Shown: positions 1 to 64,000, counted from the stretch's first letter. The stretch: 64,000 nucleotides of DNA from Malacoraja senta (GCA_038087875.1 CM075992.1:11038001-11102000); one strand, 5' to 3'. The notes: generated by a model from the sequence alone, not told the origin. Made by a program: numbers and translations.

Positions 1-127
1 TTCTCCCTGTGGCTTTCCTCTGGGTACTCCGGTTTCCTCCCACATCCCAAAGACGTGCAGGTTTGTAGGTTAATTGGCCTCTGTAAATTGTTGGCCAAAT
101 GCAAATTGGCGGAACAGCATCTCATTG

Positions 128-890
128 AGTCATAGAGTGATACAGAGTGGAAACAGGCCCTTCGGCCCAACTTGCCCACACCGACCAACATGTCCCAGCA
201 TCACTCGTCCCACCTGCCTGCGTTTGGTCCCTATCCCTTCAAACTTGTCCTATCCATGTACCTGTCTAACTGTTTCTTAAATGTTGGGATAGTCCCAGCC
301 TCAACTACCTCCTCTGGCAGCTTGTTTCATACACCCACCACCCTTTGAGGGAAAAAGTTACCCCACAGAATCCTATTAAATCTTTTCCCCTTCACCTTAA
401 ACCTTTGTCCTCTGGTCCTTGTTTCCCCTACTCTGGGCAAGAGATTCTGTGCATGTACCCGATTTATTCCTCTGATGATTTTATACACCTCTATAAGATA
501 ACCCCTCATCCTCCTGCACTCCAAGGAATTGAGACTCACCCTACTCAACCTCTCCCTCTAGCTCAGACCCTCTAGTCCTGGCAACATCCTCGTAAATCTT
601 CTCTGAACCCTTTCAAGCTTGACAATATCTTTCCAAAAACATGGTGCCCAGAACTGAACACAGTACTCTAAATGCGATCTCATCAACGTTTTATACAACT
701 GCAACATGACCACCCAATACTCAATACTCTGACCGATGATGGACAATGTGCCAAAAGCCTTTTTGACCACCTTGTCTTCCTGCGACTCGACCTTCAAGCA
801 ACCATGCACCTGCACTCCTAGATCCCTCTGCTCTACAACACTCCCCAGAGGCCTACCATTCACTGCGTAGGTCCGGCCCTTGTTAGAAAT
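128..890 (-). mobile_element. CR1 3' fragment
   Basis: ORF2 C-terminus HLEYCVQFW...LERVQRRFTRMLPG and 3' tail; other degraded CR1 fragments at ~2300-3590, 3850-4400, 4580-5500, 33450-34130, 35170-38040, 39360-39970, 49390-49710. Confidence 0.85.
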
Positions 891-1420
891 CCCCATATTT
901 TGCTTGGGCAGCTTAAAAGCCAGCGGTATGAGATTTGATTTCTCTAACTTCAAGTAACCCTGGTTTTCCCTGTGTCTCCATCCCTCCCCCACTCTAGCTT
1001 CACTGTTCTTCTGATTAATGTTACTGTTTGTATGCCTCGTTGTTACCTTCCCCTCAGTCATCAATGAACCAATGTACATTTCCTTGAACATTGTCTGCTT
1101 TGATCTGTCCTTTTCACACCTTACATGCTCTTTGTACCCTTCCCCTGGCTCTCAGTCTGAAGAAGGGTCTCGACCCAAAACATCACCCATTCCTTCTCTC
1201 CAGAGGTGCTGCCTGTCCCACTGAGTTACTCCAGTATTTTGTGTCTACCTTCGATTTAAACCAGCATCTGCAGTTCTTTCCTACACATTAAATGAGTAAC
1301 TACTGTTTCCATGGATCGAATCATCCAGTAAGCTTTAAAATTTTGGGTGTAGATAACTAAACTTTGCAGATTCAGTGGCATATTGTTGCTGCCAAGACAT
1401 ATATTTGCTGCTTCTGAATA

Positions 1421-1620
1421 NNNNNNNNNNNNNNNNNNNNNNNNNNNNNNNNNNNNNNNNNNNNNNNNNNNNNNNNNNNNNNNNNNNNNNNNNNNNNNNN
1501 NNNNNNNNNNNNNNNNNNNNNNNNNNNNNNNNNNNNNNNNNNNNNNNNNNNNNNNNNNNNNNNNNNNNNNNNNNNNNNNNNNNNNNNNNNNNNNNNNNNN
1601 NNNNNNNNNNNNNNNNNNNN
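1421..1620. other. Assembly gap (200 N)
   Basis: Run of 200 N. Confidence 1.
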
Positions 1621-2003
1621 GACACCTGTGTTGAGAGTTATTGTGGAGGATGTGTTTTTACCTCTCCCTACTGATCATGCTCTGGGTCAGAAGTCGAGGA
1701 TCAAGTGGCAGAGGAGTGTATATAAAATGTAGGATTAATGGAGGTGGGCGGTTGATTGTTGCACGGACTCAAGGGCCCGTTTCTCTGCTGTATGACTAAC
1801 TCTAACTGGTGTATGACTAACTTTAACAGCTCTCAGCAGTTTTCTTCATCACATATTTGAGGAGCTGCTGAACCTTTCTGTTAATGTTGTCAATTGGCAA
1901 AGCATTAACCATAATCATTCTCCTTTGCAGCTCTGTGGGAACAGAAATAATGTATGGACATGGATTCTTCCAATATCTGACCCTGTTCTGGTTGTTTTTG
2001 CAG

Positions 2004-2090
2004 TGATTTACAACAGCCATCTGACGTTTCTAGTTCCAGCCACAGACTGTACAGAAGGATACCTGAAAGCACCAAATGGCACGTGTATTG
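2004..2090 (+). CDS. Adhesion GPCR (ADGRE/EGF-TM7-like) exon, N-terminal Cys-containing segment
   Basis: Acceptor ttgtttttgcag|, donor ATTG|gtgagt; 87 nt, phase 1-1; encodes (V)IYNSHLTFLVPATDCTEGYLKAPNGTCI(D) and joins in frame to the DEDEC EGF exon. An alternative in-phase acceptor exists at 2039/2040. Confidence 0.7.
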
Positions 2091-3060
2091 GTGAGTCAGA
2101 ATACAATTTCACTTGAGAACGTTCATTCTATCGTTCTATTCTATCCTTTGTATCACTACCTGTCAGCCAGGGCTCAGCAAAAGAAATAAGCAACTAATTT
2201 TCTGGATTATTCACAAGTAAAGGATCCCTTGGAGTTGAAGGTGAATGGGGAGGCTGTTGTGTCCTAACATCCACACTTACAGACTGGACCCAGGGCAGGA
2301 GGGCTTCTGGGTATCACAGGAACAGAATGTGGAGCAGGAGCAGGCATTGGCCCATCGAACCTGTTCAACCATTCAGAATGGTCACGGCTGATCACCACAC
2401 TCTGTGTCCAGTTGCAGCCCTTGTTCCCTTTAACCCCCAGAAATATCAAACACTTACATATATTTAATGATTTGGCTTCAACACATTTCAGTGGTGGAGA
2501 ATTTCACAGAATCACCATTCTCTGGGAGAAGAAATTTCCTGTCAGCCCACTTCGTAACTAGCTGACCACTGACCTTTAGCCTGTGACCTCTGGCCCGAGA
2601 GCCCCTGACCATCAGGAACACCTTCCTGCATCCAGTTCTATTGGTGTTCAGTAGAGTCTATGACATCCCAAGCATTCTCGTAAATTCTAATGAAGGTGGC
2701 CCTAATTAATACAGTCTCTGCATTTATCAGTCTTGCCATCCAGTATCTGCCAGAGAGCCAGTGACACAGAGCATTGAAACAGCCCCTTCTGCCCAACTTG
2801 TCCATGCTGATCAAAGTTCTTCACATTTGGCCACGTTTGTCTCATATCCTACTCAACCATTCCTATCCATCTACCTGCCGAAGTGTGTTTAAATGTTGTT
2901 GATAGCACCTGCCTCAACTACCTCCTCTGGCAGCTCATTCCATATCCCCACCATCCTTGAGTGAACAAGCCTCCCTCAGGTTTGTGTTACCCATAAACAC
3001 ATGTCTCCTTGTTTTTCATTCCCCTGCTGTGGGTAAAAGACTGTGCATTCACTGTATCTA

Positions 3061-3392
3061 TTTGGTTTAGTGATGCAGCATGAAAACAGGCTCTTTAGTC
3101 GACCAAGACTATGCTGACCATTGATCACTCATTCACATGAGTTCTGTTTTGTCCCACTTTCTTATCCTCCTCCCTACACACCAGGGGAATTTGCAGAGTG
3201 CTAAATCAACTGCAAACCTGCACATCATTGGGATGAGGGAGGAAACCGGAGAACCCAAAGTAATCCCACACAGTCACAGGGAGAACGTGCAAACTTCACA
3301 CAGATGACACCCAAGGTCAGGATCGAACCTAGGTCTGGATCGAACCTCGGTCTCTGGCACCATGAGGCAGCAGCTCGACCAGCTGTGTCAAC
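3061..3392 (-). mobile_element. tRNA-derived V-SINE/HE1-like SINE nested in a CR1 3' fragment
   Basis: Reverse-complement match to the SINE at 52840; B-box region locally duplicated (ggatcgaacct x2). Confidence 0.8.
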
Positions 3393-5716
3393 CTAAATCC
3401 TTTCTGACTTTCTACATCTCTGGAGGATCAACCTTCAGCCTCCTACGCTCCAAGGAATAAAGTCCTAGACTGCCCAACCTCTCCCTATAGCTCATCCCTT
3501 AAAGTCATGGTAATATCCTCGAAAATCTTCTCTGTCTGCTTTCCAACTTAATGACATCCTTCCTGTGGCTGGATGACCAAAACTGGTCAGTACTACACAT
3601 GGGCATAAAGTAACTCAGCAGGTCAGGCAGCATCTCTGGAGAACTTCAATAGGTGACATTTCAGGTCAGGAACACTGATTGCAGAGGCCATTTAAAATAT
3701 TTAATCTGAAGAAAGATCCTGAAGTTTGAAAGTCTGATGAAGGATCCCAAACTGAAACATGCTGCCTAACACATTGAGTTACTGCACCACTTTGTGTCTT
3801 TTATCATAAACCAGCACATGCAGTCCCTTGTTTCTCCATTCAAGTCCCCTATCACCTTGGCTCTGCCTGTCTTCACCCTTCCATGCTGTGACTCAGACCC
3901 ACGCCCAATGTTACAGACCTGACTGCTGCTGCTCTCCCCTGACCAGACATCCCCCTACTAAATAGTATCCAAAAGGGCATATCTGTTGTCAAGGGGAATG
4001 GCCACAGGGGATTACTGCACTCTCTGCCTGCTCCCTTTCCTGGTGATCATCCCTCTACATTCTGCCCATTCTCTCGGCATGACCACCTAACTGTAACTGT
4101 GCTATCTATGACCTCAGTCTCCCAGATGATCCCTAGGTCATCCAGCTGCTGCTCCAGTGCCCTAACGCCACCTGTAAGGACCTGCAGCTGGGCACACCTC
4201 ACCCAGGTGTAGTCCTCAGGGACACTAAGTCTCCCTGACTTTCCCACACCCTGCAGGAGGAAGATGCCTCCTCTCCTCCTCCCCTAACTGCCGTCTCTAC
4301 AACACTAGACAACAGAAGATTTATGAAAGAAAGAAAAAGCACTGACCCCACCTTATCCCGCCATCACCCGCCACACCAAACCCTGTCGAGCTAAAGCCTC
4401 GCAGTTACCTTCAGCACAGTCACTCCCAACAGGCCGCTCCTCTAGTGTCTGCCTTCCTTATCATGCACCCGCTAGCAGCAGTCACTCCAGGATGCGAACT
4501 GCTTTCAGCTACAAAACGTAATGTCTCATGAAGTGGCTGCTGACTTAAAAGTTCCACTCCTTGTTCCTAATGTCAGTTGCTCCCTAAATATGATCTTCTG
4601 ACCTTTTAATATTGTGACATCCTCCTTTCAATTGCAAGAACTGAATGTTTTTTCTCCTTTCAGTTGTAAAACCTGAATGTCTTGTAAACCTTTGCTGAAT
4701 TTGTTCTGTAATCAGGATCATCCGTCCTCCGATATGGGAACTGCACACTGTACTCCTGGTGCACTCACAAGGGGCCTGTAGGTTGTTGCTCCTCAACTCA
4801 AATCCTCCCACGGCAAAGGCCAACTGATCATCTGCCATCCTATCAGCTGCTGCGTCTGCATGCTCCCATCCAGCCACTGGTGCACATGGACACCAGGTCT
4901 CATGGTGCCACCCCTTTTTAGAATCTGAGAACACTCAGTTAACTGGCCTTCTGTCACTGCCACCAAAGTCCATCAGCCCACATTTATCCACATTCAACAG
5001 CATCTGCCAAGTGTCTGCCCACTCTCTTGATCTGTTCAAATGAACCTGGAGTCTGTCTGCACCCTCTCTCAGCTCTCAACCAGCTTGTGTCATCTGCGAA
5101 CTTGGAGAAGTCACATTTAATTCCCTCATCGATGTCTTTAATATATACGGCATCATAAGAGATGCATCTCTGTGGTACATAGCTGGCGTCCCAGCACTGA
5201 ACCCTGTGGTTCCCCACTGCCTGCCACTCAGAGAAATGACTGTTTATCATTTGTTTTCTGTGAGCCAACCCATTCTCTCTCCAAATAAGCAACTTGCTCC
5301 CCAAAACATGTTTTAAATTTGCATGATAACCTTTAGATGGGATGTTATCAATAGCTGTCTGAATGTGGACCATATCCACTATTTCTCCCTCATTCTGCTG
5401 GTTACATATTGTTATATGCTCAAAAAGGATCCAGTGTGCTTGCCAAACATAGTTTCCTGTTTCTGTTTACTTTATCCAGTTCTGTCACTCTTCTCCAAGT
5501 GTTCCATTATTGTATCTTTTACAATTGAAAACACACACCACCAGACTCAGGAATAGCTACTTCCCCTCTGCTATCAGCCCTTTGAATTTGTCCATATGCT
5601 GTACCAATTCTCCAACCTAATTCTTTGTGGACCTTGGACTTTTTCTCTGGAACAGTTGCTCTACAACGCTAAGAATGTATATTTTCTTCAGTCTAACCTG
5701 TGGCACTTGCATTTAT

Positions 5717-6530
5717 TGAATTGAATTGAATTGAATTTCCTTTATTGTCATTTAAACAAGTTTGAAATAAATTCGTACCACGCAGTCATGCCAGAAAAAA
5801 GCAACAGAACACAACAATTAACACAAACATCCTTTAAATCTTCGACCGCCGGCCTGCGGCCTACACCAACCTGAAGCCGCGGTCTCCGGTGGGAAGAGCC
5901 GATTCTGGACTTACCTGGACTTTTATCTTGTATGTACATCTGGACGCCCGCAGCGGCGGCTGCGGAGGTTTGAGGTCCCGACCACGGGAGAAATTGGAGG
6001 ACTGGCCAAATTTTGTGCCTTCCACCACAGTGATGAATGCTGTGGTGCATGTTTGTGTTAAGTTTTTAGTGTGTTTTTGTGTGTTCTTTATCATTGTACC
6101 GCTGCTGGCAAATTCATTTCACTTGCACTTTGTATGCAATGTGACGAATAAAAACTGGTTGATTGATTGATTGATTGATTGACATCGATCACAGTGAATC
6201 TCCAGGCACCTCGTCACTCTGATGGAAGGCAAAAAGTCTTATCTCTTCCTTGCTTGTTCTCCCGCTGTATCGAGGCTCTCGATGTTTAAGCCCCCACCAG
6301 CTGATGGTACATCCCGCGGCCGATTTTAAGCTCCGCGAACGGGCCGATTCAAACTCCGCGATTCGGGGCGGATGAAGCTGCTGTTGCGGGAGCTCCCGAA
6401 AATCGGTCACTAACCAGGGACCGTGCGAGCTCCCAATGTTACCGTCCACAGGGCTCGCGGCGGAAGCCTCCGATGCTCCGAAGTCGGGTCGCAGCCACAG
6501 CGCCACCACAGCCTCCGATGACTCTGCAGA
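5717..6530 (-). mobile_element. GC-rich retroposon with (TTCAA)n tail, containing a nested + strand relative at 5832-6181
   Basis: (TTGAA)n at 5717-5737; the nested copy ends in AATAAA...(TTGA)n and is flanked by ACATC (5827-5831, 6182-6186). Confidence 0.75.
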
Positions 6531-6969
6531 CGGAAAGATGCCAAACTCACAGGGTTATCTCAGTAGATGACTTTAACTTCCTCATATGGATTGGGACTTA
6601 CTGAGTACCAATAGTTTAGACAGGGCAGAATTTGTGAGGTAGATCCGCAATGTTTTTTTGAAACAGTACATGGATAGTCCAGCCCAAGAAGGGAACATAC
6701 TTATCCATTATTTGGCGATCGCTTCGACGAACGCTCGGTTCGCAATAATGAACCTGATCTCCCGGTGGCACAGCACTTCAACTCTCTTTCCCATTCCGAA
6801 TCCGATCTTTCTCTCCTGGGCCTCCTCCATGGCCAGAGTGAGGACCACCGTAAATTGGAGGAGCAGCACCTTATTTTTCGCTCGGGCAGTTTGCACCCCA
6901 GCGGTATGAACATTGACTTCTCTAATTTCAGGTTGTCCTTACCATCTCCTCCCCTTCTCTGCTAAAAAA

Positions 6970-9375
6970 AGGTACTAAATTGGAGTTGCACATTAAGTCG
7001 TTATTAGACAGGAGCTCAGGAGGGAATATTGGAAGCAGTTGTTAGTAAGTCCACATTGACATGTGGCAGTCATTTAAAGGCCAATTGATTAAAGTTCGGG
7101 ACCGTTCCATGTTGCAGTAAGCAGGAGGGATAAGGATTGCAAAGTAACAGAACTTTGTATGACTGAAGAGGTAAATTGGGTCTAAAGGAAAGAACAACTG
7201 TCTGCAAGTTTAAGATCGAATTAAAGGAATGATTTAAAGCAATCAAGGAGCAAAGAACTCAAGCAGGCAATTAGAAGGGCCAAAAGGGCCCACAAATTGA
7301 TTTTGGCAAATCAGATTAAAGGAAATCCTACATTTTGTACCTACATTTTAAAAACAAGGGTCAGCAGGGATTAGGTTGGACCACTCAAGGATAAGGGAGG
7401 GAACTTGTACTTGGTCAAGGGTCAGGTAAATAAACAAGTATATTGCATCTCTTTACACCAAAGACATCGATGATCAGTGTGGAGAATACTAATATGCAAG
7501 AGCAGTTTGTGATTATGAAAGAGGAGGTGTTGGGACTCTTAAAGACCATTAAGGTGCATGAATACCCAGGGCCTGATAGGATTTATCCCAGGTTCTTGAA
7601 AGCAACAAGAGGGCAGGAGCCTTGACAAAGATCTTTGCATCTTATCTAAGCACAGACGACATCCCAGAAGACTGAAGTTGTTCCTTTGTTTAAGAAGGGA
7701 AGTAAAGAGAATCCAGGGAATTGTAGCTCAATAAGCCTCACATCAGCGAGGAAGATATTGGAGAGAATTTTTCAGTATCGGATTTATACCCATTTGGAAG
7801 AGAATGGGTAAGATAGAGACAGTCAGCATGGCTTTGTTCATGCTAGATTGTATCTTACTAACTTGATGTAGTCTTTTGTGGAGATGATGAAGATGATTAT
7901 TGAGATTAATGATTAATGTCTACATGGATTTTAGTAAGGCATTTGTTAAAGGTCCCATGGTTTGCTGATTCAGAACATTATGATGCATGGGATAAACAGT
8001 GACTTGGTCATATGGATTCAGAACTGCCTCACAGATAGAGGACTGTGGTGGAAACACAATATTCAGGTTGGAGGTCTGTGACAAGTGGAGTTCCACAGAG
8101 ATCTGTTCTGGGACCTATGCTGTTTGTGATATAAATAAATGACGTGGATGTGAATGTTATTGGGTATTTAGTAAATTTGCAGATGACACCAAGATTGCAG
8201 GCGTCGCACATTGTAAGAAAGACTGTCAAAGTATACAGTGGGACATAGATCAACTACAGGGTTCTGCGGAGAAATGGTAGCAATGTTACAAAATTTTGAG
8301 ATTTAAATAATCAAGTCTGCAATTTATCCCATCAGATAAAGCATAAAAAAGAAGTTTAATTTGACACGTAATTCATTTTCATATCTTCAGTATTAAAACA
8401 GTTATGGCCATTTTCATACTCTGAAATTAGCTTTTCCATTGACTTAACTCAAAAGCTGTGATCGAGGACAGTCAAAAGCCCATAACTTTCTTAAAAATTA
8501 AGAGAACTGAATGAAATTTTCAGTTATTATAGATTGAAGCATTCTGAAACAAATATGAAACAATCTTACTTGGATGACCTGAAATTAAAGCATATAATTA
8601 GTTATTTACCTAATTGTAGCTAATTACAATATTCAATTACTAGATCTAACATCTATCCATTTCTTAAGAAAAGGTTAACATTTTTAAATAGCCTAAATGT
8701 CCAAATAACATTCACACTATAACATGATTTTTAAATCTCATTGTCATGAATTTATAGGCCGAATGGAAGAAATTTAGTGTTTAATTCCCGTAAATTAATG
8801 GCCATTTTAATCATCTTGCGAGTGAGATTTTGCGGAACGCGATCGATTGGAACGTTGCAGTTTGAGGTGAATTTAAACCCCATATCGGCAGGAAAAACAC
8901 TGCCGGTTCCTATATTTACATAATCACATTTTCACTGATGAAATTTTGATTAAAGAAATCCTAAGAAGCAAGCTTACATGTAAAATAAACAACTTACCTT
9001 ATGTTTTGTCCCATACGTGAGAGCCGTCCCGTTGACGGCTTTAGAAGTAGCTTTTTCTTTTACTCCAGCGCTTAAATTGTCCCGCGGTTTAAATTTTTTT
9101 TTTTCACAAGAACGGCAGTCAGAACGATTATTCAGCATTAGGTAGTAGCCCGAGAAAATATATCTTGGATAGGCAGGAGAAAACGGCATTTTAATCCCGC
9201 CCCCCCCCCCCCACAAAGGCGCCAAAGTCGCGCACACGGCCAGTGACAGAACTGCAGCGCCGCTAAGGTAAGTTTTGTAACATACCTAGAAATGGCAGAT
9301 GGAAATATCAAATACTGGAGGGCATAACTTTAAGGTGAGAGAAGCAAAGTTTAAAGGAGATGCGCGTGGCAAGTT
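6970..9375 (+). mobile_element. Degraded CR1 ORF2 fragment (interrupted by the DNA transposon at 8278-9288)
   Basis: Residual motifs PGPD.IYPR, QHGF, YMDFSKAF, GVPQ.SVLGP, KFADDTK. Confidence 0.75.
8278..9288. mobile_element. Non-autonomous ~1 kb AT-rich DNA transposon, copy 1
   Basis: Imperfect TIRs TAGCAATGTTACAAAATT / AAGTTTTGTAACATACCTA; TSD GAAATGG (8271-8277, 9289-9295); interrupts a CR1 RT (AEKW|QME); colinear with copy 2. Confidence 0.9.
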
Positions 9376-11380
9376 TTTGTGCCTGAAACACATTCCACCT
9401 TGTTGCTGCCCTTGCACTTTTTCTTGGCTGCACTTTCTCTATAGCTGTAACATTATATTTAGCACTCTGTTTTCTTTCTCTTTTTGCACCACCTGTTGTA
9501 CCTATGTATGTGATTTGACTGGATAATCCATGATACAATGATTTTCATCGTATATCAGCACATGTGACACAGTTTATTAGTGGCACAGTGGCGCGACTGA
9601 CAGAGCTGCTGATTCACAGCGCCAGGAACCTGAGTTTGATCCTGGCCTCGGGCACTGTCTGCTGGTTGCTAACCATTTTAACTCCCCTTCCCATTTCCAA
9701 ACTGACCTGTCCTGGGCCTCCTCCATTGCCAGAGTGAGGCCATGCGCAAACTGGAGGAACAGCATCTCGTATACGCCTTTCACTTACGATTCATGGCATC
9801 AACATTGAGTTCTCCAATATGAGGTAACTAATCCAAAAACAACCCCTCACCCTTTTTCTCCCCCCCCCCTTTTATTGCCCGTCTCTTCCCTGTGGCCAAG
9901 CCGGATTCTCACCTATTTCTCCATCCCCTTCCATCTATATACCTTTCTATGGATTTATCATTCTACCTTTTCTATCCTCATCTCACATTGTTTGTCTTTT
10001 CATGCCTGGCCTTTGTCCAATCATCTGTCAATCAGCCCCCTCCCCACTTGTATCTACATATCACTTGCCAGACTTTGTCCTGCCCCGAATTCTCTTCCAG
10101 CTTTCCCCCCCCCCCCCCCCCACGACAACCCGAAATGTCACTTGTACCTGTTCTCCAGTGATGCTGCCTGGTCTGCTGAGTTACTCCAGCACTTTGTACC
10201 TTTTTCTATAAGCCAGCATCTGCAGTTCCTGAATGGCGGATGGTATGGATGGTTCAACGGGTATCCATGACGCCAAGATGGGAAAAGCCAAGGCAAGGTC
10301 AAGATGGGGAAAGCCTCAAGTTTCCCCGTCTCCCCACCTTCAATCACCAGGTGTCTCTAAGGGAAGACTGGTCATTCCGGAATCGCATTGCCACAAGAGC
10401 CAGTGTATCAGGATGGAAGCTTGGACAAAGCTAACCGCCCTTACATTCAGATCGCACCAAAGCCTTCGGTTGTGAAAAGTCCAATAAAATACTTATATTT
10501 CTCTTGTGATGAATATTTGAATGAGAGTGAAACATGAGGTAGTCTAGGAGGCACGAGAGATCGCAGAGGCTGGAATTTGGCACAAAAAGGAGATTTGTCA
10601 GTGGGTCAGGCAGCATCTCTGGTGGAAAATGCACAGGTTTTGACCTTCATGTGGGCAGAAAGAATAGAAGGGAGATAGCCACTACAAATAGTGGGGGAGG
10701 GCTTGGGGCAAGTGTGGCAAGTGATAGGTGGATACAGATGAGGAAGGGTTAATTAACAGATGGAGTGAGGTGGGGGAGGGAAGGGTGGAGATAGAGACAG
10801 GGACCGAGAGTTGATGTGGAAACAAGAAAAGACTGCGGATTCTGGAATTTGATAGGAAAGCAAGGTGAAGAGTGAATCAATATGGGAAGAGTAGTGGGGA
10901 ATGAGAACAACGGAGGGGGGCGGGAGTCCACTGGGAGGGATGTGGTGATGGCCAGGTGGGGTAAGTGGGGGGAGGAGTGAGGGGTATTGTGAGAAGCAGG
11001 GGTAGGCAAGACTCCTTCTAATGACATAACACACTTCACAAAAAGCAGAATGAATCTAAGTTTGCTGATGTTGATGCGGGAGTAACAGAGGAGCAGAGAG
11101 GCAGCGGCGTTGTCCGTTTAGGCCTGGGCTGAGGAAAGGTCCCTTTGCTCAGAAGGTTGTGAGTCTTCCTGTTCCTCACTGTGGAGCCACAGTTGTTGAG
11201 TACACACCAGGCTGACATTGTGAATGTTGATTGAATCAACGGGATGGTGGAGATAGAGGGACAGGTCACGATAGGACCAGGAATGATCAGCTGTGGAGTG
11301 TGAGGGCTGGCATGGGCAACAGACCACTCATCCCTTCTTGGTTTTTATTAAAGCATGGATCTTTTTTCTCCTCCATCCAG

Positions 11381-11533
11381 ATGAAGATGAATGTATGGGA
11401 GCTTCTGCACAAACACTGTGTGGCTTCAACATTGATTGTCACAACACAGTGGGAAGCTACTACTGTACCTGTAAGGCAGGATATTTCCACCCGACCAAAC
11501 AACGTAACTTCAAAGACAGCAGAGGCTGCAAAG
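11381..11533 (+). CDS. Adhesion GPCR exon: calcium-binding EGF-like domain, copy 1
   Basis: Acceptor cttttttctcctccatccag|, donor AAG|gtgggt; 153 nt, phase 1-1; [51 protein letters not shown] has six Cys and the D-x-D-E-C...C-x-N-x-x-G-S-Y-x-C cbEGF consensus. Confidence 0.9.
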
Positions 11534-11675
11534 GTGGGTGCTGACACTCATATTTTTGTATTTAATACTTTACTGTTTTGCCTCACAGGGGAGCTTGTGC
11601 TTTGAACTTGGCATGAATGGGAAGAGGCAAGGCCATAGCAACTGGTTTCAGGTACATAGAGGAGTATTGGAAAAT

Positions 11676-14600
11676 CAATAGACAATAGGTGCAGGAGTAG
11701 GCCATTCGGCCCTTCGAGCCAACACGACCATTTAATATGATCATGGCTGATCATTCCCAATCCCCGTTCCTGCCTTCTCCCCATATCCCCTGAGTACGAT
11801 ATCGTTAAGAGCCCTATCTAGCTCTCTATTGAAAGTATCCAGATAACCGGCCTCCACCACCCTCTGAGTCAGAGAATTCCACAGACTCACAACTCTCTGT
11901 GAGAAAAAGTGTTTCCACCTCTCCGTTCTAAATGGCTTACCCCTTATTCTGAAACTGTGGCCCCTGGTTCTGGACTCCCCCAACATCGGGAACATGTTTC
12001 CTGCCTCTAGCGTGTCCAAACCGTTAATAATCTTATGTTTCAATAAGATATCCTCTCATCCTTCTAAACTCCAGAGTGTACAAGCCCAGCATTCTCTCAG
12101 CATATGACAGTCCCGCTATCCCGGGAATTAACATTGTAAACCTGCGCTGCACTCCCTCAATACCAAGAATGTCCTTCCTCAAATTACAGGACCAAAACTG
12201 CACACAATACTCCATGTGTGGTCTCACTAGGACCATAAACAACTGCAGAAGGACCTCTTTGCTCCTATATTCAACTTCTCTTGTTATAAAGGCCAACAAG
12301 CCATTCGCTTTCTTCACTGCCTGCTGTACCTGCATGCTTACTTTCATTGACTGATGAACAAGGACCCTCAGATCCTTTTGTATTTCCCCTTTTCCCAACT
12401 TGACACCATTTAGATAGTAATCTGCCTTCCTGTTTTTGCTACCAAAGTGGATAAGTTCACATTTATCCACATTAAACTGCATCTGCCCACCCACTCAACC
12501 TGTCCACGTCACCCTGCATTCACATAGCGTCCTCCTCACAGTTCCCACTGCCACCCAGCTTTGTGTCATCTGCAAATTTGCTAATGTTACTTTGAATCCC
12601 TTCATCTACATCATTGATGGATATTGTAAATAGCTGCAGTCCCAGCACCGAGCCTTGCGGCACCCCACTAGTCACTGCCTGCCATTCTGAAAGGGACCTG
12701 TTAATCCATACTCTTTGTTTCCTGTCTGCCAACCAGTTTTCTATCCATGTCAGCACTCTACCCCCAAAACCATGTGCCCTAATTTTGCCCACTAATCTCC
12801 TATGTGGGAGCTTATCAAATGCTCGTGTGGCAAATAAAGTTTCTATTCTATTCTATTCTTTCTGAAAGTCCAGATACACTTCATCCACTGGCTCTCCCTT
12901 GTCCATTTTCCTGGCTACATCCTCAAAAAATTCCAGAAGATTAGTTAAGCATGATTTCCCCTTCGTAAATCCATGCTGACTCGGACCGATCCTGTTACTG
13001 TTATCCAAATGTGCCGCTATTTCATCTTTTAAGCCTAGCAATAGACATACTGCAAATAGTTAACAGCTCTCTTCAATCAGGCAATTTCCCAAAAGCCTTG
13101 AAAACTGCAGTTATTAAACCCCTTTTAAAAAAGTGGAGCCTAGATGCCTCTATTATTAACAACTATAGACCAATATCAAACCTACCTTTCATAAGTAAAA
13201 TCCTTGAGAAAGTTGTCCTCCAGCAACTTAATCACTTCCTGGCTTCAACTGGCTGCTACGACAACTTCCAGTCAGGATTTCGACCTCTTCATAGCACTGA
13301 GACCACCCTTATTAAAGTTGTAAATGACATCCGTCTTAACAAAGACTCTGGCAAAGTTTCAATATTAATGCTATTAGACCTCAGTGCTGCATTCGACACT
13401 GTTGATCACTCAATACTTTTGGACAGGTTGGAAAAATGGGTGGGACTTTCAGGCACAGTCTTAAGTTGGTTCAGGTCATATCTACAAGATAGGAACTATT
13501 TTGTTTCCATTGGCGGCTTTGTATCAGAACCAACCAACGTGACGTGTGGAGTCCCGCAAGGTTCGATCTTGGGGCCCTCTTTATTCAACATCTACATGCT
13601 CCCACTAGGGCAAATCATGCGAAATAATAATATTGACCACCACTGCTATGCCGATGACACTCAAATCTATGTAGCACTATCACCAAATGACTATCGCCCC
13701 TTAGATCTCCTGTGCCAGTGCATTAAGCAAGTCAAAGACTGGATGTGCCAAAATTTCCTCCAACTAAATAAGGACAAAACGGAGATAATTGTTTTTGGTG
13801 CTAAAAAAAAAAAGGCTTAAAGAAACCCAACACCTTCACTCTCTGTCCCTGAAAACTTCAAAAAAAGCCAGAAATCTCGGGGTTATTATGGATTCAGATT
13901 TACATTTCAACAGTCGCATCAAATCAGTAACAAAATTGGCCTACTATCACCTCAAAAACGTAGCAAGACTAAGAGGACTCATGTCAGCTCAAGACTTAGA
14001 AAAACTTGTACATGCCTTTATTACTAGTAGGCTAGATTATTGTAACGGTCTCCTTGCAGGTCTTCCGGAAAAAAACTGTCAGGCAGCTACAGCATGTTCA
14101 GAACGCTGTTGCTAGAGTTCTAACAAAGACCAAAAAATTTGAACACTTTACACCAATTCTTAAATCCTTACATTGGCTCCCTGTATGTCAGAGAATTGAT
14201 TTCAAAATCCTGCTGCTTACCTATAAATCAATACATGGTTTAGGGCCAAAGTATATCACTGACATGCTTCCACTATATAAGCCTAAGATCTTCTGAGACC
14301 AATCTGTTAGTGATTCCCAGAGTAAATACAAAACATGGGAAAGCAGGATTTAGTTACTATGCAACAAATAGCTGGAATAAACTTCCTGAAGATTTAAGAC
14401 TTGCCCCTACTTTCACCACTTTTAAAACAAGACTGAAAACTTTTATGTTTACTTTAGCTTTCAGCTAAATCTTAACTACATTGCACTTTTAACTTTTGCA
14501 CTTTTCTATAATGCATTTTTAACTTTGCTTTTATTTTCTTTTAATTCTTCTATTTTATTTCATTTTATTATTTCATTTTATTGTATGACATGTTTTTATG

Positions 14601-16965
14601 TGAAGCACTTTGAGTCTGCCTCGTGTATGAAATGTGCTATATAAATAAAGTTGCAGTTGCAGTTATAATTGACTCCAGCATCTTACCCACCACCGATGTC
14701 AGGCAAACTGGTCCATAATTCCCTGTTTTCTCTCTCCCGCCTTTCTTAAAAAGTGGGATAACATTAGCTACCCTCCAATCCACAGGAACTGATCTTGAGT
14801 GTATAGAACATCGGAAAATTATCACCAATACATCCACGATTTCTAGAGCCACTTCCGTAAGTACCCTGGGATGCAGACCATCAGGCCCTGGGGATTTATC
14901 AGCCTTCAGTCCCATCAGTCTATCCAACACCATTTCCTGCCTAATGTTGATTTCCTTCAGTTCCTCTGTCACCCCATATCCTCTGGCAGGATCAGGAAGA
15001 TTGTTTGTGTCCTCCTTAGTGAAGACAGATCCAAAGTACCAGTTCATCTGCCATTTCCTGTTCCCCATAACTAATTTTTTCCTCTTCACATACCTAAAGA
15101 AGCTTTTACTATCCTGCTTTATAATCTTGGCTAGCTTACCTTCGTACCTCATCTTTTCTCCCCGTATTGTCTTTTGGGTTATCTCCTTTTGTTCTTTAAA
15201 CATTACCCAATCCTCTTGCTTCCCGCTCACCTTTGCTACGTTGTACTTTTTCGCTTTAATTTTTATACTGTCCCTGACTTGTCAGCCATGGTCGTCCCTT
15301 TCTCCCCTTAGAATCTTTCTTCCTCCTAGGAATAAACTGATCCTGCACCTTCTGTATTATTCCTAAAAACACCTGCCATTTTTGTTCCACTGTCATCCCT
15401 GCTAGTGTATCTTTCCAGTCAACATTGGCCAGCTCCTCCCTCATGGCCCCTAGTCCCCTTTATTCAACTGCAACACTGACACCTCCGATCTACTCGTCTC
15501 TCTCTCCAATTGTAGATTAAACCTGACCATGTTATGGTCACTGCCTCCTAATGGCTCATTAACCTCCAGGTCCTTTATCAAATCCGGTTCATTACTTAAC
15601 ACTAAATCAAGAATTGCCTTCTCCCTGGTAGGCTCCAATACAAGCTGTTCAAAGAATCCATCACTAAGGCACTCTTCAAAGTCCCTTTCTTGGGATCCAG
15701 TACCAACCTGATTTTCCCAGTCTACCTGCATGTTGAAATCTCCCATAACAACCACAGCATTACTTTTACTACATGCCAATTTTAACTCCTGATTCAACTT
15801 GCGCCCTATGTCCAGGCTACTGTTTGGGGGCCTGTAGATTAGTCTCATTAGGGTCTTTTTACCCTTACAATTCCTTAGTTCTATCCATACTGACTCCACA
15901 TCTCCTGTTTCAATGTCACCCCTTGCAAGGGACTGAATTTCATTCCTCACCAACAGGGCAACCCCACCCCCTCTGCCCACCTTCCTGTCTTTTCGATACG
16001 AGGTATACCCTTGAATATTCAGTTCCCAGCCCTGGCCCTCTTGCCTCAGTAATTCCCACAACATCATACTTGCCAGTTTCTAACTGAGCTTCAAGCTCGT
16101 CCACTTTATTCCTTATACTTCGCGCATTCATATACAGCACTTTGACCTCCGTATTCACTTTTGCCCTCGCACCGATCGCAATTGGCCCTGACCTTACTCT
16201 GTTTTCCATTCTCAAGCTTTCCTTCCGATTAATTCGAGAAACTTTTGTAATTTTTCCTGTAGCCACTTCCCCTTCAACTCCATCTTTATACTCCCAATTT
16301 GTCAATTTGTCAGGATTGGAGCCACCGGCGTGTCCACCGTTCGGACTAGAAACACCGTCTCCCCGAACAGTTCCCAAGAGGGCGTACCTGTTTTCATTAG
16401 GCACAGTCTTGTGCACTCCACGATTTCCACCCTTTCTCTCCGTCACACACCTTGGTTCTTCCCGTAACCTCGGCGTGACTACCTCACTTTATGTCCTGTC
16501 CAGGAAAGTCACGTTTTCCCGGATGGCCCGGAGGTAACCAAGCTGCTTCTCCAATGCCCCAACACGGTCCTTTAGGATCTGAAGCTGGACGAACTTGCCA
16601 TAGTTGTAGCAGCCAGAGGCTCCATTTGTGTCCTTGGGCTCCCATATTCTGCAAGACTCACACAGTCTCATCTGCCCGGACATGTGTTCACCGCGTACCG
16701 TCCTCTTGAGCTTTATGCCTAGCCTCCTCTCCTCAGCCTCCTCGCCAAAGACTCACTTTTCTCACGAGGCACTTCCCTCACAAGGCCGCTGCCTAAGAGC
16801 CGCCTTGCTTATATTGACTGATAAATTGCCTAATTTACCAATTTACAAACCAAATTCCTCAGTTTTAAACTATTTCCCCCCTCTGACTCACTTCAAACTC
16901 TCCTCCCACTCGGGCTAGAGCCAATCAATGCTTTTTCCTGCTTCTCTTTGCTGCTGTTTCTTCAA
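11676..16965 (-). mobile_element. CR1 LINE of unit 1 (degraded; interrupted by L2; most of the ORF1 esterase deleted)
   Basis: (CTATTGT)n-type 3' tail at the left end; RT fragments ([16 protein letters not shown]) and APE endonuclease fragments (YMNARS, MGDFN, SDH); ORF1 deletion junction near 16305. Confidence 0.92.
13032..14662 (+). mobile_element. 5'-truncated L2 LINE inserted in the unit 1 CR1
   Basis: RT motifs (NYRPISNLPF, QSGFR, LDLSAAFDT, GVPQGS, YADD), L2-type C-terminus (SRLDYCN, LHWLP) and tail aataaagttgcagttgcagtt. The flanking CR1 rejoins seamlessly (ttcatctttta|taattgac). Confidence 0.9.
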
Positions 16966-18335
16966 AATCCACGGGAGTTAATCAGCCCCTTCCCCACTTG
17001 AATCGACATATCACTTGCCAGGCTTTGTCCTGCCCCGACTTCTCCACCAGCTTTCTTCCCCCCCCCTCCCCCCACGACAACCCGAAATGTCACCTGTACT
17101 TGTTCTCCAGTGATGCTGACTGGTCTGCTGAGTTACTCTAGCACTTTGAGTCTTTTTCTATAAGCCAGTATCTGCAGTTCCTGAATGGCGGATGGTACGG
17201 ATGGTTCAACGGGTATCCATGACGCCAAGATGGGGAAAGATGACGCAAGGCAGTACCTCACTCTGCCTCAAGTTTCCCTGTCTCCCCACCTTCAATCACC
17301 AGGTGTCTCTAACCCTATCAAGGGAAGACTGCTCATTCCAGAATCGCATTGCCTCAAGAGCCAGTGTATCAGCGATGGAAGCTTGGACAAAGCTAACCGC
17401 CCTTACTATCAGAGCACACCAAAGCCTTCGGTTGCGAAAAGACTAAGAAAATTGTTCTATTCCTCGTGATGAATATTTGAATGAGAGTGAATCATGAGGT
17501 GGTCTAGGAGGCACGAGAGATCGCAGAAGATGGGATCTGGCACAACAAAGGAGAGTTGTCAGTGGGTCAGGCAGCATCTCTGGTGGAAAATGGACAGGTT
17601 CTGACCTTCATGCGGGCAGAAATAATAGAAGGGAGATAGCCACTGCATAGAGTGGGGGGAGGGCTTGGGGCAAGTGTGGAAAGTGATAGGTGGATACAGA
17701 TGAGGAAGTGTTAATTAGCAGATGTAGTGAGGTGGGGCAGGGAAGAGTGGAGATAGAGACAGGGATCTGGAGGTGATGTGGAAACAAGAAAAGGCTGCGG
17801 TTTCTGGAATTTGATAGGAAAGCAAGGTGAAGTGTGAATCAATATGGGAAGAGTAATGGGGGATGGAAACAACGGAGTTGGGAGGGGGTCCACTGGGAGG
17901 GATGTGGTGATAGCCAGGTGGGGGGGAGGAGTAAGGGATATTGTGAGAAGCAAGGGTAGGCAAGACTCCTTGTAATGACATAACACACTTCCAAAAAGCA
18001 GAAAGAATCTAAGTTTGCTGATGTAGATGCGGGAGTAACAGAGGAGCAGAGAGGCAGCGGCTTTGTCCGTTTAGGCCTGGGCTGAGCAAAGTTCCCTTTG
18101 CTCAGAGGGTTGTGAGTCTTCCTGTTCCTCACTGTGGAGCCACAGTTGTTGAGGACCCACCAGGCTGACATTGTGAATGTTGATTGAATCAAGGGATGGT
18201 GGAGATGGAGGGACAGATCACGATAGGACCATGAATGATCAGCTGTGGAGTGTGAGGCCTGGCATGGGCAACAGACCACTCATCCCTTCTTGGTTTGTAT
18301 TAAAGCATGGATCTTTTTTCTCCTCCTCCATCCAG

Positions 18336-18488
18336 ATGAGGATGAATGTAATATAACTACTGCACAAGCACTGTGTGGCTCCAACACTGATTGTCACAAC
18401 ACAGTGGGAAACTACTACTGTATCTGTAAGGCAGGATATTTCCACCCGAGCAAACAACGTAACTTCACAGACAACAGAGGCTGCGAAG
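18336..18488 (+). CDS. Adhesion GPCR exon: calcium-binding EGF-like domain, copy 2
   Basis: Same splice signals as copy 1, 153 nt, phase 1-1; [51 protein letters not shown]. Confidence 0.9.
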
Positions 18489-18630
18489 GTGGGTGCTGAC
18501 ACTCATATTTTAGTATTTAATACTTTACTGTTTTGTCTCACTGGGGAGCTTGTGCTTTGAACTTGGCATGAAAGGGTAGAGGCAAGGCCATAGCAGCTGG
18601 CTTCAGGTACATAGAAGAGTATTGGAAAAT

Positions 18631-21600
18631 CAATAGACGATAGGTGCAGGAGTAGGCCATTCGGCCCTTCGAGCCAACTCAACCAATTAATGTGATCATG
18701 GCTGATGGATAATGATCTTCCCCAATCCCCGTTCCTGCCTTCTCCCCATATCCCCTGACTACGATATCGCTAAGAGCCCTATCTAGCTCTCTATTGAAAG
18801 TATCCAGAGAACTGGCCTCCATCACCCTCTGAGGCAGAGAATTCCACAGACTCACAACTCTCTGTGAGAAAAAGTTTCCACGTCTCCGTTCTAAATGGCT
18901 TACCCCTTATTCTGAAACTGTGGCCCCTGGTTCTGGACTCCCCCAACATCAGGATCATGTTTCCTGCCTCCAGCGTGTCCAAACCCTTAATAATCATATG
19001 TTACAATAAGATATCCTCTCATCCTTCTAAACTCCAGAGTATACAAGCCCAGCTGGTCCATTCTCTCAGCATATGATAGTCCCACCATCCCTGGAATTAA
19101 CCTTGTAAACCTGTGCTGCACTCCCTCAATAGCAAGAATGTCCTTCCTCAAATTACAGGACCAAATCTGCACACAATATTCCAGATTTGGTCTCACTAGG
19201 GCCCTAAACAACTGCAGAAGGACCTCTTTGCTCCTATATTCAACTTCTCTTGTTATAAAGGCCAACATGCCATTCGCTTTATTCACTGCCTGCTGTACCT
19301 GCATGCTTTCTTTCATTCACTGATGAACAAGGACCCTCAGATCCTTTTGTACCTCCCCTGTTCCCAACTTGACACCATTTAGATAGTAATCTGCCTTCCT
19401 GTTTTTGCTACCAAAGTGGATAACTTGTCATTTATCCACATTAAACTGCATCTGCCATGCATCTGCCCACCCACTCAACCTGTCCAAGTCACCCTGCATT
19501 CTCATAGCATCCTCCTCACAGTTCACACTGCCACCCAGCTTTGTGTCATCTGCAAATTTGCTCATGTTACTTTGAATCCCTTCAACTAAATCATTGATGT
19601 ATATTGTAAATAGCTGCAGTCCCAGAACCGAGCCTTGCGGCACCCCACTAGTCACTGCCTGCCATTCTGAAAGGGACCTGTTAATCCATACTCTTTGTTT
19701 CCTGTCTGCCAACCAATTTTCTATCCATGTCAGTCAGCACTCTACCCCGAATATCATGTGCCCAAATTTAGCCCACTAATCTCCTATGTGGGACCTTATC
19801 AAATGCTTTCTGAAAGTCCAGGTACACTTCATCCACTGGCTCTCCCTTGTCCATTTTCCTAGTTACATCCGCAAAAAATTCCAGAAGATTAGTTGAGCAT
19901 GATTTCCCCTTCGTAAATCCATGCTGACTCAGACTGATCCTGTTACTGCTATCCAAATGTGCCGCTATTTCATCTTGTATAATTGACTCCAGCATCTTAC
20001 CCACCACCGATGTCAGGCTAACTGGTCTATAATTCCCTGTTTTCTCTCTCCGGCCTTTCTTAAAAAGTGGGATAACATTAGCTACCCTCCAATCCACAGG
20101 AACTGATCCTGAGTGTATAGAACATTGGAAAATTATCACCAATGCATCCACGATTTCTAGACCCACTTCCTTAAGTACCCTGGGATGCAGACCATCAGGC
20201 CCTGCGGATTTATCAGCCTTCAGTCCCATCAATCTATCCAACACCATTTCCTGCCTAATGTGATTTCCTTCAGTTCCTCTGTCACCCCAAATTCTCTGGC
20301 CACTACTATATCAGGAAGATTATTTGTGTCCTCCTTAGTGAAGACGGATCCAAAGTACCTGTTCAACTCATCTGCCATTTCCTTGTTCCCTGTAATAAAT
20401 TCACCTTTTTCGGTCTTCAATGGTCCAACTTTGGTCTTAACTAACTTTTACCTCTTCACATACCTAAAGAAGCTTTTACTATCCTGCTTTATATTCTTGG
20501 CTAGCTTACCTTCTTACCTCATCTTTTCTCCCCGCAATGTCTATTTGGTTATCTCGTGTTCTTTAAACATTACCCAATCCTCATGCTTCACGCTCACCTT
20601 TGCTACGTTGTACTTTTTCGCTTTAATTTTTATACTGTCCCTGACGTCCCTTGTTAACCATGGTTGTCCCTTTCTCCCCTTAGAATATTTCTTCCTCCCA
20701 GGAATAAATTGATCCTGCACCTTCTGTAATATTCCTAAAAACACCGGCCATCTTTGTTCCACTGTCATCCCTGCTAGTGTATCTTTCCAGTCAACTTTGG
20801 CCAGCTCCTCCCTCATGGCCCCATAGCCCCCTTTATTCAACTGCAACACTGATACCTCCGATCTACTCTTCTCCCTCTCCAATTGTAGATTAAACCTGAC
20901 CATGTTATGGTCACTGCCTCCTAATGGCTCATTAACCTCGAGGTCCTTTATCAAATCCGGTTCATTACTTAACACTAAATTGCCTTCTCCCTGGTAGGCT
21001 CCAATACAAGCTGTTCAAAGAATCCATCACTAATGCACTCTACAAAGCCCCTTCCTTGGGGTCCAGTACGAACCTGATTTTCCCAGTCTACCTGCATGTT
21101 GAAATCTCCCATAACCACAGCATTACTTTTACTACATGCCAATTTTAACTCCTGATTCAACTTGCGCCCTATGTCCAGGCTACTGTTTGAGGGCCTGTAG
21201 ATTAGTCCCATTAGGGTATTTTTACCCTTACAATTCCTTAGTTCTATCCATACTGACTCCACATCTCCTGCTTCAATGTCACCCCTTGCAAGGGACTGAA
21301 TTTCATTCCTCACCAACAGGGCAACCCCACCCCCTCTGCCCACCTTTCTGTCTTTTCGATAGGAGGTATACCCTTGAATATTCAGTTCCCAGCCCTGGCC
21401 CTCTTGCAGCCATGTCTCAGTAATTCCCACAACATCATACTTGCCAATTTCTAACTGAGCTTCAAGCTCGTCCACTTTATTCCTTATACTTCGTGCATTC
21501 ATATACAGCACTTTGACCTCCGTATTCACTTCCCCCCTCGCACTTGGCCCTGACCTTACTCTGTTGTCCATTCTCAAGCTTTACTTCCCATTAATTCGAG

Positions 21601-22925
21601 AATCTTTTGTAATTTTTCCTGTCGCCACTTCCCCTTCAACTTCATCTTTATACTCCCAATTTGTCAATCCCTCCTCCCCACTATTTAGTTTAAACCCGCA
21701 CGTGCAGCCCTAGCAAACCTGCCTGCCAGAATGTCGGTCCCCCTCCAGTTAAGGTGTAACCAGTCCCTTTTGTACAGGTCACCCCTACCCCAGAAGAGAT
21801 CCCAGTGGTCTATAAATCTAAATCCTTGCTCCCTACACCAGCCCCTCAGCCACACATTGAGATCCCCTATCTCCCTGTTCCGGTCCTCACTAGCACGTGG
21901 TACTGGAAGCAATCCAGAGATAACCACCCTAGAAGTCCGGCATTTCAGTCTACTTCCCAACTCTCTGAAGTCATGTTGGAGATCCTCCTTCCACTTCTTC
22001 CCAATGTCGTTTGTGCCTACGTGCACAACTACTGCCGGCTGTTCACCTTCTCTCTCTCTCTCTCTCTCTCTCTCGAGGATGTTCAGAATTTGGCTCGTGA
22101 CATCCTGAACCCTGGCACCAGGGAGGCAACAGACCATCCTCGCATCTCGTCTGTCGCCACAGAATCTCCTGTCCATTCCTCGGACAATGGAGTCACCCAC
22201 CACTAGGGCTCTGCCCATCGTCGGTCTCGCCGGTCGAGTCCCATCTTCAGGATTGGAGCCACCGACGTGTCCACCGCTCGGACTGGAAACATCGTCTCCC
22301 TGGACAGTTCCCAAGAGGGCGTACCTGTTTTCATTAGGCACAACCACCTGAGTCTTCTGTACTCCATGATTTCCACCCTTTCTCTCCGTCACACACCTTG
22401 GTTCTTCCCGTAACCTCGGCGTGACTACCTCACTGTATGTCCTGTCCAGGAAACTCTCGTTTTCCCGGCTGGCCCTGAGGTCATCCAGCTGCTTCTCCAG
22501 TGCCCCAACACGGTCCTTTAGGAGCTGAAGCTGGAAGAACTTGCCACAGGTGTAGCAGCCAGAGGCTCCATCTGTGTCCCTGGGCTCCCATATTCTGCAA
22601 GACTCACACTGTCTCATCTGCCCCGACATGTGTTCACCGCGTTCCATCCTCTCCAGCTTTATGCGTAGCCTCCTCTCCTCAGGCTCCTCGCCAAAGACCC
22701 TCGAGCCAAAGACGCACACTTTTCTCACAAGGCACGTCCCTCACAAGGCCGCTCTCTAAGAGCCGCCTAGCTTATATTGACTGATAAATTGCCTAATTTA
22801 CCAATTTACAAACCAAATTCCTCAGTTTTAAACAGTTTTCCTCCTCTGACTCACTTCTAACTCTCCTCCCACTCGGGCCAGAGCCAATCAGTGCTTTTTC
22901 CTGCTTCTCTTTGCTGCTGTTTCTT
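18631..22925 (-). mobile_element. Near full-length CR1 LINE of unit 2 (ORF1 open, ORF2 frameshifted)
   Basis: 3' tail; ORF2 APE + RT split over several ORFs (20975-21577, 20541-20975, 19768-20247, 19428-19712, 18987-19316); ORF1 21685-22629; putative 5' UTR. Confidence 0.95.
21685..22629 (-). CDS. CR1 ORF1p: Cys-rich knuckle, coiled coil and SGNH esterase domain
   Basis: MSGQMRQCESC...CYTCGK, heptad LQLLKDRVGALEKQLDDL, esterase blocks VVGDSIVRG, CLPGA, HVGTND, DWLHLN; open for 314 codons from the ATG at 22629. Confidence 0.85.
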   Translation of the reverse strand: MSGQMRQCESCRIWEPRDTDGASGCYTCGKFFQLQLLKDRVGALEKQLDDLRASRENESFLDRTYSEVVTPRLREEPRCVTERKGGNHGVQKTQVVVPNENRYALLGTVQGDDVSSPSGGHVGGSNPEDGTRPARPTMGRALVVGDSIVRGMDRRFCGDRRDARMVCCLPGARVQDVTSQILNILEREREREREGEQPAVVVHVGTNDIGKKWKEDLQHDFRELGSRLKCRTSRVVISGLLPVPRASEDRNREIGDLNVWLRGWCREQGFRFIDHWDLFWGRGDLYKRDWLHLNWRGTDILAGRFARAARAGLN

Positions 22926-24294
22926 CAAAATCTACAGGGGTCAATCAGCTCCTTCCCCACTTGTATCTACATATCACTTGCCAGGCTTTGTCCTGCCCCG
23001 ACTTCTCTTCCAGCTTTCTCCCCCCCGCCCGCCTCCAACGACAACCAGAAATGTCAACTGTACCTGTGCTCCAGTGATGCTGCCTGGTCTGCTAAGTTAC
23101 TCCAGCACTTTGAGTCTTTTTCTATAAGCCAGTATATGCAGTTCCTGAATGGCGGATGGTACGGATGGTTCAACGGGTATCCATGACACCAAGATGGGGA
23201 AAGCCGAGTCAAGGTCAGGGTACCTCACTCTGCCTCAAGTTTCCCAGTCTCCCCACCTTCAATCACCAGGTGTCTCTAACCCTATCAAGGCAAGACTGCT
23301 CATTCCAGAATCGCATTGCCTCAAGAGCCAGTGTATCAGCGATGGAAGCTTGGACAAAGCTAATCGCCCTTACTTTCAGATCGCACCAAAGCCTTTGGTT
23401 GTGAAATGTCCAAGAAAATTGTTCTATTTCTCTAGTAATGAATATTTGAATGAGAGTGAAACATGACATAGTCTAGGAGGCACGAGAGATCACAGATGCT
23501 GGGATCTGGCACAAAAAAGTAGAGTGGTCACTGGGTCAGGCAGCATCTCTGGTGGAAAATGGACAGGTTCTAATCTTCATGTGGGCAGAAAGAATAGAAG
23601 GGAGATAGCCACTGCAAAGAGTGGGGGATGGCTTGGGGCAAGTGTGGCAAGTGATAGGTGGATACAGATGAGGAAGGGTTAATTAGCAGATGGAGTGAGG
23701 TGGGGCAGGGAAGGGTGGAGATAGAGACAGGGACAGGGAGGTGATGTGGAAACAAGAAAAGGCTGCGGATTCTGGAATTTGATAGGAAAGCAAGGTGAAG
23801 AGTGAATCAATATGGGAAGAGTAGTGGGGGATGGGAACAATGGAGGGGGGAGGGGGTCCACTGGGAGGGATGTGTGGTGATGGCCAGGTGGGGGGAGGAG
23901 TGAGGGGTATTGTGAGAAGCAGGGGTAGGCAAGACTCCTTCTAATGACATACACTTCACAAAAAACAGAAAGAATCTAAGTTTGCTGATGTAGATGTGGG
24001 CGTAACAGAGGAGCAGAGAGGCAGCTCGTTTAGGCCTGGGCTGAGGAAAGGTCCCTGTGCTCAGAATGTTGCGAGTCTTCCTGTTCCTCACTGTGGAGCC
24101 ACAGTTGTTGAGGACACACCAGGCTGACATTGTGAATGTTGATTGAATCAAGGGATGGTGGAGATGGAGGGACAGGTCACGATAGGACCAGGAATGATCA
24201 GCTGTGGAGTGTGAGGGCTGGCATGGGCAACAGACCACTCATCCCTTCTTGGTTTTTATTAAAGCTTGGATCTTTTTTCTCCTCCTCCATCCAG

Positions 24295-24447
24295 ATCAAG
24301 ATGAATGTAATGGAACCTCTGCACAAACACTGTGTGGCAACAACACTGATTGTCACAACACAGTGGGAAGCTACTACTGTACCTGTAAAGCAGGATATTT
24401 CCACCCGAGCAAACAACGTAACTTCACAGACAACAGAGACTGCAAAG
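24295..24447 (+). CDS. Adhesion GPCR exon: calcium-binding EGF-like domain, copy 3
   Basis: Same splice signals, 153 nt, phase 1-1; [51 protein letters not shown]. Confidence 0.9.
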
Positions 24448-24589
24448 GTGGGTGGTGACATTCATATTTTTGTGTTTAATACTTTACTGTTTTGCCTCAC
24501 TGGGGAGCTTGTGCTTTGTACTTGGCATGAATGGGAAGAGGCAAGGCCATAGCAGCTTGTTTCAGGTACATAGAGGAGTATTGGAAAAT

Positions 24590-27500
24590 CAATAGACAAC
24601 AGACAATAGACAATAGGTGCAGGAGTAGGCAATTCGGCCCTTCGAGCCAACACCACCATTTAATGTGATCATGGCTGATCATTCCCAATCCCCGTTCCTG
24701 CCTTCTCCCCATATCCCCCGACTACGATATCGTTAAGAGCCCTATCTAGCTCTCTATTGAATGTATCCAGAAAACCGGCCTCCACCACCCTCTGAGGCAG
24801 AGAATTCCACAGACTCACAACTCTCTGTGAGAAAAAGTGTTTCCACATCTCCATTCAAATGGCTTACCCTTATTCTGAAACTGTGGCCCCTGGTTCTGGA
24901 CTCCCCCAACATCGGGAACATGTTTCCTGCATCTAGCGTGTCCAAACCCTTAATAATCTTATATGTTTCAATAAGATATCCTCTCATTCTTCTAAACTCC
25001 AGAGTATACAAGCGCAGCCGGTCCATTCTCTCAGCATATGACAGTCCCGCCATCCCGTGAATTAACCTTGTAAACCTATGCTGCACTCCCTCAATAGCAA
25101 GAATGTCCTTCCTCAAATTAGAGGTCCAAAACTGCACACAATACTCCAAGTGTGATCTCACTAGGGCACTAAACAACTGCAGAAGGACATCTTTGCACCT
25201 ATATTCAACTTCTCTTGTTATAAAGGCCAACATGCCATTCGCTTTCTTCATTGACTGCTGTACCTGCATGCTTACTTTCATTGACAGATGAACAAGGACC
25301 CTCAGATCCTTTTGTAATTCCCCTTTTCCCAACTTGACACCATTTAGATAGTAATCTGCCTTCCTGTTTTTGCTACCAAAGTGGATAACCTCACATTTAT
25401 CCACATTAAACTGCATCTGCCATGCATCTGCCCACCCACTCAACCTGTCCAAGTCACCCTGCATTCTCATAGCATCCTCCTCACAGTTCACACTGCCACC
25501 CAGCTATGTGTCATCTGCAAATTTGCTAAAGTTACTTTGAATCCCTTCATCTACATCATTGATGTATATTGTAAATAGCTGCAGTCCCAGCACCAAGCCT
25601 TGCGGCACCCCACTAGTCACTGCCTGCCATTCTGAAAGGGACCTGTTAATCCATACTCTTTGTTTCCTGTCTGCCAACCAGTTTTCTATCAATGTCAGCA
25701 CTCTACACCGAATACCATGTGCCCTAATTTTGCCCACTAATCTCCTATGTGGGACCTTATCATATGCTTTCTGAAAGTCCAGATACACTTCATCCACTGG
25801 CTCTCCCTTGTGCATTTTCCTAGTTACATTCTCAAAAAATTCCAGAAGATTAGTTAAGCATGATTTCCCCTTCGTAAATCCATGCTGACTCGGACCGATC
25901 CTATTACTGCGATCCAAATGTGCCGCTATTTCATCTTTTATAATTGACTCCAGCATCTTACCCACCACCGATGTCAGGCTAACTGGTCTATAATTCCCTG
26001 TTTTCTCTCTCCCGCCTTTCTTAAAAAGTGGGATAACATTAGCTACCCTCCAATCCACAGGAACTGATCCCGAGTCTATAGAACATCGGAAAATTATCAC
26101 CAATGCATCCACGATTTCTAGAGCCACTTCCTTAAGTAATAATAATAATAATACATTTTATTTATGGGCGTCTTTCAAAAGTCTCAAGGACACCTTACAA
26201 AGTTTAACAAATAGTGTAGAATCATGTAAGCGGAATGAAATAAATAGTAAAGACATCACCAGTACACAAATTAAAGATAGAATTAAATCCAAAAACAAAA
26301 ATCAAAAACACAATATGGAAGAGAGAGCAGCGGCTGCTAAAGCGCGCCAGCGTCCACTTTCCCTTCCGACCGCCATCTTGGACATAGACTAACATAGACA
26401 CTACACATTACACACAAAATCATCCCTCCCACAATGATCACCACTGTGGGGGAAGGCACAATGTCCAGTCCCCAACCCCAGTTCACCCAAAGTCAGGCCT
26501 ATTGAGGCCTCCACAGTTGCCTCTACGGAGGCCCGATGTTCCTGGCCGTTCTCACCGGGTGCAGTTGTCCCGGCGTCGGGAGAGTCCTCACAGCGGCTGG
26601 GATGGCTGGAACGGCCGATTTTCAGTCCGTGGCACCTGAAGCCGACAAGGCCGCGCTGATTTGGAGCTCAAAGGCTCACGATGTTGGAGTCCGCGCCGCC
26701 GCCCGCGGCTGGTCGCTCCGCAGTCCCACAGCCCGGAGGTGTGGAGCTCGGCGGTCGCAGCTCACCGGAGCTCCAGCGCGACGATCCAGCGCGGCGACCC
26801 AGGCAAGGCATTGCCCGCTCCGCTCCGTGATAGCACTCCAGCGCTGTGCCGCCACCGGAGCTGAAGGTGCTGGGCAGTCCCCGCCAGGAAAACGCCGCTC
26901 CACGCCCGCTGGTAGGCCGCAAGGACGGGTCGACGGGGCAGCCCGGAGAAAAAGCTGCCTCACCGACCAGGTAGGGACCTAGAAATAGTTTTCCCCTTAC
27001 CCCCCCACATTAAAAGCCAAAATTCCCCAACAGACAAAGAAATAAAAAAACTAAAAACGAAGAAAAAAAGTGAATTTAACACACGGCTGCTGGTTAGCAG
27101 CCATTCCCCAAGATGGCTCCTCCTCCTCTGCATCAAAGTACCCTGGGATGCAGACCATCAGGCCCTGGGGATTTATCAGCCTTCAGTCCCATCAGTATAT
27201 TCAACACCATTTCCTGCCTAATGTGGATTTCCTTCAGTTCCTCTGTCACCCCAGATCCTCTGGCCACTAGCATATCAGGAAGATTGTTTGTGTCCCCCTT
27301 AGTGAAGACAGATCCAAAGTACCAGTTCATCTGCCATTTCCTTGTTCCCCATAATAAATTCACCTTTTTCGATCTTCAAGGGTCCAACTTTGGTTTTAAC
27401 TAATTTTTTCCTCTTCACATACCTCAAGAAGCTTTTACTATCCTGCTTTATATTCATGGCTAGCTTACCTTCGTACCTCATCTTTTCTCCCCGTATTGTC

Positions 27501-29885
27501 TTTTTGTTTATCTTCTGTTGTTCTTTAAACATTACCCAATCCTCTTGCTTCCCGCTCACCTTTGCTACGTTGTACTTTTTCGCTTTAATTTTTATACTGT
27601 CCCTTACGTCCCTTGTCAGCCATGGTCGTCCCTTTCTCCCCTTAGAATCTTTCTTCCTCCTAGGAATGAACTGATCCTGCACCTTCTGTATTATTCCTAA
27701 AAACACCTGCCATTTTTGTTCCACTGTCATCCCTGCTAGTGTATCTTTCCAGTCAACTTTGGCCAGCTCCTCCCTCATGGCCCCATAGCCCCCTTTATTC
27801 AACTGCAACACTGATACCTCCAATCTACTCTTCTCCCTCTCCAATTGTAGATTAAACCTGACCATGTTATGGTCACTGCCTCCTAATGGCTCATTAACCT
27901 CGAGGTCCTTTATCAAATCCGGTTCATTACTTAACACTAAATCCAGAATTGCCTTCTCCCTGGTAGGCTCCAATACAAGCTGTTCAAAGAATCCATCACT
28001 AAGGGACTCTACAAATTCCCTTCCTTGGTGTCCAGTACTAACCTGATTTTCCCAGTCTACCTGCATGTTGAAATCTCCCATAACAACCACAGCATTATTT
28101 TATTACAAGCCAATTTTAACTCCTGATTCAACTTGCGCCCCATGTCCAGGCTCCTGTTTGGGGGCCTGTAGATTAGTCCCATTAGGGTATTTTTACCCTT
28201 ACAGTTCCTTAGTTCTATCCATACTGACTCAACATCTCCTGCTTCAATGTCACCCCTTGCAAGGGACTGAATTTCATTCCTCACCAACAGGGCAACCCCA
28301 CCCCCTCTGCCCACCTTTCTGTCTTTTTGATAGGAGGTATACCCTTGAATATTCAGTTCCCAGCCCTGGCCCTCTTGCAGCCATGTCTCAGTAATTCCCA
28401 CAACATCATACTTGCCAGTTTCTAACTGAGCTTCAAGCTCGTCCACTTTATTCCTTATACTTCGTGCATTCATATACAGCACTTTGACCTCCGTATTCAC
28501 TTCCCCCCTCGCAATTGGCCCTGACCTTACTCTGTTGTCCATTCTCAAGCTTTCCTTCCCATTAATTCGAGAATCTTTTCTAATTTTTCCTGTCGCCACT
28601 TCCCCTTCAACTTCATCTTTATACTCCCAATTTGTCAATCCCTCCTCCCCACTATTTAGTTTAAACCCGCACGTGCAGCCCTAGCAAACCTGCCTGCCAG
28701 AATGTCGGTCCCCCTCCAGTTAAGGTGTAACCAGTCCCTTTTGTACAGGTCACCCCTACCCCAGAAGAGATCCCAGTGGTCTATAAATCTAAATCCTTGC
28801 TCCCTGCTCCAGCCCCTCAGCCACTCATTCAGATCCCCTATCTCCCTGTTCCTGTCCTCACTAGCACGAGGTACTGGAAGCAATCCAGAGATAACCACCC
28901 TAGAAGTCCGGCATTTCAGACTTCTTCCCAAATCTCTGAAGTCATGTTGGAGAACCTCCTTCCACTTCTTCCCAATGTCGTTTGTGCCTACGTGCACAAC
29001 TACTGCCGGCTGTTCACCTTCTCTCTCTCTCTCGAGGATGTTCATAATTTGGCTCGTGACATCCTGAACCCTGGCACCAGGGAGGCAACAGACCATCCTC
29101 GCATCTCGTCTGTCGCCACAGAATCTCCTGTCCATTCCTCGGACAATGGAGTCACCCACCACTAGGGCTCTGCCCGACGTCGGTCTCGCCGATCGAGTCC
29201 CATCTTCAGGATTGGAGCCACCGACGTGTCCACCGCTCGGACTGGAAACATCGTCTCCCTGGACAGTTCCCAAGAGGGATTACCTGTTATCATTAGGCAC
29301 AACCACCCGAGTCTTCTGCACTCCATGATTTCCACACTTTCTCTCCGTCACACACCTTGGTTCTTCCCGTAACCTCGGCGTGACTACCTCACTGTATGTC
29401 CTGTCCAGGAAACTCTCGTTTTCCCGGCTGGCCCTGAGGTCATCCATCTGCTTCTCCAGTGCCCCAACACGGTCCTTTAGGAGCTGAAGCTGGAAGAACT
29501 TGCCACAGTTGTAGCAGCCAGAGGCTCCATCTGTGTCCCTGGGCTCCCATATTCTGCAAGACTCACACTGTCTCATCTGCCCCGACATGTGTTCACCGCG
29601 TTCCATCCTCTCCAGCTTTATGCGTAGCCTCCTCTCCTCAGCCTCCTCGCCAAAGACCCTCGAGCCAAAGATGCACACTTTTCTCACAAGGCACGTCCCT
29701 CACAAGGCCGCTCCCTAAGAGCCGCCTAGCTTATATTGACTGATAAATTGCCTAATTTACCAATTTACAAACCAAATTCCTCAGTTTTAAACAGTTTTCC
29801 TCCTCTGACTCACTTCTAACTCTCCTCCCACTCGGGCCAGAGCCAATCAGTGCTTTTTCCTGCTTCTCTTTGCTGCTGTTCCTTC
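24590..29885 (-). mobile_element. Near full-length CR1 LINE of unit 3 (interrupted at 26139-27135; ORF1 has a stop)
   Basis: Colinear with the unit 2 CR1; RT ORFs 24754-26127, APE 27299-28638, ORF1 28656-29687 split in two. Confidence 0.95.
26139..27135 (-). mobile_element. GC-rich non-coding retroposon with (ATT)n, L2-like tail, inserted in the unit 3 CR1
   Basis: Absent from the other units; TSD AAGTA (26134-26138, 27136-27140); microsatellite tail and AATAAA on the minus strand. Confidence 0.85.
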
Positions 29886-31072
29886 AAAATCCACAGGGGT
29901 CAATCAGCCCCTTCCCCACTTGTATCTACATATCACTTGCCAGGCTTTGTCCTGCCCCGACTTCTCTTCCAGCTTTCTCTCCCCCCCCACTCGCCTCCAA
30001 CGACAACCAGAAATGTCAACTGTACCTGTTCTCCAGTGATGCTGCCTGGTCTGCTAAGTTACTCTAGCACTTTGAGTCTTTTTCTATAAGCCAGTATCTG
30101 CAGTTCCTGAATGGCGGATGGTACGGATGGTTCAACGGGTATCCATGACGCCAAGATGGGGAAAGCTGAGGCAAGGTCAGGGTACCTCACTCTGCCTCAA
30201 GTTTCCCAGTCTCCCCACCTTCAATCACCAGGTGTCTCTACCCTATCAAGGGAAGACTGCTCATTCCGGAATCGCATTGCCTCAAGAGCCAGTGTATCAG
30301 CGATGGAAGCTTGGACAGAGCTAATCGCCCTTACTTTCAGATCGCACCAAAGCCTTTGGTTGTGAAATGTCCAAGAAAATTGTTCTATTTCTCTTGTAAT
30401 GAATATTCGAATGAGAGTGAAACATGAGGTAGTCTAGGAGGCACGAGAGATCACAGATGCTGGGATCTGGCACAAAAAGTTAGAGTGGTCACTGGGTCAG
30501 GCAGCATCTCTGGTGGAAAATGGACAGGTTCTGACCTTCATGTGGGCAGAAAGAATAGAAGGGAGATAACCACTGCAAAGAGTGGGGGAGGGATTGGGGC
30601 AAGTGTGGCAAGTTATAGGTGGATACAGATGAGGAAGGGTTAATTAGCAGATGGAGTGAGGTGGGGCAGGGAAGGGTGGAGATAGAGACAGGGACCGGGA
30701 GGTGATGTGGAAACAAGAAAAGGCTGCGGATTCTGGAATTTGATAGGAAAGCAAGGTGAAGAGTGAATCAATATGGGAAGAGTAGTGGGGGATGGGAACA
30801 ACGGAGGGGGGAGGGGGTCCACTGGGAGGGATGTGTGGTGATGGCCAGGTGGGGTAGGTGGGGGGAGGAGTGAGGGGTATTGTGAGAAGCAGCGGTAGGC
30901 AAGACTCCTTGTAATGAAATAACACACTTCACATAAAGCAGAAAGAATCTAAGTTTGCTGATGTAGATGTGGGAGTAACAGAGGAGCAGAGAGGCAGCGG
31001 CTTTGTCCGTTTAGGCCTGGGCTGAGGAAAGGTCCCTTTGCTGAGAAGGCTGTGAGTCTTCCTGTTCCTCCT

Positions 31073-31149
31073 GCTGCTACTGTACATGTAAGGCAGGATA
31101 TTTCCACCTGAGCAAACAACGTAACTTCACAGACAACAGAACTGCAAAG
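31073..31149 (+). pseudogene. Dead fourth EGF exon copy (3' half only)
   Basis: Alignment to copies 1-3 shows ~275 bp deleted (upstream intron, splice acceptor and first half of the exon) plus a 1-nt deletion near the end (aacagaactgcaaag vs aacagagactgcaaag). Confidence 0.85.
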
Positions 31150-31291
31150 GTGGGCGGTGACACTCATATTTTTGTATTTAATACTTTACTGTTTTGCCTC
31201 AATGGGGAGCTTGTGCTTTGAACTTGGCATGAATGGGAAGAGGCAAGGCCATAGCAGCTGGTTTCAGTTACATAGAGGAGTATTGGAAAAT

Positions 31292-33110
31292 CAATAGACA
31301 ACAGACAATAGACAATAGGTGCAGGAGTAGGCCATTCGGCCCTTCGAGCCAACACCACCATTTAATGTGATCATGGCTGATCATCCCCAATCAAATTGAT
31401 CCACATTAAACTGCATCTGCCATGCATCTGCCCACACACTGAACCTGTCCAAGTCACCCTGCATTCTCATAGCATCCTCCTCACAGTTCCCACTGCCACC
31501 CAGCTTTGTGTCATCTGCAAATTTGCTAATGTTACTTTGAATCCCTTCATCTAAATCATTGATGTATATTGTAAATAGCTGCGGACCCAGCATCGAGCCT
31601 TGCGGCACCCCACTAGTCACTGCCTGCCATTCTGGAAGGGACCCGTTAATCCCTACTCTTTGTTTCCTGTCTGCCAACCAATTTTCTATCTATGTCAGAA
31701 CTTTACGCCCAATACCATGTGCCCTAATTTTGCCCACTACTCTCCTATGTCAGACCTTATCAAATGTTTTCTGAAAGTCCAGGTACACTTCATCCACTGG
31801 CTCTCCCTTGTCCATTTTCCTAGATACATCCTAAAAAAATGGCAGAAAATTAGTCAAGCATGATTTCCCCTTCGTAAATCCATGCTGACTCGGACCGATC
31901 CTGTTACTGCTATCAAAATGTGCCGCTATTTCATCTTTTATAATTGACTCCAGCATCTTACCCACCACCGATTTCAGGCTAACTGGTCTATAATTCCCTG
32001 TTTTCTCTCTCCCGCCTTTCTTAAAAAGTGGGATAACATTAGCTATCCTCTTATCCATAGGAACTGATCCTGAATCTATAAAACTGTGGAAAATTATCAC
32101 CAATGCATCCACGATTTCTAGAGCCACTTTCTTAAGTACCCTGGGATGCAGACCAGCAGGCCCCTGGGGATTTATCAGCCTTCAGTCCCATCAGCCTATC
32201 CAACACCATTTCCTGCCTAATGTGGATTTCCTTCAGTTCCTCTGTCACCCCAGATCCTCTGGCCACTAGTATATCAGGAAAATGTTTGTGTCCTCCTTAG
32301 TGAATACGGATCCAAAGTGCCTGTTCAACTCATCTGCCCTTTCCTTGTTCCCCATAATAAATTCACCTTTTTCAGTCTTCAAGGGTCCAACTTTGGTCTT
32401 AACTAATTTCTTCCTCTTTACATACCTAAAGAAGCTTTTACTATCCTTCTATATATTCTTGGCTAGCTTACCTTCGTACCTCATCTTTTCTCCCCGTATT
32501 GCCTTTTCAGATCTCTTCTGTTGCTCTTTAGACATTACCCAATCCTCTTGCTTCCCGGTCATCTATGCTACGTTGCTACTCTTTTATTTTTATACTGACC
32601 CTGACGTCCCTGGTCATCCACATTCGCCGCATACTGCCCTTGGAATGAACTGATCCTGCACCGTCTGTATTATTCCCAGAAATACCTGCCATTGTTGTTC
32701 CAATGCCATCCCTTCTAGGGTATTTTTCCAGTCAATTTGGCTAGCTTCTCCCTCATGGCTCCATAGCCCCCTTTATTCAACTGTAAAACCGACTCCTCCG
32801 ATTTACCCTTCTCCCTCTCCAATTGTAGATTAAATTTGACCATATTATGGTCACTATCTCCTAATGGCTCCTTAACCTCATGGCTTACTTATCCTCAAGT
32901 TCCGTTTCATTACATAACACTAAATCCAGAATTGCCTTCTCCCTGGTAGGCTCCAATACAAGCTGCTCGAAGAATCCATCACGGAGGCACTCCACAAACT
33001 CCCTTTCTTGGGGTCCAGATTTTCCCAGTCTACCTATATGTTGAAATCTCCCATAACAACTGTAGCATTACCTTTACTACATGCCAATTTTAACTCCTGA
33101 TTCAACTTGT
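31292..33110 (-). mobile_element. CR1 LINE of unit 4 (internal deletion near 31392, 5' part missing)
   Basis: Same tail and insertion point as in the other units; jumps from the 3' UTR to the RT; ends within the APE region. Confidence 0.9.
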
Positions 33111-36100
33111 AATCTCCCACCTCTCCTTACAGTGCTGCCGTATATCAATTCCATTCCCCCATCTTTTACCTACAAGATGATCCCAATTCAAAAGCTTAGA
33201 TGACTCGGGTTGTCCTCACATTCTTTCTGATATTTGAGCTGTCTACCAGTGTGAAATTAATAAGCTTCCCTCCGTCCACCTTGTTTAATCAGCATGAACT
33301 TTTCTGACATTTTATGGCCTTTGAAAGTCTGTTGACCCTACCTTTCATAACATTGCTTTTACCCAACTGTGCCATGACTTGTGATTGACATCAGTTGCAT
33401 CAAACAAACCAGTCAGACAGGACATTATGGCAGGTTTGTTCCAAAATTGTTCTACAGCCAGCATGGCTTTTTATGTGGGAAATGAATCTGAGTTTTTTCA
33501 TGAAGTCACCAAGAGGATTGATGGGGGTTGGGCAATATTGTCTATATGGACTTTGGAAGGTCTTTGACAAGGTCCCACATGGTAGACTAGTCAGGAATCC
33601 AAGGTGAGCTATCGAATTGGATGTTGTTAGACAGATACTGTACATGGATAGGATGGGTTTGGAGGTATATGGACCAAACGTGGGCAAGTAGGACTAGTGT
33701 AGTAGGGACGTGTTGGCCGGCATGGGCAAGTTGGGCCAAAGGGCATGTTTCCATGCTGTATCACTCTATGACTGTATGACAAAATTGGCTTGGAGGAAGT
33801 AGTCAAAGGGTAGTTGTGATGTGTTGATTTATTTGCTTGTGGACTGTGACCAGTGGAGTGCTGCAGAGAGGGTTTGGTGATGGGTCTATTGTTGTTCCTT
33901 ATCTACATTATCAATATTAATATCATGTAGTTATTGTGGTGAGTAAATATGCAGGTAACTCCAAAATCTGTGGTATACTGTGCAGTGAAGAAATATATAG
34001 TAAGTTTACAAAAGGATCTTGGTCATTTGGGAAAGTGGTCCAAGGAATAGCTAATATAACTTAACTCTGGGACATAAAGATACAAGTCTATGGTGAGACC
34101 ACACTTGCAGTGCTGTGCGCAGTTGTGGTCTGAGCTGCTCAGTTTGTATTTTTCATTCCGTTCAGGGTATTTTTTGTTCGTCCTTTGTGTCCAGCAAAAT
34201 TGGGCATTTTTGGTTATTAACTAAAAATTTCAAACTACTTATTAACCGTTGGTCCCTCAAGGACATCCAGATCACAATAATGTTGACAACTATAATCTGG
34301 GACAGGCTTTGCCTTGATTATTCCTTGATAAAATCTCGACTTTCTTTCATGTTGGTTAAGATATTCACTTATTCTCCCCTTTCTGGCCATGCTTGGATTT
34401 TACTGGCCTTTGACTCAAAAGTTAGTGTCCAACCAAAGCATTCGACAAAATAGCAAGATAGTATTAGCATCTTAACAATCCTGTACAGACCTTACAGCAC
34501 AGAAACAGACCCTTTAGCCCACAATGTGTCTGCGAACACGATACCAAGTTAAACTAATCTCCTCTGACTGCAAGTGATCCATATCCCTCCATTCACAGTG
34601 TATCCAAGTGAATCCCTCTGTGCCACTCATTTGGTAACGTGTGTGACATGTTGGTTCACTTTCCAAAGAATGGCCCAAATCTATATAATTCACCCCCAAA
34701 CCTCCTCGTGAGAATAATCTGAGAATGGAGTAGTGAGAGGTTAAAGATGTCTACAATGCTCCTACTAGCTGGTCTGCACATGTCCTGAGGAGACTGAAGG
34801 AGTCTCTAGCCTCTGTGCGTTCACACTATCTATTCCCCTCATGATTTTATACACCTCTATAAATTCACCATTAGCCTGTGCATTCACTTTATAACTACAG
34901 CCCTCCTTGGGCTGTGCTGGATCTCAAACAATGACTAGATGGAGTACAAGAGTACGAGGCGATGGAGAGCTTAGTAACATGGTGTGAAAGCAACAACCTC
35001 TGCCTCAATGCCAACAAAATGAAGGAGCTTGTCTTTGACTTGAAGAAGTGAGGTGGAGTACACGCCCCAGTCAGCGTCAATGGTGCTGTAGTGGAGATGG
35101 TTGAGAGCTTCAAATTTATTTTGCTACACATCTATCCCAGCCATCTTCTTATTGCTTGCCTCGCTCGACACCACAGTGTCTAATCCAGAGATTACAAGCC
35201 CAGAGATGCTGCTTTTCAATTTACCACCTGACTCCCCAGGAGACCTGGCAGGACCTCATCTGCCTCCCCACCTATGTTGTCGGTACCATTGTGGACTTGG
35301 CTGTTCACCCTTTCTTTCAGAATTTCCTGTGCCCACTCAGACATCCGTGACCGTGGCTCGCAGCCACAGTAACACCCGTCTGTGCCTCTGACTAGAGAGT
35401 CCCGTCTCACTATTGCTCCCCTGGTCCTTGCCCTGCCCTGCTTTACACAGACCCACACACTGGTGCCACTGACATGGCTGCTGCTGCTGCCTCTGAGAGG
35501 CTCTTGTCCCCGACAGGGTTCAGAGCAGCAGACCTGTCTGAGAGGGGGAGAGCCACTAGCTGCAGCCTCTCCTGGCTGAGTTATACATGAGTTTGTGCAA
35601 AGGGCCTGTTCCTATTCTGTGCTACTCTGCAATTCTATAGACCTAATCGGAGGAATTTACATTTGCCAATTAACCTACCAATCCTCATATTTTTGGGATG
35701 TGTGAGTATTACAGCATTAATAGAAGCCCTTCGGCCCAACTTTACTATGCTGATCAAAATGCCCCATCTAGACTAGGGTCAATCTGCCCGTGTCCTTGTA
35801 AACTTTTCCTATCCCGTACTTGTCCAAATGCATTTTAAATGTTATAGGATGTACCTCAATTACCGACACTGGCAGCTTGTTCTTTGACATTCTATCTTTG
35901 TCCCGCCCCCTCGCTTGACATCAGTCTGAAGAAGGGTCTCAACCCAAAACATCGCCCATTCCTTCTCTCCAAAGATGCTGCCTCACCCGCTGAATTACTC
36001 CAGCATTTTCTGTCAACCTTCGATTTATACCAGCATCTGCAGTTCTTTCTTACACACTGGCAGTTTGTTCCATAAATCCACCACCATCTATGTGGAAACA

Positions 36101-36293
36101 ATTGCCCCTAAGGTTCCCTTTAAATCTTCCCTTACTACTTTAAATCTTTAAACCTATTGATTCTGGAATGCCCTATTCTGGGTAAAAGACTCTGTGCATG
36201 CACCCTATCTATTCCCCTCATGATTTTTGCATAAGATCACTCCTCAGCCTACTGTGCTCCAAGAATAAAGAATTAACCTCTCCCTACAGCTCT

Positions 36294-36732
36294 TTTAGTT
36301 TAGTTTAGGCCGCACCAACCAGCGATCCCCACACAGTTACACTAGCCTACACACTAGGGACAATTTGCTCACACACACAAAGCTAATTATCCTACAAATC
36401 TGTACGTCTTTAGAGGGTGGAAGGAAACCAAAGATCTCAGGGAAAACCCACGCAGTCACGAGGAGAACATTCTTCTCCTTTTTCTTGCGTATGGCGTACA
36501 TAGCCTAAAGTTGCAGGACAACTTGTTCTATTAGATCTTATTTGATTGTGCACGCCGGGTTGATTGCATTCATCGAAACAAGGCGGACCACGTGAAGGTT
36601 GCAATCTTCCACCCCAGGGGAGAACATACAAACTCCATACAGACAGCAGCCGTAGTTGGGATTGAACTCGAGTCTCCGGTGCTGCAAGCGCTGTAAGGCA
36701 GCAACTCTACCGCTGCGCCACTGTTGCCACCC
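36294..36732 (-). mobile_element. V-SINE/HE1-like SINE interrupted by a ~147-bp retroposon (36471-36618)
   Basis: SINE head and core rejoin across the insert; TSD GGAGAACAT at 36462-36470 and 36619-36627. Confidence 0.8.
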
Positions 36733-38818
36733 TTCTGATCTTCTGAAAATACAAATCTTCTCTGCACTCTTTCCAACCCAATAGCATCCATCCAATAGAG
36801 TTTGTACAACTGTAACATAACATCCCAACTCTGACTGATGATGGCGAATGTACCAAACCCTTTCTTCACCACCTTAACGACCTGTGACTCCACTTTCTTG
36901 GAACTATATACCTGTAACCTTCATCCCTCTGCTCTTCAATGCTCGCCATTGTCTGAGCATTCACTGTGAAGTGCCTGTCACTTTCTCAAAGTGCAACCCC
37001 TCTCCATTAGCCATTCATCAGCCCACTTGTCTAGCTGATCAAGAACCTGCTGCAATTTTTGATAAGAATCTTCACCATCCACAGTTCCACCTACGTTTGT
37101 GACCTCTGCAAGCTTACTAATCATGCCTTGTACATTCTATCCAAATTGTTGATTAAAAACACACACAGCAATGGACACAACTGAGGCACATGACTAGCCA
37201 CAGGCATTCAGTGTGAAAAACAATCTTCCACCACCACTGTCTGCTTCCTTTCATGCAGCATATTCTGTATCCAGTTGGGTAGTTCCCCCAGCAACCCATG
37301 CAATCTCACCTTCCAAAGCAGCCTACCATGCGCAACCCTTATCAAAGGGAGGAAAATTGGAATCCTGAGAAGAGACCACGTGGATACAGGAGGAAGGTGC
37401 AAACTCCACCATCTTCAATGGTCAGGACCCTCCCTAGGTCATTGGCTGAAGTAGGGCAGGAGCACTTTTCTCTTAAATGTAAAGATAAAGGTTTCATGAA
37501 AGTAAGGTCATGAAGTCCGAAGTGATAGGAGCAGAATTAGGTCATTTGGCCCATCTGCAAGTCTACTTCGCCATTATAGCTGATCTATCTCTCCCTCCTA
37601 ACCCCATTCTCATGCCTTCTCCCAATAATCCCTGACACCCGTACTAATCAAGAATCTATCTATATCTGCTTTAAAAATATCCATTGACGGCCTCCACTGC
37701 CTTCTGTGGCTAAGAATTCCACAGATTCACCACCCTCTGACTAAAGAAATTCCTTCTCATCTCATTCCTAAAGGAACGTCCTCTAGTCTCTAATCCTAGA
37801 CTCTCCCACCAGTGGAAACATCCTCTCCACATCCACTCTACCCAAACCTTTTACTATTTGGTACGTTTCAATGAGTCCCCCTCTCATTCTTCTAAACTCC
37901 AGGCACCGTGCCATCAAATGCTCATCATATTTTAAGCCACTCATTCCTGGGATCATTCTTGTAAACCTCCTCTGGACCTTCTCCAAGGCCAGCACATCCT
38001 TCCTCAGATATGGTGCCCAAAATTGCTTACAATACTAGTGTCCTTCAAAAAGCAGATGGTGATGGTGGAGGGTCCTTTGTAACAACATATCCTCCTGATA
38101 GCTGCTGCAGCTGTTTTCTTGTTGAAACAAAGCACTGCAGATGCTGGTTGACCAAAAATAAATACAAAATGCAGAAGTAACTCAGAGGGTCAGGCAGCAT
38201 CCCTGCAGAATATGCAAAGGTGACATTTCTGGTTGGGACCCTTCTTCAGACTGTTTGTAAGGTGAGGAGATGAAAAGTGGAAGAGAGGAGGGGCAGGACA
38301 AAGCATGGCAGGTAATAGGTAAGCACAAGCGAGGGAGGGTTGATAGGCAGATGGGTGGACAAAGGCCAGAGATGAAAACGCACAGGGTGTGAGACAAAAG
38401 GATTAAAGAGTTGTGATTTAAGAATCTGGAGGAAGAAATGTTGGGGGAGGGGAGTAATAGGTGCACGGCCAGTTGTGGCTCAAGTCAGCGGAGGGAGGAA
38501 GAAAGAGGGTTGTCTGGGAGTGAAAGGGAAGGGGATTCCCCTGAGTCCCACCTGGCCTTGTACCTATTTCTTCCCAGCCCCCTCATTTGTCCAACCATTT
38601 GCCTATCGAAAACCCTTTGCCTGTGTTCACCCATCGCCAACCACACTTTGTCCTGTCCCTCCTTTCTTCGAGCTTTTTTGGCCCCCCATACGATCAGTCC
38701 AAAGAAGGGTCCCAACCGGAAATGCCTCCGGTCTAAATTCTCCAGGGATAGTGCCTGACCTGCTGAGTTATTCCAGCATTTTGTATCTTTTATCAACTAT
38801 TTTCTGTTCTCTTCACAG

Positions 38819-38856
38819 ATTTGATAAATCTTCGCCCGAACAGTTCATCTTTTGCG
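38819..38856 (+). CDS. Adhesion GPCR small stalk exon
   Basis: Acceptor tttctgttctcttcacag|, donor GCG|gtaagc; 38 nt, phase 1-0; (D)LINLRPNSSSFA. It bridges the phase-1 EGF exon to the phase-0 exon at 39999. Confidence 0.65.
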
Positions 38857-39998
38857 GTAAGCTCATGTTTTTCACCGGTGCGCACTGGAGTCAGGAAAGG
38901 GGGGAGGAAGAAAAAGTCAATTGGGTTGTTGCTATGAATTGGAGAATTCAATGTTCATGCTGTTGACTTGCAAACTACCCAAGCAGAATATGAGGTGTTG
39001 TTCCTCTAGTGTGGCCTTAATCTGACAATGCAGGAGGCCCAGGACAGAAAAGTTGGTACGAGAATGGGAAGGGGAGTTAAAATGGTTAACAACTGGTAGA
39101 CCGAGTGCAAGTGTTCAGCGAAATTATCCCTTTGTGTACACCTGGTCTCACTGGACACCAGTAATGTAATGCTGAATGCAGTAACTGAGATTAGAGGAGA
39201 TGCATCTCACCTGAAAGTACAGATGGTGAACGAGGAGGTATAGGCCAAGTGTTACATCTCTTGCTGTTGCAGGGGAATGTACCTGAAGATGGTGCGGTTT
39301 AGGTGGGACAGGATGAGGGAACCAAGGTTTGTGGAGGGAGTGGTTTCTGCAAATGTTGATGGAAATTGAGGGCATGAGCTATAGGGAGAGAATGGGCAGG
39401 CAGGGAGTGTGGGAGAATGAGGGGTAATCTTACAGAGGTGTATAAAATCATGAGGGTTATTGATAGGGTGAATGCACACAGTTCTTTTTCCCCATGGCAG
39501 AGGAATTAAGAACTAGAGAACATGTCGAGAGGGAAAAGATGGAACCTGAGGGGCAACATTTTCATATAGAGGGTGGTACATATATGGAACGAGCTGCGAG
39601 AGAAAATAATTCAGCAAGGCGTAATAACAACATTTAAAAGACATTTGGATAGGTACACAGACTGGAAAGGTTCAGAGGGACATGGGTCAAATGTACATTA
39701 ATGGGACTAGCTTCGATGGGGCAACTTGGTCAGCATGAACAAATTGGGCCATAGAGCCTGTTTTTCAGACTTTAGAGATACAGCGTGGACACAGGTCCTT
39801 CGACCTACCAAGTCCACACTGAACAGCATTTCTATACTTGTACATTGGATGGAAGGAGGGAGATGATTGCAAATGAGTAAGAGAATATGCAATAAATTGA
39901 AGGATATAGAGCGGTGTAGAGGAATGGATAGAGTGCGTGTTCACAGGTGCTTAAAGGTTGATCAAGTGGTGATAAAGGCACTGTCTCTATTCCAACAG

Positions 39999-40176
39999 GA
40001 TATTAATTCATTTGCTGAGGTTTCCACCACGAGTTTGTTAAAGCTTTGCAACACAAGTTCAACAGATTTCTTCAAGTTGGTTTCCAATTTCCTGGAAGTC
40101 ATGGAAAATTATACAATTGCAGCTGCCCGGAATTTACATCACCAAGAAAAGGGAGAGTTCTCTTCCAATAACTTGG
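39999..40176 (+). CDS. Adhesion GPCR exon, probable GAIN subdomain A (helical)
   Basis: Acceptor ctgtctctattccaacag|, donor TTGG|gtaatg; 178 nt, phase 0-1; DINSFAEVSTTSLLKLCNTSSTDFFKLVSNFLEVMENYTIAAARNLHHQEKGEFSSNNL. Confidence 0.8.
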
Positions 40177-40424
40177 GTAATGTAACAATCTTGTTTTTCT
40201 AGTGGTGTTGAATAAAGTTCTGTTTTAGCCATTCGTTTAAGGTACACAGTTGGTACCAGCCGCCATTGGAACTGTTTAGGTCTGGCAGTGAAGGAGGAAA
40301 CTGGTGTACTGCTGGAACCAATGATCTTTCTCATGGGTAACACGTCAATGTTGACTGATAGCATCACCGCCTGTTTCTGCAACTCATACACCCAGGAACA
40401 AAGGCAATTACAAAAAGTGGTGGT

Positions 40425-41735
40425 CCGATTCGATACAATAGAACTTTATTTATCCCAGGAGGGAAATTGATCTGCCAATAGTCATAAAAATGCAAAATAC
40501 ATGAAACATGAAATTAAAGTGATGAGTGGAAAGGATTAGGGATGTGCAAAGATGATGGGGGGTGGGGGGGTAGTCCGTCTCGGTCTACCCCACGACAGAA
40601 GAGGGAGGAGTTGAACAGTTTGATAGCCACAGGGAACAAGGATCTCCTGTGGCGATCTGTGCTGCATCTTGGTGGAACCAGTCTGTTGCTGAAGGTGCTC
40701 CTCAGGTTGACCAGTGTGTCATGGAGGGGGTGAGCTGTATTGTCCAGGATGCTCCACAGTTTGAGGAGCATCCTCCCCTCCAAGACAACCTCCCATAAAT
40801 CCAACTCCACCTCCAGGACAGAGCCAGCCTTCCTGATGAGTTTGTTGATCCTATTGCCGTCCGTGTGCCCGTGTGTCCATCTGTGTCCGTGTACGCATCT
40901 GCAGGTGATTCAGCCCACACCATTCAACACTACACCTCTGTATTCAGCTTCCATCCCCTCACTGATGCAGCCCACAATTGCAAAGACAGACGAACACTTC
41001 TGCAGGTGGCAGGATTCCGTGTTATATCTGAAGGTGTAAATGGTCAACAGGAAGGGAGAGAGGACCGGGTTATATCCGAGGTGTAAATGGTGAACAGGAA
41101 GGGAGAGAGGACCGTCCCTTGTGTGGCCCCTGTGTTGCTCACTACCATGTCTGAGACACAGTTCTATAGCCTGTCACAATGTGGTCGGCCAGTCAGGTAG
41201 TTGGTGATCCAGGACACCAATGGAGCATCCACCAGCATCCTCATCAGTTTGCTCCCTAGCAGTGCAGGCCGGGTGGTGTTAAAAGCACTGGAGAAGTCAA
41301 AAAACATGACTCTCACATTGCTTCCTGACTTATCCAGGTGAGCATAGGAACGATGGAGCAGGTGGATGATGGCGTCCTCAACCCCCATCTTTGTTTGGTA
41401 AGCGAACTGCAAGGGGTCCAGGAATGGTGTAACCAGGGGTCGCAGATGAGTGAGCACCAGCCTCTCCATGGACTTCATGATGTGTGAAGTCAGCGCCACC
41501 AGTCTGTAGCCATTGGAGGAACTGCGGTGTGTCCTCTTTGGTACAGGAACCAGGCTGGATGTCGTCTACATCACAGGAACCTTCTCAAGGCTCAGGTTGA
41601 AGATATTGTGGAGTACTCCGCACAACTGGCTGGCTCACGCCTTGAGTACCCTAGGGCTGACACCATCAGGACCCGTGGCTTTGCCAGAACAGTCTGCTCA
41701 GCTCTTTTCTCATCAGCTCAGCCTTGATGGGCAGG
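40425..41735 (-). mobile_element. Rex1/Babar LINE 3' part (continues at ~43179-43455 beyond a nested CR1)
   Basis: RT motifs VALTSHIMKSMERL, LDPLQFAY, FFDFSSAFNT; C-terminal HPLH...RRSLFPVAIKLFN; tail read on + as actttatttatcccaggagggaaatt. Confidence 0.85.
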
Positions 41736-43178
41736 TGCCACAAAGAAAGGGCAGAGGAAGTGTATGTTGGGTACATGGAAGGTAGACAAAACTGCTGGAG
41801 AAACTCAGCGGGTGAGGCAGCATCTATGGAGCGAAGGAAATAGGCAATGTTTCAGTCTGAAAAAGGGTTTCAACACAAAACATTGCCTATTTCCTATGCT
41901 CCATAGATGCTGCCCCACCTGCTGAGTTTCTCCAGCATTTTGGTCTACCTTCGATTTTCCAGCATCTGCAATTCCTTCTTAAACATGTTGTGTACATGGA
42001 TTTCAGTAAGGCATTCAACAAGGTTCCGCATGGTAGGCTGCTCTGGAATGCCAGATCGCATCGGATCCAATGAGAGATAGCTGAATGGATAGCAAATTGG
42101 CTCCATGTAAGGAAGCAGAGGTTGATAGTGGAAGGTTGCTTCTCGGATTGGAGGGCTGTGACTAGTGGTGTGCCTCAGGGTTCGGTGCAGGGCCCATTAC
42201 TGTTTGTCATATACATCAATTATTTGTGTGAGAACATACAGGGCAAGATTAGCAAGTTTGCTGATGATATAAAAGTGAGTGGTTTTGCAGATAGTGAAAA
42301 TGGGTTGTGAAAGATTGCGGCAGGATCTGGATCGATAGGCCAGGTGGGCGGAGGAATGGTTGATGGAATTTAATACAGAGGAGTGTGAGGTGTTGCATTT
42401 TCGGAGGTCAAACAAGGGCAGGATCTACACAGTAAATAGTAGGCCTGTGGGTGGTGTTGTAGAGCAGAGCGATCAAGGAGTACAGGTGCATGGTTCCTTG
42501 AGGGTCGAGTCGCAGGTAGTCAAAAAGGCTTTTGGCCCTTTGGCCTTCATCATTCAGAATATTGAATATAGAAGTTGGGAGGTCATGTTGCAGTCGTATA
42601 AGACGTTGGTGAGACCGCGTTTAGAATATTGTGTTCAGTTCTGGGCACCATGTTACAGGAAAATATTGTCAAGCTTGAAACGGTTCAGAAAAGATTTACG
42701 AGGATGTTGCCAGGACTAGATGGTGTGAGCTATAGGGAGAGGTTGAATAGGCTTGGTCTCTATTCCAAGAAGCGTAGGAGCATGAGGGGGGCTCTTGTAG
42801 AGGTGTACAAAATCATGAGAGGAATAGATTGGGTTGATGCACAGAGTCTCTTGCCCAGAGCAGGGGAATCGAGTACCAGAGGAGATAGGTTCAAGGTGAA
42901 GGGGAAAAGATTTAATAGGAATCCGAGGGGTAACTTTTTTACACAGTATGGTGGGTGTATGTAACAACTGACAGAGGAGGTAGTTGAGGCTGGGACTATC
43001 CCATCATTTAAGAAACAGACAGGTACATGGATAGGACAGGTTTGGGGGGATATGGACCAAGCTCAGGCAAGTTGGACTAGTGTAGCTGGGACATTGTTGG
43101 CCAGTGTGGGCAAGTTGAGCTGAAGGGCCTGTTTAAACACTGTATCACTCTATGACTGTATGACTCAATGACTCTATG
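41736..43178 (+). mobile_element. 5'-truncated CR1 (HER1-like) LINE nested in the Rex1 copy
   Basis: RT motifs YMDFSKAF, GVPQGS, KFADD, LEYCVQFW; (ACTCTATG)-like 3' tail at ~43145-43178. Confidence 0.88.
41780..41984. mobile_element. Palindromic Penelope-end-derived short element with 16-bp TSD
   Basis: ~75-bp inverted arms; flanked by ATGTTG(G/T)GTACATGGA at 41764-41779 and 41985-42000. Confidence 0.75.
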
Positions 43179-43455
43179 AAGTGGACCAGGGGGGTTGAGG
43201 GGGAGAGTCTGTCAGGGGGCAGGGGGGAGTGGGTGGGCAGAGGCCCCACCATCATATCTATAAAAAAAACAGGTTTAGCTCATTGGCCCAGTCCTGATTG
43301 CTTTCCCTCCCCAGGCCACTGGTCTTCTTGTGGTCTGTAATGCTCTTCATACTGCTCCATACATCCCTCATGTTGTTCTGCTGAAATTTCAGCTCCAGCT
43401 TCTTCCTGTAGTCGTCCTTGTCCTGTCTCAGTCTTGCCTTCAGGTCTTTTTGCAC

Positions 43456-43933
43456 TGTCAGGGCAATCGAAGCTCCCTTGTCGGGGCGATCGTAGCTCCC
43501 ACGTCGGGGCCGTCGAAGCTCCTGCGGCTTGGAGCTCCCGAAGTCGCTCTCTAACCAGGGAACGCGAGCACCACGATGTTAAAGTCCGCAGGCTCCTGCG
43601 GTTGGAGCTCCAAAGTCGATCGCCAACAGATGTCGCGAGCTCCACGATGTTAATTCCTGCAGGCTTCCGAAGTCGGTCTCCAGCAGAGGCCACCAGCTCC
43701 TCGATGTTAGGCCGCAGTGTGGACAGAGATATCGTACGGGAAAAAATCGCATCTCCGTCGGGATAAGAGGTTAAAAAAGGTTCCCCCAACACTGCCCCCC
43801 ATCCCCCCCCCCCCACACCAGCTAAGCTAAAGAACATTAAAACATACATTTAACACATACTAAAAAAACAACAAAGAAGGAAGGGACAAGACAAACTGTT
43901 GGCGAGGGAGCCATTGTTGGCGCCACCCGGTGG
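43456..43933 (-). mobile_element. GC-rich retroposon 5' fragment abutting the Rex1 fragment
   Basis: Reiterated ggagctcc...aagtcg motifs and an A/C-rich end (aaagaacattaaaacatacattt) resembling 56660-56710. Confidence 0.6.
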
Positions 43934-44299
43934 TTCAGAGATGCTGCTTGAGTTATTCCAGCTATTTGTGTCTATCTGCTGGAATATGAATGTCTTTTTT
44001 GTGAAAGCTTTAATGAAAGACACAAAAAGCTGGAGTCACTCTGGAGAGAAGGAATGGGTGACGTTTCATCTTTTGAAGACCATGCTCCACTCGTAATTAG
44101 AAAAAGACGTTGACAATCTCTGTGTACAGGGTACTGAGAGCAACTCATTGGGTTTCTGGAGAGAGATAGGATTGAGAACCTTTGGACATATTAAAAGTTA
44201 TTTTCTACACAAAGGTATGACAAGTTACTGAAGCTGTGTGACATTTTATTCCCTGTTTTTAATGCTGCTGCTGACTTTCCTGTTTCTCCATTTTCAAAG

Positions 44300-44419
44300 A
44301 AATCCGCATGCAAGCAATCCGGAACAGCACAATCCCAAACGATAACAGATCAAAGTTATCCACTGTCAATAACAGCCTGAACATTGGCTGGAAGAGCGTG
44401 GCAGGGAAAGAGAATTTTG
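44300..44419 (+). CDS. Adhesion GPCR exon, GAIN domain
   Basis: Acceptor ttctccattttcaaag|, donor TTTG|gtaagt; 120 nt, phase 1-1; (E)IRMQAIRNSTIPNDNRSKLSTVNNSLNIGWKSVAGKENF. Confidence 0.8.
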
Positions 44420-45099
44420 GTAAGTCCAAGCGCAGCGTCAACCCTATTCATGGCTTTTTGCCATCTCATTGTAATTTTGATGTAGTTTCCCTTGTTAGAC
44501 AGGCGAATGCCTCATTCTTTACTCCTAATACATGGGGGAAATTTCCAGATAATGGGAAAGAGAGTGCACAATATAAATGCCTCATTATACATCAATAATA
44601 GTAAGATTAAACGAGAATTTACCAGTTTGAAGTTTGATTTTTATTTTATGAGGAGTTACGATGAGGGACTACATGAAGAAAACCCCGTCCAGCCGCATGC
44701 GCGTCAATCTTCAAAGCAGCGGTGTGAAATCACAGGTAATAGTAATTGAAGTATAATAGTAAGATTAGAGAAGACTAGAACTACCAGATGACATTTATGG
44801 GGTGGGAGCGGAGGGCACGTAGTCCCTCATCGTAACTCCTCATAAAATAAAGATCAAACTTCAAACTGGTAAGTTCTCATTTAATCTTACTATTTTACTT
44901 CGGAGTCACGTGAGTGACTACGTGAAGATTTCAAAGCTCTGTGATTTCATGCCGCAGATTCAAATCCCAGTCTCACTGCATCGATTGACTCAGAATGAGT
45001 AAATAATCAATAATGCATCAAACCATAACATTGCTTTAAACGGATTAACGGTTTATTGTGCAAAGAAACAATAGCAACCCCTTCTATCCCAGGGGGAAA

Positions 45100-46076
45100 C
45101 TATAAAACTGAACTCAAAACAGAATGGGCAAATACCCCCGGATTGGCAATTGGTTTATGATAAAACCTTTGGAACATCAACTCACTGGACCATCCTGCGG
45201 CCGCGAGAATATGGTCTATAGGGACATCCATAGCCCTGGCCGCTGAAGTTGATGCCGCCCTGGTGGAATGAGATTTAAAATTTTCAGTGTCAATACCAGC
45301 ATAACCCATAACCTGCTTCAGCCACCTTGAAATTGTCTGAACTGACACCTTTCTATGCATTTTCTTGTGGCTAATAAACAATGCTAATTCCGCACCTCTT
45401 AGGGTTCTAGTAGCCTCGATGTAATATAACAAACATGACACCACGCATAGGCGGGAATCCATAGGGTATGCCGCAAAAGTAATCTTACACCCTGTCGCCC
45501 CTAGTCTAGTCTGAGCAAATCATAGATGTAGAAAGTGGCAGCATCTGCTGACACTTCCATCCTGTCTAGTTGCAGCTTCTGTAATGTCTGCACACGTTGG
45601 GCTGAAACCAACGCCATAAGCATAACTACCTTCATGGTGACTTTGGCCAAAGACAGGGCTGTGACAGGAGACCACTGACGAAGGAGCATAAGAACATCGC
45701 TTATATTCCAGATTTCTGAATACCTGGCCCTGGGAGGATTAGAATTAAAAATTCCCTTCCTAAATCTAGAGACTAGAGGGTGTGACCCCACTGGACATTC
45801 CTCTGATCCCATCCATAAGTATGAAGACAGGGCACTTCTGGCTGTATTGATCGCACTATAGCTTAACTTATGATTGAAATGGAGAGTTGACAAGAACTCC
45901 AGTACGTCAGGGATGCCTGCCGTTTGATATGAAATATTCTGCTGTAAGCAGAACTCCCATTCCCTTATAGAAGAAATGTACTGCTTTTGTGTACTATCCC
46001 TCCAGGCTGCAGTAATAACATCCACGGTGCGATCGGATAGTCCTCTCCCCAGGTATGGCCTTCTTAGAATCTGCAA
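45100..46076 (-). pseudogene. DIRS1 tyrosine recombinase (split ORF)
   Basis: N-terminal SYSAINTARSALS motif, SAQR, and catalytic region HSTRAASTS...AGWSS...FQRFY; broken between 45462 and 45501. Confidence 0.9.
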
Positions 46077-47679
46077 ATTAACAGATCAATACGATCATGT
46101 AAAGGGTGTTGATCGCCAGTTACCAGGTGCACCAGCAGGTTTCTATGTTTGGGTACAATCATAAACGGCTGTGTGATTATCTGCAACACGAGAGGGAACC
46201 ATGGCTGAGTAGGCCAGTCAGGTACCACCAGTACTCCTGAAGCGTAGTCCTGCTTAATTTTTTGTGGACACCGACTGATGAGGCAAATGCATATAAAAAC
46301 ATTCCTCCCCAATGCAGCGAGAATGCATCGACTGCTGCTGCCCCAGGATCCGGTTCCCATGAAACATATTTAGGTAACTGGTCGTTTAGTCTGGATGCAA
46401 ACAAATCGATATCTGGCATACCAAACCTAGCCACAACATCGTTAAATATCTCATGATTCACAATGTTGTCATTGAATTGGCGTGACCTTGTGTCTGCTAC
46501 TATGTTAAATCTACCTGGTAAGTAGATTGCTGACAGCCAAATGTCTCTCGAAATACACCAGCTCCAAATCAGATTTGCCAATCTATCACAAGATTCTGAC
46601 TTGACTCCACCCATATGATTAACATACGCCACAGCTGTAGTGTTGTCGATCTGATCCTGCACATGCAAGTGACTTTTAGTAGAGCAACAAGCTTTAAGCC
46701 CATAAACTGTTCCCAAAAGCTCTAAATAATTAATCCCTCGTAACTGCAGAAGAGGTTCTTCTTGACTCTTCCATCTGTCTCCACAGCTGGAAAAATTATC
46801 CGTAGCACCCCAACCTAGAGCACTAACATCAGTCTGTAAGACAATGAAAGGTGGGTCAACCAAAATTTTGCTGGAACTACTTGAGACATTCATGATCGAC
46901 CATTGTATTTCAGCAATGGCTTCAGCTGATAATTCCATGGGCCTGTCATAATGACCTGAATGTGTCCTCAGTGCCTGTTCTTTTGCTCGTTGTAATTGCT
47001 GGTAATGCAGAGGTCCAAACTGCACACCTGCGAAAGAAGCCACAAATTTGCCAATCAAGCTTGCCACTTGTCTAATTGAAGGTCGTTGTTCTCCAATGAG
47101 CTTAATACAGCCTTCAATTAATTGCAGCCTTTTATCCTTCGGCAGAGTCACTAACATGTGCTCTGAGTTAATAGTGAAACCCAAGTAATCAATAAATTTG
47201 TCTGGTGTTAATTTGGACTTAACTGGGTGAATGATAAACCCCAATTTTTCAAAGGTGAGCTTCACAACTGTAATGGATGTTTCAGCTTCGTCCCGAGTCT
47301 TTCCTACAATTAAAATATCGTCCAAATAGGCCATTACAATATGACCCTGAGCACGAAGTAGCCCCAGGATTGGTTTTAACAATTTGGTAAATAATCTAGG
47401 AGCTGAGGTTAATCCATTAGGCAGTGCTTTGAATTGCCACAATTGACTCATCCAGCTAAATTTCAAATATCTCCTGTCATTGCAATGAACAGACACTGAG
47501 TAATATGCATCTTTAAGATCTATGGTTGCCATATAACAACTTCTGGAAACCAGTTGTTTAGCCGTAGCAAAAGTTTCCATTTTAAAATGCCTAAATTGTA
47601 CAAAATGGTTAAGGCTCGTCAGGTGTAGAATGATTCTACATCCTCCATCCTTTATTGACCTAGGAAAAATATTTGACAC
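46064..47679 (-). pseudogene. DIRS1 reverse transcriptase - RNase H - methyltransferase-like ORF (frameshifted)
   Basis: RT motifs IDLKDAY, LPNGLTSAP, YLDD; RNase H motifs QTDVS..GWGA, INYLEL, DNTT, YLPG..N..AD; MT-like motifs DLFAS, AVDAF..W, VVPDWPTQPWFP. Confidence 0.9.
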
Positions 47680-49750
47680 AAATTGTTGCAGTTGACGAAC
47701 CGACCCCTCAATTACCCCTTTATTGCATAATTTTTAAAGTTCTGCCTGTATCCCGATATTCTCTTCCAGTGAGAAATTGAGTGTCCGGCTAGGAACATGC
47801 TGAGTGGGTGGACATAAATTGGGATAGAATTCAATTCGAAAACCTTCAATGCTGCACAGCACAAACAGATCTAATGTTATCTCCTGTCATTCTTTAAGAA
47901 ACAAGTGTAACCTACCCCCAACTTGTAACTCTTTCCCACTTAAAATGTTTCTATCAGAAGCAAAACCACCTACCTGCATGGTTATCGGTGGAACTTGTTG
48001 CCCCCGGTACCTCATGGGAAAATTCATCTTTGCCCGTGTGCCTACAGCAGGGCGCCAGCTTCGCGTATTCGAGAATGAACGGCTTGTTCCTTCACCAGCC
48101 CCGGTCATTGCACCCCATCGGTAGGGGAACTGCCTCCGAACCACTTTGCTGCCCATGGGTGCTTTGATTAACCCCACTGTCTTAGCCCATCATCGAGCTC
48201 TTTTACTTGCTTAGCGAGGTCCTCCCCAAACAGTAGATTTGGCAGTTGAACATTGCTGGGCTTGCACAGCGCTGCAAATTTAGGGTGAATAGCAGGGCGT
48301 ATGGCACTTTTCCTTAAACAGTTCACTTCAAAATGTGCACTGCACAGAAGACCTAAAGTATCCTGTTGTGCCTCAGACAGGTGCCCCTCTTCCACCGTTC
48401 TGGCGAATGCAGTAATGCCTGCAGCAAGCAACTTCAGCACCCGATAGAGTTTTAACTCTTGTGCCCGAACACCAACTCCCATTTGGCCCCATATCACATG
48501 GTTAACCACCGGTACTTTCAGTAACCCACAATCAACCGGGGTTTCATACCTCTTTGCAGTATCATCCATTGTCAGCTCTTGGAGCTGATGGGAGTAAATA
48601 GTTAATCGTTGTGGCCAACTCCTCCCCCAAAGGCTCCCCTGCTTCACTGGGGATAGCAAATTTTGCTGCCAAATTTGGAATTCCAATGTCATGCCCTTCA
48701 CCCCTTGGGCTCTGCTCACCCACTGATTCGGCGTCAGTGTAACCCTGACCCATCAAACTCTCCTCCATGAGGGAGCGACTGAGCAGCCCTATTCCAGGCG
48801 CTGCTGGCACAGGCTCTCCAACAGACCGGCGTGGACATCACTCCTCCTCCTTAGCGAGTATCCTCTCCAACAGGACCACGATCTGAGATAGCCGTTTAAA
48901 AACGGCCTCCCCTTGCGGAGGTGAATCCTCCTGGCCCGACTCGGAGTCAATGGGCCTAGCAGACTTACAAGTAGCCTTACGCCCTAACAGCGCGGCGACG
49001 GTGCTCACAGGTAACATGTCTGCAGTCGCTAACCCCTCTGCTAACGACGGTACAGGTGAACTAGGCGGACACCCGCTACCCGCACTCCCGCGGTCTTCCA
49101 AGCTTTTAGCTGCGGGTCACCTCGCCTTCACCTTAGAAGCTTTCTGCATACTGAAGTCGCCCTGAAAAACAAGCATTTCCAGCAGAAAGCAACCTCTAAC
49201 TAAGTTGAGCACTTACCTCGAGGTTTTAAACTTACCCGCTGGAGGAGCACTGCTGCTCCCACCGGTCGCATGCGCATGCGGCTGGACGGGGTCTTCTTCA
49301 CGTAGTCACTCACGTGACTCCAAAGTAAAATATCCTGATATTATGGAGCATCTTTTGTGATGTGTAGGACAGGTTCAGGAGATCTCAGAAACAAGCCCCT
49401 TTACCCAGGGTCTTTTTACCCAGAGGACATGGGTTTAAGGTGAGAAGGGAATGATTTTATTGGAACCTGCGGAGCATCCTTTTCACAAAGAGGAGTGGTG
49501 AGTATATGGAATGAGCTGCCAGGGAAGGTACCACAGAGGCAAGCAGAATAACAACATTTAATGGAGACTTAGAGAGATACCTGGATAGAAAATGTTAAGA
49601 GGGATATGGACCAGGTGTTGGCAAATGGGACTACCTTAGATCAGGCTTCTTGGTCAGTATGGGCAAGGTGGGCCAAATGGCTTGTGTCCGTACTATATGA
49701 AACTATGAAATGGTTAATGTAGGAATAAATCAGATTGGAGACAATCTGGA

Positions 49751-52378
49751 TGTTATAGGAAGGAACTGCAAAAGTTGGTTTAAACCGAAGATAGACACAA
49801 AATGCTGGAGTAACTCAGCTGAACAGGCAGCATCTCTGGATAGAAGGAATGGGTAATATTTCGGGTCGAGACAATCAGGGGAGAGGGAGATACAGAGATA
49901 AGGAAATGTAAAATGTGAGAAAGAGACAAATGTGATGGAGATCAAGGACAATGTAGAATAGATCAATGTTAGCAAGGAGAAGTTAACAACAAAGCAAACA
50001 GAGATAAAATGTAAACAAGGACAGTAAGACCGGTCGGAAAACTGGGAAGGGGGGAAGGATGGAGAGAGAAGGAAGGCAAAGGTTACGAAGTTAGAGAAGT
50101 CAATATTCATACCGCTGGGGTGTAAGCTGCCCAAGTGAAATCTGAGTTTTTGTTCCTCTCATTTGCGCTGGGCCTCACTATGACAATGGAGGAGGCCCAG
50201 GACAGAAAGGTCAGTGTGGGAATGGGAGGGAGAGTTAAAGTGTTTAGGAACTGGGAGATCAGGTAGGGAGCGGAGATGTTCAGTAAAACGATGGCCGAGT
50301 CTGCGCTTGGTCTCGTCGATATATACGAATCCACACCTGGAACAGTGGATACAGTAGATGAGGTTGGAGGAGGTACAAGTGAACCTCTGCCTCACCTGAA
50401 AAATTGTCGGGGTCCTAGGACGGAGTCGAGGGGGGAGGTATAGGGACACGTGTTGTATCTCCTGCAGTTGCAGGGGAAGGTAACTGGTGAGGGGGTGGTT
50501 TGGGTGGGAAGGGACGAGTTAATCAGGGAGTTGCGGAGGGAGAGGTCCATGTGGAAAGCGGAAAGGGGTGGAGATGGGAAGATGTGGCTATTGGTGGGAT
50601 CACATTGCAGGTGACGAAAATGCCCGAGGATTATGTGCTGTTTATGTGACGGCTGTTGGGGTAAAAGGTAAGGACTAGGGGGACTCCGTCCCTGTTGCAA
50701 CTGGGAGGGGGGGGGAGGGGGGGAGCAAGAGCGGAGCTGCAGGATATTGAGGAGACTCGTCAATGATTGAAGTAGCAATGTTACAAAATTTTGAGATTTT
50801 AAAAATAAAGTCTGCAATTTATCCCATCAGATAAAGCATAAAAAGAAGTTTAATTTGACACCTAATTCACTTTAATATCTTCAGTATTAAAGAAGTTATG
50901 GCCATTTTCATGCTCGGAAATTAGCATCTTGTTCCCTATTGCTTTTCCATTGACTTAACACAAAAGCTGTGATCGAGGACAGTTAAAAGCCCATACCTTT
51001 CTTAAAAATTAAGATAACTGAAAGAAATTTTCAGTTATTATAGATTGAAGCATTCTGAAACAAATATGAAACAATCTTACTTAGAAGACATGAAAGTAAA
51101 GCATATAATTAGTTAGTTACTTAATTGTAGCTAATTACAAAATTCAATTACTAGATCTAAACATCTATCAATTTCTTAAGAATAGATTAACATTTTTAAA
51201 TAGCCTAAGTGTCCAAATAACAGTCACACAATAATTCACAATATAACATAATTTTTAAATCTCATTTTCATGAATTTACAGGCCAAATGGAAGGAATTGA
51301 ATGTTTAATACCTGTAAATTAATGGGCATTTAAATCATCTTGTGAGTGAGGATTTCTGGAACGCGATCAATTGGAACGTTCATTTGCGGTGAATTTAACC
51401 CCGTATTGGCATGAAAAATGCTGCCGTTAGTTCGGGGAATAAAATCACCGTTTCGCATGAAAAAATGTGAATTAAAGGCTTCTTAAGAAGCACTTTTATA
51501 CATTTAAAGAAACCACTTTCGTTTACCTGTCCCGTGCGTGAAATCCGTCCCCGTTATCGGCGTAGACGCTTCAGGAGCTGCTTTTAAAATTACTCCAGCG
51601 CTGACATTGACGATTTAATAAAAATAAAAAATTCACAAAACGCCACTAGGAACGATTCTTCAGCCAACGCTTGTACTCCAACGAAATATAATTCAGGACA
51701 AGGGAGGAGAAACCGCGTTTTAACCCTGCCCCCCTTAAAGGCGCCAAAATCGCGCACACGGCCAGTAGCAGAATTACAGCGCGACTGAAGGTAAGTTTTG
51801 TAACATACCTAATTGAAGAGAGGAACCCCCATGCCCTAAAGAATGAGGACATCTCGGATCTCCTGGTATGGAACACCTCATCTTGGGCGCAGATATGGTG
51901 TAGATGGAGGAATTGGGAGTAGGGGATAGAGTCTCTACAGGAAGCAGCGTGAGAAAAGTGTAGTCAAGATAGCTGTGGGAGTCAGTGGGTTCACAATAAA
52001 TGTCTGTTGATAGTTTATCTCCTACGATGGAATTGGTGAGACCAGGAAATGGTAGGGAGATGTCATAGATGGTCCAAGTAAATTTGAGAGCACGATGGAA
52101 ATTAGCAGTAAAGTTAATGTAGTCAGTGAGTTCTGCATGGGTGCAGGAGGTAGCACCGATGTAGTTATCAATGTAGCAGAGAGAGTTCGAGGATAGGGCT
52201 AGTGTACGGCAGGAACAGGATTGTTCAACGTACCCTATAAAGAGGCAGGCATAGCTGGGGCCCAGGCGGGTGCCCATGGCTACGCCTTGGATCTGGAGGA
52301 AGTGGGAGGAGTTGAAGAAGTTATTAAGAGTAATGACCAGCTCTGCTTGGCGAAGGAGAGTGTTGGTGGAGGGAAATT
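49751..52378 (-). mobile_element. Penelope-like retroelement (RT + GIY-YIG endonuclease), degraded
   Basis: RT motifs QIQGVAMGTRLGPSYACLF, YID, LKFT; GIY-YIG region FTCTSSNLIYCIHCSRCGFVYIDETKRRLGHRFTEH; 3' UTR shared with many short fragments in the window (e.g. ~890-1290, 6710-6960, 9660-10230, 38130-38800, 38940-39370, 58290-58810). Confidence 0.88.
50773..51811. mobile_element. Non-autonomous ~1 kb AT-rich DNA transposon, copy 2
   Basis: Same TIRs; TSD ATTGAAG (50766-50772, 51812-51818); interrupts a Penelope-like element. Confidence 0.9.
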
Positions 52379-52839
52379 GATGTTCTACATGTAAAAAAAG
52401 ATTTAAATATAAATAACAAAAAAAATTCCAGCAAGGAGGATGATTGAGATTACAAAAATAGAGGCAGTAATAGTGCCACAAAGACAGCTTTATGAATTGC
52501 TATATTTAGAACAAACCATCAGAAGTTGTCTTTACTAAGCACATAAATCCTCCAACATTTTCGCCCCCTCCAACTGGATCCCGCTACTGGCCACATCTTA
52601 TCATCTAGTCAGAGCAAGAATGAGAAGAAATTTCTTCAAGCGTAGGTCATCAGCCTCAGAAGTTCCTGTCTAATGAAGGCTGTGACTGGTCAGGTCCAGA
52701 GGGATGTTGCTGCTAGATTGTGTCTCTGTGAATAGTGAACGGATCAATGCGAGGGATCAACCTTGTTCTCCATCTTATCTACCTGTCCACAATAGCATTA
52801 GTACAAGTGACCAACACTGTCCTTGTCGAGATCAACTGC

Positions 52840-53147
52840 CCAGCACAGTGGTGCAGCGATAGAGTGGTTGCCTTGCAGTGCCAGAGACCCGGGTTCGATC
52901 TTGACTATGGGTGCTGTCTGTACGGATTTTGTACGTTCTCCCTATGACTGAATGGGTTTTCTCCGGGTACGCTGCTTTCCTCCCACATTCCAAAGACATG
53001 TAGGTTTGTAGGTTAATTGGCTTCTGTAAATTGTCCCTAGTGTGTAGGATAGAACTAGAGTACCGGTGACCATGGGTCAGAGTGAACTCAGTGGGCCATA
53101 GGGCCCGTTTACACTCTGTATCACTAAACTAACCTACACTAAACTAC
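52840..53147 (+). mobile_element. tRNA-derived V-SINE/HE1-like SINE
   Basis: A box TGGTGCAGCGATAG, B box GGTTCGATC, core tgggttttctccgggt...cctcccaca, (ACTAA)n tail; further copies at ~1-125 (+), 9578-9660 (+, head only), 54790-55105 (+). Confidence 0.85.
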
Positions 53148-55873
53148 ATTTTCTGAAGCATTTCTAATTTCTATATAGTAGAGAATCAGGGCCTATCTGG
53201 CAGCTCCAAGTTGTACATCATGAGGCATGGTGGGGCTTCAATGGCATACACATTCACCAGCACCATCTGTAACCATATGGCCCATACACCCTCACTCGAT
53301 TATTTCTCTCCAACCAGGGAGTCGACGTTGGCTCAGGCAGGGCATCTGCACCTGATGTACCCAGGAATGAGATGCCAGACTAATGAAACTGCAAAGTTAA
53401 ACCATGCAGGAGACAGGGCCAAGTCAACATAGTGGATCTTTCTGGAGACCAACATCCCTACCACACCTAGTCATGAATGATGCTCATGAATTGTGTGCTG
53501 AAGGCAACGCTGAAGCTTTGCACCAGACCCAGTTAGAAGTAACAAGTGACTGATGCATCTGAGTTCCTCCTGAGATCTCCAGTATCTCAGAAGCAGGTCT
53601 TCAGCCAGTTCAGTTCACTCGAGCTGATAAAGAAATGGCTGTAAGCATTGGACAGAGTAAAGGTTTGATGATCAGATAACATCCTTGCTGCTGTATTAAA
53701 GAGCTGCTCTCTAAAACAAGCTGTGCCTGTAGTCAAACTGATCCAGTGTAGGTCTAGCATTAGTATCTACCCTACCAGTGGGGTGAATTGCCCAGGTGAT
53801 GTCCTGCCACAAAAAGCAGGACAAATGAATACAGCTACTTGGTGCGCGATCATCATCAAAGTGATGGGAGGAGACATAGAAGGTGCTTTCATCAATCACT
53901 CACTAGCTGATTCCCACTTTGGGATTCACAAACCCGAGGATGGAGCAAAGAGGCCTATAGCGAGTGCCCCTGACAGCAAAGCAGTATTTGATGGAGTGTG
54001 GCATTAAGCAGCATCTGGTAAACCAGGTCAGTGTGCATCAAAGTGAAAACATTCCAATGGATGGAGTCAGATCTCGCTCGTGGAAAGGCAGCTGTGGTCA
54101 TTGGACATCAATAATCCCACCCCAGGGACATCACTGCAGGAGTTGCTCAGGGCAGTTTCCTCAGCACAACCACCTCAGCTGCTTCCATCAGGAGATCAGA
54201 TGTTGGAATGTTTGTTGATGGATGCACAATGTCCTATTCCTGTGACAACTCCACAGCTAATGAAGCGGCCCCTGACTGCAGGCAGCAAGTTGTAGACAAC
54301 ATTCAGTGTCACATGACATTCACACCACAAATGCCAAATAATGACTGTCTCCAGTCAAACCACCTGGCTGGGCATCTCCTGGCACCTGCATCAGCTCTGG
54401 ACACCACAAAGCCTTTCCACCATCTACAAGGGACGTCAGGAATGTGGCCAAATACATGGCCAACATCTCTCAAGAGTTTGACACCATCCACAATGAAGCA
54501 ATCCCCATGATTAGTACCCCACCTATCACACTGAACACTTACTTTCTCCACTATTGGTGCCCAGTGATTTGAGTTTCATTCATGAGTTACTCACCCAGGC
54601 TGCTCCAACCCCATGGCTTTTACCACCAAGAAGCACAAGAGTTTCAAGCACATGGGAACATGACAACTTTTGTCCCTGTCTAAAATACACCCCCTCCTGA
54701 CTTGGGAATAACCTTCAGTGAATTAAGCAAAGCTTCATCACTGGGTCTAAGTCTGAGAACTTCTTCTCAGCAGCAGGCATGTGGGTAGTAGAGTGGTGAA
54801 GCTGGTAGAACAACTGCCTCACAACGCCAGAGACCCGGGTTTGATCTTGTCCTTGTGTGCTGTCTGTGTGGAGTTTGCAAGTTCTCCACATAGGTTTCCT
54901 CCGGGTGCTCTAGTTTCCTCCCACATCGCAAAGAAGTGCTGGTTTGTAGGTTCATTGGACAGTAAATTGACCCCAGTGTGTAGTCAATGGATGTGCAAGT
55001 GGGATAACGACCTCGTGTGAACGTGTGATCGATGTTTGACCAGCGAGGACTCGATGGGCCAAAGGACCTGTTTCCATGCGGTATCTTTCAATCAATTTGA
55101 TCAAACACTGTGGAAGCACCTTCAACAGGGCTGCGTAGTTTACAATACTGCCACCACCACCATGAACCAACAGAGATGGTCTCTAGACAATGCCAGGGAA
55201 TTACATAATGATTCTGGGCTGGTGCAGGTAAGTGTCTCTGAGGTAAAGGACAGTATTACTGAATGGTGCAGTAGACATGTGGGTTAAATGGCCTACTCCT
55301 GCCTCTGTTTCTGTGTCTTCCAATTTGGTGTAATTCTGGTGTAATTGATTCACACGGTAAGGGGCAATGGAAAACAACATCATAATGATCGTCACCAGTC
55401 CTGAGAGATTGTTGTTGAAAAATTGCAGCCCAATCCTGAATTCCGAGAGCAAATTCATCCAGTTTCAGGTTTTGAAGCCAGTTCAATCCCAGACATTCAG
55501 GAGAGCAGATCAAATGCATTCCAAGAGATCTAGAGTAAATCCATCCCCAAGTATTGAGCAGGTTCCATCAGCTCAGCACTGGATTATGATCGGGTTAAAT
55601 GCCACATGTATATTGAATGGAAACATTTGGACAGGTTATTCCATTTGCTGGCTTGCCAACTATAAACGTTTGCTTCATCTGCTCCGACTCCCATTATCCT
55701 CCAGTCATAGCTCTGGCTCCCTACACTCCACACTGTTTCATCACATGAGCTGCCACATCCATCCAGCCCCACGCTGCTGCCTCATGTCATGTGATACACC
55801 CAGAATGCAACGGAAGGAAGACAAGACCACCAATCAAACATCAGCCTGCACTCACCTCTGATCACATTTAACT

Positions 55874-56776
55874 CAATCAATCAATCAATCAAGCACTTTA
55901 TTTATCCCCGAGGGGCAATTCAAACAATACATTAAATCTGCACCGACCGGTCGACCGCATGAGCAGTGACCCGGCAAGGATTGGGTTGTCAGCAGCGACA
56001 CAACAATAAAGAACACACAAAAAGTAACACAAACATCCACCACAGCATTCATCACCGTGGTGGAAGGCACAAAAATTTGGCCAGTCCTCCTCCATTTCCC
56101 CCCCGTGGACAGGACCAGAGCAGAGTCAGTCCAGGATCGGCTCTTCCTCACCGGAGACCGCGGCTTTAGATTGTTGTAGGCTGCAGGCCGGCGGTCAAAA
56201 TTTAAAGTCCTCGCCGCAGCCAGAAGCAGGGCCGGTGGTCGAAGCTCCCCTCCAGGGGTGATGGTAAGTCCATGCTGGCCCCGCGGTAGAAGTTGGCCGC
56301 GGGCCGCCAGTGATGGCTTCTTCTTCCCCCGGGTCCCCCACGAGGGATCCCGGGCTGTAGACGCCGCACCAGCTGGAGCTCTGCAGACCGCGGCTTCAGG
56401 CTGCGACTTCAGGCTGCCGGCTGCCCCGGGCCAGCGAAACGGAGCGCTCCCCTCCAGCGAGCCCCAGCGAGGGTTCACCCGCTCCACGCCGAGAGTCCAC
56501 GCTGCGCCCGCCGCTGAAGCTCCAGGCATGTCTCCAGGAAAGGCCGCGCCGATCCTTGATGTTAGGCCACGGGGGAGGCGACCTGGAAAAAGTCGCCTCT
56601 CCATGGAGGAGGCGACCGAAGCGTTTTCCCCCTTACACCCCCCCCACACCACCCCCCGCACAAGACACACAAAGAAACATTAAATACATACTTTAAAACA
56701 TACTAAAAAAAAAAATTTAAGTTGAAAAAACTAACGCACTGCTGACATGGCTGCTGCCAGAATAGCGCCCCCTACA
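55874..56776 (-). mobile_element. GC-rich non-coding retroposon with Rex1-like tail and (TTGA)n
   Basis: Tail actttatttatccccgaggggcaatt resembles the Rex1 tail at 40442; core matches 5832-6181; possible TSD TTAACT. Confidence 0.8.
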
Positions 56777-56966
56777 TTAACTGGCAAACAAATACATTTC
56801 TCCAAAGTAGAAAAGAAAAGGATCCACCTGAAGGATTTTATTCCCAATTGCTGACATTGACCAGGAAATTAATCTTTGTGTCTCTGCTCCTGAATCACAC
56901 TTGATGTCTGCCTGTTGCTATGGTGATGAGGGTAAGCGCTCACTGTTTAACATTTCCTTTGTACAG

Positions 56967-57151
56967 ATGTTGCTGCCGTTGTCCTTATCTCCTACAAACA
57001 TCTGGACTCTCTTATGGAACCGAACCTTTTGGAAGGCAGCGAGAATGAAAGCAAGCTGGGGCTGAACTCGGAAGTTGTTACTGCCGCAGTAACGAACACA
57101 GGCAGGAACCACCTCCTGGAACCAATCACTCTCACCTTCAGCAACAAGAAG
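56967..57151 (+). CDS. Adhesion GPCR exon, GAIN subdomain B
   Basis: Acceptor catttcctttgtacag|, donor AAG|gtttgt; 185 nt, phase 1-0; (D)VAAVVLISYKHLDSLMEPNLLEGSENESKLGLNSEVVTAAVTNTGRNHLLEPITLTFSNKK carries the typical 'SY..L', 'LNS.V..A' and 'L.EP..TF' GAIN motifs. Not in the ORF track. Confidence 0.9.
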
Positions 57152-57384
57152 GTTTGTTCAGGAGCAGCAGCTGGAAATCTGAAATAAATGTAGAAAGTGC
57201 TGGAGTTATTCAGCAGGTCAGTCAGAATCTGTGAAGAGGAAGGAACTAATATTTCCCAATATTGTTTGGAATTCCATGATGTAGGAGGAATAGCAGGGTG
57301 TGGATGAGTCGTGGAAGGAAACCTGTGCCCTTGTCTTTCTGACTGGAACAAGTTGGCAGAAACTTAGCAGCCCAGGGGTGTTAA

Positions 57385-57965
57385 AACATAGAAACATTGA
57401 AAATAGGTGCAGGAGGAGGCCATTTGGCCCTTTCAGCACTCATTGTGATCAAGGCTGATCATCCACAATCAGTAACCAGTGCCTGCCTTCTCCCCATATC
57501 TCTTGATTCCGCTAGCCTAGAGCTCTATCCAACTCTCTTTTAAATTTATCCAGTGAATTGGCCTCTACTGCCTTCTGTGGCAGAGAAGTCCACATATTCA
57601 CAACTCTGGGTGAAAACATTTTTCTCATCTCAGTTTTAAATGGCCTCCCCTTTATTCTTAGACTGTGGCCCGTGGTTCTGGACTCCCCCAACATTGAGAA
57701 AATTTTTCCTGCATCTAGCTTGTCCAGTCCTTTTATAATTGTATATGTTTCTATAAGATACCCTCTCATCCTTCTAAATTCCAATGAATACAAGCCCAGT
57801 CTTTCAAATCTTTCCTCATATGACAGTCCCGCCATCCCGGGGATTAACCTCGTGAACCTACGCTGCATTGCCTCAATAGCAAGGATGTCCTACCTCAAAT
57901 TAGGAGATCAAAACTGCACACAATACTCCAGATGTGGTCTCACCAGGACCCTGTACAACTGCAGA
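57385..57965 (-). mobile_element. 5'-truncated CR1 3' fragment
   Basis: QRRFTRLIPGMAGLSYEER...; (ATAGAAAC)-like tail at the left end. Confidence 0.88.
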
Positions 57966-59279
57966 TGGACCAGTCTCAACTGGGCCCTGGTGAGACCACG
58001 TCTGGAGTTGAGGGGGAGTTAATTACTTTGGGGTAGATGGGTGCCAGGAGGTGAGTCACTAAGTGGGTTATGATTAGTGTTATGGTTGGAATCATGTCAC
58101 CACATTCAAGTCACTCATTAATATAGCATAAGAACAGGCCATTCAGCCCACCGCATCATTACTGACCAGTGGCTACGCATCTGGTATTAATCCCATTCCC
58201 AGCACTTGGCGTATAACCTGCTCTACCTAGGTCCTCATCCAAACATTTATTAAATGCTATAATTCTTATCTACTGCATCCATTGTTCCCCCCAATGTGGG
58301 CTTCTGTACATTTGCACGATCAAGCATAGACTCAGCGACTGTTTCGCTGAACACTTGCGCTCGGCCTACTGGATCACCTGGACTTCCCCTTCCCAACTGA
58401 CCTTTGTGTCCTAGGCTTCCTCCATTGCCAGAGTGAGGCCACACACAAACTGGAGGAAATTGGGTGGCTCAATATCCAATGGTATAAGCATTGAATTATC
58501 TAATTTTATGTAAGGTATATAAATACCTCACTCTCCCTTCCCCTTCTTCAAGCCTCCCCCCCCCCACCCCCTCCCCCCCACTTCCTCCACTAAAGATCCG
58601 TTAACCAGCCCCGCAGTTCAAAACTATGTATCCCTTTTGTGTTCAGACCTATCTCCAGCCTACAATCAGCTGTTGCAGTCCCTGATTTTTCGCTTACCGG
58701 TTTTTCCCTACTCACCCGACTACAATCGGTCTGAAGAAGGGTCCTGATCCAAAACATCACGTGTGTAATTTCTCCAGAGATCCTGCTTAGCAATGCTGAG
58801 TTACTCTGACAATTTGTCTCTCTCTACTTAGGAAATGCATCAGTGACTCTGCTCCCACCACTCTCTCAGGCAGTGTGTGCCACTCTCTGAAAATGCATCC
58901 CCTCAGATCCCCTTGGTCTATTTTAACTTTTACCTGATCAAAGTTCTCCATGTTTATCTATCGTAGTTTCCTGCGGCCGACCCTTGAAACACCCCCCATA
59001 AATCATAATACCTCAGTAATGTTCCATTATGAGAAAAAATACACGTAGTCTCTCCAGTCTTTCAGAACTGAAAATTAATCCCAGGCAACATCCTGATGAG
59101 TCTTCTCAGCACCCACACCAATGTTAATGAATCTTTTCAATAAAGAAACATAAAAGTGAGGTAGCGAGAGTTAAAGGTCTGCTTGTTCTTGTTAGAGTGA
59201 AGGGCATGGGTGGCAGAAGTAGGAAGCGTTGGATGACAAGAGATATTGAGGCTCTGGTCAAAACAAAGAAAGAGGCATA

Positions 59280-60883
59280 CAGTGGCTTGCAAAAGTATTC
59301 ATACCCCTTGAACTTTTCCACATTTTGTCACGTTACAACCACAAACGTAAATGTATTTGATTGGGATTTTATGTGATAGACCAACACAAAGTGGCGCATA
59401 ATTGTGAAGTGGAAGGAAAATGATACATGGTTTTCAAATTTTTTTACAAATAAAAAACTGAAAAATGTCGCGTGCAAAAGTATTCAGCCCCCTTTACTCT
59501 GATACCCCTAAATAAAATCCAGTGCAACCAATTGCCTTCAGAAGTCACCTAATTAGTAAATAATGTCCACTTGTGTGTAATCTAATCTCAGTATAAATAC
59601 AGCTGTTCTGTGAAGGCCTCAAAGGTTTGTTAGAGAACATTAGTGAACAAACAGCATCATGAAGCACAAGGAACACACCAGACAGGTCAGGGATAAAGTT
59701 GTGGAGATGTTTAAAGCAGGGTTAGGTTATAAACAAATATCCCAAGCTTTGAACATCTCACGGAGCACTGTTCAATCCATCATCCGAAAATGGAAAGAGT
59801 ATGGCACAACTGCAAACCTACCAAGACATGGGCGTCCAACTAAACAGACAGGCCGGGCAAGGAGAGCATTGATCAGAGAAGCAGCCATGGTAACTCTGGA
59901 GGAGCTGCAGAGATCCACAGCTCAGGTGGGAGAATCTGTCCACAGGACAACTATTATTCGTGCACTCCTCAAATCGGGCCTTTATGGAAGAGTGGCAAGA
60001 AGAAAGCCATTGGTGAAAAAAAGCCATAAGAAGTCCCGTTTGCAGTTTGCCACAAGCCATGTGGGGGACACAGCAAACATGTGGAGGAAGGTGCTCTGGT
60101 CAGATGAGACCAAAATTGAAGTTTTTGGCCTAAATGCAAAACGCTATGTGTGGCGGAATCCTAACACTGCACATCACCCTGAACACACCATCCCCACTGT
60201 GAAACATGGTGGTGGCAGCATCATGCTGTGGGGATGCTTTTCTTCAGCAGGGACAGGGAAGCTGGTCAGAGTTGATGGGAAGAAGGATGGAGCCAAATAC
60301 AGGGCAATCTTGGAAGAAAACCTGTTAGAGTCTGCAAACGACTTGAGACAGGCGGAGGTTCACCTTCCAGCAGGACAACGACCCTAAACATGCAGCCAGA
60401 GCTACAATGGAATGGTTTAGATCAAAGCATATTCATGTGTTAGAATGGCCCAGTTAAAGTCCAGACCTAAATCCAATTGAGAATCTCTGGCAAGACTTGA
60501 AAATTGCTGTTCAGACGTTCTCCATCCAATCTGACTGAGCTTGAGCTATTTTGCAAAGAAGAATGGGCAAAAATTTCAGTCTCTAGATGTGCAAAGCTGG
60601 TAGAGACATACCCCAAAAGACTTGCAGCTGTAATTGCAGCGAAAGGTGGTTCTACAAAGTATTGACTCAGGGGGGCTGAATACTTTTGCACGCGACACTT
60701 TTCAGTTTTTTATTTGTAAAAAAATTTGAAAACCATGTATAATTTTCCTTCCACTTCACAATTATGCACCACTTTGTGTTGGTCTATCACATAAAATCCC
60801 AATAAAATACATTTACGTTTGTGGTTGTAACGTGACAAAATGTTAAAAAGTTCAAGGGGTATGAATACTTTTGCACGCCACTG
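59280..60883 (+). mobile_element. Tc1-family DNA transposon (IR/DR-type long TIRs, TA TSD)
   Basis: TA|CAGTGG...CCACTG|TA; ~215-bp TIRs (59280-59493, 60669-60883), each with inner and outer GCAAAAGTATTCA direct repeats; inserted in a + strand CR1 ORF2 fragment. Confidence 0.97.
59659..60665 (+). pseudogene. Tc1 DD34E transposase, disrupted
   Basis: HTH region, GRP, WSDETK, then after a frameshift near 60350 FQQDNDPKH and WPS*SPDLNPIENLW (in-frame stop), a second frameshift, ending TKY*. Confidence 0.93.
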
Positions 60884-61390
60884 TATGTCAGCTAGAGGCA
60901 GCTGGAATCGAGGAAACACCTGGAGGAGTATAGGGGATGCAGAAATACACTTAAGGAAATGAGGAGGGCAAAAAGGGGCAATACGATAGGTTTGGTGGAG
61001 AAGATTAAGGAGACACCAAAGAGTTTTTAGAAGAAATTTTAATAAGATAAAAAGAGTAACTTGGGGGAGAATTGGGAGCCTCATAGACTAAAGTAGACAT
61101 CTATGTGTTGAGCCGCAAGATATGGCAGAGGTCCTCAATAAATATTTCACCTCTGTATTTACCGTGGAGAAAAAGCAAAAGACTAGGGAGCTCAGAAAAA
61201 TTATGCTGTGATCTTGAGTAAAACACACGTGCTGGGTAACTCAGCAGTTCAAGCAGCATCTTTGGAGGGAATGGACAGGCCACATTTCAGGTCAGAACAC
61301 TTATTCATATTTATATGAGGTGTTGTTCCTCCACTTTGCATGTGGCCCTAATCTGGAAATGGATGAGGCCCAGGACAGAAAGGTCAGTAT

Positions 61391-62106
61391 ACAATACAAT
61401 ACAATTTATTTGTCTTTTGGACAAATTTGTCATTTGGACCCCGTTGAGGTCCAAACGAAATGTCGTTTCTGCAGCCATACATTACAAAACGAAGAAGACC
61501 CGAGACACAACACAATTTACACATACATCCATCACAGCGCTGTGATGGAAGGCAAAAAAACGTATCTCTCCACTGCACTCCCCCCCCCCACCCCCACCGA
61601 TGTCAGAGTCAAAGTCAAAGCCCCCGGCGGGCGATGGTGATTATCCCGCGGCCATTAAAGCCACGCCGGTTAATGCAAGGTCGCGCACCGGGTCTTGGTG
61701 TTAGAGCCCCGGCGCTCGCTCGCAAAGTCCGGCGGCCATTCCAAGCCGCGCGGGGCGATGATGTAAAGCCCCGCTCCAGGTGCTCTTCAACCCCGCAACT
61801 CGGGCGGCAGAAGTCGCCGCTGCGGAAGCCCCGAAAAGCGGTCTCCCACCAGGGTACCGTCCGCCAGACCCGCGGTTGTAGCCTCCGAATCTCCGGGGGT
61901 CGGGTAGCAGCAGCGATTGTCTCCACCACAGCTCCACCCGCTCCGGACTCGGCCAGCCCCGCGACGGTGAGTAGTCCGCAGCTCCGCAACTGGAGCCCCA
62001 GCTCGTTCCTGCTGGAGGCCGCTCCACGTTGCCCAGCCCCAACGACAACGGAGACCCGACAAAGAAAAGGTCGGGTCTCCCGTGCAGGGGAAAGATTTTA
62101 AATGAA
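61391..62106 (-). mobile_element. GC-rich non-coding retroposon with (TATTG)n tail, inserted in a Penelope fragment
   Basis: TSD AGTAT (61386-61390, 62107-62111); the flanking Penelope sequence rejoins. Confidence 0.8.
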
Positions 62107-62248
62107 AGTATGAGAATGGGAAGGGAAGTTAATATGGTTAGCAACTGGGAGATCCACTCTTGGCGGAACGGGTGTAAGTGTGCGGTGATTCGGTCATCTC
62201 ATCTATACTTGGTCTCGTTGATGCTAAATATTTTTTCTCTCTCACCAG

Positions 62249-62407
62249 CCCACTGATAAAAGACCAAAGTGTGTCTTCTGGAACAGCGCAGCCTTCAGCT
62301 GGTGCACTCAAGGCTGCCAATTGGTCGAGTTCAACCCAACACACACAGTGTGCAACTGTACGCACCTGACAAGCTTTGCGGTGCTCATGGCCCTGGTTGA
62401 AATAGAG
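62249..62407 (+). CDS. Adhesion GPCR exon with GPS motif and Stachel
   Basis: Acceptor ttttttctctctcaccag|, donor GAG|gtacag; 159 nt, phase 0-0; PTDKRPKCVFWNSAAFSWCTQGCQLVEFNPTHTVCNCTHLTSFAVLMALVEIE matches the GPS consensus C-x-F-W...W-x-x-x-G-C...C-x-C-x-H-L-T-S-F-A-V-L-M. This frame is not in the ORF track. Confidence 0.95.
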
Positions 62408-62789
62408 GTACAGTCCGCACGGGCCAGGGTTGTGAGTGGGAGGTGTCTAAAATCATGGGGGCTATAGTTAAGGTGAATAGCTACAGACCGTTCCCCAGGG
62501 TAGGGGAGTCTAATCCTAAAGGGACAGACTTAAGGGGGGAGGGGATAGATTGAAATGAGACACGAAGGTAGATGGTGTACTTATGGAACAGGCTGCCAGA
62601 GAAAGTGGTAGAGGAAGGTACAAGTATACTACTTAAGAGACACATACAGGTACTTGGATAGGAGAGGTTTGGAGGAATATGGGCAAACACAGGCAAATGG
62701 GACTAGCTCAGTTAGGCATGGTCAGCATTGACGAGTTGAGCCGGAGTTTCTGTTTCCTTTCTCTATGGCTCCATGAACCTTTGTGATAG

Positions 62790-64000
62790 AGTGATAGAGC
62801 TACACAGTATGGAAACTGGCTGTTCAGCCTACATTGTCCATGCCAACCAGCTTGGTATTTGGGGTTAGTTCCATTTCCTTAAATATGGCCCACAGCACTC
62901 CTAAACCCTTCCTATCCTTATATCTGTCCAAAACCCTTTTGGAAGTCCTAAGTAATTGTGTCCACTTCTATTGCTTTCTCTGGCAGCTCGTTGCAGATAC
63001 TGGCTCCCACTTGAGTGAAAAAGCTGCCTCAGAGGATCCTCTTAAACCTCGCCCCTCTTAACTTAAGCCTATGCCCTCTAGTTTTACTATCTTGGGAGAA
63101 AGACTGAGCCACTAAGGTCACCCCTCAGCCTCTGACACTCCAAAGAAAAAAGTCCCAGCCTCTCCCTATATCTCAAGCCAACAAGTCCAGGCAACATCCT
63201 GGAGAATCTCTTCTGTGTCCTTTCCAACATAGTGACATCCTTCTGGTAGCTGGCAACCAGAACTGCATAGAGTATTCCATTTGTGATCTCACCATTGACA
63301 CGTACAGGTGTATCATGATAAACCAACCATTGTACTGAATACCCTTCCCAATGAAGGCAAGCGCGCCAAATATTTTCTTCACTACCCCGTCGACCTGAAC
63401 CATTACTCTCAAGGAACCATTCACCGAGATGTTCTTTTACCTTCAAAATAGTTATGGATAAAGATGGGTGAGGGAGTGGTCACAAGCCTTGCCCTTCACC
63501 CTAACAGGAACATGCTGCCCCTGTGCTCTTGCTATCTCACATTTGGAAGCCTCCCACTTGCCAGTTCTCCTTACCAGCAAACAGATTCTCCCCATTGACC
63601 TCTGCAAGTTATCACCTCATGGCTCTGAAATGACCTTGCCCCAATTTAGGACCTTAACTTTGAAGTAGTCCTACATAACTACTTTAAAACTAATAGAAGT
63701 ATGGTCCTAAATTCTCCCCTCCATCCCCACCACTACTGAAACTTGTTCCCTAAAAGGAAGTCCAGTGTTTTGCCCTCTCCATAGGCCCCATGCAGGGCTT
63801 TCTTTGACAGATTTAACCAATTCAATCCTGTCCAGACCCTTGACACCATGGGAACCCAGTCAATTAAGGAAGTTGGAATCTCCCACTAATACAATCCAAT
63901 TCTTTTTACAGCCATCTGCAATCTCCTGACACATCTCCACTAATTCCCATTGACTATCGGAGGCCTATAATACTGTTCCATCAAAGTGATCATTCCCTTC
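62790..64000 (-). mobile_element. Degraded CR1 fragments (3' end and APE region)
   Basis: LERTQKRFSRMLPGL; GDSNF..INW-type APE remnants near the window end. Confidence 0.65.

What the first reader, a model, noticed from the sequence alone, without database searches (positions are those of the whole stretch)
10027..33110. EGF-domain number expanded by tandem amplification of an exon + full-length CR1 cassette
Seen: four head-to-tail units, each ~1.65 kb of exon-containing flank followed by the same antisense CR1 at the same insertion point, so the LINE inserted first and was amplified with the exon. The symmetric phase 1-1 exon keeps the frame at any copy number. Inference: the 4.3 kb CR1 supplies most of the homology for unequal crossover, making this a copy-number 'accordion' that could change receptor ectodomain length between alleles. 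This is the best candidate in the window for an undescribed system.
Basis: partly seen in the sequence, partly recalled or inferred. Interest (0 to 1): 0.78.

Follow-up and report, generated by a model that had tools for sequence, protein, structure and literature searches.

The report
LINE-seeded EGF exon array in skate
A skate immune-type receptor gene carries one EGF exon in three intact copies and one broken copy, each followed by a CR1 retrotransposon; the array likely began by unequal crossover between two separate CR1 insertions, a local variant of a known way of duplicating DNA rather than a new system.

Summary
The array is real: four head-to-tail units at 10027-33109, each a 1.65 kb flank plus an antisense CR1, in an ADGRE/EGF-TM7-type gene of a skate. 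Three corrections. (1) Only three exons are intact; unit 4 has lost the splice acceptor and half its exon. (2) The CR1 is not one element throughout. Unit 4's copy is 5'-truncated, and its distal ~600 bp differ from units 1-3 by 12-14% with a synonymous excess (pN/pS 0.37), as expected of another active CR1 lineage. The unit junction sits at the CR1 5' end, inside a repeat that is unbroken left of unit 1. Best reading: two same-orientation CR1 insertions 1.65 kb apart recombined unequally and founded the array; later crossovers, at least some inside the CR1, expanded it. (3) Units are 2-9% diverged and mosaic: a slow, old array. Copy-number polymorphism within the species is untested. EGF number does differ among relatives (9 in an Amblyraja model), and Mobula rays amplified the same exon separately. 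LINE-mediated duplication and variable ADGRE EGF number are both published. Modest interest.

The parts
2004..2090 (+). Upstream coding exon of the ADGRE-type gene (87 nt, phase 1-1)
   Evidence: tblastn with P0001/P0002; splice sites
9650..10230 (+). Old repeat fragment, Penelope-like by recalled motif; start approximate. Unbroken left of unit 1; units 2-4 begin in its middle (10027)
   Evidence: another copy at 38134-38394 aligns across 10027 (9981-10226)
10027..16976 (+). Unit 1
11381..11533 (+). EGF_CA exon 1, intact
   Evidence: PF07645, 32.1 bits, cut-off 27
11676..16976 (-). CR1 of unit 1; ~580 bp of ORF1 missing at 16306
13029..14662 (+). Private nested LINE fragment (L2-like by recalled motifs), TSD TTA
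   Evidence: (RVT_1)
16977..22939 (+). Unit 2
18336..18488 (+). EGF_CA exon 2, intact
18631..22939 (-). Full-length CR1, 4309 bp: esterase ORF1 (open frame 21685-22740), endonuclease, RT (frameshifted), 3' microsatellite
22940..29898 (+). Unit 3
24295..24447 (+). EGF_CA exon 3, intact
24590..29898 (-). CR1 of unit 3, full length but interrupted
26134..27135 (-). Private 1002-bp insertion with (TAA)n end and TSD AAGTA
29899..33109 (+). Unit 4, decayed
31073..31149 (+). Remnant of EGF exon 4: acceptor and first 75 nt deleted, further 1-nt deletion
31292..33109 (-). 5'-truncated CR1 of unit 4; ~695 bp deletion at 31390; part beyond ~32500 from a different CR1 lineage (inferred)
38819..38856 (+). 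Exon after the EGF array (38 nt)
39999..40176 (+). Stalk/GAIN-region exon
   Evidence: no Pfam hit
44300..44419 (+). GAIN-region exon
56967..57151 (+). GAIN exon
   Evidence: PF16489, E 7e-4, below cut-off
62249..62407 (+). GPS exon
   Evidence: PF01825, 57.1 bits

Best explanation
This is a tandem array of one calcium-binding EGF exon plus an antisense CR1 in a skate ADGRE-type receptor gene, likely founded by unequal crossover between two separate same-orientation CR1 insertions and likely expanded by further crossovers between units. Inferred steps: (1) a 5'-truncated CR1 (CR1b, surviving in unit 4) inserted 142 bp after the exon; (2) a full-length CR1 of another lineage (CR1a) inserted 1.65 kb upstream, at 10027, on one chromosome; (3) CR1b of a chromosome without CR1a paired with CR1a and crossed over near the RT/linker border (unit 4 position ~32500), giving upstream-flank-hybrid full-length CR1-flank-CR1b; (4) later crossovers or conversions, at least two inside the CR1, gave four mosaic units; (5) unit 4's exon was lost by deletion. 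Shown: the anatomy, the divergences and three intact in-frame exons. Predicted: a receptor with three near-copies of the first EGF domain; splicing is not shown.
For: Junction at the CR1 5' end: CR1-family contigs of other skates lie on 16788-16942 and depth is high at 16894, within 34 bp of the junction at 16976 (tables 4 and 8). The host repeat runs unbroken across 10027 left of U1 and no CR1 lies there. U4-private substitutions: 74 of 574 sites beyond 32502 against 63 of 2498 before (log-likelihood gain 45). Distal U4 changes: 33 synonymous on 135 sites, 51 non-synonymous on 564 (pN/pS 0.37; binomial p 1.8e-5); private changes of U1-U3 over ORF2 are 37:122, Fisher p 0.011. U4's RT part looks neutral (12 on 200, 38 on 715). 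At distal codons where U4 differs from the U1-U3 majority, U4 matches a stingray CR1 protein at 16 of 42 (P0028) and 16 of 44 (P0029); control, private changes of U1-U3: 6 of 36 and 7 of 37. Oldest blocks are all 7-9% apart (first 600 bp of flank, U1 5' CR1, U4 RT); the youngest are 1.9-3.6%. Precedent: hybrid L1 at the mouse Abp duplication (PMC3669608, passages) and LINE-LINE NAHR (PMC4344489, abstract).
Against: Neither parental allele was seen, and no CR1 stands on the array's left flank, unlike the textbook product with LINEs at both ends; the model needs CR1a to have been heterozygous or on one chromatid. The two outgroup proteins were found with a U4 query, which biases the match count, and the control rate is not zero. 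U4 distal against U4 proximal syn:non is not significant (p 0.089). The chimeric nature of the U1-U3 CR1s is inferred from U4 alone; no family consensus was available. U3's RT part is close to neither U2 (4.9%) nor U4 (6.4%), so no single-crossover history fits. The exact CR1 5' terminus is known only to within ~34 bp.
Confidence: 0.65

Rival explanations
1. One reading: one full-length CR1 inserted, a non-homologous tandem duplication copied flank plus CR1, and unit 4's CR1 was later converted by, or recombined with, another CR1 copy that removed its 5' part.
For: Same 3' junction in 4 of 4 units; U4 has other deletions; CR1 copies are very abundant in skates.
Against: Needs the duplication break to fall within ~34 bp of the CR1 5' end by chance, plus a separate event to explain U4's synonymous excess.
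Confidence: 0.17
2. One-step retrotransposition-linked duplication: a CR1 cDNA was primed inside the resident CR1b (or on a read-through RNA at its own locus), copied through to the 5' end and joined at 10027, so that flank, exon and the CR1 3' half form a giant target-site duplication of ~3.8 kb.
For: Gives the same product without a polymorphic second insertion: junction at the CR1 5' end, no CR1 left of U1, lineage switch at ~32500. Multi-kb L1 target-site duplications in cultured cells are recalled, not from a call.
Against: No direct trace separates it from crossover. No poly(A) or CR1 tail at the units' left ends, so ordinary 3' transduction is unlikely. Search one search listed no paper that I read on such an event.
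Confidence: 0.12
3. The CR1 is a passenger in later changes: the exon is amplified because the gene tolerates or favours EGF repeats, and any part of the unit serves for crossover. (Compatible with either origin.)
For: EGF exons are duplicated in several shark proteins, and EGF1 six times in Mobula birostris; skate repeats form a clade apart from Mobula repeats. ADGRE1 doubled its EGFs in ruminants (PMC6174849, passages).
Against: Homogenised tracts and block switches lie mostly in the CR1, though with 72% of the unit being CR1 that is also the null expectation.
Confidence: 0.4
4. Assembly artefact.
For: None found.
Against: Units differ by 2-14%, carry private insertions with target-site duplications, and no gap lies in the array; relatives' proteins show the same repeat.
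Confidence: 0.01

Closest known systems
L1-mediated NAHR duplication of mouse Abp gene blocks (PMC3669608, passages seen); primate globin duplication by L1 as cited there
   Same: Tandem duplication whose junction is a hybrid LINE with a switch in diagnostic sites.
   Different: There LINEs stand on both outer flanks and whole genes are copied; here one exon inside a gene is copied, the LINE is 72% of the unit and the left flank has none.
Human LINE-LINE NAHR and TE-mediated rearrangements (PMC4344489, abstract and outline; PMC9675761, passages)
   Same: Directly oriented LINEs of about 4 kb act as recombination substrates for deletions and duplications.
   Different: Mammalian L1 or Alu pairs, >95% identity criterion; here CR1, and only the U2/U3 5' halves (1.9-2.4% apart) still meet that level.
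EGF-number variation in mammalian ADGRE1 (PMC6174849, passages)
   Same: Single-exon, in-frame EGF_CA domains; number differs between species by internal duplication (7 versus about 14).
   Different: There a block of seven different EGFs doubled; here one exon is repeated and the other ancestral EGFs were not found in the window. No transposon role appeared in the passages seen.
Canonical vertebrate CR1 with esterase ORF1 (PMC13343379, passages)
   Same: Esterase ORF1, endonuclease, RT, no poly(A) tail.
   Different: None seen; the element itself is ordinary.
Intragenic exon arrays with copy-number alleles, such as LPA kringle IV-2 and complement receptor 1 long homologous repeats (recalled, no call)
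   Same: Multi-kb exon-plus-intron units changing protein length by unequal crossover.
   Different: Those units are near-identical and polymorphism is proven; here units are 2-9% apart and polymorphism is untested.

Membership tests
Calcium-binding EGF exon | Pfam EGF_CA above cut-off, six cysteines, D-x-D-E-C start | tested here: met
   32.1, 32.3 and 34.8 bits against cut-off 27 for 3 of 3 intact exons; translations
Calcium-binding EGF exon | Symmetric phase 1-1 exon with AG/GT | tested here: met
   not met by the unit 4 remnant
ADGRE / EGF-TM7 adhesion GPCR | N-terminal EGF_CA domains followed by GAIN and GPS in one reading frame | tested here: met
   exon phases are consistent; GPS 57.1 bits; GAIN weak, E 7e-4 on one exon
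ADGRE / EGF-TM7 adhesion GPCR | Seven-transmembrane region | not testable with these tools
   expected beyond the window's end and no genome is held; related proteins carry 7tm_2
ADGRE / EGF-TM7 adhesion GPCR | Spliced mRNA containing the three EGF exons | tested here: inconclusive
   no RNA holder listed; no exon joint among the rows shown
CR1 LINE | Esterase ORF1, endonuclease and RT in ORF2 | tested here: met
   Lipase_GDSL_2, Exo_endo_phos and RVT_1 hits
CR1 LINE | 3' microsatellite instead of poly(A) | tested here: met
   (CAATAGA)-type repeat on the + strand at the 3' junction
CR1 LINE | RT placed in the canonical CR1 clade by a tree | not tested
   no tree of RT sequences was built
Classical LINE-LINE NAHR duplication | Internal junction formed by a hybrid LINE | tested here: inconclusive
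   lineage switch between U4 and U1-U3 at ~32500; parents not seen
Classical LINE-LINE NAHR duplication | Parental LINEs on both outer flanks of the array | tested here: not met
   no CR1 left of 10027; so it works like one but is not filed as the classical product
Copy-number-polymorphic exon array ('accordion') | Different unit numbers among individuals of one species | not testable with these tools
   no run held half of the query's words, best share 0.34; only contigs were laid
Copy-number-polymorphic exon array ('accordion') | Long near-identical tracts between units | tested here: inconclusive
   longest identical tract 225 bp (U2/U3); the other 5 of 6 pairs at most 109 bp

The most novel reading that the evidence does not exclude
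CR1 retrotransposition itself duplicated the exon in one step (cDNA primed in a resident CR1 and joined 3.8 kb upstream), leaving a self-renewing exon-plus-LINE cassette that is shared across skates and still changes the number of EGF1 domains, and their glycosylation, between alleles of an immune-type receptor; devil rays reached the same EGF1 array independently.
Probability: 0.1. Interest if true: 0.62.

Novelty: new variant of a known kind. Interest (0 to 1): 0.32.

Why it matters
It is a readable natural record of how a LINE can start an exon array in a cartilaginous fish: both likely parent lineages survive in the array, and the model makes sharp predictions for related skates. The parallel amplification of the same first EGF domain in skates and Mobula makes ectodomain length and glycosylation in this receptor a testable target of selection. 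It does not define a new class of system: LINE-mediated duplication and variable EGF number in ADGRE receptors are both published.

Tried and rejected
No genome is held for the window. Sequencing runs: no RNA holder listed; best share 0.34. Four of the 23 listed runs were laid on 1900-16990. Transposon copies swamped the tables (7887 joints and 477493 pieces not shown), so whether relatives carry the CR1 at either junction, and any exon-exon joint, stays open. Summed contig depth at the exon (65, 87, 2469) against single-copy contigs (about 11, 9, 360) in three runs hints at several copies, but the tool says this is no copy number and I do not rely on it. Positive selection on the exons is not shown: 19 non-synonymous against 3 synonymous private changes, p 0.35; exon against nearby intron variability 21 of 153 against 70 of 851 sites, p 0.045, marginal. 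A tblastn hit at 35450-35536 to a Rhinoraja model is not an EGF exon. Ordinary 3' transduction was rejected: no tail at the units' left ends. A giant duplication ending in a CR1-free last flank was rejected: nothing after 33109 matches the flank. PMC13172734 (spider peptide domain duplication, passages) is not a precedent: intra-exonic, without a transposon role. Earlier scan findings: none shown. Ten paper searches listed no paper on this locus or on shark or skate ADGRE arrays; the library lacks most subscription journals. No supplements were opened. No structure was predicted, since it would not bear on the question.

Full report
Observation. Self-BLAST and alignment show four head-to-tail units: U1 10027-16976, U2 16977-22939, U3 22940-29898, U4 29899-33109. 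The cleanest, U2, is a 1654-bp flank plus a 4309-bp antisense element with an esterase ORF1, endonuclease and RT and a 3' microsatellite. That matches the esterase-type canonical CR1 described in PMC13343379 (passages seen). The 3' junction is identical in 4 of 4 units, so that insertion predates amplification. U1-U3 each hold a 153-nt phase 1-1 exon with AG/GT ends that passes the EGF_CA cut-off. U4's exon has lost its acceptor and first 75 bases and has a 1-nt deletion. U1 carries a private 1634-bp LINE fragment and lacks ~580 bp of ORF1, U3 carries a private 1002-bp insertion, and U4's CR1 lacks ~695 bp and stops at 33109. No gap lies in the array. The array is real, but it is three exons plus a ruin, and only one CR1 is both complete and uninterrupted.

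The gene. The exon's best relatives, 84% identical, are predicted proteins of Amblyraja radiata (XP_032906753.1) and Leucoraja erinacea (XP_055486856.1), so the window is very likely a skate; the species was not determined. tblastn finds the other exons at 2004-2090, 38819-38856, 39999-40176, 44300-44419, 56967-57151 and 62249-62407, with consistent phases and canonical splice sites; the last is a GPS motif. This is an ADGRE/EGF-TM7-type receptor whose 7TM exons are expected beyond the window. Splicing is predicted, not shown.

Age and mosaic. Block distances: first 600 bp of flank 7.4-9.3% for 5 of 6 pairs but 3.0% for U3/U4; ORF1 N-half and 5'UTR about 7% for U1 against U2 or U3 but 1.9% for U2/U3; RT 4.2-5.3% among U1-U3. 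U3 is thus closest to U4 on its left and to U2 on its right, and its RT part is close to neither. That needs at least two exchanges inside the CR1. The longest identical tract is 225 bp (U2/U3, in CR1); the other five pairs have at most 109 bp. Listed contigs of other skates differ from the window's non-array DNA by about 3-5% (for example 33 letters over ~800, 44 over 887, table 8), less than the 7-9% between the oldest blocks. By inference the founding event is older than those species splits, and relatives should carry the cassette. I could not see this, because the joint table was cut.

Two CR1s, not one. U4-private substitutions jump at ~32500 from 63 of 2498 to 74 of 574 sites. Beyond that point they are enriched for synonymous changes (33 on 135 sites, 51 on 564; pN/pS 0.37; binomial p 1.8e-5; Fisher p 0.011 against the private changes of U1-U3), while U4's RT part and all private changes in U1-U3 look neutral. 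Against this, distal against proximal U4 gives p 0.089. At distal codons where U4 differs from the U1-U3 majority, it matches stingray CR1 proteins at 16 of 42 and 16 of 44; the control gives 6 of 36 and 7 of 37, and these proteins were found with a U4 query. Purifying selection acts on active LINE lineages, not on dead copies (established knowledge), so U4's distal part likely comes from a different active lineage. Second, the unit junction joins the CR1 5' end (family sequence reaches at least 16942; junction 16976) to the middle of an older repeat that is unbroken left of U1. Third, U4's CR1 ends 5'-truncated against unrelated DNA, as most LINE insertions do.

Mechanism. One history explains all three features: a truncated CR1 after the exon, a full-length CR1 of another lineage 1.65 kb upstream on one chromosome, and an unequal crossover near the RT/linker border between that chromosome and one lacking the upstream copy. 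The product is upstream-flank-hybrid CR1-flank-truncated CR1. Further exchanges gave four units, and the last exon decayed. All these steps are inferred (0.65). A one-step retrotransposition-linked duplication gives the same product and cannot be excluded (0.12).

Relatives. Among 26 predicted proteins examined, the Amblyraja model has 9 copies of this EGF, some identical in sequence, and the partial Leucoraja model has 2. Three Rhinoraja paralogs have 1, 1 (another EGF type) and 0. Pristis and Hypanus have one first-type EGF plus one other. Mobula birostris has 6 first-type copies (Pfam 6), M. hypostoma 3 by pattern and 2 more by eye. Several sharks duplicated other EGFs. In a tree of 38 domains over 52 columns, the 15 skate rows form one clade (100/98) that excludes all Mobula repeats, which group with single-copy Hypanus and Pristis EGF1 (97/93) (few columns, no clade test run). 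Amplification of EGF1 therefore likely happened twice. These are automatic gene models, the skate genes may be paralogs, and their introns were not available, so a CR1 in those units is unknown.

Known versus new. Hybrid-LINE duplication junctions are published for mouse Abp, and that paper cites L1-mediated globin duplication (PMC3669608, passages). LINE-LINE NAHR is widespread in humans (PMC4344489, abstract; PMC9675761, passages). ADGRE1 EGF number differs between mammals by internal duplication (PMC6174849, passages). Ten searches listed nothing on this locus. What differs here is the geometry: one exon inside a gene, a unit that is mostly LINE, and no LINE on the left flank. It works like LINE-LINE NAHR but lacks one feature of the classical product.

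Verdict. A real, old, slowly changing exon array with a likely two-insertion origin. The allele-level accordion is possible (U2/U3 are still ~98% identical over about 1.7 kb of CR1) but untested. New variant of a known kind; interest 0.32.

Noticed in passing
11381-11533, 18336-18488, 24295-24447: The three EGF copies carry 0, 2 and 3 N-glycosylation sequons; differences cluster in the N-terminal loop. Selection not shown.
   Followed up: partly
P0022, P0026 (Mobula) versus P0001, P0002 and the window: The same first EGF domain is amplified separately in devil rays and in skates, while Hypanus and Pristis keep one copy.
   Followed up: partly
33110-38818: No exon for the second ancestral EGF type (present in Pristis, Hypanus and one Rhinoraja paralog) was found between the array and the stalk exon; it seems lost in this gene and in the Amblyraja model.
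   Followed up: partly
26134-27135: 1002-bp GC-rich insertion with a (TAA)n end and 5-bp TSD and no identified coding frame; stretches of similar look at about 43500-43930, 55900-56700 and 61450-62200. Possibly a non-autonomous retroelement family.
   Followed up: no
45501-48752 (-): DIRS-like element: RT and a tyrosine-recombinase N-terminal domain (weak Pfam hit); class name recalled.
   Followed up: no
59276-60887: Tc1-type transposon with 217-bp inverted ends, 96.8% identical, and a transposase frame at 59647-60387.
   Followed up: no
10022-10032: The site where units 2-4 begin reads GTCAAT, close to the CR1 3' repeat unit GACAAT: weak support for a CR1 target site with 3' microhomology.
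   Followed up: partly
1421-1620: Assembly gap of 200 N upstream of the 2004-2090 exon; the first coding exon was not found in the window.
   Followed up: no
P0017, P0019, P0021: Rhinoraja has at least three paralogs of this receptor, so skates hold a small gene cluster and comparisons of EGF number may mix paralogs.
   Followed up: no
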